From NCBI GenBank assembly GCA_963833425.1, contig CAWHXP010000008.1, forward strand, positions 1-64,000: a DNA stretch of 64,000 nucleotides, given 5' to 3'. Both the position numbers and the translations under genes were made by a program. Under the pieces are notes generated by a model that made no database searches, had not been told where the DNA came from, and saw nothing but the letters and a program-made list of their open reading frames with translations. Within the stretch, counting starts at the first letter, position 1; each line of letters opens with the position of its first letter. This DNA comes from an uncultured Methanosarcinaceae archaeon. Its GTDB lineage: Archaea; Halobacteriota; Methanosarcinia; Methanosarcinales; Methanosarcinaceae. This document shows, one piece after another, positions 1 through 64,000 of this stretch.

Positions 1-452
1 ATTTCATCGATGCATAGTTTTTGTGATAAAAACTGTGCACCTGATCTTAATTGATGCTCATTCATTTTTTTGTTACTATGAACCTAATAATGAATTCCAT
101 CAATAAGGTATGGGCTTATTATATGTAGGCTATGTCCATCAATCATGATATAACTCCATAAAACAAGTGGCTTTACAGCCATCATTTGGGTATTTAACAT
201 CTAGATTGCCCATAATTGATCGAATTGTAAGATAGGCTATCGGATGATTTTTTTTTAGTGTGGAATTTTTTTATTGAATTACTTTATGAGATTTGTGATT
301 TTACAAATAAATTAGCATACTTCTGACTTATTTAATACATACTCTAAGGCTATGTCCATCTCCGGGAATAATAACAAATAATTGATATTAAATTGTTGTC
401 CGATTTTCAAATATCAAGAAGCTTATTGAGAATTCCATATGGTATACACAGG

Positions 453-2549
453 TCAATAAAAATTCAAGAGCGTGATGAATAGCAGACTTCCCATGATGAC
501 AGGCCAGTACAGTACCTTCATGTACATGTTGTCTTTTGCATCAATAAAGGGGATACTCCGATTTGACGCAAAAGCTATTGAATTTATGGAAATAAATAAG
601 ATTGCAATGTACATTACAAAGTAGAAATACTCAAGGTAGATGATCCCATTTATGGGAAGTCTAGCTCTGAGAGAAGAGTGGGCAATGATAAGAGTAAAAA
701 GAATTGTGGTGCAGTAGCCAAGAACTCCATGAGAACTGAATCCGAAATGAATTTTGTTTTCACCCTTGGTAATTATCATAAGGATTGCAAATAGAAGAAC
801 GATTACTACTATTACAGGTAGAAGATCGGAATTAAATGGAGATTTAAAGTCCCTTTTGACATCAACGTTGAAGTGAAATTCCGGTATATTGGAATTTGCA
901 AAGTTCCCTAATCCAATATTGGTATTATTAGAATTAACCCTGTAACTGAAAAAGGTTTTTTGCGGCTCCCAGCCATCAAGCTTGAAAGAGGGTCCCAAAC
1001 CTGGAAGGCTTTCTGGAATCAAGCTATTATAGGAATCAAAGTCCGGAACCAAGACGTTTTCTGCAGAATTATTACTCAATAACCCGAGCCATACATCTTC
1101 CCTGTCAAAAGGATATTTTGAATAATCAAACTGCTGGTGCAGAGTAGTCTTAAAACGCCAGCCTATAACACCTTTGTTCCTATTCACATAAACTTTTTCA
1201 ATTATGGTTTCTTTTGAATCCGGAAAATAAAAGTCAGGAACATCCTTCCAAGCCCCTAGGCTTGAAATATTTTGCCAGATATATCCTGTTATTAAGACAT
1301 CATCAGCATTCAAGAACCCCATTGACTTAATAAAAAATCCTGTAGGAATCCTGGGTGTTGTCGAGCTCATATTGACGTGTTGCAACACCGTTTCAAAATC
1401 TTCCCTGTCGAAAACAACAAAGTCCCCATTCCTGCCATCAAGAGAAGAATTATTCATAGTAACGTGCCACATAAAGCCTATTCCCAGGATACAAAGTAAT
1501 GAAAAAATAAACGCGAGTGTCCAGAGTCCTTTATGGTCATACATGTAAATGGATACAAAAAGCAGGCACAGAAAGAATAAAAAAGCAAAAGTTGCGAACA
1601 CTACAAGAATAATAGAGTGGATCTGCCCTGTTTTTTTGTACAGCAAAGTTTCTTCCTGAGGAAGGACAAACCCTAGAGTCCAGTCTGTAGAAGGAATATT
1701 TTTTTGAAATACCCAGTAGGATTTCCCTGTAAAGGAATTTGTCGCCAAGTAATTCTGTTTTTTTATGTTCTCATTTATGAAGTAAAGATTGGGATCTTTT
1801 TTTGCAAGCTCGTGAATATTTCCATTAAGATACTCTTTGATGGGATAAGAAATAATTTCCCCTTTCCCAGAGATAATGAAACCATAACCCGTATTTCCTA
1901 TGCTGAGGCTATTTAGATATTCTCTTATTTCTTCAAGAGAGTGACTTACACTTACCACTCCTGCAGCTTTGTCCCTATTTCCGGATTCTGCAAAATAAAA
2001 AGGAGCCGAATAATCTATCTGATAATTGCGGTCTGCAATCCCGAAATAAGGTGAAATCCATACTTGGGATCCTTTTTTCAGGACATCATTGTACCATTCG
2101 GTTTGTTTACTGTCTTTCGTGTAATTATATGTGAGCGGAGCATATACGACTTCCGAACCATTTCGCTTGAAATGTGGTGCATAAAGTTTTCCGGCATTGG
2201 CAGCAGGAGAATATGCAACGACGATGCTAAAAATGTTTGGATTGTTCTTCATTTCAGTCAGAAGACGCTCCCGGAGTATGGAATCATTTTTTAGTTTTCC
2301 GGAACTTAGATCCTTTGCAACTCCATCAGCCAGGGAGCTAGTAGAATTATGTTCTGAATTAATGTTTTTTATGACAGAGTTGGCTTTTTGGAGCGCATCT
2401 TCCTTTGCATCTTCAAGAATTATTTCATTTGTCTGGCCACTTTTGTATTCATATCCTAAATGTATCAATAGCAAAAAACTAAGTAGGCAGAGTAGGGATG
2501 CAATACAAATTGCTTGTTTTCTACGTTTATTCGAGTTGGTCATTTTCAT
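453..2549 (-). CDS. Cache-domain-fused pentameric ligand-gated ion channel (prokaryotic Pro-loop receptor)-like membrane protein
   Basis: N-terminal TM, dCache motifs (WY...W..PY..., G.TGYGFII...G.IISYP), two TMs, beta-rich ECD with FDYSKYPFDRE (YPFD Pro-loop) and four C-terminal TM helices. Confidence 0.8.
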   Translation of the reverse strand: MKMTNSNKRRKQAICIASLLCLLSFLLLIHLGYEYKSGQTNEIILEDAKEDALQKANSVIKNINSEHNSTSSLADGVAKDLSSGKLKNDSILRERLLTEMKNNPNIFSIVVAYSPAANAGKLYAPHFKRNGSEVVYAPLTYNYTKDSKQTEWYNDVLKKGSQVWISPYFGIADRNYQIDYSAPFYFAESGNRDKAAGVVSVSHSLEEIREYLNSLSIGNTGYGFIISGKGEIISYPIKEYLNGNIHELAKKDPNLYFINENIKKQNYLATNSFTGKSYWVFQKNIPSTDWTLGFVLPQEETLLYKKTGQIHSIILVVFATFAFLFFLCLLFVSIYMYDHKGLWTLAFIFSLLCILGIGFMWHVTMNNSSLDGRNGDFVVFDREDFETVLQHVNMSSTTPRIPTGFFIKSMGFLNADDVLITGYIWQNISSLGAWKDVPDFYFPDSKETIIEKVYVNRNKGVIGWRFKTTLHQQFDYSKYPFDREDVWLGLLSNNSAENVLVPDFDSYNSLIPESLPGLGPSFKLDGWEPQKTFFSYRVNSNNTNIGLGNFANSNIPEFHFNVDVKRDFKSPFNSDLLPVIVVIVLLFAILMIITKGENKIHFGFSSHGVLGYCTTILFTLIIAHSSLRARLPINGIIYLEYFYFVMYIAILFISINSIAFASNRSIPFIDAKDNMYMKVLYWPVIMGSLLFITLLNFY

Positions 2550-3169
2550 CTCTTAAACAATCATTTAAGTCCCATCCAATAGCACTTTCTGTTATTGTAT
2601 TCTCCGTAGTCACATTACCTATTGTTTTATTCCCTATTAATTATTTTCAGATTGAGCAAATGTCGTCTGTCTTAATTACCATGCCGAGCAACATTCCAAC
2701 AAATAAGGAAGTTGTCTTCACTCCATGTTTTTATTTATATTTTAATCTCCATTCTTATAATCAAACTTAAAATCATTTTCGATTTTCGGATGGAACTAAG
2801 AAAATGCATAGATTTTGACACAAAAACTATGCAAAAATGAAATGACAAAAGCATAACTTTGTTAGCATAGCTATTGACTCTGCATCCTACTTTTTGCGGT
2901 GAAAGAAAAGGCTGAAGAGCCAGTCGTATTTCACAGAACTTTAGCTACACTATTAAAACGAACTACAAAAATTAAATGCAAAATCTGAAAAATAAAAATA
3001 TTTTGCGACAATGGTTGTTATCTTTAAAGTATGGAATTTGCTTATAATTTTTGAAGATTATACAAAAATAATTATAAAATAAAGCAAATATTAAAACGTT
3101 GTAATTTTTTAAGTTGTTTCATACAGGAATAAGCTCAACTTTATTAATATAAAACCAACGTTCAATGCC

Positions 3170-3285
3170 AAAATATTCCATAGTGAAATATTTTTTGCTC
3201 AGAAACTATTTTTTTATATAGTTAAATTTTATGACAAAGTAAATTTCATTCAGAAATTGTTTTTTGTATAATTAATTTAAAATAA
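3170..3285 (+). repeat. AT-rich intergenic module, copy 1 (others at 7197-7240 minus, 12928-12992 plus, 18438-18502 minus)
   Basis: Shared AAAATATTCYAT...GAA...TTTT..TCAGAAAYTATTTTTT...TAATTTAAAATAA. Confidence 0.65.
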
Positions 3286-3384
3286 TATTAATTAGCATTT
3301 CATTTTGTACAAAGAAACAAAACTCAATTAATTAAGCAGTTTTGGTACAAGATGGTAGGATTGAATAGTATAGTGGTGGATATC

Positions 3385-3642
3385 ATGACATGTAATCTCA
3401 GTTGTTGGTGGACTGGTTCACGGTATTTAGGGCCAAATAGTTCATTGCACTTAAGTATAAATGGTGTAGATTGTACAAAATATTATGGCATTGCCTTATG
3501 TCCAGTTTCAGGTTCTGTAGCTGGAGCTAGTTTGGAGATTGTGGATACTGGGGCTGGATACCCAAATCATGTATTTGTGGACATCAAAAACAATGGAACC
3601 GTAGGAGTAGTGTTCACTGTACAAGGAATTACAGTAGGTTAA
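3385..3642 (+). CDS. Small hypothetical protein, beta-rich, several Cys
   Basis: Clean ORF; GTGGTGGA upstream of ATG 3385 (track start 3352); tightly followed by the next gene. Confidence 0.6.
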   Translation: MTCNLSCWWTGSRYLGPNSSLHLSINGVDCTKYYGIALCPVSGSVAGASLEIVDTGAGYPNHVFVDIKNNGTVGVVFTVQGITVG

Positions 3643-3654
3643 CAAGGTGATATT

Positions 3655-3882
3655 ATGCAAATCAATGTGTTATATGACAAAAATGGTAATATAATTTCAG
3701 CATCTTCTCCGTTGTCACAAGCTTCGCAAAACATTACTGTTAGTATTGAACCTGGGGTAGATCAACTAGTATCCGATATTGAAGTACCAGATGAATGTAG
3801 TAAATCAGTAAACTCTGGATCGTTTGATAAACTAAAGATTCAAATTCAAGGCAACAAACATACACTCGTATCAAAGATATAG
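3655..3882 (+). CDS. Small hypothetical protein
   Basis: AAGGTGA RBS before ATG; 12 bp after the previous stop. Confidence 0.65.
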   Translation: MQINVLYDKNGNIISASSPLSQASQNITVSIEPGVDQLVSDIEVPDECSKSVNSGSFDKLKIQIQGNKHTLVSKI

Positions 3883-4314
3883 AGTTTTATTTAATTTTGA
3901 AACCTTGATTCACGTACTTTACTTCATTTATTTTTAAATTCTATTACTTCTCATAAACTAGGTAATTCTAAAATCATAAAATTGCTTAGATCCCTATAAT
4001 TTTCTCTTAAATATTCTACGTTTTTATGCTCTAAATTTAAGTATAGCTATAATTTCGCAGATTATATACTATTTTTATTTAGACTGTTGCCAGTAAAATG
4101 CATAAGTTTTAACATAAAAACTGTGCATTGGTAAAAACGACAAATTCGATTTTGCAGAACTTTCGCAAAACCATTAAAATTATTATTAAAAAAATATTTA
4201 TATTTAGTTAAACGAATGTCATTTATAAAAAGTTAATATATCAATTTCAAAGAATTGTTGGAAGATCACTTTAAACTGTATTATATTGAATTGCAAATAA
4301 GGAGTTGGAGATAC

Positions 4315-5071
4315 TTGACTTGGAGCGATTGGCGAAATCTAGGTGGAATATGTAAAAAGGGCGTGGCTGTTTCTTCTTGGGGATCAAACAGGTTGGATTG
4401 CTTTACAGTTGGAACTGATGGATCTCTGCAACAGAAAGCATGGGATGGCCAAATTTGGAACGATTGGTATAGTTTGGGAGGCGTTTGCCATTTTCTGCCC
4501 CTGCAGCAGTTTCATGGGGCCCCAATCGCATAGATGTATTCGTCATAGGTTCCGATGGATCTCTGCAACAACAAGCGTGGGATGGTAAAAATATACCGAC
4601 CCAAATATCGTTCACTTTTCCGGCTAAGTACTTTGGAAGTGGAGCTACCAAGGCAAGTCTCGATTCTCTATCTGTAACACTGAATATCGACGGCTCATAC
4701 ACATTTGATGGAGCATACACAAACAGTGGGGATATACCGATTCTGACGGCTCCACCCCAAGATTTTGCGGTTGCCGTTATAGTCGCCGGGAAGACTGGCA
4801 AAGCCGTTTCCTTTGTGCATAACGGACATTCAACACCGAACGCACCACACAAACAGGCTCATCTCCTAAATGGCATATCGTTGGCAGTAATCCATCAATT
4901 AGACAGAATTGGGACGAACTTGTGCAAAGTACCAAATCAACATATAAAGTCAACAATACTGTCGAATTGGGCTCTGTAATTGATGTTTTCGAAGATGCGA
5001 TTAATGACATAGCGAAGAAAACAAGTGTCTCAGTAACAGTGGTGAAAATTGTTGCGTCGATCACAGGTTAA
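4315..5071 (+). pseudogene. Frameshifted protein with PLL/fucose-lectin-like beta-propeller repeats plus an unknown C-terminal domain
   Basis: Two W..W.xLGG...AVSWG.NRxDxF.xGxDGSLQQxAWDG repeats; TTG start after GGAG; frame changes near 4490 and 4850; last frame ends ...VKIVASITG*. Confidence 0.7.
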
Positions 5072-6059
5072 TTACGATGACGGGAATATAAGTATTCTGA
5101 AATAACAGTCACAAAAATAGTTTCCCACAACATAAATTTGTTATGCAAAAGATGGATGTGCTGTATCCACATTGATGTAAAGCATCTGAAAATTCTGATG
5201 CTTTCATTTGGTTAAAATTGAACATAAGTACCTTTTTTCCCACTCTTAAGTTTGTGGGTGTTATGGTAATCATGCAAAAAAATGATAATGGAAATTTGAC
5301 GTTTAGAATATGCATGTTTTACATTAACACTTCTACATCCGTGGGAAAATAAGGAACAGAATATTTGTCAGTAAAACTATTGACTTTCTATTAATTTAAG
5401 TAATGATTAAATAATAATTTTCCTTTATTATGAAAATTTAGTTCTTTATCAACTAATTTGGATGAAATTACCATATTAGAAAGATATATTCTGTAGCATC
5501 GTGCTTAAAGTTCTGTTAAATCTGATTGACTCTACGTCCTTCTTCTTGCACCACAAAAAATAGGATTTATCGTTTTGCTGATGCTGAAGTCTTCATACAA
5601 AGACTATATATCAAAAACTGTCACAAGAATATGAATCTCCATTGAGTTAAATATCCAGGAATAATTATAATATTTTAGGATATTTAAATTGATAGTGCTT
5701 TTGTGTATGTTAAGTGGACTTTTTGTTTTGATGCTAGTGACTATATTAGCAAGTAGCGTTCTATTCTCCGCGTTGATGGGAATAATCTAACCTAATATAG
5801 AATTAGTTAAAAAAGCTAATTAGACAGTGGTTTTGTCACAAAAACTATGCATCAGTGAAAACGATAAATTATTTTTAAGGAGCTGATAATCCGCGTAAAT
5901 TCTGATTGGAACATCAAGATTGTTAGCTACATCCTTGACTTCATTCAAAAGTGCATTTATACAATCCAACACTTTCTTTTAGTAGGATCCCTAGAGCTAC
6001 AGTAGTCTCTTTCAGTATAGCTTCCCTCCACAACTTTCAAATAATGCTGTGAATGGTCT

Positions 6060-6330
6060 AATGGGTGTATTTTGTGGTGGAGATAGTGGCAAATCTCACT
6101 GATCCATGCCGAGATCTGTAAACCTGGAATTTTTAGAGTTACTCCGTCAAATGTTGACTTGAAAGTCTCTTTTGAAGAGCTATGTGAGTAACCACTCCCC
6201 CCGAGCAAGGTCCAAAACTTAAACTAGCCGATGTTTAGATAGCGGGTCCATATTCACTGATTAGCTTAAGGGTTTCACAGCCAGTCATACCAGAACTAAA
6301 CCAACTTCTCTTCAGTCACCGTTTGTTTTG
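6060..6330 (-). pseudogene. C-terminal gene fragment of unknown family
   Basis: Protein-like stretch GGSGYSHSSSKETFKSTFDGVTLKIPGLQISAWISEI with no plausible start. Confidence 0.35.
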
Positions 6331-6432
6331 AATTTAAAACAAATTCGCGATGTAACCATTTTTTCGAGTTTATTCTCCTTGTTTCTATACTACGCATTTG
6401 TGATGATGTGTTTTAAGCTTTCTTTCCTAAAG

Positions 6433-7086
6433 TCAAAATTTAAGCAAGTGTGTCTTGTAATTTTTCAGTTCTTCAGTTCCTTTTTCTCTGGACATACTAC
6501 TTACTTCGTAAATTATGTAAGATGGAAAAACTTTCAATCCCATGTATTCAAATACGCAGTGAGTTAATGATTCTAGGTGTTTGTTAAGGTCTCCATGTGC
6601 TCCTCCTTCAGAATACATCGTTTTTGGAGATCCGGTGGTGGTAACAAGCATTGCGCATTTGCCTTTTAAAAGACCGGCATCATAGATACTGTCAGTGATT
6701 GGATTAAAACCAAATCCAGGAGCCAGAACGCGATCTATCCAGCCTTTCATAATTGCTGGCATGGCTGTGTAGTAAATCGGGAACTGAAAAATTAACATGT
6801 CAGACCTTTTAACTTTTTCCATCTCTCTTTTAATGTCCGGAGCAAAAGTTCCTTCCTTTGATGCCTTGATAGCTTCAAAGAAAGGTTTAAACACCTTTAA
6901 ATTTTTGCGTTCTGGAAAGTCTGCGTCTGTTAGAACAGGGTTAAATTTCATTGCATAAAGATCGGAAAGTATTATTTCATGCCCTGTTCCTTTCAGGGTA
7001 TCAAGAGCGATATCTTTCAGCGCAGAGTTAAATGAATTAGGTTCAGGATGTGCATAAACATAAAGAACTTTCATTTCATTCTCCAA
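6433..7086 (-). CDS. NAD(P)H dehydrogenase (quinone), flavodoxin-like fold (KefF/MdaB/NQO family)
   Basis: YAHPEPNSFN, DLYAMKFNP, FQFPIYY..PAIMKGWIDRV, TTTGSP motifs. Confidence 0.9.
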   Translation of the reverse strand: MENEMKVLYVYAHPEPNSFNSALKDIALDTLKGTGHEIILSDLYAMKFNPVLTDADFPERKNLKVFKPFFEAIKASKEGTFAPDIKREMEKVKRSDMLIFQFPIYYTAMPAIMKGWIDRVLAPGFGFNPITDSIYDAGLLKGKCAMLVTTTGSPKTMYSEGGAHGDLNKHLESLTHCVFEYMGLKVFPSYIIYEVSSMSREKGTEELKNYKTHLLKF

Positions 7087-7700
7087 AATTATGTATATAA
7101 ATATATTTTTCTGATTAAAAGAGTAAGAATGCCTTTTTTATTTACTAATTTGTTGTTTCAGTATTTGATTCACACTTATTTATAATAGCTTTACAATTAT
7201 TTTAAATTAATTACACGAAAAATAGTTTCTAAACAAAAAACGATATCATATCAAATTTTTCACAATCAACAAAACAATTAAATATTTATAATGATTTTTA
7301 TTATTTTAGAAATCCTTATTCAATTGGATAATTATTTTCAATCCACACAAAGCCGCAAAAACCTGATTTTCACCTACGTGCCTGTAAACTCTATCATTCC
7401 ATATTAAATATGAATATACAAGTAGAATTGCAAGAGAGTATTTGTAAGGAATAAGTTCTATCAAAACGTTCAACACCAGATTGAAGAAAAGCTTCCTTTA
7501 TCAATGCGAAGTTTAAAAACTAGTAATGAAATTGTGAATTCCATTTTCCTGATCGAAGAGGTAATCTTTTATGAGTGTTATAAATAAGTAAAGATTTCAT
7601 ATCCCACCTTGCATAATGGGGAATAGTTCAAAAATAGTAATTTTAAAAAATACAAGCAGAATAAGCGCGAGATCACTACAACAGAACTAGGGGATTCAAC

Positions 7701-8540
7701 ATGAGCTCAGTAGGAACTTACAACATTACATTTAATGACACTTCAGGATTAATCACCGTGTCTGTATTCTCACGCATATCTAGTCCTCCGAAAGAACATT
7801 GGATAGATGAAGAAATATTAGTCGGTGACGATGATATGCTAGCTATCGGCGGTGGTGGCAAAACTACTGATCAATCTCCTTATAGAGCATTATTGACTGC
7901 CTCTTACCCGAACAATGATCTATCTGGGTGGGTTGTTAGTTCTAAAGATCACGAGTATCCTCATCCACACGAGCTAATCACCCATGTAATTGGAATCAAG
8001 ATTAAGGGAATGAGTAGGCAGCAGTTGCTAGAGTCAATGTACGTCAGTACGGCTGCTAGTGGAGTGGCGTCGCATCCTGAAGCTGAAACTGGTGTTCCAT
8101 CTGATAATTTTGTACTAGTTGGCGGGGGGTTCAGAGTAGACTGGCATGGCGATGGGAACCTTGGGACAGCTTCCTTCCCTATAACAGAGTTTTCTTGGAA
8201 GGCTTGTTCTAAGGATCACGGTATCTCAGACCCTTCCAATCTTCAGGTATTTGCTATATGTATCAAAAAAAATATTGCAATTGGCACAGTCACGGTAGCC
8301 ATCACAAAAGCCGATTCTAACCAAACACCTCATCCAGAAGCTGTTGCTTTAGTGAAGCCCGGCTTTGCCTTAGTGGGTGGTGGAGCTGAAGTTCATTGGA
8401 ATGAGTGGGGAAATTTTCTTTGGAAATTAGCACCCTCTACTTCACAAGCTCAGAGTTTCAGCGCTGCATCTAAGGACGTTATATACTCAGATCCAAGCAT
8501 TATCACAGCTTACGCGTTGGGAATCCGCATCGACGAGTAA
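7701..8540 (+). CDS. Hypothetical protein with three internal repeats of about 85 aa
   Basis: Three copies of L(V/A)xGGG...(TAS)xP...SKD(H)...P...AxxI. Confidence 0.8.
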   Translation: MSSVGTYNITFNDTSGLITVSVFSRISSPPKEHWIDEEILVGDDDMLAIGGGGKTTDQSPYRALLTASYPNNDLSGWVVSSKDHEYPHPHELITHVIGIKIKGMSRQQLLESMYVSTAASGVASHPEAETGVPSDNFVLVGGGFRVDWHGDGNLGTASFPITEFSWKACSKDHGISDPSNLQVFAICIKKNIAIGTVTVAITKADSNQTPHPEAVALVKPGFALVGGGAEVHWNEWGNFLWKLAPSTSQAQSFSAASKDVIYSDPSIITAYALGIRIDE

Positions 8541-8745
8541 GTTTATAAAGAACCTTACTATTAGCTAGGTATTTCATGTAGTCAAATATCAAAATGGTAA
8601 CTAAATTTTAGTCGTGAGAAGATTATTTTGGACTGGAATGAAGCATATAAGGAATGATCCAGTTATCAAAAAATTATTGGGTAAAAATTATCTTTTCCCA
8701 GGAATCTTGGATAATTATTTATCTTGCTCTATCTTATCATTTTCC

Positions 8746-9842
8746 ATGATTTTTGATCCTATTACAGTCTGCAATTTGAATCTTCAGAATCACTTTGAAA
8801 AGTCTGCAACGCATGAATTTATGGCCGAAGAAGATGGAAAGCCCACTCCCCAAATCGGAGACATCTATGCGGAGCTTGCAAAAAATGACGTAGGGTTGAT
8901 CATAACAGGTTTTTCTTATGTACTTCCTGGTGGACAGAGTATGATTTACCAGCAGGGGATCTATGATGATCGTTTTATTGAACCCTACATGAAGATAACA
9001 GAAATAGTGCATATGTACAGGAGTAAGATAATACTCCAAATAGTGCATGCAGGGAGGCAAGCAACCACTTCTGAAGAATACCCGGTCCCCATGGCTCCTT
9101 CGGAAATCAAAGATGAACTATCGGGAGTTGTATCTAAGGAAATAACTGAACAGGAAATACTGGAAGTAATTGCGGCTTTTACAAAAGCAGCTATCCGAGC
9201 AAAAAAAGCAGGTTTTGATGGGGTACAGCTTCATTGTGCCCACAGTTTTCTTTTAAGTAATTTCATTTCTCCCTATACAAATAGAAGAGCTGATCGCTGG
9301 GGGGGCTCAGTGAAAAATCGGGCAAGAATAGTCACGTAAATTGTCAGACGCATAAAAAAAACAAGTTGGGTCTGATTTCCCGATTCTTGTCAAATTGAAT
9401 GCAACGGATAGTTTTCAGCCGGGCTCGTAAAAAGCAGAGCTTGGAATTACTATTTTGCAGGTTGTGGGGACTGCAAAACTTCTGGAGAAAGCTGGAATAT
9501 GCTCAATCGAGGTTAGCGGTGGGATCAAGGAGGCGGGTGAAGTAACTGTAAGAACAGAAATTAATTCTCCTACTGAAGAAGCACATTTTAGGGAATATTC
9601 TAAAGCAATAAAAAAAGCAGTAAATATCCCTGTAATGCTTGTGGGGGTATTCGGTCTCTTTCTGTTATGAGAATCTGCTTGAGGGAGGATTTGCAGATTT
9701 GATTTCCTTGAGTAGGCCATTTATCCGTGAGCCCGATCTCATTTTGAAACTTAAGTCTGGAGAGGCTAAAAAGGCAATGTGTATATCCTGTAATCTGTGT
9801 TTTGATCCTGAGGGTATCAGATGCAACTACGAGTTTGATTGA
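8746..9842 (+). pseudogene. NADH:flavin oxidoreductase (old yellow enzyme family), disrupted
   Basis: GLIITG, QIVHAGRQ, AGFDGVQLHCAHSFLLSNFISPYTNRR.D.WGGS, ADLISLSRPFIREP, CISCNLC; split by stops at 9337 and 9428 and a frameshift. Confidence 0.9.
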
Positions 9843-10096
9843 AATCCTGAGAACTGAAATATCCCTTATCGCTTCTTTTTAACTTCCTGATACTTGTTTT
9901 ATTAAACTCCCTAATTGTGAAGTTTTTCACTGATTTTGTAATCGAGCCAGATTTATTACAACAGGAGCAATTTTTTCATTGAAAGTTTGCTTCTAATATT
10001 TGTACTCTTTTTTCTAAATCGTCCAATTTTCTTCTTAAATTTTTACTATTCATTGCACGGGATAGACTCGTTCCACCGCAACTAGACACAAAATCC

Positions 10097-10245
10097 GGTT
10101 CTGTTGCAAAAAATCTGGCTATTTTACAAAACCAGTGAAAAACATCACAAATGGGATATTTATGTGCCAAAAACAGGTCAATAATGATACAAAAAACAAT
10201 AATTATAGCCTAAAAAAGCAGTAAAATTATTTTTGCAACAGAACC
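10097..10245. mobile_element. 149-bp MITE with IS6-type terminal inverted repeats
   Basis: GGTTCTGTTGCAAAAA ... TTTTTGCAACAGAACC; related copy at 30048-30197, partials near 9908, 25540 and 29960. Confidence 0.8.
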
Positions 10246-10481
10246 TTAAATCTTACAGAGAAGCAGCAAAAATGAAACCAACTGGACAATATTTGCAAAG
10301 ATTAACTTATAATATTGGAATGTTATCTGAACAAGCTGGAGATTATAATAATTCACTGAAGCTTTATAATGTAGCTATTGTAGCAGATCCAAATTCAAAG
10401 ACATCAGATTTTATTGTTCAGCATAGACGTGAATTAATGAGAAAATTGGGTCAATCAAACGAAACATGTGACTGTATCTGA
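10246..10481 (+). pseudogene. C-terminal fragment of a TPR-like protein abutting the MITE
   Basis: YNIGML.EQAGDYNNSLKLYN.AI..DPN; the frame begins inside the MITE end. Confidence 0.5.
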
Positions 10482-11672
10482 AAAACCAATTTATAGAAAT
10501 TTAGATAATATGTCTAAAATATAATTACATTATACATTTTCGATATTCTGACTGCTAAACAAACACCTAGCAAATATGAAAGAATTTTATATTAATTACT
10601 ATAAATTCCATTATAGTTTTTTTATTTTTAGATTTTCTGAAAGCAGTTGAATGTTTAACCTTCTGTTCTTCTGGACCAATGTTTGAATGTGAATTACTTG
10701 ATTATGCATAGGTTTTGCTATAAAACCTATGCATCAATGAAATAATAGGAATATAACTTTGGTAGCATAGTGAGTATAATTAGAAAATAAATATAAATTA
10801 TTTTAAATAACTATAATCATTATTAATGCAATTCAAATTTTGTGCCATTTTCACATGCAACATTTGTGTAAGATTAATGGTCTGGGAATTAATTTATAAA
10901 ACTATGGCCATGCATTAATTTGTTTAGGACTGTTGTTCTGGAAAACTGACGGACCAACGTTCCTGGATAATTTGGACTTCGCTTATTATAATTACATCTA
11001 CTTATTTACTTTTGTATAATGAATTGCACAGTTTTGTCTTCTGTATCCCTGAAGCGTTTCAAAGTTTAGTGTAGGACTAAATTATGAAATCGAAATTAGT
11101 AGAAATTATCAAAAATCAATGCCATATTATTAAAATAGGTATAAAAGTTTCCATCAACTCTCCACGAATAGTTTGTCAGTCTTAAATGTCTTCTCATCTT
11201 CTGTTCTATTTCAGGGGAATATTGATGCACTCATCTCATTATAGTACTGTGATCAACTTGAATTCCTCTTTCTATCATCATTTCCTTTAAATTTCTATAG
11301 CTCAATGGATATTTTAAGTACAATCTTACGTTTAATAGGATAATTTCTCCTTCAAAATGCTTCCATTAAAAGGAATTAAATAGAATATTACTATCTTTGG
11401 TTTTCTTTTTATTCTATTGTATCATTAGAAAGGATTTTTTGCAACGGAACCTTCGAAGTTATATACAAAAATCGTCAATATATGGCAAATTAATTAATAT
11501 AAAATTGTTTTTCTATTTAGTATTTTTTTATGTGGAAATAATTTTTGTTCACAAACTATTTTTCATATCATTAATTAGATATAAACTGTCTGGATAATTA
11601 GATATTTAACTGTGGAATTAACTAGCCAGTGAACGAAAAATACATGATTAATATTATTTTGGAGGGAATGAA

Positions 11673-12008
11673 ATGAGTGAAAAGTGTACATCTGAAGCAA
11701 TGAAAGTTCCTTATGCCGTAAACAATATTGAAAAATGCATGTGTCCACAATGTCCTGTCCAAGCTGACAGTGTGTGCACATTGGATAAAATTGGAAACTT
11801 AAAAAATGAAATGAAAAATTTAGGGAAAAATGAAGTCCCAGAACCTCAAAAGGTTCCTGGAGTCTACTGTTCATCAGGTACTGCTACTTGCAGTGACTTA
11901 GACCAAAACAGAGATTGCATTTGTAAAACCTGCTCGGTATGGGGAGAGCACTGTTTGGAGCATGCAGACACGATAATGTACTTCTGCAATAACGGTAGAG
12001 CGACCTGA
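11673..12008 (+). CDS. DUF2769-like Cys-rich protein
   Basis: CMCPQCP, GVYCSSG, CICKTC, YFCNNG pattern; GGAGGG RBS. Confidence 0.75.
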   Translation: MSEKCTSEAMKVPYAVNNIEKCMCPQCPVQADSVCTLDKIGNLKNEMKNLGKNEVPEPQKVPGVYCSSGTATCSDLDQNRDCICKTCSVWGEHCLEHADTIMYFCNNGRAT

Positions 12009-12394
12009 TTCTTTTATTTTGAAATATGATAGATTTTTCTTCTATCATTAAGATTTACGTGCTTGAGAAGCAAAATAGATGATGAATAGGCATGTCACAA
12101 ATATTGTAATTCCGGCAGTTTTAGGTTTAAAGTTTATTGATTTTAGGATCTACGCAGTTCAATTGTCTTAATAATGAATCCGACCAAAACATCTATTTTG
12201 CTTGATTTCGATCCTTAAGTGTAAGTTATATATTTCTTAGTTCGATAGCGCATTTCCTACTATATTTGACAGTGTTTTATAGAGAAGCTATATGAACTGT
12301 GAATGTCAAAATTCAATGAAAATCTGAATAGGAACATAATAATATATTCCAGCACCGGAATTTGAGGTATTTTAGTTCATGTGGATCTGGAACG

Positions 12395-12600
12395 ATGGGG
12401 AAAGTGTATCCAGTAATTGATTACAACATATGTAGGGGACCCTGTCTGCTATGAAGTTTGCCCTGCAGAAGTTTTCGATATGAAGAAATTGATAAGGTAA
12501 AAAGACAGTTTTGTAGCCCATCCTTAAAATTGCATAGAACGCGAGCATTGTGTTTAAGCTTGTACTAAAAATGTGATCGAACTTATTAAAAGCCAAATAC
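12395..12600 (+). pseudogene. Decayed 4Fe-4S ferredoxin paralog
   Basis: MGKVYPVIDYNIC..., CYEVCPAEVFD, VAHP*NCIEREHCV*ACTKNVIELI align with the adjacent intact ferredoxin. Confidence 0.75.
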
Positions 12601-12612
12601 AAATTCTAAAAA

Positions 12613-12819
12613 GTGGTGAAAATAGTGCATCCGAAAATTGATTATAATAAATGTGTAGGTTTACTTGAATGCTATGATGTCTGCCCTGCGGGTGTGTTTG
12701 ATGTAGAAGAGAAAACCGAAGGAAAAAGAGCATTAGTAGCGCGTCCTGAAGACTGTACAGAGTGTGAGCAGTGCGTAGAGGTCTGTTCTACAAACGCAAT
12801 AGAGCTCGTAGAGGATTAA
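12613..12819 (+). CDS. 4Fe-4S dicluster-type ferredoxin
   Basis: CVGLLECYDVCP (second Cys replaced) and CTECEQCVEVCS. Confidence 0.9.
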   Translation: MVKIVHPKIDYNKCVGLLECYDVCPAGVFDVEEKTEGKRALVARPEDCTECEQCVEVCSTNAIELVED

Positions 12820-13087
12820 GAGATTATTCAGATGGTAGTAAAGACAGAAGTTTTGTCAGTATAACTATTGGGTCAGCACCCGACTGTTTAATAAAACAAT
12901 ATTAATATTAAATAGTTGTCCAATATTAAAATATTCTATGGGGAAAGATGTTTTATTCAGAAACTATTTTTTTAATAATTAATTTAAAATAACTAACAAA
13001 CTCAGTAAGCATTGTAGTTCATCGAAATTTTTTGATGGCCTAGAATACAATACAAAAAGTAGGCAAAAAATATTAGAGGTAAACAAA

Positions 13088-13320
13088 ATGCAAAATCTAG
13101 GTAAGATTCATGATTGGTCTCAAGTCAACAGCGACTACTGTGCAAAGAGAAGCGCTCAGAACTACATAGCAAGTCCCCTGCAAGAAAAGGAAAACGTAGA
13201 GGCTGCCGGTGCTTGCAGCCCGTGTGCGTGAGTGCAGGATCTAAGAACGGTGCAATTGAGGATCAGAAGCTCGCGCCCAAACCATGTGCTTGCAGCTTCT
13301 CATGTGCAAGTGGTTATTAA
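13088..13320 (+). pseudogene. Cys-rich RiPP precursor peptide (ACGX-repeat-like), interrupted by a 1-nt frameshift
   Basis: GAGGT RBS then ATG 13088; 47 aa to TGA 13229-13231; the -1 frame continues SAGSKNG...PKPCACSFSCASGY*; lies directly upstream of a rSAM/SPASM gene. Confidence 0.7.
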
Positions 13321-13400
13321 ACAATCACAGTAGATGTCTTTGGCTCTGAACACGATGTATGGAGCTGGAGTTATCTTATTTTATCGAATGGGAAAAATAT

Positions 13401-14429
13401 ATGGAACAATATTTTGCTTTTCAATTACATATTACCGACCGTTGCGATCAGCGTTGCAAACATTGTTACATTTTTTCAGAGAATAATAACGCTCTAGTCA
13501 AAGAACTGAGCTTTGAGCAGATCGAGGACATAGTTGATAACTGCATAGAGATGTGTCAAAAATTAAATCGCACCCCGTACTTTCATATTACAGGCGGTGA
13601 TCCAATTTTACATAAAGATTTTTTGGAAATCCTCAGACTGCTGAAATCGAGGAATATACCGTTCAGTATTTTAGGTAACCCATTCCATCTGAATGTTGAG
13701 ATCTGTAATAAACTGAAATATTTAGGTTGTGAGAGATACCAACTCTCCATCGACGGTCTTCGGAAAACTCATGACGCAATTCGCAAATCCGGTTCCTTCG
13801 ATACTACCATCGAAAAAATACGTTGTATCCGTGATGCTGATATCCGCTGTGCCATCATGACAACAGTTTCTAATACTAACATCCAGGAGATTCCCGATAT
13901 CATTGATCTTGTAGTGGAAAATCATGTTGACGTTTTTGCTTTTGCTCGCTATTGTCCTACTAGTTTTGAGAAAAGCACACACATTATGCCACTGGAATAT
14001 AAGGCACTGTTGGGAGTATGCTGGGAGAAATTCAAAGAATACAAAGACAGTAACACTACATTCAAGCTAAAAGATCACCTTTGGACGCTGTTTCTCTATG
14101 AAAAGGGGCTCTTCAATATTCCCGAAGGACTGGACGACGATATGATCTATGATGGATGTAACTGTGGTAACTGCCACCTAACCATCTTGCCAAATGGCGA
14201 CATATACGCCTGCCGTAGATTAGAAAGTGAAGTTGGCAACGTTTTCAAAACCCGTTTGTATGATGTGTTTCTCGCCAGCGAGATGGATAAATATAGAGAG
14301 TACAAAAAGTTTGAAAAATGTTCTAAGTGCGAACTGCTTCGCTTCTGCCGCGGTTGCCCTGCAGTAGCCTATGGTTATACTCATAATTATTACGCAACAG
14401 ACCCGCAATGCTGGAAAATTGTGATATGA
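13401..14429 (+). CDS. Radical SAM/SPASM peptide maturase, ACGX-system-like
   Basis: FQLHITDRCDQRCKHCY (CX3CX2C), TGGDP, SPASM CNCG...IYACRR...CSKC..LRFCRGCP...DPQCW; likely start MEQYF at 13401 (track start 13359). Confidence 0.9.
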   Translation: MEQYFAFQLHITDRCDQRCKHCYIFSENNNALVKELSFEQIEDIVDNCIEMCQKLNRTPYFHITGGDPILHKDFLEILRLLKSRNIPFSILGNPFHLNVEICNKLKYLGCERYQLSIDGLRKTHDAIRKSGSFDTTIEKIRCIRDADIRCAIMTTVSNTNIQEIPDIIDLVVENHVDVFAFARYCPTSFEKSTHIMPLEYKALLGVCWEKFKEYKDSNTTFKLKDHLWTLFLYEKGLFNIPEGLDDDMIYDGCNCGNCHLTILPNGDIYACRRLESEVGNVFKTRLYDVFLASEMDKYREYKKFEKCSKCELLRFCRGCPAVAYGYTHNYYATDPQCWKIVI

Positions 14430-14689
14430 TGATACTTGTTGTTCTCGCAAAAATCGGTGCCAGAATTATTTTTCAGCGGATTTGAGAAATGCACAGTTTT
14501 TGTGGTTAAATCTATGCATCAACGAAACCAAAAAAATCCTATTTTGTAATGAAAGAAAAGGATGGAGAACAGTCATTTTGACAGAACCTTCGATATACTG
14601 TCAAAATATTGAACCAATAAATAATAAATATAATGCAGCGTAGTATTACAAAAGAAGGATGGTTACTAATTGTTGATTTTGGTGGTATC

Positions 14690-15286
14690 ATGAACCGGGT
14701 GGAACATTATGGGGATGTTGTAGGGTGTTTTAATAGCACGGAAAAAGAAAAATTCGCATTTTATGCTTTTCTTTTGTATACTTCGAAAGATGGGGAAATT
14801 ACAAATTATGTTAAGAACTACCGTGAAGAATTCAGTCAATTATCTGAGAAGGATTGTTTAATTTTTTATCACGATAGAAGTTCAAAATCCGAAACATCAT
14901 CCAGCGGTGAAGCTTATAGAACTGCAAGGGCGATTGGTATTGAATTAAAGGAAATACCTTGTATAGTATTTTTCAAAAACATAAATGATGAAAGTGTTCT
15001 TATATATTGCCTGAATAAAAATTTATCAAAAAAAGATATTAAAACTGAATTAATAAACTTATTTGAAGCAATACAGAATTGTATCTCGCGTTACGATAGT
15101 AAAAATGATTTCGATAATAGAAACGATTTATATGATTGTCTCGCTAAGTACATTAGGGAAAATAATATTAAATATTTTTTGCCAAATTTGAAAGTAAAGA
15201 AATTATTAAGTAAAATTGGAAATCTTTTACCACTTCCATCCTTTTGTCTGCAGCTGAAGGAATCAATTTTCGGATCACACAATTGA
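14690..15286 (+). CDS. Hypothetical protein, possibly degenerate thioredoxin-like fold
   Basis: GGTGGT RBS before ATG 14690; ARAIGIELKEIPCIVFF resembles the thioredoxin cis-Pro strand. Confidence 0.65.
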   Translation: MNRVEHYGDVVGCFNSTEKEKFAFYAFLLYTSKDGEITNYVKNYREEFSQLSEKDCLIFYHDRSSKSETSSSGEAYRTARAIGIELKEIPCIVFFKNINDESVLIYCLNKNLSKKDIKTELINLFEAIQNCISRYDSKNDFDNRNDLYDCLAKYIRENNIKYFLPNLKVKKLLSKIGNLLPLPSFCLQLKESIFGSHN

Positions 15287-15636
15287 TCCAACTCTCATGA
15301 ATGCACAGTTTTTATAGCAAAACATCTGCGTTTTCCAATTTAGCGACCGCATGCATACAATTCTATATTTAGTTCTGGTGCCTTATGTTTACTAGGGCCT
15401 GCAGCATGAGTGCTTAAAACGCATTATTTCAGCGTGGAATTCTAATGTGTAGTTTTTTTCCTGGCTATAATCGCTATAGCTTTTAATTCTACAGAAAATT
15501 ATGCACACTGCTTTTTATTGCATTTTACTATTAAATTTCACAGGTTAATCGAGCCTTAATTTTAAATATGGAATACAAAATATATTACATTACTAATTCC
15601 GCGATTTATAGCTTAAATTCAGGACCATGAGGCTAC

Positions 15637-15969
15637 ATGATAGTAAATACCGCCATTAAATCAAGCGATAAAAAAACAAAAGATGCAGCATATTTCTCAA
15701 AAATTTTACGGCAGCATCTTCAGAAACTTATACAAGAGTATAATATTAGCTATCTGGGTATTTTTGGTTCTTACATTCGCGGTGAACAACAAGAGGATAG
15801 TGATCTTGATATTCTTGTGGAATTCTCTAAAGAACCTGATCTCTTAGAATTCATAGGTCTCAAGCAGGAGCTTTCAGAAATACTTGGCGTAGAAGTGGAT
15901 CTTGTCATGAAAAATGCGTTAAAATCGAGAATTGAGAAAAGGATTCTTGAAGAGGTCATGCAGGTATGA
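15637..15969 (+). CDS. Minimal nucleotidyltransferase (MNT) antitoxin
   Basis: FGSYIRGEQ..DSDLDILVEF, LG.EVDLV. Confidence 0.9.
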   Translation: MIVNTAIKSSDKKTKDAAYFSKILRQHLQKLIQEYNISYLGIFGSYIRGEQQEDSDLDILVEFSKEPDLLEFIGLKQELSEILGVEVDLVMKNALKSRIEKRILEEVMQV

Positions 15970-16316
15970 TCAAGCGTAACGTTGTAGATTATTTGCAGGA
16001 TATCTTTGAGACAATTAAAAGTTGTGAACGTTTTATTGCAGGAATGGATTTCGATCAGTTTGCTTCCGATGAAAAAACAATTTTTGCCGTAAACCATGCA
16101 CTTGAAATTATTGGGGAAGCAACGAAACATATTCCTGAAGAAATTAGAAAGGCGTATCCACTTGTTCCCTGGAGAAGAATGGCTGGAATTAGGGATGTTA
16201 TAATTCATGCTTACTTTGGTGTAAATTTGAATGTTGTCTGGAATACTGCAAATGAAAGATTACCTGAACTAAAAATGGCTATTGAAAAGATACTTGAAGA
16301 CAGAACCTTTGAATAA
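15966..16316 (+). CDS. HEPN/DUF86 (HepT-like) RNase toxin
   Basis: LEIIGEA, PWRRMAGIRDVIIHAYF (RX4HXY); ATGA overlap with MNT. Confidence 0.9.
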   Translation: MIKRNVVDYLQDIFETIKSCERFIAGMDFDQFASDEKTIFAVNHALEIIGEATKHIPEEIRKAYPLVPWRRMAGIRDVIIHAYFGVNLNVVWNTANERLPELKMAIEKILEDRTFE

Positions 16317-16882
16317 AGCTTTCTTTTAAAGAGATGAGAGATCTGACAGGATAGGCTTCTGTAGAACCTAATCATTCTTCTTTGGCGATTATTATGCCTA
16401 CAATAATGTTGATAAAAAGATAATAAAAAGCTAAAAAGGTCACCCAACACATGCTCAATTACAATACGATGGAATTTGGGTTAAGGGTCTTAATGTTGCA
16501 AAGATGAACTATTATGGAAATCAAACTTCATCGTGAATTGGAAAGGTTGATACTATTGGCGATGCACACCAACAGTATCTAATTTACTGTATGAGGATTT
16601 GTTTGTCTGTTCGACAAAACAATATTTGTTCTAATCCATTATAAACTTTTTTTATAAGTGATTACCCTTTTAGATACACAGGTTTAACATGATAATCTCT
16701 GCATAATATTTTCTCAGAAAGCAGTAAAAAAGCTCCTAAACTCTACGAAGCCTCGAGATAAGGAATTATATATTTGTTAACTATTCATCATATATATTCC
16801 TAAATTGCCACTTATTTCGGTAAATCTTCTTTTAATTTTTTGCAATGGAACCGGCGTGATATTTTCAGGAGCTTTGTTGCCT

Positions 16883-17332
16883 TCAACAATTATCAACAAA
16901 ATTCAATATATCTCGGGACATATCAAAATAATCACGTAATGGGATAGTAGATACCAGCTCTAAGAACGAGGGTGCTTCGCTATCATCAGTTCTGACAACT
17001 AAAACTTTCTTATTTTTAGCCATTGCATATCCAATGCTGTATATTACACTATCATCATTTTCCTTCATGAAAGCAATAAGAATATCACATATTTTTATAG
17101 TATCAATAAGAGCAATTCGGTTATCATATTCTATTCCCACATAGTTGGTATCATATATTTGTACTTTCGGATATATCTGTAATTTATGTAATGCACTTAT
17201 GTTATTGTCTTTTTTTTCAAAATCGTTGGTATCATATATTTGTATTCCATGTGATTCTAGTTCGTTTTTTAGTAACTGGATATAATCGCTTTCTTTTCCA
17301 TTTAGTGTATAATATAAAAAAACCGTCTTCAT
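16883..17332 (-). CDS. Nucleoside 2-deoxyribosyltransferase/TIR-like Rossmann-fold protein
   Basis: IKICDILIAFM...SVIYSIGYAMAKNKKVLVV; internal duplication QIYDTN x2. Confidence 0.55.
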   Translation of the reverse strand: MKTVFLYYTLNGKESDYIQLLKNELESHGIQIYDTNDFEKKDNNISALHKLQIYPKVQIYDTNYVGIEYDNRIALIDTIKICDILIAFMKENDDSVIYSIGYAMAKNKKVLVVRTDDSEAPSFLELVSTIPLRDYFDMSRDILNFVDNC

Positions 17333-17801
17333 TTTTTAAATCTATCCAAATAAATTTTCTTCTGTTAATATATAATAATATAGCTTTTATATGAACATAT
17401 TGTATTTTATTTTGACTGTTCTAAAATAAACACATGATTTAGTCTCCTCTGCTTGCATATGCCTGGAACCTTATTTATTAATGATCCGTGGGTTATTATC
17501 AAAAATAGAAGAATCAAAAAACACATAAGTAATGTGGAATGCTGAGCGAATGCAGTCAATATTTCACAATATTTAAGAAGCAGTGGTCAATGCTAAAGTG
17601 CAACTTTTTAATACACAGTTTTTGCTATAAAATATATGTATCAATTAGACATATTATCAATTTTATCATGTATATTTTGCAACGGAACCAAGTAAAAATG
17701 AACAAATTGATACGACATGTGAGTTGAACTGACTATATACTCTTTAAGTCTAGAAATCCAGGTTCAAGAAAACGATTTTATAGGCGGACTGTACCTCATT
17801 A

Positions 17802-18425
17802 TCATTTTCGTTGCACGATAATGCGCCAATCCCATATCCCATTTCTCTCAAATGAAAAATCTAAATTACTTTTTGATAAAGTATTTTTTATAACACTCAA
17901 ATCCGCATAATATTCTGTTTCAATTTCTTTTTTGATGTGATAATTTTCTAATTTAACTTGCTCTTCAAGCAAAAAATTTCGTTCAGAGTAATTTACAAAA
18001 GCGAAATCCACTATAATAAAAAGAAAATTCTGTCTTTTGCTTACAGTAAAAATGCTGTTTATCAAATCTGTTTTCTCTTTGTCATTAATATGATGAAGTG
18101 AATACGAACTCACAACTATATAATTATATTCATTGTCAAGATATATTTCCCATCTATCAAGACATCTGTAATCTGTTTTTACAAATATAGATTTTTGAGA
18201 TTTTTTTTGCAATCTTAAGCATTTTATTGCTAATATCTATTCCAACGTAATCGATTGATGGAACAATTCGCTGAAGCATCTCGACTAGTGTGCCAGTACC
18301 ACACCCTAGATCAATTACCCTAGTATACTGATTTTGATTAAGTATCTGATTGCATAACCAAATGATTCCGTCATTATAGTACTCGAATCCCCATTCAGCG
18401 GTAGCAATGCTACAATTATATGAAA
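17802..18425 (-). pseudogene. Class I SAM-dependent methyltransferase, frameshifted and apparently 5-prime truncated
   Basis: RVIDLGCGTG and YVGIDISNKML in one frame, SSYSLHHI in another; shift at the A-run near 18205. Confidence 0.8.
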
Positions 18426-19315
18426 AAACATTATATTTTATTTTAAATTAACTCTACAAAAAATAATTTCTGAATAAAAATTACTTCAACATAGAATATT
18501 TTGAAATTGAACAACAATTTAATATCAATCATATTATAATTGTAAATAAAAATATAAAGATATTCTTAAGCCTTTAAATCAGCTCATATTGCTACCTGGA
18601 TTAAGAGTCGTTTCTTCGTTTTTTCCAGAACTATTCAAACACTTTATAAAGGAGAGCTAGATGAATCTCTTCGAGCATTACTCAAAGAAAAAGACTCCAT
18701 TATTTTTGGAAAAGCAGAATAAATTTTTTTATGACAATATAATTGATCTAACTCTCATAAATGCACAGCTTTGTGTATAAAACCTATGTATTTTTCTACT
18801 TTTTCAGCCCAAATCATGGGATATTTTTACCTAATTGTGCAGGAAATACGTTGTTTTTTTTAAAATATATGCTGTATTAAAACGCCAAAAAGTTGCTGTA
18901 CCCATATTCTTCGTGTTTTACAAATACTAATTCAGATAGAAGCTATCTTTTTCATATTTACACATTCCAAAAATTAACATTAACCAAAGATTAGAAGATA
19001 GAAGACGATCAATTTTTCAGATCAATTATTATTTCTAAAATAGTTATGACCTACATGAAAAAGCAAAATAAGATTAATCGAATATTATATAGACTTCTTT
19101 TGTGGGAAATAGCTTCTTGGATAAATTATATAAAGTGCAAACTCACTATTAATTTATATAAAGTTTATGTTTTTCAAAATATCACTATCTATCTAACGTA
19201 TACTGTACTTTCGCTAAACTCTGACTTCTTAAAAGCAGATTGAAGGATACGTACCACGGGAACTACTGTCATATAATTTTCATATATTATAATATCAGAA
19301 AAAGGGTTGAAATAA

Positions 19316-19918
19316 ATGATTAATAAACAAAGATTGTTTTCGGTAGCCTTAGTTTCAACAGCTATTATTCTAGGGTTAGTAAGTATCGTATGTCAGGGAC
19401 AGACGACTCCTACAATTACCTGGAATAATCCTGCTGATATAGTCTATGGTACACCATTGAGCAGTACTTAACTAAATGCAACTGCATCAAATACAATAAC
19501 TGGAGCCACATTACCCGGAATTTTTGTCTACACTCCGCCATCATAAACTGTATTAAGCACGGGTATGCATACATTAAATGTTTTTTTCACACCAACTGAT
19601 AATAAAAAATATACTAATGCATCAGCGAGTGTTCAAATCACCGTCTTGACTCCTGTACAGAAAATCCAGGAAATGATTACTTTTATCCAAGGTTTAGTCA
19701 ATTCAGGTAAACTGAATAATGGACAAGCTAATTCACTAATCGTTAAACTTAACGCTGCGAAGAAAAATATAGATCATAAAAGTACACAAGCAGCGACTAA
19801 TAAACTTAATGCTTTCATTAACGAAGTAAATGCTGACATAAAAACTGGCAAACTTTCTTCAACAGATGGACAGACACTGATTGATGAAGCGAATGCGGTG
19901 ATTAATGCAATTAAATAA
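19316..19918 (+). pseudogene. Secreted protein with Ig-like (TPTITW..PA.I.YGT.L) and FIMAH-like domains, two in-frame TAA stops
   Basis: Signal peptide from ATG 19316, in frame with 19565; GQANSLIVKL...NKLNAFINEV.A...GKLS...GQTLID.A. Confidence 0.75.
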
Positions 19919-20049
19919 CTGGAAACTTTTAAGAATACATAATAAATATTAAAAAATAGCTAAAGTTTTGGAGATCAACAACCCAATTATATTTTAAAAT
20001 ACATATAAATAGATAATGCCTACAAGTTATTGCTCAACGCTAAAATTTC

Positions 20050-21052
20050 GGCTCTGTAGAAATCCTCAATTTGATGCCAATTACCTCTACAACCTTTTTT
20101 ATCTATGTTGTATATTATTAATTTAATTTTAATCTCTTTCACTTGATAACGGAATTTCTTTGCCCTTAGTGTTTCTCCTAATTTTCTTTTAACTACAGAA
20201 AATATTGTCTCCACGATATTTCTTTGATTATATTTAATTCTGTCAAAGACCAGATTCAACTGTTTTCTATATTTCCTCTTATTTTCTTTCTTTTTCTCTC
20301 TCTTACAGGTATAATTGAATCTGCTTTGATTTCTTCTCTAATTATAGAATGTATTTTTTCTGAATCGTATCCTTTATCCATTACATAACAATCAGACTTT
20401 CTCATCTTATTTGATTGCCTTATCAGAGCATTTGCATGTTTGATTTCATGGTCTGTTTTTTGACTAATTTTCCATCCCAATATTATCTTTTTACTTGTGT
20501 CCACTGACATTGAAGTTCTCAGGAAGCTTCGAAAAAGCTTCCCTGTTTTTCTGGAATAATAACAACTTGCATATGAACTCGTAAATCCTGTTGCATCAAT
20601 CGTTGCAACAGAGACATTTTCTCCATATGAGTAAAACAGCTTTAGAATCCTTGGCAGAAGAAGGTTAAACAGAGAGGAGGGAATCCTAGTTACAAACTTT
20701 TGAAGGGTAGTGAAATGTGGAATTTTATCAAGAGCAAGTTTTTCTTTTATATCGCTCATAAGGTCAATAAGTTCTACAAAATCTCGATAGTCTATACTAA
20801 TATACTCTTTCAATAAAACCAGTGAAAGAAGCTGATGCTGAGTATAAACGTGTTTTGAATACTTGCAGGAATAAAGCTTCAGTCTCGAAGACTGAACAGT
20901 TTCAAGACTAGTATCAACAAATTTAATGTACTTATTAAACTTCAATATTGAATGTTCCTTCATTTTTAGCGAAAAAAATAAGAAGAATATTATAACTTAA
21001 TAGTTATAATACTATGGTGTAAAAGTTCAATTTAGAGCATTTCTACAGAGCC
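20050..21052 (-). mobile_element. IS5-family insertion sequence with frameshifted transposase
   Basis: TIR GGCTCTGTAGAAAT at both ends; 8-bp direct repeat AAAATTTC (20042-20049 and 21053-21060); DDE motifs IDATG, MDKGYD, Y.QRN.VET.FS..KR. Confidence 0.92.
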
Positions 21053-21619
21053 AAAATTTCCTATTCTTTTTTAACTAAATCATTCCATCAGTGCGGGAAT
21101 ATGCATATTTTCATCGATTTATCACGGTAAATTAAAAAAATTATTAGAAACTCATAGGTAAAATTGAAAAATTCACTTGATATCTATTTTTGTTTGCCAC
21201 AAAAATAGGATTTATCGTTTTTTACTGATTCAATGTCTTATAGCAAAATCTATATATCAATTAAACAGTAGAAACATGACTTTGCAGCATAACCATCAGC
21301 TTTAAATCCTGCTTTTTTGTTAAGAAATACATTTGAAAGCTTACCTTGAAATGTTCAGCGGTTTTGCTTCCAATATCTCTTTTCATTTCTCACCAATATG
21401 ATCCATCTCCAGTCTAGCGATTCATCAGTTTTTTTAGGTGGTCTGTATGTTGATATAGGGGATTTTGTTGCTACAATTGATTGTGTTTCAAGGGGTTGTA
21501 CTTGTTCTACAACCGGTAGTGCTAAAGTAGTTGTTTTTCCAATAAGGGCACGTAAATCCAGTCTCATAGAGTAGCAAGATTATACACCTATTTTTATAGT
21601 CAGAATATAAGCACCGCTG

Positions 21620-21825
21620 TAGTAGTGGTCATGGTACTGACGATAAAGGTGGTCATGGTAACCGAGATGAGACCATGGTGGATTTGGCCATGTGATCATG
21701 GTGACTATGGATATCATGATTGTAATGGCAGCAGTGGTTACTGGGCTGGTTATGGCAGCTACTAAGGTGCGGATGGGTGAATGGTGGATGGGTTTGCCCC
21801 GAAAACGGCTACCCGTATATCTGAA
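21620..21825 (+). pseudogene. Decayed Gly/His-rich low-complexity ORF
   Basis: Recurring GGTCATGGT (GHG) codon pattern broken by stops and frameshifts. Confidence 0.35.
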
Positions 21826-22396
21826 TATGAAAATATGCCACATGGTCATGTGGTAATAGCATTTCAATGAAAACAAAAACTGCAGAAGATACAATGGTAA
21901 AGAAGGTATGTGTAGCAACTTTATACTGGAATACGAATTGAAGCAATCACTGTATGTATCTAAAATTATTTCCTATTCGTATTTAAAGTTAAGATTGCTC
22001 ATTTATAACCACAAAAGTTGATTTAATTTTAAGACGCCCTTATTTAAAAGAGCACTCTCATTATTGATCCTTAAAATTCCGCGACTTTTTGACTCCACAA
22101 GGATGCCCTAATCACAAAAATAGTTGTATTTTAGAATTTTTTTGAAAGTAGCGTATATATATTTTCCCAATTTTTAATATTTAAAAAATCATTTATGTTT
22201 TACAGTATTAATTTTTATCCAAGTTATGCGGTGTTTTTGCTAAATTTTGATATTTTGATCAAAAATTAATCAATGTATAAGTAACACACAAATTTTATAG
22301 TAAAAAGTTTCTTCCTTTAGCAATTTCCAGACAAACTATGAGTGTCGGCATATTTGTGACTCTCTCATTTCAGAGTTAATAAATTGGAGATTCTTT

Positions 22397-24205
22397 ATGA
22401 ATCCTAAAGATAGAATTAATATATTCACTCGACAGTATGACCAATTTTTAAATGCTTATTTAATGTTCATAGTTATTTTTTTATATCATTTGCTTTTCAT
22501 ATTTCAGGGACTTGATCTAACAGATTTTGGATACCATATGACGCATCAGGTATTCTCATTTACCTTATCACCTGATGTAAAATGCATAGAGCCTATGTTT
22601 TATCTAACTGATTTTATAGGAGGAATGTGGCTTTCTTTAATTGGGCATCCAAATGTTCTATGGGCAAGATTGGGGGGAGTTTTTCTTGAAGCTCTGAATG
22701 CTGCAATTATTTTTTCTATCTTAAAAATCTATTTTGAAAAGGAAAAAGTTTTTTTTGTTGTATTTGTATCAAGTATATTTGTGTCTATATATCCACAAAT
22801 GTATATTCATTATTTTACATTTCCAGCTTTTTTGATCAACCTTGAGTTGTGGATATTCAACAGAGTGATTTTATTTGATAGTGAGGTTAAAAAAAGTAAC
22901 ACATATAGTTTTTTTCTAGGGTTCATGGCACTTCCAATAATCCTGAGTAGAATCACTCTACTGCTAATATTTATTATTCCTATACTCTTTATTATTTATT
23001 ATTATGCGAGGGAAAAAAACGTTTTGTGCTTCAAAAAAATTATTTTTCCTACTATAATAGGAATCTTTTTTTCTATTATTTTGTTTGGGTTCTTTTTATG
23101 GTACTTAGATATATTTAAATATTATTTTTCAAATATTGCCGAAAATATATTTTTATCAACAAGGAATGTTACAAATAAATATTCTTTAGCTTCTGGACAC
23201 TCAATGGTACAGTTAGTTAATAGTTATTTATCTGACTCGAAACTAATAATTACTAATTTATTGAACTTGATCGTTAGCATTTATATATTATCAATTATAA
23301 AAGAACAAATTGGGAAAAGAAAACTTAATACGTTAGTAATATTATTGACGTGTTTGACAATTTTATATACGAATTTGTTTGCTATCCCAGATCATGCTAT
23401 CGTTCTATTAAATGTTTTTATTGGAATAATCATTGTTTTAGCAATCATATATTTTGCATTTAATAAATTGATGAATGAAAATATAGATTTGTTATTAATT
23501 TCAAGCATAGGAATTATGGTAATTAATCCAATCGGTTCTGATGGGGGGTTATTTAAGGCAGTTTATGGAATGTGGTTAGCATTACCTCTTGTATTGCTGT
23601 GTATCTGTAAAATAAAAACAGATATTAAATATACAAGAATTTCATCAATGTTATCTTTAATACCGATACTACTTGTTTCTTTATTATGTTTTTCCATTTT
23701 TTTTAATATCACCTATATTAATTATCTAGACGATAAGACCCGTTTGGACTTGAATACAGAGTTTTCAGATCCATCACTTAAGGGATTATATTCTACAGCT
23801 GACAGGGTTAAAGCTGTAGATGAGCTTATATATCAGATAAGAAAACATACTGACAAAAATGACGAAATTTTAATAGCTAATAACATCCCAACATTTTATT
23901 ATCTAACAGAAACAAAACCGTCATTTGGAAATCCATGGATTGAATCATTACCTCTTGATGCGACAAAAGAAATACAGCGAGAATTAGAGGAAAAAAAAGA
24001 ACTACCAAAGTTATTTATTTATAGTAGGGTGAGTGGAATGGATCATAGATTTCCAAACGCAGATATCAAAGATAATGAAGATGACAACGATAATGAAGAT
24101 ATTATTAGGCTTAGATACTTAAAGAACCGATACGCTAATGATTTGAACTATACTATTTTATGGGAAAATAAAAACTTTGTAATATACAATCATTCTTCAA
24201 TGTAA
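22397..24205 (+). CDS. Multi-pass membrane protein, GT-C glycosyltransferase-like
   Basis: About 12 TM segments, GLDLTDFGY after TM1, soluble C-terminal domain with P.FYYLTE.KP. Confidence 0.65.
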   Translation: MNPKDRINIFTRQYDQFLNAYLMFIVIFLYHLLFIFQGLDLTDFGYHMTHQVFSFTLSPDVKCIEPMFYLTDFIGGMWLSLIGHPNVLWARLGGVFLEALNAAIIFSILKIYFEKEKVFFVVFVSSIFVSIYPQMYIHYFTFPAFLINLELWIFNRVILFDSEVKKSNTYSFFLGFMALPIILSRITLLLIFIIPILFIIYYYAREKNVLCFKKIIFPTIIGIFFSIILFGFFLWYLDIFKYYFSNIAENIFLSTRNVTNKYSLASGHSMVQLVNSYLSDSKLIITNLLNLIVSIYILSIIKEQIGKRKLNTLVILLTCLTILYTNLFAIPDHAIVLLNVFIGIIIVLAIIYFAFNKLMNENIDLLLISSIGIMVINPIGSDGGLFKAVYGMWLALPLVLLCICKIKTDIKYTRISSMLSLIPILLVSLLCFSIFFNITYINYLDDKTRLDLNTEFSDPSLKGLYSTADRVKAVDELIYQIRKHTDKNDEILIANNIPTFYYLTETKPSFGNPWIESLPLDATKEIQRELEEKKELPKLFIYSRVSGMDHRFPNADIKDNEDDNDNEDIIRLRYLKNRYANDLNYTILWENKNFVIYNHSSM

Positions 24206-24440
24206 AATATCTCGGCAGTGTACCGAAAGTTCTGTAAAATCCGATCGACTATATACCCTTTTCTTTGCCACAAAATATAAGATATATCGTTTTACTGACG
24301 CACAGGTTTTTATAGCAAAATCTATGCATTTTCTAGTTATTCAGCAAAAGTGTTGCAAATCAGGCACAGAGCATTTCTCCACAGCTATAAATAAAATCAT
24401 ATGGATATTATTTATACCATAAAAAGGAGACCACCACAGA

Positions 24441-24659
24441 ATGAGAGTGTTTACTGTCGTCATCGAGCAGGACGAAGATGGGATTTACATAGCTTCAGTT
24501 CCAGAACTTTCTGGATGCCATACCCAAGCTGAAACGCTTGACGAATTGAACAGAAGAATTAAAGAGGCAATCGAACTTTACATTGAAGTTGAAGCCCAGA
24601 AAGGGGAAGAAAGACATCTGGATTTCATCGGAATACAGCAAGTTAAAGTTGAGATTTGA
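24441..24659 (+). CDS. hicB: HicB-family antitoxin
   Basis: VVIEQDEDG.YIASVPEL.GCHTQAETLDEL..RIKEAIELY. Confidence 0.9.
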   Translation: MRVFTVVIEQDEDGIYIASVPELSGCHTQAETLDELNRRIKEAIELYIEVEAQKGEERHLDFIGIQQVKVEI

Positions 24660-24900
24660 ATGAGTAAAAATTACCTCTTCCTGCAAAAAAAGTTGTAAAA
24701 GCACTTGAAAATATTGGTTTCGAGCAGATGAGACAAAAGGCAGCCACTTATTTTTACGCCATCCAAAAGGAAGAACCACGATAGTCCCGACGCATCCTAC
24801 CGAAAAAATCGGAAGGGGAATGATCACCAAAATAATAAAAGATGCAAAAATTACACGGGATGAATGGGTTGAATTGATAAAAAGCCTCATTCTTTTCTGA
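24660..24900 (+). pseudogene. hicA: HicA-family toxin, frameshifted
   Basis: Reassembles to ...PAKKVVKALENIGF..RQKGSHLFLRHP.GRTTIVP.H....IGRG....IIKDA. Confidence 0.85.
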
Positions 24901-25076
24901 TGAAATAAACCATTGATCTTCTAATGATATCGAATTGGTGTGTTTTGATAAAATATCCAACGTTCCTTTTGATTAAGTTTTATATTAAAATTCCAATTTT
25001 TGAACTAAAACTTGGATTTTATAGAAACTTAGCTTGGATATACATCAAGTGCAATGTTTTGACAGGCATGTCCAAT

Positions 25077-25376
25077 TTAAAAGATGTCTTTTAAGGCAAT
25101 CGAAGCTGGATATGCACCACCAGCTCCGCAAATATAATAAGTTACTCTTATTGCCTCCATTACCTCTTCTTTTGTTACACCTGCCTGCATAGCTTGCTTT
25201 GCAAGTGCTTTAACTCCGTCTACTGCACCATGAGCCGCATCTAAAGACATGGCAATAGGTATCTTGTATTTAACTGGGATCTTCCCCTCTGCAAATGCAA
25301 GCTTGTATGAATCCTGAAGAAGGTTAAATAATTCCGAATCTTCGTCTATTATTGTTTGAAGTGGGTTTTCTGCCAA
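25077..25376 (-). CDS. Carboxymuconolactone decarboxylase (AhpD-like) family protein
   Basis: GKIPVKYK..IAMSLDA...A.QAG.TKEEVMEA. Confidence 0.8.
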   Translation of the reverse strand: MAENPLQTIIDEDSELFNLLQDSYKLAFAEGKIPVKYKIPIAMSLDAAHGAVDGVKALAKQAMQAGVTKEEVMEAIRVTYYICGAGGAYPASIALKDIF

Positions 25377-25719
25377 TATATCATCTCCATCACATTTATT
25401 TGAAGCTGCTTTTCTTTAAACATTTATTATATCTGCTTCAGCTAAAAATATTGGTTGTGGTGTATAAATAATACTTCCGCAGTTTGATACTATAATTATT
25501 ACCTTTGTGTATCTTTTTTCCGGTGATGAAATTGATTAACTCTCCTAATTGTGAATGTTTATACTGATTTTGTAACAAAACCAGACTTTTTACACCAGAA
25601 CCATATATACTCCTAAATTTCTACTTATTTCAGTAAATCCCACTCATAATTTTTTGCAACGGAACCGAAATATTTATTGATGTTCCGACTTCAGAGTTCG
25701 GAAATTGGGTTATTCGGAA

Positions 25720-27104
25720 CTACTGTGTATAGGTAGTGATTTTCGTCATGAGAAGGTCCCGCTCCCTATTGGCTATTCCAGTGCTATATCGTTTTGCGAA
25801 ATCTTTTGCCGTAGCAGGGTCGCTGGCATACATCTTCATTAACGTCTCTTTAATGGGATCATATTCCCTGAAAGATTGCTCTTCATAGTCTCGCCACAAC
25901 TCCTCGACAAGGAATTTATATTTATCATGGTTTACTTTGCAGAGTGAATAGAGCCCCCTGAAAGACCAATAGGCGACAACGGACTGTACTGATTTCCTTC
26001 AAGGCTAAAACCGGGAGGAATATCACCCATATTGCTATATAGTGGGAGGTAGGGTGCGCCCATAGGGGTGCTTACAACCTGCCATATCAAACCTTTTAGC
26101 TCCGGAGGCATCTTTGGATCAAGAACCATGATATGGCTTTCAGCCTTCCTGTCCACCCCAATCGCCCGCTTCGCTTTGCCTTCAAGCTCCGTTCCCTTGT
26201 AGGTGGCCCGTAGCACGTTCATAACGTCCCGGACATGGATTTTTTTGTCCGGCTTGAGAAAAAGCGGATACTGGTATTCACGGGGTTTTTGTTCCAATGA
26301 AGGAGTATGGATTTTTTGGGCGAGCCATATGCGATCGACATTAGTAGGATCACCGGGAACGCCAAAGGCTTCGGCAAAGTTAAAGTTATGCCGGTCAGGT
26401 GCCTCAAGCAGTTTGTATTCGCAAACAAATTCAAAGAGTTTTTTGAATTCAGAACATCTTCGTTGTCAAGATCAACAGAGTGCACCCTCATATCGTTTGC
26501 CACTAAGAGGTATGAATCTTCGGGAATTTTAACAGCAATCCAGTGATGACATGATCCTATCTCAAAGTACATGACTCATCGGAGTCGCCTATTAAAATAC
26601 CGTTCACCTCGCTTGCGCCATACTTCTCTACATATCTGCCAAGAAGTTTTACCGCCTCTTTTGCCGATTCAACCTGCGGCAGAAGAAGGATTTGTATTAC
26701 CGATTCAGCAATGCCTCCCGAAGCGAGCAGAGGGTCGAAGCCTCTTGCTTTATCATTAATGGCAAGGGAGTTTGTCGCGGAAATGGCAACATTTCGTTCG
26801 TTAATACCACGCTCTTCAAAGAAAAAATGTCTTACGATAGCGTATTTTGCCTCTTAATAAACCGCAGCTTCCGGCATTGCGTTATATCGGTACATTTTTT
26901 GCGGGACAGAGACTTTCAGGCCGTTCCCAAAGTCCAGACATTATCCGAAACAGCGGCGTTGCCGTTTTGCTTGTTGTAGTACTCCGGAAATGGACGAAAG
27001 ACCATATATTTATTCCAGTTGTTCCGAGTATAGTCTTCATTTTTGGACAGCAAAATTGTTCCGTCGCATGTCGCTTTTTTGCCTGCCAATAAGCTTGTGT
27101 ACAT
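25720..27104 (-). pseudogene. C69-family dipeptidase, multiply frameshifted
   Basis: M(Y)TSLLAGKKAT.DGT..LSKNED (nucleophile Cys2 reads Tyr), HHWIAVKIPEDSY..VAN, YPLFLKPDKKI...DVM..LR. Confidence 0.85.
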
Positions 27105-27180
27105 ACTCTCACCTTTATCAATAAGACGAGAGGAAGCGTCGCAGATTTTTCACGACACTCCCCTCATCCCTTGGGTTTTG

Positions 27181-28457
27181 TTATTTAACGATGGCCAGTT
27201 TTGAGTTAACGAAAAGATTGTACGCATTCATTCTCGGCGTATTGTCATTCGGCAAATCAAATTCAATATCCGCCCCCTTTCGGAAGAAGAGACAATACGT
27301 TGAACCGCCGAAGTGGAATGTTCCGATATTTTGGCCTTTTGTGACCTTTTGACCTTCATAAACCTGTATGTCGCAAGAAGAGATCTCTGCCATGCCGATG
27401 GGCATAAAGCACATGAGGCCGATCTTTGGATTTTCGGCCTCGATGAAAATAAGCGCCCGCGTTGCGACTTCGCTTATATACCCTGTGAGTCATTTGGCGC
27501 AGCCGAGTCATAACCTTCCGTGGGGGTCTCGGAGTAATACGTCCCGTCAATGATCTTTGTTTTAACAATCCTCCCCGATACAGGGCTGTGCCATTGGTGG
27601 AAGCTTTTGGCACTCAAAAATGCCTGATAGGCAGAGCCGCCCACAAGCTGTTCGGTTCTCTCGTCACAGTCAAGCATATGCACAAGGGAGTATGGCTGCC
27701 CTTTGATCCAAAACTTTGTGCGTAGTTATACTTCATCATCACTCTATGCAATTTTATATGGAGAGGATTCACAGGCGTTAATAATGATTGAATCATCACC
27801 CTTTCCGGCAATTGGACGCTTTCCGTCCCGGAATTTCCTGGTGAAAAAATAGTCTCAGCAGGCAAAGCCGTAATGCGGTTTTTCCGGGTCACATTTAAAT
27901 GTCTCGATAAACTCTGATCTCGCCTTGTCATGCTCGCCGGGTCTAAGGATGCGGTTTTTCGTCCTTTTGATCGGGTTTTTTCCGCCAATAGGACATACTT
28001 TGAGTCCACAGATTTCAGGAACGTCCCCCAATGGTTCAGCACCTTCTTGAACTGTACGTTTAGTTTGTTATTAAGGAACGTCGCAAAATCGCCCTCAGTG
28101 CACATCGCCCAGTCTAGAATCGCGTTAATCGGAAAACCAATACAGCTGGTGTCGTTATAGGTCGGGGATTTTGTCATTATGTTGTTCAGCAGATCTAAAA
28201 AATGCTTGTAGTCTCTCATCTGTTTTCCATACACGCTATGTTCATACTTCTTCGGCACCTGGTCGAACATCATGGTTACGAGCGCGTAATTTCAGCGTCT
28301 GATTCAATAAGCTCCTGAAGCTCCTGTATGACCGGATGAAATGGCTTTTTTTCAGTGTCTACTTCGTCGATGAGATCGGCCAGCCAATATTAAAATTTTT
28401 CTGATCAGAGGGGAGCCATTCTCCAATCCGGTATTGTGCGGTTTTAGTCTTTTCCAT
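27181..28457 (-). pseudogene. Phosphatidylserine decarboxylase-like (PsiD/PSDC-type) pyruvoyl enzyme, frameshifted
   Basis: YRIGEWLP, GFPINAILDWAM.T, YQAFLSA.S(F)H.WHSPVSG, GMAEISSC, FHFGGST. Confidence 0.85.
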
Positions 28458-28469
28458 ACATTTTCTCCT

Positions 28470-29861
<1,392 letters not shown>

Positions 29862-30047
29862 ACATATCTCCTTTGTTGGTTCCTTTGCAAAAAAAATTCT
29901 GTAATTTGACACTATAATTTTCACATTTATGCTATTTTATACCAAATAAAAATGATTAATTCCCTAATTGTGATATTTTTATTGATCTTGTGAAAAAGCC
30001 AGATTTTTTGAACGGAACCTACATAGATTTGCTATATAAGCTCTGCA

Positions 30048-30197
30048 GGTTCCGTTGCAAAAATAATTTTTCTGTACTTTGAGGATATTATAATTTCCTT
30101 AAATGCTGTTTTGACCCCAGTTTGATCACTAAAATTGCCTTATTGTGAAGGTTTTCAACGATTTTGTAAAATGTTATGATTTTTTTGCAACTGTACC
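30048..30197. mobile_element. 150-bp MITE with IS6-type TIRs
   Basis: GGTTCCGTTGCAAAAA ... TTTTTGCAACTGTACC; internal similarity to 10097-10245 in reverse orientation. Confidence 0.7.
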
Positions 30198-30231
30198 CCT
30201 GTATACATATCCGATATCGCTAGTCTTCGTT

Positions 30232-31960
30232 TTAATTCATCAGAAATTTAGACCATCCAATGTTGCCCATTTTTAAAGTTCTTGCATTTATAGCCACGAT
30301 TACGGTACTTAGACTCATGAGAACGGCACCCGTCTCAGGGTTTAGTAAAATTCCGTATCCATAGAGTACCCCAGCAGCAAGGGGAATTGCAAAAACATCG
30401 TATCCAGTTGTCCAGAGAAGGTTTTGATACATCTTGGAATAAGTCCTTCTGGAAAGCGCGATGATATTCAGTACATCCCTTGGATCGTTTTTAACCAGTA
30501 CGATATCGGCTGTTTCGACTGCAACATCCGTAACTGCTCCGATAGCAATTCCGACACCAGCTTGGGCCAATGCAGGGGCATCATTAACTCCGTCCCCTAC
30601 CATTCCTGTGATATACTGCTTTTGAACTTCTTTGACTTTCTCTGCTTTGTTATGAGGAAGAACTTCTGCGAAGTAATCGTCAAGTACCAGTTCTTTGGCT
30701 ACCCAGGCAGCAACATAATGGTTATCCCCTGTGAGTATGATACATTTTATTCCCATGCCTTTGAGCTTCGATATAGCTTCCCTCGATTCCTGCCGGATAA
30801 TATCCCCAAGAGCAAGTGCTCCAAGAACTTTATCACCCTCGAGCAGGAACAAAAGGTTTTTCCCTGTTCTTTGATTTCTTCAATTTTTTCGTCTCTAATG
30901 ACAATTCCCTTTTCTTCAAGGTACCCCGGGCTCACAACAAGGAATCGTCTTCCTTCAACCACCCCTTCTATCCCCTTCCCGGGGATTGAACTGAATTCAT
31001 CCACATAACTAGTTTCAAATCCTTTTTCCTGTGCGCTTTCCAGAATACCTGCTGCAATAGGATGTCCAGAACTGGTTTCTAAGGAAGCCGTCAGGCTCAG
31101 GATAGTTTCTTTTTTCTCTCCAGAAAGAGAAACTATATTCGTGACCCCGAATCTTCCTTCAGTGAGGGAGCCTGTCTTGTAAAAAATGAGAGCCTGGGGA
31201 TTACGTGCACTTTCAAATGTCTCTCTTTCTTATAAGAAGCCCGGATTTTGTAGCAATAGATGTTGAAACTGCAATCACAAGAGGAATTGCAAGCCTAAGA
31301 GCATGTGGACAAGTTATTACCATTACAGTAACTGCTCTCTCCAAGGCAAAGGCAAATTCTCGGCCAAATAAAATCCAGAGAATGAAAGTGAGAGTTCCCT
31401 AAGTCAGAGCTATGATTGTAAGGTCCATTGAAGCCCTATTCGCCAAGTTCTGGGTTTTTGATTTGCTTTCCGTGGGCAGCCCTGACGAGCTCGACAACCT
31501 GGCTCAGATAGGCATCTTTCCCGGATTTTTCTATCTTTACCACGAAAACTGCTTCCCCGTTAATAGAACCACCTATAACCTTATCTTCCGGTTTTTTTTG
31601 TGATAGGTTTAGACTCTCCTGTAAGCATTGATTCGTTGAAGCTACTTTTTCCTTCTACAACAGTCCCGTCCACAGGCACTTTTTCTCCGGGCTTGACCAA
31701 AACCGTATCCCCTATTTTTAGTTGGTCAATACCAAAGTCAACGATTTTTCCGTTATTTTTCAGATGAGCAACCACCTGCATTATTTTTATAAGTTCCTCA
31801 AGGGCTCTTGAATCCCCCATTACTGAAGCATCTCTAGCCAGTGCCCGAGAAGCATTATGTAGATAAGGGTTACCAATTCCCAGGAAAATACTCCTCCTTG
31901 ATCTTCCGAATGATCATGATGCAGCGTATTTCCAGCAAGTTTATGCCCACTTTCTTCATG
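30232..31960 (-). pseudogene. copB: Copper-translocating P1B-type ATPase (CopB-like), disrupted
   Basis: TGES, CPH, YKTGSLT (catalytic Asp lost), GDGVNDAPAL; several frameshifts. Confidence 0.9.
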
Positions 31961-32745
31961 AAATTAATTCGAATTTTAGGATAAATCATTTATACTCTGT
32001 TCTCTTCAGCTTGCGTATCCACTTTCCCATAATTTTTAATGGAATAAAAAAATTATAGCTTCTTTAATACCAGAGAATTTAAATAGACGGTTTTGTGAAG
32101 CTACTATTTTGTCTTATGGATAGTAGAATAATTATTACGAAAAGAGATATTATTTAACTTTTTACTTCTGGAGCGATGCAACGAGAATCATTTATTTTAC
32201 TGATCAGGAATAAAGGGTTTTGGGATAATTCTATCAAATTCAGGAATATTTTTTAAAGAATTCTCTTGTGCAAATCCAGGCAGGTTGACTACAAATTTTA
32301 ATCTGTATCCATAAAATTAATCTATTAGACGACTATTTTTTATTATCTACACAGTTCTTATTATCTTTTCAATATTTGCTAAAAATTTAATTGTAAAAAC
32401 TTGTACATTCTTATAAAACTATAGAAAGCGAGTTATCAATATTTAGCTCGAAGAGTTCTGGATTTGTAGCAGTTTCTACTAATTTATAGGGAATCGATTC
32501 TATTAATGGCTTTTAGCACTAGATTGATGAAAGGCTTCCTCTTATTTAAAAGTTTAAAAACCACGTAATTAGCTAGTGAATTCCATCGTTCTGATCTATA
32601 ATAAGATATTTCTAAGTGAGAAAATATTATTTATTGACTCTGCACATTTTTTCATGATGGAAGATTAAAGGATACAGAGTCAAACAAATTTTACAAAAAT
32701 TTCCATGCACAGTCAAAACTTCTTTGATGTGCCAAACGTAGTAAT

Positions 32746-33408
32746 CTACTTGTTAAGTTCAATCGCTTTTTGATATGCTTTTCTGGCTTCATCGTACTTG
32801 CCTAAGTTCGCAAGAGCTGCGCCTTCTTTGTTCCAAGCATCTGGATTTTTAGGATCAAGTCTCACGGCTTTGTCGTATGCTTTCAACGCTTCATCGTATT
32901 TGCTTTGTTGAGAAAAAGCGTCTCCTCTATTGTTCCAAGCTTTTGAATCTTGTGGGTTGATTTCAGTTGCTTTTTGATATGCTGCCATTGCTTCATCCGA
33001 TTTGCCTAATCTCTCTAGAGCTTCACCTTTGCCGAGCCAAGCCGTTGAATTCTGTGGATTAGTTTCGATAGCTTTTTCATACTTTTTTATTACTTCATCT
33101 GATTTTGTTACATTCTGTGGTTTAATTTTATATGCTTTTTCGTATGCATTTGCTGCTGCATCGGATTTATCCAAATTATCTAGAGCAACTCCATTATTTG
33201 AATCTTGCATCATTTTTTTACTATAGTTTGATAATGAGTCATCGAGTTTATTGAAATCAGTTACAACGTTTCCTTTATTATTTCTAAACATTGAATCCTG
33301 CGTCGCGCCTGCGATACTCACTAAGATTAAAAAAGTTACCACAGTGATGCCTAAAACCGTTATAACGGTATGCCTTTTACTTGCTTTATCATATGTTGCT
33401 TTTTTCAT
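32746..33408 (-). CDS. Secreted/anchored tetratricopeptide repeat protein
   Basis: Hydrophobic N-terminus; AW..KG..L..LGK.DEA..AY.KA..INP repeats. Confidence 0.9.
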   Translation of the reverse strand: MKKATYDKASKRHTVITVLGITVVTFLILVSIAGATQDSMFRNNKGNVVTDFNKLDDSLSNYSKKMMQDSNNGVALDNLDKSDAAANAYEKAYKIKPQNVTKSDEVIKKYEKAIETNPQNSTAWLGKGEALERLGKSDEAMAAYQKATEINPQDSKAWNNRGDAFSQQSKYDEALKAYDKAVRLDPKNPDAWNKEGAALANLGKYDEARKAYQKAIELNK

Positions 33409-34356
33409 TTTCAGTCTCCTGGTAGTTTTTATAGATTAATGACGGAAAACTACTAAACAAATATACAATGTTAATACATCTTTCTATAAATTAAACATTT
33501 CTACTTAAAAATTATATTTTGTAATGTATTAAAATAACTTTGTATCATTTTCTTTGCAGAACCTCTCAAATGCTTCAATTCTACTACATTCTTTCAAATT
33601 TCAAGGCAGATATTCAGAAAAGAATTCAGTCTGAATGCAGAGACAAGCCAAGAAAAGCTACATTGTAAGGTTGAACATAGCTATAAAAAGCAATGATGAA
33701 TTGATTTTGGCAGTGTGCCTAAGTTCTATAAACATGATCGGTTCTTAATACCTTTCTTTTGCAACAAAAAACAGAATTTAGAGTTAATGTTCTACTGACA
33801 AAGTTTTTGCGTCAAAATCTATGAATTTCTTAGTTCCATCCGAAATACAGAAACCTTTTCAAATCTAAGACTCGAGAGCTTATGGAACCCAAAGAGCATG
33901 TGTAGCATATGGAGCTCATGGAACACTTGAAAATGATGAACTAGATTATAATCATAACAGAAAATTTCATAACAGAAGATTTCAGAAATAAATATGTATA
34001 GTGCTTCTGAACAATACTAAAAGCAAGAATAAATTGAATCAGAAAGTTATTTTTTCTGTACCATAGTCTAACTTAAAAGAGTTAAAAATAACTCTATCCA
34101 TTTACGTTCAGTATAAAAAACTTCTTACTATGTTTTACTACACTATTTTATATTAGGATTTCAGTGGCGTATTAATCTTTCACTCACAAAAGAATCGCTG
34201 ACATTTTTCGCAAGATCCGGACTAATTACTATATATACTATTTATCCAAAGTTATTCCTATATTGTATATATACACAAAATAGATATTAAGTCATTTTCA
34301 GCTAATCTATTACGATTCATAAGTACGCTACCAACAAAAAACCCTAAATGAATTGT

Positions 34357-34530
34357 TTTAGTGCAATTATGTGTCTGACAATGAAAAATTGTCCGGATCT
34401 ATCCGACAGATAATCTACCAAGCTGCAGGTATCTCTTACCGGTTTAGTGATTTATGTGTCTGGCAGTGAAAATTGTCATGTAGCTCTCCAACAAATAGTC
34501 CGCAGGCTGCAGGTATCTTTTTCCTGCAGT
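34357..34530 (+). repeat. Degenerate tandem duplication, 86-bp period, ending in a CTGCAGG/CCTGCAG hairpin
   Basis: TTTAGTG..TTATGTGTCTG.CA.TGAAAA.TTGTC ... GCTGCAGGTATCT at 34357 and 34443. Confidence 0.7.
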
Positions 34531-35365
34531 TCATGCAATCTACTTTTTTGGTACGTCGTTGGTGACCATAAGTCCTCAGTTATCAATTACTGTTGTATGG
34601 TCAAAGATTACGATTTCATATCTCTAGATATACCTTCGAGATAAGAGAGCTTCAGAATATTAATGGTTAAGGATGAGAGCATTATTGAAAATCACAAAAT
34701 TTCTCTTTTTCGGATTTTACGTTCAAATTTTATATCTTTTTTCCCATTCAAAAAATAAAGATAGCAACATTTAGTTTTTTTTTATTTATTACTTATTTGA
34801 GCAAAAGCTATGTTTTCTCCCATCTGAGGTAAAAAAAGTCATCGAATTTTGCTGAGTGTGTGAAAATAGGCATCTCAAGGCAACTTGCCACTTTTTGCAG
34901 AAAAATTACAAATTTCAAGAAGTTAGTGGTAGATGATTTCATGTATGAAGAACCTAATAACATTAGTATACTGAAATTTAACTTTAATTTACAGTAAATT
35001 CGCTATACTGTCAAGTTTGACTGAGAAATAAATAGCATTAATGTTAAACTAGTTAAATGATAAAATTGACAATCAGATCTTCTGGCTTTTTTAACTCCGG
35101 ATATCAATTCTACAAACTTTTGACTTTTTATCTATTCTAATCTTCCTTTAATCTTCCCGGATATAACCTTTGAATTATATATTATATATTGAATATATAG
35201 ATTTCTTTACTGAAGATAAATAATTTACTTAAATATATCTCTATATTGTGTATATGGGATATTATTATATATAATTCTATTGTAATTCGCATTTAATATA
35301 GATCACAAATAAAATATCTATATATTGATCACATACTATTAATTATTGGAAGGAGTAAATGTAAT

Positions 35366-36238
35366 ATGGTAAAAAAATTTACAAATCAAACGATCTTCAT
35401 ATTACTAGCTATTGGACTTGTAGTTTTAGGAATTGGGTGTAGTGTAGCGGCTGCTGAGCAGAAAGCTACTTCTTCTCAAACACAAAGTGTTTCTGTGAAA
35501 GGCTCTGATTCTGTTCTGCCTCTTGCACAGGCTGAAGCTGAAGAATATATGAAAGAAAACCCCGGAAAAAGTGTTTCAGTTACTGGAGGTGGATCTGGCG
35601 TTGGAATTGCCGCTCTAATTGACAAAGGATTAGACGTTGCTGATGCATCAAGAGAAATGACAACTGACGAAATCAAAAAGGCTAACTCAAACGGAGTCAG
35701 CCCAGTAAAGCACGTTATCGCTTATGACGGCATTACAGTGATTGTAAATCCAAAGAATCCTGTTACAAAGCTTACCTTTGACCAACTGCGTGGCATCTAT
35801 GGTGGTAATATCAGCAACTGGAAGGAAGTTGGTGGTGAGGACAAATCAATTGTCGTAATTTCTAGAGACAGCAGTTCTGGAACTTATGTAGACTTCAAGA
35901 GTGATATTGGATTTGCTGAATACCGACCTGATGCTCTTACCCAGGCTACTACGGGAGGAATCGTCAGCGAAGTATCTCAGAACCCCAACGCAATCGGGTA
36001 TATCGGTTTTGCATATGTCGATAAAAGCGTAAAGGTCTTAAGCGTTGATAATGGAAAAGGTGCAGTGATGCCAACTGTTGACAGTATTCAAAGTGGAAAA
36101 TATCCACTCTACCGAACGCTCCAGGTCTATACAAATGGGGAACCATCAGGACTCACGAAGGAATTCGTCGACTTTGAGTTGAGTCCGAAAGGACAGGATG
36201 TTGTGAAAAAAGTTGGTTACATCCCTCTCAATAAGTAA
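35366..36238 (+). CDS. pstS: Phosphate ABC transporter substrate-binding protein
   Basis: VKGSDSV.PL, GGGSGVGI.AL, ASR, IAYDG, SRDSSSGT, NAIGY, YPL.R.L..YT. Confidence 0.93.
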   Translation: MVKKFTNQTIFILLAIGLVVLGIGCSVAAAEQKATSSQTQSVSVKGSDSVLPLAQAEAEEYMKENPGKSVSVTGGGSGVGIAALIDKGLDVADASREMTTDEIKKANSNGVSPVKHVIAYDGITVIVNPKNPVTKLTFDQLRGIYGGNISNWKEVGGEDKSIVVISRDSSSGTYVDFKSDIGFAEYRPDALTQATTGGIVSEVSQNPNAIGYIGFAYVDKSVKVLSVDNGKGAVMPTVDSIQSGKYPLYRTLQVYTNGEPSGLTKEFVDFELSPKGQDVVKKVGYIPLNK

Positions 36239-36269
36239 AAACTATAAATTTTAAAAGGAAAATATATTA

Positions 36270-36430
36270 CGGCTTCATAAAGGAAGATCGAGTGATAGGT
36301 GCTCTTCTCAGTCAGCATCTACAGATTGTTATCTTCTACTAATATTATTTTTTTTATTCAGTGTAGTTTATTTCTCTTTAAAATATATCTCTTCTGGATT
36401 TTTTCACTGGCAATTGTTATATATCTTCTA
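36270..36430 (+). pseudogene. Possible short remnant of phosphate permease PstC
   Basis: Decayed hydrophobic reading ending ..DFFTG.. directly after pstS. Confidence 0.35.
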
Positions 36431-36535
36431 AAGCTAATTTTGATTTACTGACATTAGAATCTCAGATTAGGGTTTTCTTTTTCCTGGTTATAGTCAAAGA
36501 AATTTGAAGCGATGAGCTTCAATCGGGAATGTGAC

Positions 36536-38509
36536 ATGGTTGAAAAAAAATCGATTATCTGGGAACTCGGGGAAGAGGTACTCCTCCTTCCAGAATTTGT
36601 GAATTCTGCTCTCACCGCAAATGAAAGAATTAAATATTATTTAACTCTCCTGCAGACTGCCAGAGAAAAGGCTGAACACCCGCAGCTGAAGTTTCCTTCC
36701 ATCATAACCGAGAGGGAAAATGCCGGAGAAGAAAACTCAAAGTTTGATACAATTGTTTCTGAAACTTTTAAAAAAAAGCAAGACACTTATTTTGTTCCTT
36801 TTGCCGAAGAAATTCTCTCCAGAGTATGGGATTGTATGGACGAAATCTGAAACCTCTGCTTGCTAATGGAAGGGGTGAGGGGGGAAGGAATTTGCGGCAA
36901 GGCTTGAAGAGTTAAAGAGTTAGAGAGTCAAAATTCAAGCAGGAATTTCGGCTAGAGAACCAGGAATTCTGAGAGGGGATTTCATAAGGGCTATAACTTC
37001 CGGAGACAGAGATAAAAGCGATAGCCTACACATTCTGGTCATGGACATCCACAGGATCTTAAATAAAATGCAGAAAGAACTTGCTGTTGAAAATCTCTAC
37101 GGGGCAAAAATCTATATGGTGTTAGAAGAGGACAGAGAGCTGATAATTGCTTTCATGGCTGGCGTGAACCGGACTTTTTCCCTGAAATTTGACCATCCAG
37201 GGCTTGGGACAACTGCAACCCGCATTTCCGGCAAGCTTGTGATCCAGAACGATATAGGAGAGACCGAGGCCCATGTGCTCGTGATCCATGTTATGGGGCT
37301 TGAGGTATCCGTTACTTATACCGATGTTCATTTGAGAAGGCTGCTTTTTTTCCAAAGCCTTTTCGAGGGGACAGGTATTTCCTGGGAGGATACAGTCTCC
37401 AGAGTTGCAGGCGAGAAGTTCGAAGACGATCTCTACCACCTTACAGTAGGTCGCTTCAGAGCAAAGAATAGGGAAGAGCTGAAGAACTTTCTAGCTCTTC
37501 TAGGTTCCAGAATCGTTTTTCTCATCGACTGGAATCGTGCCAGGAAAAGCCTACAAAAATTTGTTCCTAATGTAGATTGCATAAAAATACTTCGCTGGGC
37601 AGCCGAAAATGAATGCGGGCACAGGGCTTTCCTGATACTGGGCGGAGAACACCTTATCTTTGGAGCTCTTGAACTTGTTTCTAGGGTACCTCTTCCCTAT
37701 GGTGAGCCACTTTATCAGATTATTGGGAGGGAGAGGGCGACTGAATATTTCCAGTGGGTCCTGCATAGGGCTTCAAAGGGGCTGCTTGGTGGAGATCCCC
37801 TTCTTCTAATCCAGGATGAGATTAGGGCAGAGCTTCTAAGATATTTCCACTCTGCGGAGGAGGACCTTATGGATATATGCTCGGAACATGCATCTTTAAT
37901 TGTGGAAACTGCAAGGGCTGTGAATGACTCTCTTTTCCATATTAGTTATAAAAAAGATAATAAGTTTGTCCTTAGAACTTCAAACAGGGCAAAAATCTGG
38001 GAAAGCCAGGCTGAAGAGTTCGTAAATAGGATCAGAACTATTTCAAAAAGGATCGAAAATGTAGGTTTCTTTGAAAAACTGATTTTCCATATGGATGACG
38101 TTATTGACGCTCTTGAAGATGTTGTCTTTTTTATTAGCCTCATCCCTCCAGTAGATGTATCCCTGGAGATTCTAAAAATCCTGGAGACGATGGCAATGGT
38201 TGTCCTGGGAAGCAGTCGAGAGTTCCTGAAAACCGTTTACGTTTACCAGTACGGCACTCAAATTTTCACCCCTGACGAAATGCAAGCTTTTTTGCGTCTA
38301 TTGCACAGGTTATCAGCTTGGAAAGAACAGGTGATGAGGCCTTCAGCGAGACAAACAGAGTAATCTTCTAAGAGAGCACCAACTTCAAAGAAGCCATGCT
38401 TGCCCGTGAACTTGCGAGAAAAATAGAGGATGCCTCAAATTCTCTAACGCTTGCAGCCTTTACAATCAGTGAAAGGACTTTTGAAGTACACATTAGGGAG
38501 GGATATTGA
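36536..38509 (+). pseudogene. Large DUF47/PhoU-related phosphate transport regulator, disrupted
   Basis: AL.ANERIKYY..LLQ, LKFDHPGLGTTATR, QNDIGET.AHVLVIH, FLIDWNRARK, C-terminal helical RAK.WE..A...DD..D.LED; stop at 36848 and frameshifts. Confidence 0.7.
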
Positions 38510-38510
38510 A

Positions 38511-40132
38511 ATGCATGAAAATGTGCTGAGAGCTGAAAAAAAACTGCAGAAGCACGGATACTTGAATTTGGGGTTGGAAAGAGAGAATATGCTCCCAAGG
38601 AATCCTTTGGGAACAAGGGTTCAATTCTAATAGAAATGTCTTCTCTTGGCGTGCCGGTGCCCCCTGGTTTTGCCCTGAATGTCTCTGTATGTGAAGATTA
38701 CTTCAAAAATTCAAGGTATCTTCCTGATGATGTCCCTGGCATCCTCAGGCAGGGCGTTCTTTTCATTGAAAGCGTAACCAGGAAGATTTTTGGGGGCTCT
38801 CCTCCCCTCATGGTTTCTGTCAGATCTAGGGCAGCAGCTTCCATGCCAGGGTCCATGGAGACTCTATTGAACGTAGGGCTTTCGAAAAATGCCGTTAGAT
38901 CCCTCATTGCTAGAACAGGGACCCTCGGCTTTGCCTGGGACTCGTATAGGAGGTTAATTGAAGGGTTTGGAAGAATAGTGTTTTTACAAGATCCTTCCAA
39001 GTATCGGGACCTCCTAAATTCCGCAATCGATGCTGCGGGAGTTCCGGAAGAAAAAGAGCTGGATTACATGGAGTTAAGGAAACTCGCAGAGAATTATGAA
39101 CAGTTCTTCTTTGACGAAAGCGGAAAACTTTTGCCAGAGGATGTATACGAGCAGCTGGATCTTGCTGTCAGGGCAGTTCTTAATTCCTGGATGAGCCCAA
39201 AGGCAACGAAGTTTCGTAAAATCCACAATGTCAAGGGTGTTAGGGGCACGGCAGTTATTATCCAGGCCATGGTTTTTGGAAACATGGACCTGAAATCAGG
39301 TTCAGGGATAGCTTTTACAAGGAACCCCTGGACAGGAGAAAAATTTCCCGTACTCGATTTCAGATTCGAAGCACAGGGAGAGGACTTTGCTTCAGGTTCA
39401 AGAGCTGGGACATTAGGATTTGAACTGAAAACTGCTCTTCCTGTCGTTTACAAGGAGTTTGAAGGGATCGGACAAGAGCTCGAAACCCATTTTAGGGATA
39501 TGCAGGACATTGAGTTCACGGTCGAAGAAGGAAAACTTTACATCCTTCAAAGTCGCGATAGAAAACGTTCTCTAATGGCAGCCTTGATAATTGCAGTTGA
39601 CCTTGTAGATGAAGGACTCATTTCCTCTGACGAGGCTCTACTAAAGCTAGAAGTATAGACCTGAATTCCATTTCAGTGCAGAGAATCCAGACTGATAAAA
39701 CTAGCTTGGCAAAAGGTGACTCTGCGTCAGGTGGGGTTGCTATAGGGAAGATCACGTTTAGCAGCGAGAGGGCAAAGAGCCACACTTCTGGAGAAAATGT
39801 AATTCTTGTTAGGGAAATCCCGTCTCCTGATGATCTTCCAGGAATTCAAGCTTCTACAGGCTTCCTTACGTCCAGCGGAGCCAGAAATGCTCATGCAGCC
39901 GTTATAGCTCGCTAGATGGGGAAAGTATGCATTGTCAACTGCCGGGAGCTCAAACTTGATCCAGGAGGCAGGAAAATGTACCATAGGAGGAAAAGAGTTC
40001 ATGGAAGGAGACTTGATAAGTCTGGATGGGACAAGGGGGGAAGTCTATGAGGGAAAAGTTGAGGTGACGTTCGAAAAACCTGTAGAACTACTTGAAGTGG
40101 TGGATGTATGGAAACGAAAAAAATCTGCTTGA
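38511..40132 (+). pseudogene. Short pyruvate phosphate dikinase-like protein (nucleotide-binding plus His-swivel domains only), disrupted
   Basis: GNKG, PVPPGF, VSVRS.A..SMPG.MET.LNVG, QAMVFGN, FTRNP, DMQDIEFTVE, HAAVIAR; ends after ISLDGTRGEVY. Confidence 0.85.
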
Positions 40133-41084
40133 GGATAAATTTTGTTTTTCCTTAGGATTAAATTTCGAGAGAAATTAGATAAAATCAGATTTTTAGCTAG
40201 TTATTTATTAAAAATATATAAATAATCTCTTTTATCAGAAGTTTATCGAAATCTTCGGTATCAAGGGCAGAAATTGATAGAATAATGTGAAAAAAGAGAA
40301 GAAATGGGTAATTATGAAAGAAGAAAGCAATGAGGCCGATTATAAATTTAGTCAGTTTAGATTCGATTACCGTCAGAAGTAAGATCTTTGAGATGGTATC
40401 TTTATCAGATGGATGGGAAGCGGAAAAGTGAATAAAAAGCTTTCGAAAAAAATCTACGAAACATCCACAAAATCTTGCTTGTTGATGCTAAATGCGTCTA
40501 CGACGATAAATTGGAGAGGTAATTGTAGGTACCAGACAGACAGAATATGTTGAGCTTTAAAAAAAAGCTGGAAAGTTTTCCAAATAGAAAGGCTGCAAAA
40601 ACAGAACTTCTTCCACTCTAAAAACAATCCAGTTATGTAATAGGAGCAAATGAAAGGTAATTGCAATGTTCTACGTGATCTGCTGAAATTTGGGCAGTGC
40701 CTTGAAATTGATGTAAATTGGGAATCAAATTTATGTATGTTGCATAAAATTTAGTTCTTCTGAAGTGAAATTTTCTACTCAACAACTTATTAAGATTTGT
40801 GATTTTACAGAAAAATCGACGCATTGGTACTTTTAGGCAGTGCGCCAATTTATCGAGGATCTGCCCTCCAACTCGTTTATCTGGCTGCAGGCATTTTCAT
40901 CTGCAGCTCACAAGACAATTTTTGGCAGTTGATACCATTTAATAAAAGCGGCTTCTGATATTTATTGTCACCGTCATGTTTCGTAGAATCAGGACCACGT
41001 AATTTTAGATCTACTTAGTTAAGTTATTACTATTTAGAATATATGCATAAGATATATAACAAATTGGATTTAGTTATCATTTAG

Positions 41085-41185
41085 AGGTTTTCAAGTACCT
41101 TAAAACAGTCTTCCAATGGCTGTGGCATCCCCCCCCACAGCTCACAGGAAAAACTTTTTGACAACCACAAGTGGTTGTAATCATA
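41085..41185 (+). ncRNA. Candidate small RNA with C-rich loop hairpin
   Basis: GCTGTGG-CATCCCCCC-CCACAGC (41119-41141), ACAACCAC-AA-GTGGTTGT (41161-41178), TATA-like GATATATAA near 41051. Confidence 0.35.
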
Positions 41186-41360
41186 AATTCTAGAAATTTC
41201 ACAAGAATAGAGCTGCATGATTTCTAGAGAGTCTTAGAGATCCATGGTCGAAAAATGCCTGTATCCATAGACAATGATAATAATGCGGTTCTGTTGCAAA
41301 AAATCATATTAAGAAGTAATAATTTAGTTTTACAGCAAAGAACATAAAAAACAGAATGTT

Positions 41361-42214
41361 GGTTCCGTTGCAAAAATTCATAATAAGGATTCAATTGAAT
41401 AAAGAGAAAATCAATAGAACGATAATATGCTATCTAATTACTTTAAATGGAAGCATTTTGAAGGAGAAATTATCCTATTGAATGTGAGATGGTACTTAAA
41501 ATATCCATTGAGCTATAGAAATTTAAAGGAAATGATGATAGAAAGAGGAATTCAAGTTGATCACAGTACTATAATGAGATGGTTACATCAATATTCCCCT
41601 GAATTAGAAAAGAAGATAAGAAGACATTTAAGACCAACAAATGATTCGTGGAGAGTTGATGAAACCTATATCAAAGTAAAAGGTAAATGGAAATATTTTT
41701 ATCGAGCAGTTGACTCAGATGGAGACACAATTGATTTCATGTTAAGTTCAAAAGGAAGTCGAAAAGCGGCGAATAGATTCTTTAAGAAAACTTTGAGTTC
41801 TAATCACAATCAAATTCCAAGAGTAATAACCGTTGATAAGAATCCAGCTTATCCCCCTGCTATAGATGAACTGAAAAATGATAAAATACTACCTAAAAAC
41901 GTAGGCATTCGACAAATCAAATATTTGAATAACATTATAGAACAAGATCATAGATCTATAAAGAGAATCGTTAATTCAATGTTAGGATTTCAGTCTTTTC
42001 TATCTGCTAATAAGATTTTAAAAGGAATTGAAGCTATGAATATGATTAAAAAAGACAAGTCAATAATTTAAATTACTCGGTTTTTAATGAAGTCAAATAC
42101 ATTAATCAATTGTTTGGTATAGTTTTATAATGTTGGTATATTTCCCTCGGATCTTTTGACTTTTTTTATCTTCATAGATTTACATGTTTATTCTGAAGTT
42201 TTTGCAACGGAACC
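41361..42214 (+). mobile_element. IS6-family insertion sequence
   Basis: TIRs GGTTCCGTTGCAAAAA / TTTTTGCAACGGAACC; a further TIR at 41287. Confidence 0.92.
41427..42071 (+). CDS. IS6-family transposase (C-terminus probably frameshifted)
   Basis: FKWKHF..EII...VRWYL.YPLSYR, WRVDETYIKVKG.W.Y.YRAVD, TVDKNPAY, YLNN.IEQDHR. Confidence 0.9.
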   Translation: MLSNYFKWKHFEGEIILLNVRWYLKYPLSYRNLKEMMIERGIQVDHSTIMRWLHQYSPELEKKIRRHLRPTNDSWRVDETYIKVKGKWKYFYRAVDSDGDTIDFMLSSKGSRKAANRFFKKTLSSNHNQIPRVITVDKNPAYPPAIDELKNDKILPKNVGIRQIKYLNNIIEQDHRSIKRIVNSMLGFQSFLSANKILKGIEAMNMIKKDKSII

Positions 42215-42348
42215 CGATCCAAAATTCTAATTTAATTAAATAAAATTTGTAAAAATTGGTTTTTAGGCAAGACGACTTTTGAAAAAATGCTTCTGTAACT
42301 ATAACACATTAGCGTACAATAATCTGAGGTATTAATTACTTAGCAAAG

Positions 42349-42433
42349 TGCGGGGGGTGGGATTCGAACCCACGAATTCCTTCGAAGCCAGATCTTAAGT
42401 CTGGCGCCTTTGACCTAGCTGGGCAACCCTCGC
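42349..42433 (-). tRNA. tRNA-Leu (anticodon UAA), no intron, CCA not encoded
   Basis: GCGAGGG acceptor, anticodon arm CCAGA-CTTAAGA-TCTGG, long variable arm, GTGGG-TTCGAAT-CCCAC. Confidence 0.93.
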
Positions 42434-42668
42434 AAATTGAAGGGCATATTTTGATTTTTGCATGTTCTTAAATCTGTTTACTTTTTTTCTTCTTGGAATT
42501 ACCTTAACATATTATTTAATCTGATATGTTGTTTCTTAAATCTGTACCTTTGACCAGATTAACCAATCCTCACACTTTAGAACAAGTATTTCGCTTTTAG
42601 AGCAAAAGACTCATTATCCAGACATGCTTTAAATAGAGTTAAATTATTTAAAGCTTATTCTTTACCTT

Positions 42669-43424
42669 ATGGAAATTATATTTCTTGGCACTGGAGTTGC
42701 GATCCCAGAGCGTGGTCGTGTACAGTCCGGAGTTCTTGTGAGGCTTGAGGAAGAGCTACTGCTAATAGATTGTGGAAGTGGTGTATTGAGCAGACTTTCT
42801 GAAGCCGAAATTTTGCACACTAAAGTAGATACAGTATTGCTATCACACCTTCATCTAGATCACGTGGCTGACTTACTGTGCCTTCTGAAGGCAAATTTGC
42901 TATGCGGGAAGACCGATATGAGAATATACGGGCCTAAAAGAACGGAAGAATGGTTTTTAAGGGTACTTGGAGCTTATGATTATATTCTGGATAAAGTAGA
43001 TGTAGAAGTTATTGAACTATTTTCTGGAAAAGGCTTTACTCCCGAAGGCTTCGACTGCGAGATCAGCTGTGTAGACACAGTTCACAGCGTTCCAAACCTG
43101 GCTTACCGTATAGCTGCTGAAGATGGAGAATTTGTTTACTCTGGGGACACTGAGCCCTGCAGGAGCGTAATGGACCTTGCAGCTGAAGCCGATCTCCTGA
43201 TTCATGAATGCTCATTCCCTCCAGGCACAGAAGTCACAAACCATACGACTCCCAGTACACTTGCCGAAATTCTAGATGAATTTGAAAATGAGATCGGAAG
43301 CATTTGCCTCACTCATTTTTATCCGAACATGCGTGGGCATGAAAAAGAGGCAATATACCGTCTGCGAGGGTATTTCGAAGGAGAAGTGATTCTTGCTGAA
43401 GATCTGATGAAACTCGAAATGTGA
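42669..43424 (+). CDS. MBL-fold metallo-hydrolase (RNase Z/AtsA-like)
   Basis: FLGTG, LIDCGSG, SHLHLDH, YSGDT, LIHEC, LTHFYP. Confidence 0.9.
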   Translation: MEIIFLGTGVAIPERGRVQSGVLVRLEEELLLIDCGSGVLSRLSEAEILHTKVDTVLLSHLHLDHVADLLCLLKANLLCGKTDMRIYGPKRTEEWFLRVLGAYDYILDKVDVEVIELFSGKGFTPEGFDCEISCVDTVHSVPNLAYRIAAEDGEFVYSGDTEPCRSVMDLAAEADLLIHECSFPPGTEVTNHTTPSTLAEILDEFENEIGSICLTHFYPNMRGHEKEAIYRLRGYFEGEVILAEDLMKLEM

Positions 43425-44140
43425 AACAATTATAATTGTAGAAATAAGCTTTCATTGTCTAGATGGGGAAATCCGATGAAGAATTAAAACATTCTTCAAA
43501 ATCCTCTGAATTAATATCCCCAAAATTAATTCCTATGTACTTCTCAAAGTAAATTTCTCTACTCATTTTCAACTACTTTGTGACAATCAAATTGTTGGGT
43601 ATAACACTTGAACAGCTTCTCATTAGCATGCTAGGGTGTAAATTTTCAGTCCACTTTCTTTTCACGTCCATTCCTTCTTTCTGCACATCCAACCACTTCA
43701 TGAATAGGTGCAATTGCTATCTTTGCTTCTCTTTTTATTCTACCAGAAGAAAAAAGGCCATACTTTTAAAAATAGTAGATTTCCAAATATCTTTTGAGAG
43801 AGTCAAAATTTACAATTGCGTGTATACTTGCACTAATCATCTAGATTCCCTTGATAATTACATTTTTCCATTCGGAGAATCTTTGTGTTCACAATGTTCA
43901 CTATGTAAATCTATATATTTTCTATAAAGTTTTTCAATAAACCTCTAATGTTCACGAATTACTATATACAACTATAAGCATGTGGCTAAATTAATGGGTT
44001 TATTGAAATCCTCTATAGTATTAGTTTCTCTAGAAATTGTTGTCTGCGTTAGTTCCTAGAAGGTTGTTCTGAGACTCTAGAAACTGTTGGTCTAGTGATT
44101 TAAAGAGATACGGGCACTATTATTTTATTTTTTGGAGAAG

Positions 44141-44781
44141 TTAATCGTTTAGTTTCGCATCATGAAGTGTTTTCACTTTAGAAAGCTGTTCTAATGTTAA
44201 ATAGTGAGCTCCTCTAAACTTAGTTCCTTTAAGGCTAGCTACTTCAAAATTAGCTCCTTCAAGGTTTACCCATCTAAGGTTAGCCCATTCAAGGTTAACT
44301 TTCATAAGATCAGCCCATTCAAGATCAGCTTCGGTAAAATTAGTCCATACCATGTGAGATTTTAAAAGATTAGCCACTTTGAGTATAGCCCAATTGAGCT
44401 CAGCTCCTACAAGGTTAACTTCTCTAAGGTTAGCTCCTTCAAGATTAGCCCCTCTAAGATTGGCTCCTTCAAGTTTAGCTCCATCAAGATTAGCTTTTCT
44501 AAGATTAGCTTCTCTAAGGTCGATCCCAATCAAATTAGCTTCTCTAAGATCTGCTCCTTCAAGGTTAGTTTTTCTAAGGTTCGTCCATTTAAGGTTAGCC
44601 CACTAAAGGTTACACCTCCAAGGTTGGCTTCCCTAAGATTAACCCCTTTAAGATAGGACTCTTTTAGGTTAGCTTCTATAAAGTCAGCACCTATAAGATT
44701 AGCTCTATTAAAGTTACTCTCGTTAAGGTTAACTCTTTTAAGGTTAGCCCGGTTTATTTTAACTTTTAGAATTTCCTGCAT
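44141..44781 (-). pseudogene. Pentapeptide repeat protein, frameshifted
   Basis: A(N/D)Lxx repeats across two frames; ends LTLEQLSKVKTLHDAKL. Confidence 0.85.
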
Positions 44782-46019
44782 ACCATAGCTCCTTTATTTT
44801 TTCCACAAATTTTTGTTTTTCTTGTATCAACTGTAAATAAAAAGAAATATTGTTATCAAGATCCTAAATATATATTCTCCATAATATGGTTATCGTATAT
44901 ATTATATATAGTAATAAAAAAGACTTCTCATAAAATAGTCCGAAATCAAATAAAAATTCAATATTAAGTATATATTTATTCTCTTTGAAAATGTTTGTTA
45001 ACTATGTGCATTATTATACATATGTACCCGCTCGGAATAATTTAGCAAAAAAGAATATTTTGACCTTAGATGTATAACAATGCATACTTAGAAAATTAAA
45101 TTTTATGAAAGAATTTTCTCGAAATTGTCTTTAATCTAAAATAGATATATTTAGGGTTCATTATAATTTATCTGTGTGTTTCTTATACTTTTTTCCCATT
45201 TACTAGAAAATGTGATCGGTAGAAATTTGTACATGCCTATAAGTCATGGAATCATCGAGTTATCAAAATCATAGGCAAAGTTCATAGATATAAATATGAA
45301 ATAGATAAAGTAATGCGTATCTAGTTAGGGAACAGAAATCAGAAAAGGAGATTATGGGATTGAGTGAAAATTTTACAGAACTTTCGGGCCACTGCCAAAT
45401 CTTTTTCCGAAACCATTTATTTAAGCATCTTCTCTTTGATTTTCATGCAAAACTCTTCTCAACTTATAAAATTTTCTCGATATTGTTAATTTCGCAAATG
45501 ATTTATGAATATCAAACTATTAAGTAAATCTCTGTATAAATCTCGTCACCCTCCTGTTTCATCAGGCCTCTAAGAACAGTTTTTTTGTTTAATGAAATTT
45601 ATAGATATAAATTTTATTTTTCTCCCAAATTTCATAATTGTTTCAATTTTAGTTGTGCTAGGAATTTTGTTGAATTATATTTAATATTGAATATATATCA
45701 TTTAGATAAAATTATTTAATACAACGTTAACCACTTATCTAATTAGCTTTTTTAGTTAAATTAATTGAAATTGGATAAGTATTAAAATCGCTTATATACT
45801 ATCAATAGAAATAGTTGTGAAGTAAATTTTTATATATTCTTTTTAAACATAAATTAGTTAAAAATCAAATCAATTTTTATAATTTAATTTTGGTTTCTAA
45901 AATTGGGTTTTTTTAAAATTTAAAAATTATTTAACAGTCTGTAATGTGAAAGAAACCTTATTTGATTATCGATTCACTTATTCAATAAAAGTGATCCTTA
46001 AATAAAATGGTAGAAGGAT

Positions 46020-46860
46020 TTAACCTCCCGAAAGTCCGATTTCCGAGGTTGGATTATATACTCTATTGTTTGAATTATTCCATTCTGTACTATTCACTAT
46101 AGTTTGTCCTTCGAGATTCTGGCAGAAGTTGATGAAGTCTTTAACAGTCCCAGTAGGTGTTCCTTTAGTTAGAGATATCAGATTTCTTTTAAGTGGATAA
46201 CTTCCATTTTGAACGGTCTGTTGTGTAGGGGTGATGTTGTTCACTGATAGTACTTTAACTTCATTAGTCAAATATGCATGAGAGATGTATCCAATGGCAT
46301 CTGAAATTGTAACCACTGATTGTAAAAGTCCGTAGTTAAATGTATCCACTTGAACTTGATTGCCGTATGATCTAATATTTATAAATTTTTCAAAATCAGC
46401 TCTAGTACCAGATCCAGCTTCTCTAATCTTGGGTACAAAAGTACCTTTACTTCCACCCACTTTGCTCCAGTTAGTGATGCTACCTGTATAAATACCCGCC
46501 ACTTGATCCAGGGAAAGATCATTCACGGAATTTGATGGGTCCAAAATTAAAGAACACCATCTTTTCCAATAACATACTGTGACAAACTCTGCGCTTCCGA
46601 ATTAGTTAAATCCCGCGATGAAGTACCAATATCTCCACTTCCTGAACGTGCATCGTTTATACCAACTCCAGAATCGCCACCACTTACTGATATTTTTACA
46701 CTAGTATGGTTACTATGTAAGCAGTGGCTAATGCCTGTGCTACGGGGGCGCTACGGAAGTCGAACCAGCAATAGTTATAGTACTGCAACCAGTTAATACT
46801 GAGTAACCAACAATCTAACGATTACTACCAAAACAATTAAACCTATTCTTAAATAATTGT
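46020..46860 (-). pseudogene. Second PstS-like substrate-binding protein, disrupted
   Basis: ITIAGSTSV, GGDSGVGI, DIGTSSR, IYTG.ITNW..VGG, REAGSGTR, AIGYIS, YPLKR in broken frames. Confidence 0.8.
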
Positions 46861-46869
46861 TTTTGAAGT

Positions 46870-48495
46870 TCATTCTTCCATCACCATCTTTAGGGGTTTT
46901 TCAGAGATTTTTCCGGGTTTACCCTCTTCGTCATATTCCTTAAGACCTGTAAAATATTTTGATAAATATTTCCCTGCGTATTTTTCTAAGTCTAAGGCGG
47001 AGAACAAAAGTAACCCACTCAATATAGCTCCAAATAGAAAGATTCTTTGAAACCCTAAAAGGAAGCTTGCTGCTTGGCTCGCGGATAATGCAACTCTACA
47101 ACTAAGTGAACTTTGCGCTACAGCTGTAGCAATTATAAGTCCGGCAAAAGCATTATCTAAAACTGATCCTAAGTTTTTGGTTAGAGTCATTGTCGCGGAA
47201 ATTTGTGTTTTGAAGGTTAATGGAATTACTGAAAGCAACATTTTATTATTAGGAGATTGATAAAAACCATACCCCAATCCTAGAATAATCAACGATGGTA
47301 TAATGTACATCCAATTAGCTATGGTTTGGAAACTATGTATCATAATGGTGCTTACAATACAAGCCAAGGCTGCTGTAATAGCCAGTGGTTTCACACCTGT
47401 TCTATCTGCAAGCCCGCCGGCTATGATAGATATGAACGTGGAGGAGAACCATACGACACTAATAAGGATATCTGTTACGTTAACTGGGGTACCGATAACC
47501 TTCTGGAAGTAAAATGGTAAGGTGAAGAATGCCATATATAATATTATGTAATTTACGAGTAGTCCGGTTATATATGCAGCGAAAGTGAGGCTATGGAATA
47601 CAGTAAATCTGAATAAAGGTTCTTCATGCTTTGATTCCACATAGAAAACAAAATTCCAAAAATTGTCGCTAATGGTAGTAATGTAATGTCATAAGTGTTA
47701 AAGCCGAATTTTTGTGCTCATATTAAAACGTAAGTAAGTGTAAATAGCGCTACTGCTTGTAAAATTGCTCCTTTATAGTCTATAATTTTGGCGAATATAG
47801 AAGCGTCACTTGCATCAGGGAGTTGATTTTTATATTGTTGTTTTTTATCTAACAATTCAAAGTCGTTATCTGCGTCGGGTTTTTGAGTTGTAAATAAATA
47901 TACTATCATACTCGCTAATCCAAATGGGATTACTGCTAGGAAAACATATTACCAGCCGATGTATGCTGCAATATAACCACCAGCCAGTGGTCCGATTGCG
48001 TAACCTCCAGCTAATGCTAGAAGTAAGAATCCCAAAGCAAATCCTAGTCTTTCATGGGGGAATGTTCGATCCATTATAGCGTAATAAACCGATTCCATGC
48101 AACCTGCAGCAAACCCCTGAATAGCTCTATATAGAACGAGTGATTCTGCTGATGTTGAGAAGTAACAAAGCAACGAAGCGGTAATCCATATCAACGTTCC
48201 TAACATGAAAAATTTCTTACGATTCCATAAACCACCAATTCTACCTAAAAATATTACAGAAATAGTGAGGGTTAACAAATAAATGTTAGATATCCAGGTG
48301 CCTGTCATTACATCAGTATGGTAATAATTCTGTTATCGTGGGTAAGGTAACATTAACCAAACCAATGTAAAAGTTGAACATGAAATTAACTAGACATATG
48401 GTTAGTAAAACAAACCATAACTGCCTTGGATTATTCAGTGAGATCAGCGGGTTTATATTAAGATTCATATTTTTAAATTTCACCATATTTTTCAT
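46870..48495 (-). pseudogene. MFS transporter (DHA2-like), fragmented
   Basis: WISNIYLL, GRIG..W.RKK, RAIQG, GPLAGG, GG.LADR.G, QSPNN in four consecutive ORFs. Confidence 0.85.
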
Positions 48496-48874
48496 CTAAT
48501 TATTTCCCTTTAATCTAATTTTTCATACAGTGTACCGAGAGTTCTGTAAAATCTAATCGACTCTGCAACCTTTTGCTTTTACTATGAAATTTTTTTAAAT
48601 GCCCCTAAAATCTCGAATATGATTTTTTTTTTCTTACTTTCAGAATCCTATTAAAATTTATATATATTATTTGCTTTAAAAAATTAATTGATATCAAATT
48701 ATTTTTTTATTTTAAAAAATATCAGAATTTAATAAATTCTATTTATAACTTAATTTTTATGTAGTTAATTTAAAATAACTTTGGTGATAAAACGCAACCA
48801 ACTAGGCATGTACATCCTCAGTGTGTAAAAAGAGATAGAATTTGCAACAACATATAATTCAAAAATAAACTTTA

Positions 48875-48963
48875 GACGATTTCGATAAACCCCACTTTTT
48901 AGTAGATAGTTTATAAAGGGTATATAAACAATTTGTTGGAATCAGAGGTTTATCGAAATCATC
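48875..48963. mobile_element. 89-bp MITE, copy 1
   Basis: TIR GACGATTTCGATAAAC / GTTTATCGAAATCATC; flanking direct repeat TTTA. Confidence 0.85.
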
Positions 48964-49182
48964 TTTAAATGTGCATTCAACGGGACAACAAGTTTTTGAC
49001 AGAAAAAAATACACTAGCTATTTCACAGTATTTCTTGTAGCAATTTCAATGACAACTACTGTAGTAAGCGACACAGATGAAATGCAGACACCGCCTAAAC
49101 GCACTTCAAGGCGAACACTAGGTAGGTACCACACCGATTTGCACTGCTAAAAGTGGAACGATTAATGAATGTAAGGTGGAGT

Positions 49183-49851
49183 ATGTTCCAAAATCGTAAA
49201 GATGCAGGAGAAAAACTTGCCTTGGCTCTTGAAAAGTTCAAGGCTGAAAACCCTATCATTCTTGCTATTCCACGAGGGGGAGTGGAGGTGGGATTACAAG
49301 TTGCAATGAAACTAAACATGGATTTTTCCCTCATCTTTGTAAGAAAACTGCCTTTTCCGGATAACCCTGAAGCCTGGTTTGGAGCAATAGTTGAGAATGG
49401 AAGCACTTTCATCTTTGAAAATGCTTATTACTGGCTCGCAGGGGAAAATATTGAGAAAATCAGACAGCAGCAGATTGTAGAGATCGATAGGCGTATAAAA
49501 GCTCTCAGAGGAGGAAATTCCTTGCCTGACATGAAAGGAAGAACCGTGATACTCATCGATGATAGCATTGTGATGGGTTCTACAGTGAGAGCAGCCATCG
49601 AACTCTGCAAAAATAGGGAAGCCAAAAAAATTGTGGTCGCAGTACCCGTAGCTGGAAGAGAGGCAGCGGAAAAGATCAGCAGTAAAGTCAATGAACTTGT
49701 AGTGCTTAAAATTTCTAGATACTTCAGGGCTGTCGCGTAGGCTTATGCGAAATGGTACGATGTCACGGATGAGGAAGTTCTAGATCTGCTAAGAAAAAAC
49801 ATACAAGAAAAAAAGCTGGAAAATTATAATTTGGATGTACTTGAAGACTGA
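49183..49851 (+). pseudogene. Phosphoribosyltransferase-family protein with in-frame TAG at 49738-49740
   Basis: MFQNRKDAG, LAIPRGG, VRKL, VILIDD; frame stays open after TAG (AYAKWYDVTDEEVLDLL...) to TGA 49849. Confidence 0.75.
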
Positions 49852-50125
49852 AGAGGCTATTTTTGAGTTTTTTTAAGTTAACTTCAAACATCTAAAGTTG
49901 TTCAACTCCCGAATATTTTCTGGGATTAAATACTTTAGGACTTATGTACTTGAAGTACAAGATCAATGGTATTCAACTCGAAACTTCCTCAAATTTAAAT
50001 CTTAACTTTGATATTTGATATGACATCAAAAGTGCGTATAATACCACAAGTTTACACTTTATTGGAAACGACGTGGATATATGTGGACTAATCAATGGAA
50101 CTTTTACCAATCCTTTCTTTCCATA

Positions 50126-50945
50126 ATGAACAAAATTTCCATTGATTGTTATAGACGGGCTCGGTGGTTATCACATCCAAAATGTGATCTAACAGAGCTT
50201 CAGTATGCTAATTTACCATAGTTAGGTGAATTCGTTAGAGAAAAAGATACTGTTACAGATCCTCAAGGAGTAGACCCCCCTATATTGGATGCAAACCAAT
50301 TACTATGTTCATGGGTGGTAGTGTGATAGAACCTCCAGCAGCAGAAAACAACCGATATTGTGAACTCGATTACTGAGCAAGCCCTTAATATATTAAAAGA
50401 TCAGAAAAAGGAAATGGTATTATTTTTAGAAGATTTTCGACATTCTCAGACTTACCCAGTTTCAATAGGTTTATTCCTTAAATGACGCAGCAATAGCAGT
50501 ATACCCGCTATATCGAGATATAGCAAAACTCGTTGTTATGACTACATGGTGTGACAGATTCACATTCAGAGCTTGTATTCTAAAGGATAATTATAAGAAA
50601 TACAATTTCTTTTATCTACACTATAAAAATCAAGATACTAAGGGAGAGATAGTGACTTTATAGGAAAAGTAAAGACTCTTGAAGATTTTGATAAATTACT
50701 CCCTAAAATAAGAAAAATGCATTTTGAAATGTGACTATTGCTGATGACAGTCCACTCCATCAGTTGTCGGGGTGCATAGACACCATTTTGTCCCTTTAAC
50801 CAACAGTGATAAATTTATGGAAGACTTTGATAGAACAGAAGGCCTTGATAAAAAGAATTCATAAAAGGTTCATTAGGATGCGTGCAAGGTTATGAGTTAA
50901 TGACAATTTTATTAGCAAATGCCGAAAAAATTGCACAAATTTGAA
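50126..50945 (+). pseudogene. Heavily decayed cofactor-independent phosphoglycerate mutase (ApgM-type)
   Basis: LIVIDGLGG, TELQYA, AAIAVYPLYR.IAKLV, YNFFYLHYK..D..GE, KVK.LEDFD..LP remnants. Confidence 0.75.
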
Positions 50946-51529
50946 GGCTTCACATAATTTTTTGACAACTTAAAAAAATAAACTTAACGATATTAGAGTC
51001 ATTTGTATCCAGTAGAGGTATAAAATGTTTCAAAGTGTTATTTTCTGCACTAATTTAGAATTTAAGTCAAAAAAGCTATGTAAGTAATGTTCAAAATTGT
51101 ACATTAAAGTGGTAAACCGAAGCAAAAGCATTAAAAATATGCAGTTTATACGAAAATTTACAATAAAAAAGGGGATCCAAAATTTGCTAGTGAATAAACG
51201 AACAAATAATCGTGTTTTTAAGAAATAGTAAGTTTATTTTTAATATAAGTTGTTTGGCAATGTGCCGATTTTGGCATGAAAATGCTTTCAAATACCTTCA
51301 TTTATTTATATCATTATCTAAAGAATTTCATGTTCGTTTTCTTCAAAATCACAAATTTCAAAAAATTATTTGGTGTGAAATTCTACGCTACAAGAATCAA
51401 ATTGTAACCAGGCACTTGTTAGTCGGCAAAGTATCAAAAGTTTTTTAAATTCTAAAGACTCAGTATCCTTTTTCCCACTATAAAAAACAGAATTTATCGT
51501 TTTCACTGATGCATATGTTTTATATGTAC

Positions 51530-51992
51530 CTCACTTAATAAATACCGTTGAGAAAGTGATATTTAGCCCAATATCCGTATTGAAAAAGCTTACTGCCATA
51601 AAAGCTGAAGCTTTTTCAATAAGGGAACGAAAAACGGATATATTTAGAAAAACATCGAATTTTTTCTCTGAATTTCTTCAGCTGTTTTGAAGTTGGTTTT
51701 TAAAATTTTGCGATTTCTCATAATCAACTTGCTAGATTTACTTTTACTAACCTCATGGAAAAAAAGGGGTTTATTTCTCTAAACTTGCACAGGGAGTTTT
51801 CAAGTTAGAGCTAGAAATTACATCACCTGTTTATAAGTGTTGAGCCTCAAAGAATCATTTTTCAAATTTTCCCTTAAGTTGTTTCCAGCAGCTCTCATAT
51901 CTCTTCTCCTCAAATATGTATTCATTCCATCGTAACTCAAGAAGCTCTGGGGTCATTCTTTGGAAGGACTGCTTGTGGTTAGTCTCTGACAT
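51530..51992 (-). pseudogene. Unidentified decayed gene
   Basis: Strong GGAGGTG RBS then MSETNHKQSF... reading broken by stops. Confidence 0.3.
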
Positions 51993-52762
51993 AATTTCTT
52001 AACACCTCCGGAAAGATGGTCTGCGCCCAAGTCAAAAAATTAAATAGCCTAAATAATTAAAAAAATAATGTATGTAATGATATATGCCCATGTTAGATTC
52101 TATGGCAAATCGAGTGAGAGTACTTAACTAAAGTTTAAAAAGTCAATTTTCAAATTCTTGATAACTCCTCCTATGAATAAATTGCCTGTATCCTCAATCA
52201 ATTTTTTAATTTCATTAATGGATTTTTATTGCAGTTTAAATCTATTTATTTTTAATTTTTTTTGTTTTTGTGTAAAGATGCTATAACATTGTATTTATAC
52301 ATATTTACATACAAAAAAAATTATGTATCCTGTTTATTAAATTAAATCTTTAACCAGAAATTATGCATTCACTAAATTTGACTGGGTTATGATAATAATG
52401 ATGTTGATTCAAAGATCAAAATATAATTCCTTTCTTTTTATTAGCTTCGAGGATCCAGCAGATTTTAGATGTCCAAAATTATCTTATGATCTGCAGGTAA
52501 AGGAATGCCTGAAGCCCGATAGCAAGTCTACTTGAAGGCAGTTGGAAACCTATAAATTGAAATTAGATTTAACTCATTATATACTTTTTGCATATATTCT
52601 ATATAGTAATAACTCAAAATAAATAATTAAAAATTATGTGATTCTGATCTTCTGAATTATTACAGACTGCGTTTTTTCCCTCGCATCAATAAATGACTCG
52701 ATCTCAGCTGTACTGTAAATTTTTGATTCACCCCAAAATTTTTCCCTATCCAGGAAATAGCG

Positions 52763-53613
52763 GGTTTCGTTGCAAAAAATCCTTTCTAATGATACAATAG
52801 AATAAAAAGAGAACTAAAGATAGTAATATGCTATCCAATTCCTTTAAATGGAAGCATTATGAAGGAGAAATTATCCTATTGAATGTAGGATGGTATTTAA
52901 AATACCCATTGAGCTATAGGAATTTAAAGGAAATGATGATAGAAAGAGGAATTCAAGTTGCTCACAGTACTATAATGAGATGTGTGCATCAATATTCTCC
53001 TGAAATGGAAAAGAAGATAAGAAGACATTTAAGACCAACAAACTATTCGTGGAGAGTTGATGAAACCTATATCAAAGTAAAAGGTAAATGGAAATATTTT
53101 TACCGAGCAGTTGATTCAAATGGAGATACAATTGATTTCATGTTAAGGCAAAACGAAATCGAAAAGTAGCGAAGAGATTCTTTAATAAAGCTTTGAGTTC
53201 TAACCATAATCAGATTCCAAGAGTAATAGCCGTTGATAAGAATCCAGCTTATCTCCCTGCTATAGATGAACTGAAAACTGAAAAGAAGTTGTCTAAAAGG
53301 ATTGAAATTAGACAAGTAAAATATTTAAATAACATTATAGAACAAGATCATAGGTCTATAAAGCGAATCTTTAATCCAATGTTAGGATTTCAGTCTTTTC
53401 GATCTGCTAATAAGACTTTAAAAGGAATTGAAGCTATGGATATGATTAAAAAAGACAAGTCAATAATTTAAATACTCTGTTCTTAAAGAAGTCAAATGCA
53501 TTAATCAATTGTTTGATATCGTTTTAAAATATTGGTACATTTTCCTCGAATATTTTGATTTTTGTTCATTACTTATAGATTTACATATTTTTTTGAATTT
53601 TTTGCAACGGACC
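52763..53613 (+). mobile_element. IS6-family element, second degenerate copy with frameshifted transposase
   Basis: Closely similar to 41361-42214; ORFs 52828-53169 and 53193-53471; imperfect TIRs. Confidence 0.9.
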
Positions 53614-53682
53614 AAGAAATATATGACATTTTTTACGCATCTGTGGAAAGCGGCTTTAAGGAAGAAAATTTTACTTTTTGAT

Positions 53683-55038
53683 TCACCTTCGAGAAAGTGG
53701 GTCTTCAGCGTAATCTATCGGAAGAGCAAAGATAAATGTGCTGCCCTTTCCTGTTTTATATTCCACCCTGATTTTTCCTTTGTGAAGGTCTATTAAATTT
53801 TTGACTATATAAAGTCCGATTCCGGCTTCACCATATCCCACGATTGTGGAAGGATTTATGTGGGTAGAAGGCAAGAAAATGTTGTCATAATATTTTTTTA
53901 GCAATCCTGCCCCAGTATCCGAGACCATGATCTCGAGCATCCCCTCTTTTTTGAAGGCATTAACTGTAACTTTCCCTTTCTCAGGAGTGCATTTTATAGC
54001 GTTACTTACTAAATTGTGCAGAATCTGTCTCAATTTAGTCCTATCAGCCCGAATATTTTCGATAGAATCATCAACTTTTAGTTCTATAACAATTTTTTTG
54101 TTTGAAGCAGATGAAAGAAAACTCGTTCTGATATCTCTTACAAGGCTGGCAATATCTACGTCTTCATAATTGAGACTTAGATCGCCGACTTCGAACTTCA
54201 ATATGTCAAGCAGATTGTCGATGATTTCCAAAAGGTTTTTCCCGCTTATGAGGATATTATTTATATATTTTGATTGTCTCGTGTTCAGGGATCCAAAAGC
54301 ACCTTCTAGCAGTAGATCGGAAAAACCTATCACAGAATTGAGGGGAGTCCTAAGTTCATGACTGAGGCTCATAATAAACTCATTCTTGACCCTGTTTAAA
54401 ACTTCTGAATCGTTTTTCTCCTTGATAATGGTTTTTTTAAATTCCGTTTGTACTTCCAAATTTTCTAAATATTTCCATTTTCCTTTTCTTTTAACAACTA
54501 TGCTGTTTTCTTCCATCAACTCAAGCAGTATACAACCGGAAAGTTCATCAAGCGGTAATGTATAGAGAAATGTTAGATTTTTGCCATTATTGAGAGCAAT
54601 TATTTGAACAGCTTTTCGATATATTTCAAAATAATTTTCAATAGTAATTTCTAAATTTTTTATATCAAAATTTGTTCTGAATCCTTTAAATTCTTTGGAG
54701 AGGACTTTTTCATATCCTTTTTCTACAAGTTCTGTTATCCCTGATTCAAAAGTGGTAATATTTTTGTGGAGTGGTTTGGCTGGCAAAATTTCCAACTGAG
54801 AAGAGCGGATAAATTGCTCGACATCTATTCCCGATTTTTTAAGTTCATTTTTTGCTTTTTCAGCAGATAGTTCATCCGGGGAAATCCATAAGCAATATTC
54901 TCCTATTTCAATTCCTTGCTTGAAATATGTAATAAGTAACTCAGTCAATTCTTCAGTATTGCTATATATGGCAGAGATCTGGTGGCTCTGCAAAACACTT
55001 GGAAAAAGTATAGGATTACTGTCATTTTTTTTTCCCAA
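53683..55038 (-). CDS. MEDS-domain sensor histidine kinase
   Basis: N-terminal H...IY....EL......YFKQG...GEYCLWI; SHELRTPLN, LRQILHNLVSNAIK, DTGAG, GIGL, GKGSTF. Confidence 0.9.
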   Translation of the reverse strand: MGKKNDSNPILFPSVLQSHQISAIYSNTEELTELLITYFKQGIEIGEYCLWISPDELSAEKAKNELKKSGIDVEQFIRSSQLEILPAKPLHKNITTFESGITELVEKGYEKVLSKEFKGFRTNFDIKNLEITIENYFEIYRKAVQIIALNNGKNLTFLYTLPLDELSGCILLELMEENSIVVKRKGKWKYLENLEVQTEFKKTIIKEKNDSEVLNRVKNEFIMSLSHELRTPLNSVIGFSDLLLEGAFGSLNTRQSKYINNILISGKNLLEIIDNLLDILKFEVGDLSLNYEDVDIASLVRDIRTSFLSSASNKKIVIELKVDDSIENIRADRTKLRQILHNLVSNAIKCTPEKGKVTVNAFKKEGMLEIMVSDTGAGLLKKYYDNIFLPSTHINPSTIVGYGEAGIGLYIVKNLIDLHKGKIRVEYKTGKGSTFIFALPIDYAEDPLSRR

Positions 55039-56529
55039 AGTCTCCCTCTCCTTGTAATGTACATTAAAAGCATTTTTAATATTATACAGCCTACACTGTT
55101 AAATTTTGTTGCGATGAGGTACGCAGTTTACAGGGGCATAATGTTAGTATCAATAACACTTGAGCCCCTACAAGACAGCTTAAAGTATTTCACAGTTATG
55201 AATAATTGAGGGTCATATCACTCATTTTCAGCAGCTTAGTATGTTTCAAACCTAGACTTGAACTTTTTCTATAACATATCACTACCATAATATAAAATAT
55301 ACTTATTTATACTGTTTGCTCAACTCATTGAAGTTTTATACCAATTGAATGAAATCAAAAAGTGTCAGATTTTTCGGATGAAATTGAAAGAAATTTGAAG
55401 ATATTAAATTTGTCACAAGAGCTTCAGACTTTCATTTAAAATAATTTATTTAAAATTTAAAAAAACAGCAAGTGAAATTTTTCAAGAAAAGTCTAAACGC
55501 ATTTTTATGTGATGTTTATTAGTGTAAGAATTTTCAGTTACTTATGCATATAAGTTAAGGACGTAAGTGGTAAAAGATTTAAATATTGTTTATTTTATTT
55601 TTTTCTACCTCAATCAAGGTTTAGTATCACAATCCACTCAAGCAAGGGTATGTGACTAACAGCTCTGGGTACAAAGGAATTATTAAAGATCAAGTATTTT
55701 AATTTGCCAATATGCTTTTTTTTTCCTGGGTTCCCTGATTTTCAACATAGTAGGTAGTTGCATTGGAAATCGTGCCTTCGTCCACAGTCCCAATATAACT
55801 CTATAATTCCACAGTTCAGGGTCCAAAATCCGTTTTTCAATTCTAGAGTATCCTATGATGATTTCTTTTGTTACGATCTATCATAATAATCTGCATCATA
55901 AAATTAAGTGGTATATTTTTTATAGACTCAATAATTGCATGATGTAGTTCCATCATATCACGCAAAAATAACTTAAAATATAAATTAGTTAGCCAAGAAT
56001 GGTTCTCTGAGAATTTTCAATACCCTGTGCAACCTACGGGATAATCGACTGAGATAAGGTAACAAACAGAAATCAAAGGTAAATATTTAGACAGAATTCC
56101 CTCAATGAAAAAAAACGGAATTTCCTGATATTAAAAAAATTAAAAGAAGTAAAATATGCTGAAACTATAACTGCATAATTTCTACTTTACTAAATAATTT
56201 TAGGAATGTAAATATAATACTTTCTGCTTTGGTTGAATGTACCAGGGAAATAGGGATCAAAAATCTCTTCTTCAAAGACATTTGGTATGTTATCTGTGGC
56301 TCAACTAATCAAAGGGAGAAGTGAATTAAGTGTAAAGTGAAGAGCTTTCTACTTAATTTGAGTCGGATTTCTTATTTTTTTCGAATTTTTGGACTTAGCT
56401 AAAATTACAACAGAACATTTATAATTTTAGAAATTATATTCGGTTCAATTTATATGTCTAAAACCAGAATATTAATCACTCAAGCATAGGGTTTTTAATT
56501 TTTAGTTGAGACAAAAAGGAGATTATTAT

Positions 56530-57261
56530 ATGAAAATAACAGTGTTTAGCGGAAGCCATAAAGGCAAAAAAGGAAATACTCTCAGCATGGTTGAAGAATT
56601 TTTGAATGGGGCAGAAGAAGCCGGGGCAGATACTGAGAATATCATCCTTGCCGAAAAAAATATAAAATATTGCAAGGGAAAATTCGAATGCTGGCTAAAT
56701 ACGCCTGGAAAATGTGCTATTCATGATGATATGGAAGACTTAATTCAGAAATTTTTGGAATCTGATATTGCTGTTTTTGCGTGCCCTGTATATTTTGACA
56801 ATGTTCCGGCTGTAATGAAAAACTTCATAGACAGACTTACACCCATCCTTTTACCCCATTTTGAGGAAGACGAAAAAGGTGAGTATAGGCATGCAAAACG
56901 CTATGAGAAATTACCGAAAATAGTTGCTATTTCGAATGCTGGTCTACCGAGCCAGAAAAATTTTGAAGTTGAAAGCCTTTTTTTCAGGAGGCTCGCAAGA
57001 ACTTTTCACACAGAACTTATTGGCGAAATCTACAGAGGAGAAGGGGAAATTTTCAGGGGCAAAGACAACATCATTCTGAAGCCGTTACTCGGAAAGTATA
57101 ACAAATATCTCAGAAGTGCTGGAAAAGAGATAGTCGAAAGCCATAAAATTTCAGAAAAAACAAATGAAGGTCTCGAAAAATTTATTTTGCCGCCAAGTCT
57201 GTATATAAAATTCGGAAATGATGAATGGGATCGGATGCTTGAGGAAGGTAGGGTAGATTGA
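56530..57261 (+). CDS. Flavodoxin-family / iron-sulfur flavoprotein-like protein
   Basis: GSH....GNT, CKGKFECW...PGKC...DDM, PVYF.......KNFIDR; start at ATG 56530 after GGAG. Confidence 0.85.
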   Translation: MKITVFSGSHKGKKGNTLSMVEEFLNGAEEAGADTENIILAEKNIKYCKGKFECWLNTPGKCAIHDDMEDLIQKFLESDIAVFACPVYFDNVPAVMKNFIDRLTPILLPHFEEDEKGEYRHAKRYEKLPKIVAISNAGLPSQKNFEVESLFFRRLARTFHTELIGEIYRGEGEIFRGKDNIILKPLLGKYNKYLRSAGKEIVESHKISEKTNEGLEKFILPPSLYIKFGNDEWDRMLEEGRVD

Positions 57262-57573
57262 GAGGAACTGGTAAAGATAAAAGAAACTTGGTAGGGATAA
57301 CCACGAATAGATGTGAAAAATTTAGATGTTAGTTAATAGATAAATTTGTGGCATCCTTTATGAGATAAAGCAAGAGTAAACTGTTTTAGTCCCCTTATAA
57401 CATCCATTTTATGGATGTGCCAGATGCAAAATTTATTTGCTTATTTGGCTATTATTAATTCGTTGAAAGTTAAATTAATTTTTTGGCTACTGTCGCATTA
57501 AGAAAATAGATGTCATTCATCTGTACAATGTGAGAAGTGTGTTGAAACATTTGAGCTATTTTTTAAGCATCTT

Positions 57574-59334
57574 TTAATTAACTTTCGGTATCCCTTCGAT
57601 CAGATCTTCCAGACTTTGCTTCAAATAAGGAGCATTGCTTCTGTTGATCAATTCCTGACAGGTCTCAATTGGATTCCCAACCATTACAATTGCTCCTTTT
57701 TCGATCATCACAGCCCTATGAGCAATTTCCCGAACGAAATCCATGTGGTGGCTCACAAGAACGATGGTCGTGTTGAAGCGTTCATTGATCCTTTTTAAGG
57801 AATTTGTGACGTCCCTGAGAGTTATAGGGTCTAGGTCTCCAAAAGGTTCATCAAGCATTAAGTACTCTGGAGATGTCGAAAGGCTCAGGGCGATAAAAGC
57901 TCTAACATGCTCGCCTCCGCTGATCTGGGAAGGAGTCTTGTCAAGGACTTCCAATGGTAGATCAAGTGCTTCAAATACTGGCTTTGCATAGGTATCAACA
58001 TCATTTAACGGAACTATGGGAAAAAGTTCAAAATAAATGGTATCATTCAGATTCAACTCTTGCAATGCAGTTGCTTTTTCTTCTTCGGTCGTATCTAACA
58101 ACCGATATACATTATCAAGGGTCTCATCAGAGAGCCCCATTTCCATGGCTTTATTCCTCGAGTATTCTATTGCATCTTTCTTTTTGATACTTAACCTAAA
58201 TCGGATCTGGTCCCTAACTGTGGAGTTAACTGACATGGAAAATTCCTGATTCATGATGCTCATAATCCTACGGAGTTCCATGCGCTTCTTGCTATATTCG
58301 GTAACTTCTACCCAGTCTCCGTTACAAAAATAATCTACAGTACCGCTATTTGGTTTGACAAGCCCTTCAATAATTTTCATAATTGTTGTTTTTCCGGCTC
58401 CAGAAGAGCCTATAAAAGCTAAAATCTCTCCCTTGTAGACATCGAACGATAAATTTTTGATGTTAAGGACTTCTCCCATCCGGATGATGGAATAACGTTT
58501 TGAAATTTCCTTTACTCTCATGCAAACTTCCTTATTTTCGAGCTTCTTAAGATCTTTCTTTGGTTTCATATCTCTAAGGAAATTTTTAAGTACACCTAAT
58601 GGTTCTCCTTCGGCTACTATTTTCCCTTCTTCAAGAAAAATCAGCCTGTCAGCAAGATAAGCATGAATTTCCGGAAGGTGAGAAACTACTATGATTGCTA
58701 TTTTCAAGTTAGCTTTTAGGTTTTTAATTATATCAAGTACTTCCTGCTTGGTATCGGGTCCTGTCATCGTTACTGGTTCATCCAAAAGAAGAACTTTTGG
58801 ATTCGCAGCAAGTTGCCTTGCCATTACAATTCTCTGTTTTTCCCCTCCACTCAGGAGGTTAGTGGAGTGGAGAGCTTTGTGCTCGAGGCCAACAAGTTTC
58901 AGATATTTCATTGCCTCTTTGAAAAGTTCATCATAATCATTAGTTATACTGTGTGGCAAATGTTCATTATTTGGAAGGGCTTCATGCCCAACTTTAAGGT
59001 AATTTAGTTTCCGGATTACATTTTCAATTGCAGGTCCGTTCCATAGACTGAAATTTCGCTGGAAATGTATTGCTGTTACGTTTTTCAGGAATTTTTCTCC
59101 TTCAATACCGGAATTTGGGGTTACAATTTTCCCATCTACTTCCACAGTTCCTTCTTGAAATGGTTCCACCCCACGAATGATGCGAAGAAGCGTGGACTTT
59201 CCGCTCCCGCTTCGTCCTGTAATCCCAAGGATTTCACCATCCTCCACTTTGAGGTTGATATGGTCCAATACTTTCATGCTTTTGGAACACACATCATAAA
59301 TTTTTACTAAATTTGAAATCTTGAGCATAATCAC
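57574..59334 (-). CDS. Dual-cassette ABC ATPase, methyl-coenzyme M reductase component A2 (AtwA)-like paralog
   Basis: GRSGSGKST and GSSGAGKTT, AIHFQRNFSLW, LSGGEKQR, LDEPFGDLDPIT, VSHHMDFV; no TM segments. Confidence 0.8.
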   Translation of the reverse strand: MIMLKISNLVKIYDVCSKSMKVLDHINLKVEDGEILGITGRSGSGKSTLLRIIRGVEPFQEGTVEVDGKIVTPNSGIEGEKFLKNVTAIHFQRNFSLWNGPAIENVIRKLNYLKVGHEALPNNEHLPHSITNDYDELFKEAMKYLKLVGLEHKALHSTNLLSGGEKQRIVMARQLAANPKVLLLDEPVTMTGPDTKQEVLDIIKNLKANLKIAIIVVSHLPEIHAYLADRLIFLEEGKIVAEGEPLGVLKNFLRDMKPKKDLKKLENKEVCMRVKEISKRYSIIRMGEVLNIKNLSFDVYKGEILAFIGSSGAGKTTIMKIIEGLVKPNSGTVDYFCNGDWVEVTEYSKKRMELRRIMSIMNQEFSMSVNSTVRDQIRFRLSIKKKDAIEYSRNKAMEMGLSDETLDNVYRLLDTTEEEKATALQELNLNDTIYFELFPIVPLNDVDTYAKPVFEALDLPLEVLDKTPSQISGGEHVRAFIALSLSTSPEYLMLDEPFGDLDPITLRDVTNSLKRINERFNTTIVLVSHHMDFVREIAHRAVMIEKGAIVMVGNPIETCQELINRSNAPYLKQSLEDLIEGIPKVN

Positions 59335-59661
59335 ATCTCTTAGTGTTGATTGAAAGTTGACAAAGAATCCTTCATTCTGAAGGAAAGTTATGATATTGTA
59401 TCCTTCATCATTTTCTGATCCTTGTGATACACATGGGTAATGCAGTTATACTAAATGAATTTTTTCAAAAATACAAAAATTTTGATATGAGTGACTGAAC
59501 TATTGAAAATGAGAAATGTTTCTTGATTCAGTTACTTGAATAGACAAATATAGGGAAATTAAGATAAGTTAGTTGTCAAATACATCTTGATACTCCTAAT
59601 CCATGATTTTCAGTGAACTGATGAGATACGTGGTAATTAAACACGAATACATATAACTAAA

Positions 59662-59750
59662 GACGATTTCGATAAACACCACTTTTTAGTAGATAGTTTA
59701 TAAAGGGTATATAAACAATTTGTTGAAATCCGAGGTTTATCGAAATCCTC
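59662..59750. mobile_element. 89-bp MITE, copy 2
   Basis: Near-identical to 48875-48963; flanking direct repeat TAAA. Confidence 0.85.
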
Positions 59751-60329
59751 TAAAGAACAATATTATGATATTTTTACTTCATTTCCCCCAAAACAAAAAA
59801 GAATCCAGCGGAAAAAAATACAGAATCATTGCAAATTTTAACGTCATCGGAAATCTAAAAATTCATAGTTTCAAATCTTGATAATCAAGACCGGGATTAA
59901 TTGTTTTTTTATACGAATAAAGTTGCAAAAAAGGTGAATTCTTAACCACACTAATTGAAAACATTACGTTCAATGAAAGTGGCTCATTAGTCATAATTTC
60001 ACGGGAAAAACTGGCTCAAGGAAGATTCAAGTTGTATATTCTGCGCCTTCTCTGAGGCAATGGATCTAATGTCAACAGATAAAATAGAATTGAGGGATAT
60101 TTGTTTTATTTATTTCACAAGTATGGATATCGTCTTCATCTGGATTGGAAATACCATATCCTATATTGAGAAAGGATTTCGATGAGCTCTTAAATGTTTA
60201 TATGCATATATATGGTATATGGTATATGGTATATGCATATATATGGTATGCAAATAACCCTTGAGATCAAAACTTCTCCGTAAATATCATCAACTAACTG
60301 ATTTTATATTTTGAGCTACCTTCATACTA

Positions 60330-60610
60330 AAGAGTGGAAATACAGCATGAAGACTATTGTGTTTACAATATAATGCATCACATGTTTTTATAATATAATG
60401 CATCACATGTTTTTTCATTAAGTATCGTAAAAATTTAGGTTAGACAAAGATATCTTCGATTATTTGAGATATATATGCTTTGAACTTGATAAAAAAATAC
60501 TCTTTTGAGTTTAATGTGATAGATGCGGATGGTGGTCATGTACATCTTTTCGCGGTTCTGGACCAAAATATTATCCTTCAAAAGTTATGCAGAGCATAAA
60601 AAATAACTAT
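60330..60610 (+). pseudogene. IS200/IS605 TnpA (HUH) transposase remnant
   Basis: CVYNI, KYRK, DGGHVHLF, PKY.PSKVMQSIK remnants; contains a duplicated ATAATGCATCACATGTTTTT. Confidence 0.7.
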
Positions 60611-61823
60611 ATTGAACAAAAAAATAAAGGAAGTAAAGAAAGAATTTTCTTCCATATAATTTTTTTTTTCTTCTCGTTTACTCCAATTTATGTTAGCACA
60701 TATCTGCACCTATTTGATGATGAATGATCCGTCATAATTTTTGTAAGTGTTGATTTTTATTGTAAGGATTACAATCAAAAAAATTACAAAATATTTTATG
60801 GTAACTATACATAATTTCTTTCAAGAGCTATAAATATTAAATTTTCAGAGGAGATTGCATAAAATAAAATTAGGGTGTAAAAGTGAAGTTTTTTCTTATG
60901 AACCGTTAAAGTAAAAATCAAGAATTAATCAAAATAGTTATCTGGCACTACACCAAATCAGAACCAATGACTAGCAAGGTGACTCCTCTTTATAAGTTCA
61001 GAAGTCTTTAAGTATAAACTTAAAGTTAAATAGTTTTACACTAAAAATATATTTAGACCTCTCAATAAGTCTTGGTCCACACTTCAGCGGGGAGCAGTTC
61101 TGGTTGTCTATCCTGTCCCTTCTCTCTAAACAAATGGTGGGTTTTTATCTCTTCCCGCCATACCATTAAATAGTTTATTATTTTAATTATATATTAATTC
61201 TGTATCCTTAAATTTTTAACTTGTACTTATTATAATGTGTATATGGGGAATAAAATAAATATTGTGTGATGGAAAGTTATAATGTTAGTGTTGATTAAAT
61301 ACTTACAGAAAAATATTATACTGCAAACCAATCCCAATCATAAAATATTTTTTTTGCTCTGTGATCCACCAGCCTTATTAAGTAATCATAAAAATTATTT
61401 AACCAGCAACTCGACATAGAGTAAAATAATGGATTTTATATTTTGAAAATATGTTTATTTTGTTGAGATGTCTATGAAGACCAAATAACAGATTTGTCTG
61501 GGCATAGTAATTTTCACAAATCAGATTATCCAAAGTTTCTTTTTCAAATAGCATTAACATCTACATCTTTACACTCCGGATCTATTTTTCAAAGTATGAG
61601 CCTACAGTAGAAATTGAGCCTTCAAAATTTAGAGTAATGGATTTATCGTCTAGTCAAGAAATCTTTCTATTAATCAAAAATGCGATATAGGGTCAATAAA
61701 GCTGATAAGAAAAGAAATTGTTCTTTTATTTCAGTTCTTCTGCAATTTTTGTGGTCATCATTGAAGAGGACTTAAATGTAATATTCAAAATAGTATAATG
61801 TCTATTAGAGTTGTATTTAATTC

Positions 61824-62170
61824 GGCTCTGTAGAAATGCTCTAAATTGGACTTTTACACTAGAGTATTATAACTATTCTGTTATAATATTCTTCGTATTT
61901 TTTCGCTAAAAGCAGAGGAACTTTAAATACTGAAATTTAATAAGTACATAAAATTTGTTGATACCAGCCTTAAACGGTTCAGTCTTCGAGACTGAAGCTT
62001 TACTATGTAGGTATTCAAAACTCTTTTATACCCAGCATCAGTTTCTTATACTGGTTTTGTCGAAAGAATATATTAGTACAGACTATCGAGATTTTGTAGA
62101 ACTTATTGACATTATTAAACAAAAAAGTTATAGAAATAATTTGTATCAAATTAAGGATTTCTACGGAACC
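61824..62170 (+). mobile_element. Internally deleted derivative (347 bp) of the IS5 element at 20050-21052
   Basis: GGCTCTGTAGAAATGCTC left end, GATTTCTACGGAACC right end; transposase start joined directly to its last codons. Confidence 0.85.
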
Positions 62171-62980
62171 ACTAATTCGTGAGTTTAAAACGAATCTGAA
62201 ATTCTTTGAATATTAAGCATAATAAATGAAAGTACTTTTCCCTTTACTTTGTTGACCTTTGATTTCATTACTACTTTGTCGTGAAGGTCGATTAATTTTG
62301 TTTTGAGACCATTATAATACTAATCTGCGAATTGAAATCAAGACTCGAATGTTATATTGATCAAGTATGCCAAAATGATTTTAAGTAATTCCAATGCTAA
62401 ATAGATTTGTGATTTAAACTTTCAGGAATAGTAAACAGCTCTTGTTGTTTAGCCCCTCACAAAAATTTTTGATTTCTACAATTCTCATCACATCTTATGG
62501 GGGCTAATAACAAAATTTCATAGAGATGATGACGGAATTCTAGCTCATAAAATTCTTTGTATCAGAAAAAAATTAGATTATTATGTGCGATTAACAAGTG
62601 ATTCTTTGGAGCTTATTAAAGATTAATTGCTGATTTATTTAATCATCATGGTTGGAGGTGCAAGAGGCCAGAGCATTTATGCATAATTAGATTAGAAGTC
62701 ATCAAGAATTACTCTTAATAGCATTGTTAGACTATCAATTAGCTTCAAAAAATATCAACGAAAATTTCGATCTTATTTTAGGCTATCTTGCAAATTTGTA
62801 CAAGAGCATATACATAAAAAGGGACCTCGTCTCCCAATATTGCACCCTGAATCTTTCATATAAGTAATTTTTTCAAAGATATCATATAAAGTATGGTAGA
62901 ATTACAGATGAGAAATTTTTTCATGTTAGTGTTAGCCAAAAAAGAAGAATAAGGTATATTTAAAAAAAGGTTAAATTCCT

Positions 62981-63946
62981 TTATACATGCTTTATTCCAA
63001 AGGATTGGAGCAAAATTTCGGGATAAACTCCACCGCTCGAGATAATTTTTTTGCTTTTTAGGTCGTTTACATTAAGCCTAGCGGGCGCAAAAATACCTTC
63101 ATCAACTTTATAAAAGTCAAACCCTGCATCTTTGAAAGTTTGATAGAAAGGTTTTCCGAAATTGTGGGAATTTGTGGAAGGCACCTTCTGAACGAATTCT
63201 TCAAGTTCGCCAAGTTCCCCATCAAAGCATACTGTATAACTGGTTTCGCCGCAGTAAATCACGCAGTCATTGGTTGAACCCATGCAATGAACATCATTTC
63301 CGACTACCGGAGCAATGGGGGCAATACCGTATCCGCTCTTAATGCAATTGATGTCAAAGCCGATTGACTTGAATTTGTGAATTCCAGTTTCCACGACACG
63401 TGCCGAGATTTGGACAGCCCCGGCAATAGATGCGGTTGGAGCAACTGCAATCAGTGCATCTTCAGGGTTCACTCTGCATTGCTTAGCGATGTACTCGACA
63501 ACTCTTTCGTCAGGTAGCTTATCGGATTCTATGAACATAACTGCGGCTTGGAAGTCATCTTCATATCCAATCTTATCGTATAGTTCTCGGGGTTTTAAGG
63601 AAAGTGCACGCGCAGGACCTGAAACCATTCCGAAGTAATCTCCGACAGAGATCCTCCAGCCTGCATACTGGGAAGCCATACAAGCAATCATCGGATTGTC
63701 AGTTGCTATTTGAATGGCCGGCCACTTAATACCTTTTAGATCAGAAGTGGTATATCGTAGGTCAGCAAGGTCAGCTAAGCAGAGTCTTGCTATATACATA
63801 CCGGCTTCATATCCTCCATCTTTGTTAACTCCACAGTCGACAACTGTAGCCCCATTTTTGAGTTTTATAACTTCGATTTTCAAGTCTTCGCTCCAGTCGA
63901 GCATCTCTTCTATGACATACGATCCCATTTCATTGACACTTATCAA
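62981..63946 (-). CDS. mch: Methenyltetrahydromethanopterin cyclohydrolase
   Basis: [49 protein letters not shown]...FAPA. Confidence 0.96.
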
Positions 63947-64000
63947 AGTAGCACCTTTCTAACTCTGGATAACAGAAATATTGTTCTTGTCAGGATAATT

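Follow-up and report, generated by a model that had tools for sequence, protein, structure and literature searches.

Repeated 29-base palindromes between the genes of a Methanosarcinaceae archaeon: apparent sites of a small tyrosine recombinase family

The window, the whole 64-kb stretch of DNA analysed here, comes from an uncultured Methanosarcinaceae archaeon and carries genes on both strands. A preliminary description of the DNA had labelled several of these genes from the sequence. Pfam confirmed the MNT-HepT, NDT/TIR-like and FIMAH labels, but the supposed ion channel (ORF 453-2549) is a dCache sensor protein, and no window ORF matched a methyltransferase or GT-C family in Pfam. Much of the region from 20 to 32 kb consists of frameshifted pseudogenes, and other repeat families abound in the window. 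As had been stated, no recombinase gene was found in the window.

The repeated 29-base palindromes between these genes are real. Fifteen positions had been listed for the motif TGCAYAGNTTT-N7-AAANCTRTGCA, which is matched nine times in the window at no more than three mismatches versus zero expected, since none of 100 dinucleotide shuffles held a match. A relaxed scan (TRCAYAGNTTT/AAANCTRTGYA, up to four mismatches, spacers of 6 to 8) adds 5823, 24299 (8-bp spacer), 30020 (6-bp spacer), 33797 and a weak match at 61027, giving a total of 14 sites. Positions 5582 and 21228 were matched in neither motif scan, but the profile of a longer repeat places a degenerate palindrome exactly at each (5613-5483 and 21259-21182). 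By motif scans and profile together, each of the 15 listed positions is a member of one family, although the consensus as first stated fits 13 of them and not these two. Across 104 sites the centre is constrained to the symmetric consensus T(88%)-R(94%)-Y(75%)-N-R-Y-A. The form TGCTATA/TATAGCA, previously read as an asymmetric spacer reused six times, is the commonest version of this centre (13/104 sites). When other genomes were scanned with the motif, the family recurred: among the matches listed, 78 of 103 loci bear Methanosarcina-type labels. The 25 bacterial-labelled loci among those listed are mostly singletons, and three of the 25 hold Methanosarcina-like DNA. No Rfam family matches the palindrome.

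Table 1. Palindromes, repeat copies and related DNA in the window
Feature	Position	Strand
Matches to the original motif (at most three mismatches)	11, 2805, 4099, 10705, 14490, 15302, 16675, 17612, 18762	
Palindrome only, exact consensus match	11..39	
Full repeat, palindrome 2805-2833, then body, then conserved far block; ~35 bp insertion	2800..2959	+
Palindrome 4099-4127 and part of repeat body	4094..4157	+
Full repeat, degenerate palindrome 5582-5610	5483..5613	-
Palindrome 5823-5851, left arm degenerate, and part of body	5823..5875	+
Exact palindrome 10705-10733 and start of body; L019 homology stops at right edge	10701..10755	+
Full repeat, palindrome 14490-14518; far block ends 22 bp before ORF 14633-15286	14484..14611	+
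Solo palindrome, three mismatches; 15 bp past stop of ORF 14633-15286	15302..15330	
Solo palindrome; three mismatches to strict motif, two to relaxed	16675..16703	
Palindrome 17612-17640 and part of body	17609..17692	+
Solo palindrome	18762..18790	
Degenerate palindrome 21228-21256 and part of body	21182..21259	-
Best full repeat of the window, palindrome 24299-24328, 8-bp centre	24203..24335	-
87% identical to L048:1045-1536, just downstream of the small recombinase gene of L048; recombinase gene absent	24410..24900	-
Degenerate palindrome, 6-bp centre	30020..30047	
Remnant, body and far block only; ends 24 bp before stop of ORF 32746-33408	32648..32722	+
Full repeat, palindrome 33797-33825, left arm degenerate	33700..33831	-
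Far-block-only remnant, right half	48523..48589	-
Repeat lacking outer palindrome arm, right half	51418..51524	-

The palindrome had been described as a bare 11-7-11 site, and the repeat to which it often belongs was missed. Many copies are the terminal part of a ~130 bp repeat made up of far block, body and palindrome, and 45 full copies of that repeat occur across the window and related loci (Table 1 for the window). The far block is the second conserved part of this repeat. The right half of the window lacks full sites, as reported, but it is not free of the family, since it holds a truncated repeat, a remnant and the weak match at 61027. Individual copies differ in their surroundings. In the best full repeat, there are 11 bp between the stop of ORF 22397-24205 and the start of the far block. 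Two IS6/IS240-type repeat copies (29878-30019 and 30048-30198) flank the palindrome at 30020-30047, their outer ends facing it. The L061 orthologue of site 17612-17640 abuts the same NDT-like gene flank without 107 bp that are present in the window.

The sites lie between genes, as originally noted. None of the window sites is inside an ORF of at least 100 aa, and 3 of 135 are when 61 related loci are added. The single ORF whose stop was placed 15 bp before the next site is likewise as described. Sites are found in every type of intergenic region, including beside core genes, and in related loci they also flank housekeeping genes (AdoMet synthetase, hisG, queC and sod).

The sites are linked, both physically and in their specificity, to a dedicated tyrosine recombinase family, each intact gene copy of which is preceded by two sites. 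ORFs of 159-209 aa that match PF00589 cluster beside the sites, with scores of 33.8-35.6 bits compared to a curated cut-off of 27.1 (L002, L034, L048 and L074); the frameshifted L051 copy had no PF00589 match at the thresholds used. The recombinase, of ~200 aa, is essentially a catalytic domain only. Genes or fragments for it occur at 12 of 78 distinct Methanosarcina-type loci, which is not a genome-wide rate because the loci were chosen through the palindrome. The window itself retains DNA that flanks the recombinase gene in a relative (24410-24900). All six subfamily-A copies that retain an N-terminus have a full palindrome 94-122 bp before the ATG and a second palindrome, with a shorter centre, over a TATA-like centre ~26 bp before the ATG. 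The far block of the repeat is also found upstream of the distal site at three recombinase loci (L006, L074 and L095). A tblastn search from the protein alone located the gene on five Methanosarcina plasmids, and in 3/3 plasmids examined a palindrome of the same architecture occupies the same place upstream of it. The plasmids carry only such gene-adjacent sites. The outer arm sequence co-varies with the recombinase subfamily in three arm types: subfamily A pairs with TGCAYAG arms, subfamily B (~50% identical) with GCTACG arms, and the plasmid subfamily (~63% identical) with CRTCAGG arms. Dispersed copies of arm types B and C were not found in the sequences at hand.

All 20 recombinase sequences compared have R55, K142-x-x-R145, H168 and Y177, whose catalytic roles are read from the order of the motifs. 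An AlphaFold model (pLDDT of 90.2) was matched by Foldseek with a probability of 1.00 to XerA (4a8e and 5hxy), XerH (difH-bound), IntI (2a3v) and the Tn1549 integrase, at query TM-scores of 0.57-0.63. The PF00589 score, catalytic residues and catalytic-domain fold place the protein in the tyrosine recombinase/phage integrase superfamily, and with residues and predicted fold intact it looks active. It is not XerA, the host enzyme once suggested to serve the sites: scores of 19.5-21.7 bits fall far below the NCBIfam XerA equivalog cut-off of 220, and the alignment covers only positions 94-257 of the 263 in the profile. All 120 homologues listed, of 223 found, are 193-273 aa in length, within a search range of 110-352 aa.

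The preliminary description had proposed comparing breakpoints with the sites. Between species, blocks of homology stop inside palindromes far above chance, with 14/119 HSP ends between genomes falling inside a site, whereas 200 randomisations averaged 1.35 and never exceeded 6. Each HSP was counted in both directions, and the 14 ends represent 6 locus pairs and ~5 independent junctions. A PAS histidine kinase unit (L005:1688-4029 and L061:628-2964, 91.7% identity) is enclosed by sites and has neighbours that differ between the two genomes, and its homology stops exactly at the palindrome at L005:1688. A hexapeptide acyltransferase unit (L005/L036/L071) also lies between sites in differing neighbourhoods. 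Both units thus show the same module between sites in different contexts, as pdif-like gene shuffling predicts. Also in favour of junctions at the sites, the centres of orthologous site pairs are 51% identical and their flanks 84-92%. However, the arms give no sign of a crossover in the centre: by a hand count of six such pairs, the arm beside the homologous flank (52/66 positions conserved) is no better conserved than the outer arm (57/66). The sequences analysed yielded no circle, hybrid site or other recombination product. Beside a site on the Kolksee plasmid, a GH18 indel has its edge ~45 bp away from the palindrome, and a second site is lacking. An IS6-type repeat also bounds a homology block, at 10245 of the window, and since other repeats do so, any dispersed repeat could resemble a junction.

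The palindromes look like DNA sites of a small and so far unstudied family of recombinases, whose genes lie elsewhere in related genomes, and this family may move and reshuffle gene-sized blocks. There is perhaps an even chance that they are the cognate sites of Methanosarcina-specific recombinases of ~200 aa and that the window is a site-rich, decaying accessory region, whose blocks were joined, moved or inverted by a recombinase with its gene on a plasmid or in another part of the genome. The original interpretation, a cassette array served by a recombinase in trans, is therefore partly supported. One monomer would bind each 11-13 bp arm (TGCAYAGNTTTT), and two occupied sites would then synapse. 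Strand exchange would take place somewhere within the T-R-Y-N-R-Y-A centre, at cleavage positions presumably contained in it, with the DNA between sites inserted, excised or inverted as the outcome. By integration of this kind, a plasmid bearing the gene together with one site could move into chromosomal sites and out of them again. The second, promoter-overlapping site before each recombinase gene may mediate autorepression.

Several other explanations bear on the same evidence. Because the palindromes are part of a longer repeat, MITE-like spread is a live alternative, and a MITE-internal palindrome had been suggested from the start. The existence of the longer repeat fits this suggestion, but inspection by eye revealed no target-site duplication or matching termini in the 38 copies with placeable ends of 41 tried, features that mark a MITE in the sense of a non-autonomous derivative of a DDE transposon. 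A selfish or relic repeat is a serious rival, if a rather unlikely one. The ~130 bp unit would be the upstream control region of the recombinase gene, spread or left behind in intergenic DNA, with sites that serve only as operators, no cassette function, and rearrangements that are a by-product of dispersed repeats. Such an origin is consistent with the 45 full copies, with the shared far block at L006, L074 and L095, and with the overlap of the promoter-proximal site and the TATA-like centre. Copies also grade from full to decayed in a window rich in other repeat families and pseudogenes, the orthologous pairs give no sign of central crossovers, and the plasmids have gene-adjacent sites only. 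It is harder to reconcile with the lack of target-site duplications or terminal inverted repeats in the 38 placed copies, and with the many solo palindromes that still keep their arms without the rest of the repeat. A solo palindrome of 29 imperfect bp is a poor substrate for homologous recombination, yet homology stops exactly at one (L005:1688). Moreover, the arms are conserved over many species amid surrounding intergenic DNA that cannot be aligned.

Two further explanations take the palindrome as a signal or a folded structure. It is quite unlikely to be a transcription signal, either a bidirectional terminator or 3'-end element or an ordinary dimeric transcription-factor operator, conserved as part of each gene unit. 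Sites are closer to stops than to starts (22/101 stop-side versus 6/93 start-side distances are 100 bp or less), and among the far blocks of full repeats, ten have a convergent stop no more than 100 bp away and one has a start at that range. Each arm contains a run of four to five T, a T-run often follows the site, and transcription in archaea terminates at oligo-T. On the other hand, divergent starts flank 22 of 97 classified sites, and the distribution of classes mirrors that of all intergenic gaps. The conserved 7-bp outer arm is superfluous for a terminator, and the paired sites before recombinase genes and the subfamily-linked arm changes would be left unexplained. A folded single strand, in the form of a hairpin of DNA or RNA comparable to integron attC or the REP elements recognised by HUH transposases, is very improbable. 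An inverted repeat with 11-13 bp arms would suit a hairpin, and complementary combinations are in weak excess at two of three variable arm positions (p = 0.048 and 0.005; p = 0.63 at the third). Yet RNAalifold predicted no base pairs for the palindrome alignment, and arm pairing (86.1%) does not exceed that of shuffles (86.6%). The N position is non-complementary in 58 of 102 sites and the arms are perfectly complementary in nine, while on the oriented strand G-U combinations are about as common as A-C ones. Sequence is conserved rather than structure, the reverse of attC, and the linked enzyme is a tyrosine recombinase rather than an HUH protein. With a symmetry of the double strand and no strand-specific pairing, the sites act like targets of a protein on duplex DNA and not like hairpins, in keeping with the original interpretation.

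The apparent recombinase sites can be compared with several known systems. The linkage of XerS and difSL is described in PMC2731167. Like XerS/difSL and XerH/difH, the Methanosarcina system has a single tyrosine recombinase encoded beside its own palindromic site, and XerH-difH is among the best structural matches. Unlike those full-length two-domain enzymes, which resolve dimers at one site per replicon, the Methanosarcina enzyme has ~200 aa and many sites. Archaeal XerA/dif, with one site per replicon, was rejected since the window alone contains 14 sites. Archaeal integrons are reported in PMC9668308. Integrons also have a tyrosine recombinase gene with an adjacent site and gene arrays separated by related sites, and integrase structure 2a3v matches the Methanosarcina recombinase. 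In contrast, attC conserves a folded structure for single-strand recombination and the Methanosarcina sites conserve sequence, not pairing. An integron was rejected because window genes have both orientations and no recombinase heads the array, though other loci do have recombinase-adjacent sites. According to PMC3733652, RAYTs are HUH enzymes that act on hairpins tagged GTAG or CGTC. As in REP/REPIN and RAYT systems, an enzyme gene of low copy number has beside it the short palindromes that also occur dispersed across the intergenic DNA of the genome. A REP/RAYT system was rejected, given that there is no hairpin signal and no GTAG/CGTC tag in the consensus, and that the flanked gene belongs to PF00589, not PF01797.

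The pdif modules of Acinetobacter plasmids have dif-like sites and are served by XerC/XerD. In both systems, gene-sized modules, among them toxin-antitoxin pairs, are set apart by short core sites with a pair of inverted arms, and the same modules recur in different contexts. The recombinase works in trans, as is proposed for Methanosarcina. Methanosarcina differs in having one small dedicated recombinase instead of the housekeeping Xer pair, identical arms, a symmetric centre of 7 bp versus 6 bp in pdif, and sites that are found on chromosomes and plasmids alike, often within the ~130 bp repeat. Genome rearrangement is well known in Methanosarcina. A genus-wide recombination network unrelated to integrons is a tentative possibility, in which catalytic-domain-only recombinases would act in trans on chromosomal and plasmid sites, each subfamily through its own 7-bp arm, would move single-gene modules between plasmid and chromosome, and would drive genome rearrangement. 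FimB/FimE-type invertases and the R64 shufflon recombinase Rci also rearrange DNA between sites, and they resemble the Methanosarcina system as small tyrosine recombinases or as one recombinase with many repeated sites. Their action is local, at a single switch or gene cluster, whereas the Methanosarcina sites are spread over the chromosomes and plasmids of the whole genus.

The palindromic sites of the window, 29 bp long with 11-bp arms of TGCAYAG type around a 7-bp centre, belong to one family. The proposal that they are recombination sites is partly supported, and the recombinase linked to them belongs to a genus-specific family of small enzymes, whose genes carry the sites. The strict motif gave nine matches in the window at up to three mismatches, versus none expected from 100 dinucleotide-preserving shuffles, and a simple count at up to four mismatches gave 16 raw matches versus 0–2 in mononucleotide shuffles. 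A relaxed scan located 14 sites, 13 within 11–33825 and a weak one at 61027. The preliminary description had listed 15 positions. Two of these, 5582 and 21228, failed the motif and were recovered only by a profile of a longer repeat (below), but they coincide exactly with the palindrome that this profile predicts; all 15 listed sites are thus true family members. Their intergenic position also held, with no window site in ORFs of at least 100 aa and only 3 of 135 sites so placed over the window and 61 related loci. The centre, previously taken as a free asymmetric spacer, instead follows the consensus T-R-Y-N-R-Y-A (104 sites), so the symmetry continues through it, and TGCTATA/TATAGCA is simply the commonest variant (13 of 104). 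Rfam at gathering thresholds returned only a tRNA, and ARAGORN identified one tRNA-Leu.

Often the palindrome sits at the end of a longer unit, an approximately 130-bp repeat that was overlooked in its description as a bare site. A moderately conserved body follows the palindrome and leads to a strongly conserved far block of about 27 bp. The window contains five full repeats and one without the outer arm, in addition to several copies with a partial body, two remnants of the far block only and several solo palindromes. The best-preserved window repeat directly follows a 602-aa ORF (22397–24205). This ORF, like those at 14633–15286 (217 aa) and 7701–8540 (279 aa), had no Pfam match at an E-value of 0.1. 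The right half, earlier reported to lack full sites, has few family members but does have some, at 48523–48589 and 51418–51524. No target-site duplications were seen beside copies of the long repeat. A promoter function for the repeat was rejected, since its copies face both ways with respect to the adjacent genes.

A recombinase emerged from the loci that share the palindrome. When 285 ORFs of at least 100 aa from 61 loci were clustered, the two largest clusters were repeat proteins and the third consisted of short proteins that match the phage-integrase family above the cut-off. Whole genes or fragments of this approximately 200-aa recombinase were found by tblastn in 12 of 78 distinct Methanosarcina-type loci, all chosen through the palindrome. 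As previously stated, the window encodes no recombinase: tblastn with the small recombinase found none there. The segment 24410–24900 retains DNA that in a relative is located just downstream of the recombinase gene. In all six subfamily A copies with an N-terminus, a full 29-bp palindrome lies 94–122 bp upstream of the start codon, and a second palindrome with a shorter, TATA-like centre ends approximately 10 bp (about 50 bp in one lineage) before it. In loci of the L048 type the TATA-like centre precedes the ATG by about 26 bp, the spacing that archaeal TATA boxes usually keep from the start, which suggests that the second palindrome serves in autorepression.

Since these loci had been chosen through the palindrome, an independent test was run starting from the protein. 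A tblastn search of a plasmid collection found the gene on five Methanosarcina plasmids, of which three were examined; plasmid pC2A, whose SsrA is described in PMC9569500, was absent from the matches. The M. barkeri 227 plasmid has only two type-A sites in 39.6 kb, at 28068 and 28150, and both precede the gene (ATG at 28203). The Wiesmoor and Kolksee plasmids encode a recombinase approximately 63% identical to the query, and the corresponding position there holds arms of a third type, CRTCAGG. Likewise, the recombinases of two related loci, L034 and L051 (subfamily B, about 50% identical), have palindromes of the same build with GCTACG arms in the same two places. Three arm types accompany three subfamilies, and this co-variation of arm sequence with recombinase subfamily is the strongest argument that the protein reads these sites. 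Type-B palindromes were absent from the window and numbered four in the 103 listed loci; a search for dispersed type-C palindromes found them only beside the plasmid genes. Type-B palindromes at L062:4095–4119 and L038:4138–4162 are about 100–140 bp from type-A ones and adjoin subfamily-B gene fragments; both places have the appearance of degraded recombinase loci in which the two types of site come together.

The recombinase is not the host XerA, one of the two kinds of enzyme that had been suggested to act on the sites. It scored 19.5 bits against the XerA equivalog, with a cut-off of 220, and aligned to the catalytic half only. A sequence search of the PDB with the profile of the family found no match. 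A confident structure model resembles XerA, XerH on difH, integron integrase and Tn1549 integrase. R55, K142-x-x-R145, H168 and Y177 are invariant. The protein is thus a divergent recombinase consisting essentially of the catalytic domain. A protein search limited to lengths of 110–352 aa found 223 relatives; the 120 listed are 193–273 aa long, some named as site-specific integrases of M. barkeri or M. mazei. There was no match in the phage collection.

Among the loci listed, the distribution of the sites is largely methanosarcinal. A scan of 185,579 species genomes found at least 103 loci, which do not include the genome of the window itself. Of the 103 listed, 78 are labelled Methanosarcina, Methanosarcinaceae, Methanosarcinales or Methanobacteriota, and 25 carry bacterial labels, mostly as single matches. 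Three of the latter (L018, labelled Smithella, and L048 and L049, from a contig labelled Patescibacteria) carry the long repeat, the small recombinase or a stretch that matches the window at 87% identity, and so are probably mis-binned archaeal contigs. The source organism of the window is itself a methanogen of the Methanosarcina group: the window encodes methenyl-H4MPT cyclohydrolase (62981–63946), and genome bins of Methanosarcinaceae match it best at the DNA level, with 87–91% identity. Related loci have a layout like that of the window; in L005, sites at 503, 1688, 4001, 5704 and 6650 are separated by one gene per interval.

A palindrome could be conserved because a single strand folds into a hairpin or because two half-sites are bound in double-stranded DNA. 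The hairpin was rejected on pair counts. RNAalifold predicted no pairs in 29 oriented full repeats, and with a 13-pair stem imposed, 86.1% of cells pair versus 86.6% in shuffles. At each of the two R/Y positions wobbles and mismatches are about equally frequent (7 vs 9). Among 102 distinct sites, the arms are perfectly complementary in nine and the N position is non-complementary in 58. Of the three variable positions, two show a weak excess of symmetric combinations (p = 0.048 and 0.005) and the third shows none (p = 0.63). In our reading the arms are conserved as two half-sites for a protein that binds as a dimer, some of them being alike through common descent or homogenisation, and not through selection for a folded strand.

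Catalysis by the enzyme at the dispersed copies is so far inferred. The main rival explanation holds that these copies derive from the control region of the enzyme, either as inert relics or as selfish copies. Whether the sites behave as junctions was examined by comparing genomes. When loci of different genomes were aligned by BLAST (at least 500 bp and 75% identity), 14 of the 119 alignment ends that no locus edge cuts fall inside a site, compared to a random mean of 1.35 and maximum of 6 in 200 trials; the 14 come from six locus pairs, and every alignment enters the count in both directions. A PAS histidine-kinase unit is the clearest case (L005:1688–4029 and L061:628–2964, 91.7% identity): homology ends at the outer palindrome edge on both sides, and the neighbours differ between the two genomes. 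A hexapeptide-acyltransferase unit starts at a palindrome in L005, L036 and L071, with unrelated far sides. Homology of the window with L019 stops at site 10705, and with L061 at the start of the L061 site, where the window has 107 extra bp. Other repeats likewise bound homology blocks. At "orthologous" sites the centres are 51% identical and the arms 81%, with flanks at 84–92%, which is consistent with site turnover. By hand count, the arm beside the conserved flank scores 52 of 66 versus 57 of 66 for the outer arm; this lack of difference means that a crossover in the centre cannot be demonstrated. The observation itself stands, and the earlier interpretation is partly supported in a more specific form, with a genus-specific family of small enzymes, not XerA, as the linked recombinase.

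Several individual rearrangements were considered. The plasmids were compared for a cassette insertion at the gene-adjacent site; the edge of a GH18 indel between them is about 45 bp from that palindrome, with no second site visible. A clean insertion upstream of the dCache gene was rejected, as comparison of the window with loci L041 and L001 shows a replaced segment. The window and L061 differ in a manner that suggests an inversion or insertion of approximately 12–14 kb starting near site 17612; its second breakpoint could not be placed at a site.

If the sites are active, archaea would have a second way to exchange genes as modules, next to the archaeal integrons described recently. It would depend on sites that are read by sequence in double-stranded DNA and on a recombinase of unusually small size. 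Active sites would also offer a concrete explanation of why methanosarcinal genomes are so extensively rearranged, in the words of the title of Maeder and colleagues (2006). A compact recombinase-site pair with three natural specificities could then become a genetic tool in methanogens. Direct tests of the proposal are feasible, since genetic methods exist for Methanosarcina and the protein is small. No description of the motif or the recombinase family was found in the portion of the literature searched, outside subscription journals and supplements.

The left half of the window is a decaying region. It contains the MNT-HepT pair, the NDT/TIR-like gene and the FIMAH gene, as named in the preliminary description, together with frameshifted pseudogenes of peptidase C69, phosphatidylserine decarboxylase and a P-type ATPase, a truncated old-yellow-enzyme gene and a broken DDE transposase. 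The three frameshifted genes are minus-strand remains within 25700–31950, where G+C is 0.42–0.46 versus approximately 0.30–0.35 around it; L061 has an apparently intact region that matches the ATPase part at 81% identity. The palindrome family is interspersed with several other families of intergenic repeats.

Repeat features of the window
Feature	Window coordinates	Remarks
Far block of the long repeat (example)	24216–24242	~27 bp
~150-bp repeats	9900–10245, 25453–25602, 29878–30198, 41356–41409	common ~16-bp terminus
IS240-family element, two copies	41423–42167, 52824–53566	84–93% identical
IS240-family partial copy	11146–11451	inverted
A+T-rich intergenic repeat family	3181–3285, 7193–7307, 11494–11584, 12888–13052, 18438–18538, 48687–48778	~100 bp, both orientations
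~100-bp repeat, two copies	48868–48967, 59652–59755	94% identical, partly self-complementary

The terminus of the ~150-bp repeats recurs just upstream of an IS240/IS6-type transposase gene (41427–42071), and the repeats look like non-autonomous derivatives of that insertion sequence. Two of them have their outer ends turned towards the degenerate palindrome at 30020; on the M. barkeri 227 plasmid the distal site directly adjoins a similar terminus (L104, ~28050). In the second IS240-family copy the transposase gene is split (52828–53169 and 53193–53471). The A+T-rich family also occurs in several related loci, and the self-complementary repeat has a weaker relative at 43973–44018. A pentapeptide-repeat gene at 44141–44781, with a 15-bp DNA periodicity over 19 registers, is apparently split into two ORFs. 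The genes for an MFS transporter (46870–48495) and a PEP-utilising enzyme (38636–39915) each appear to be split into at least two ORFs, indicating that gene decay is not limited to the left half.
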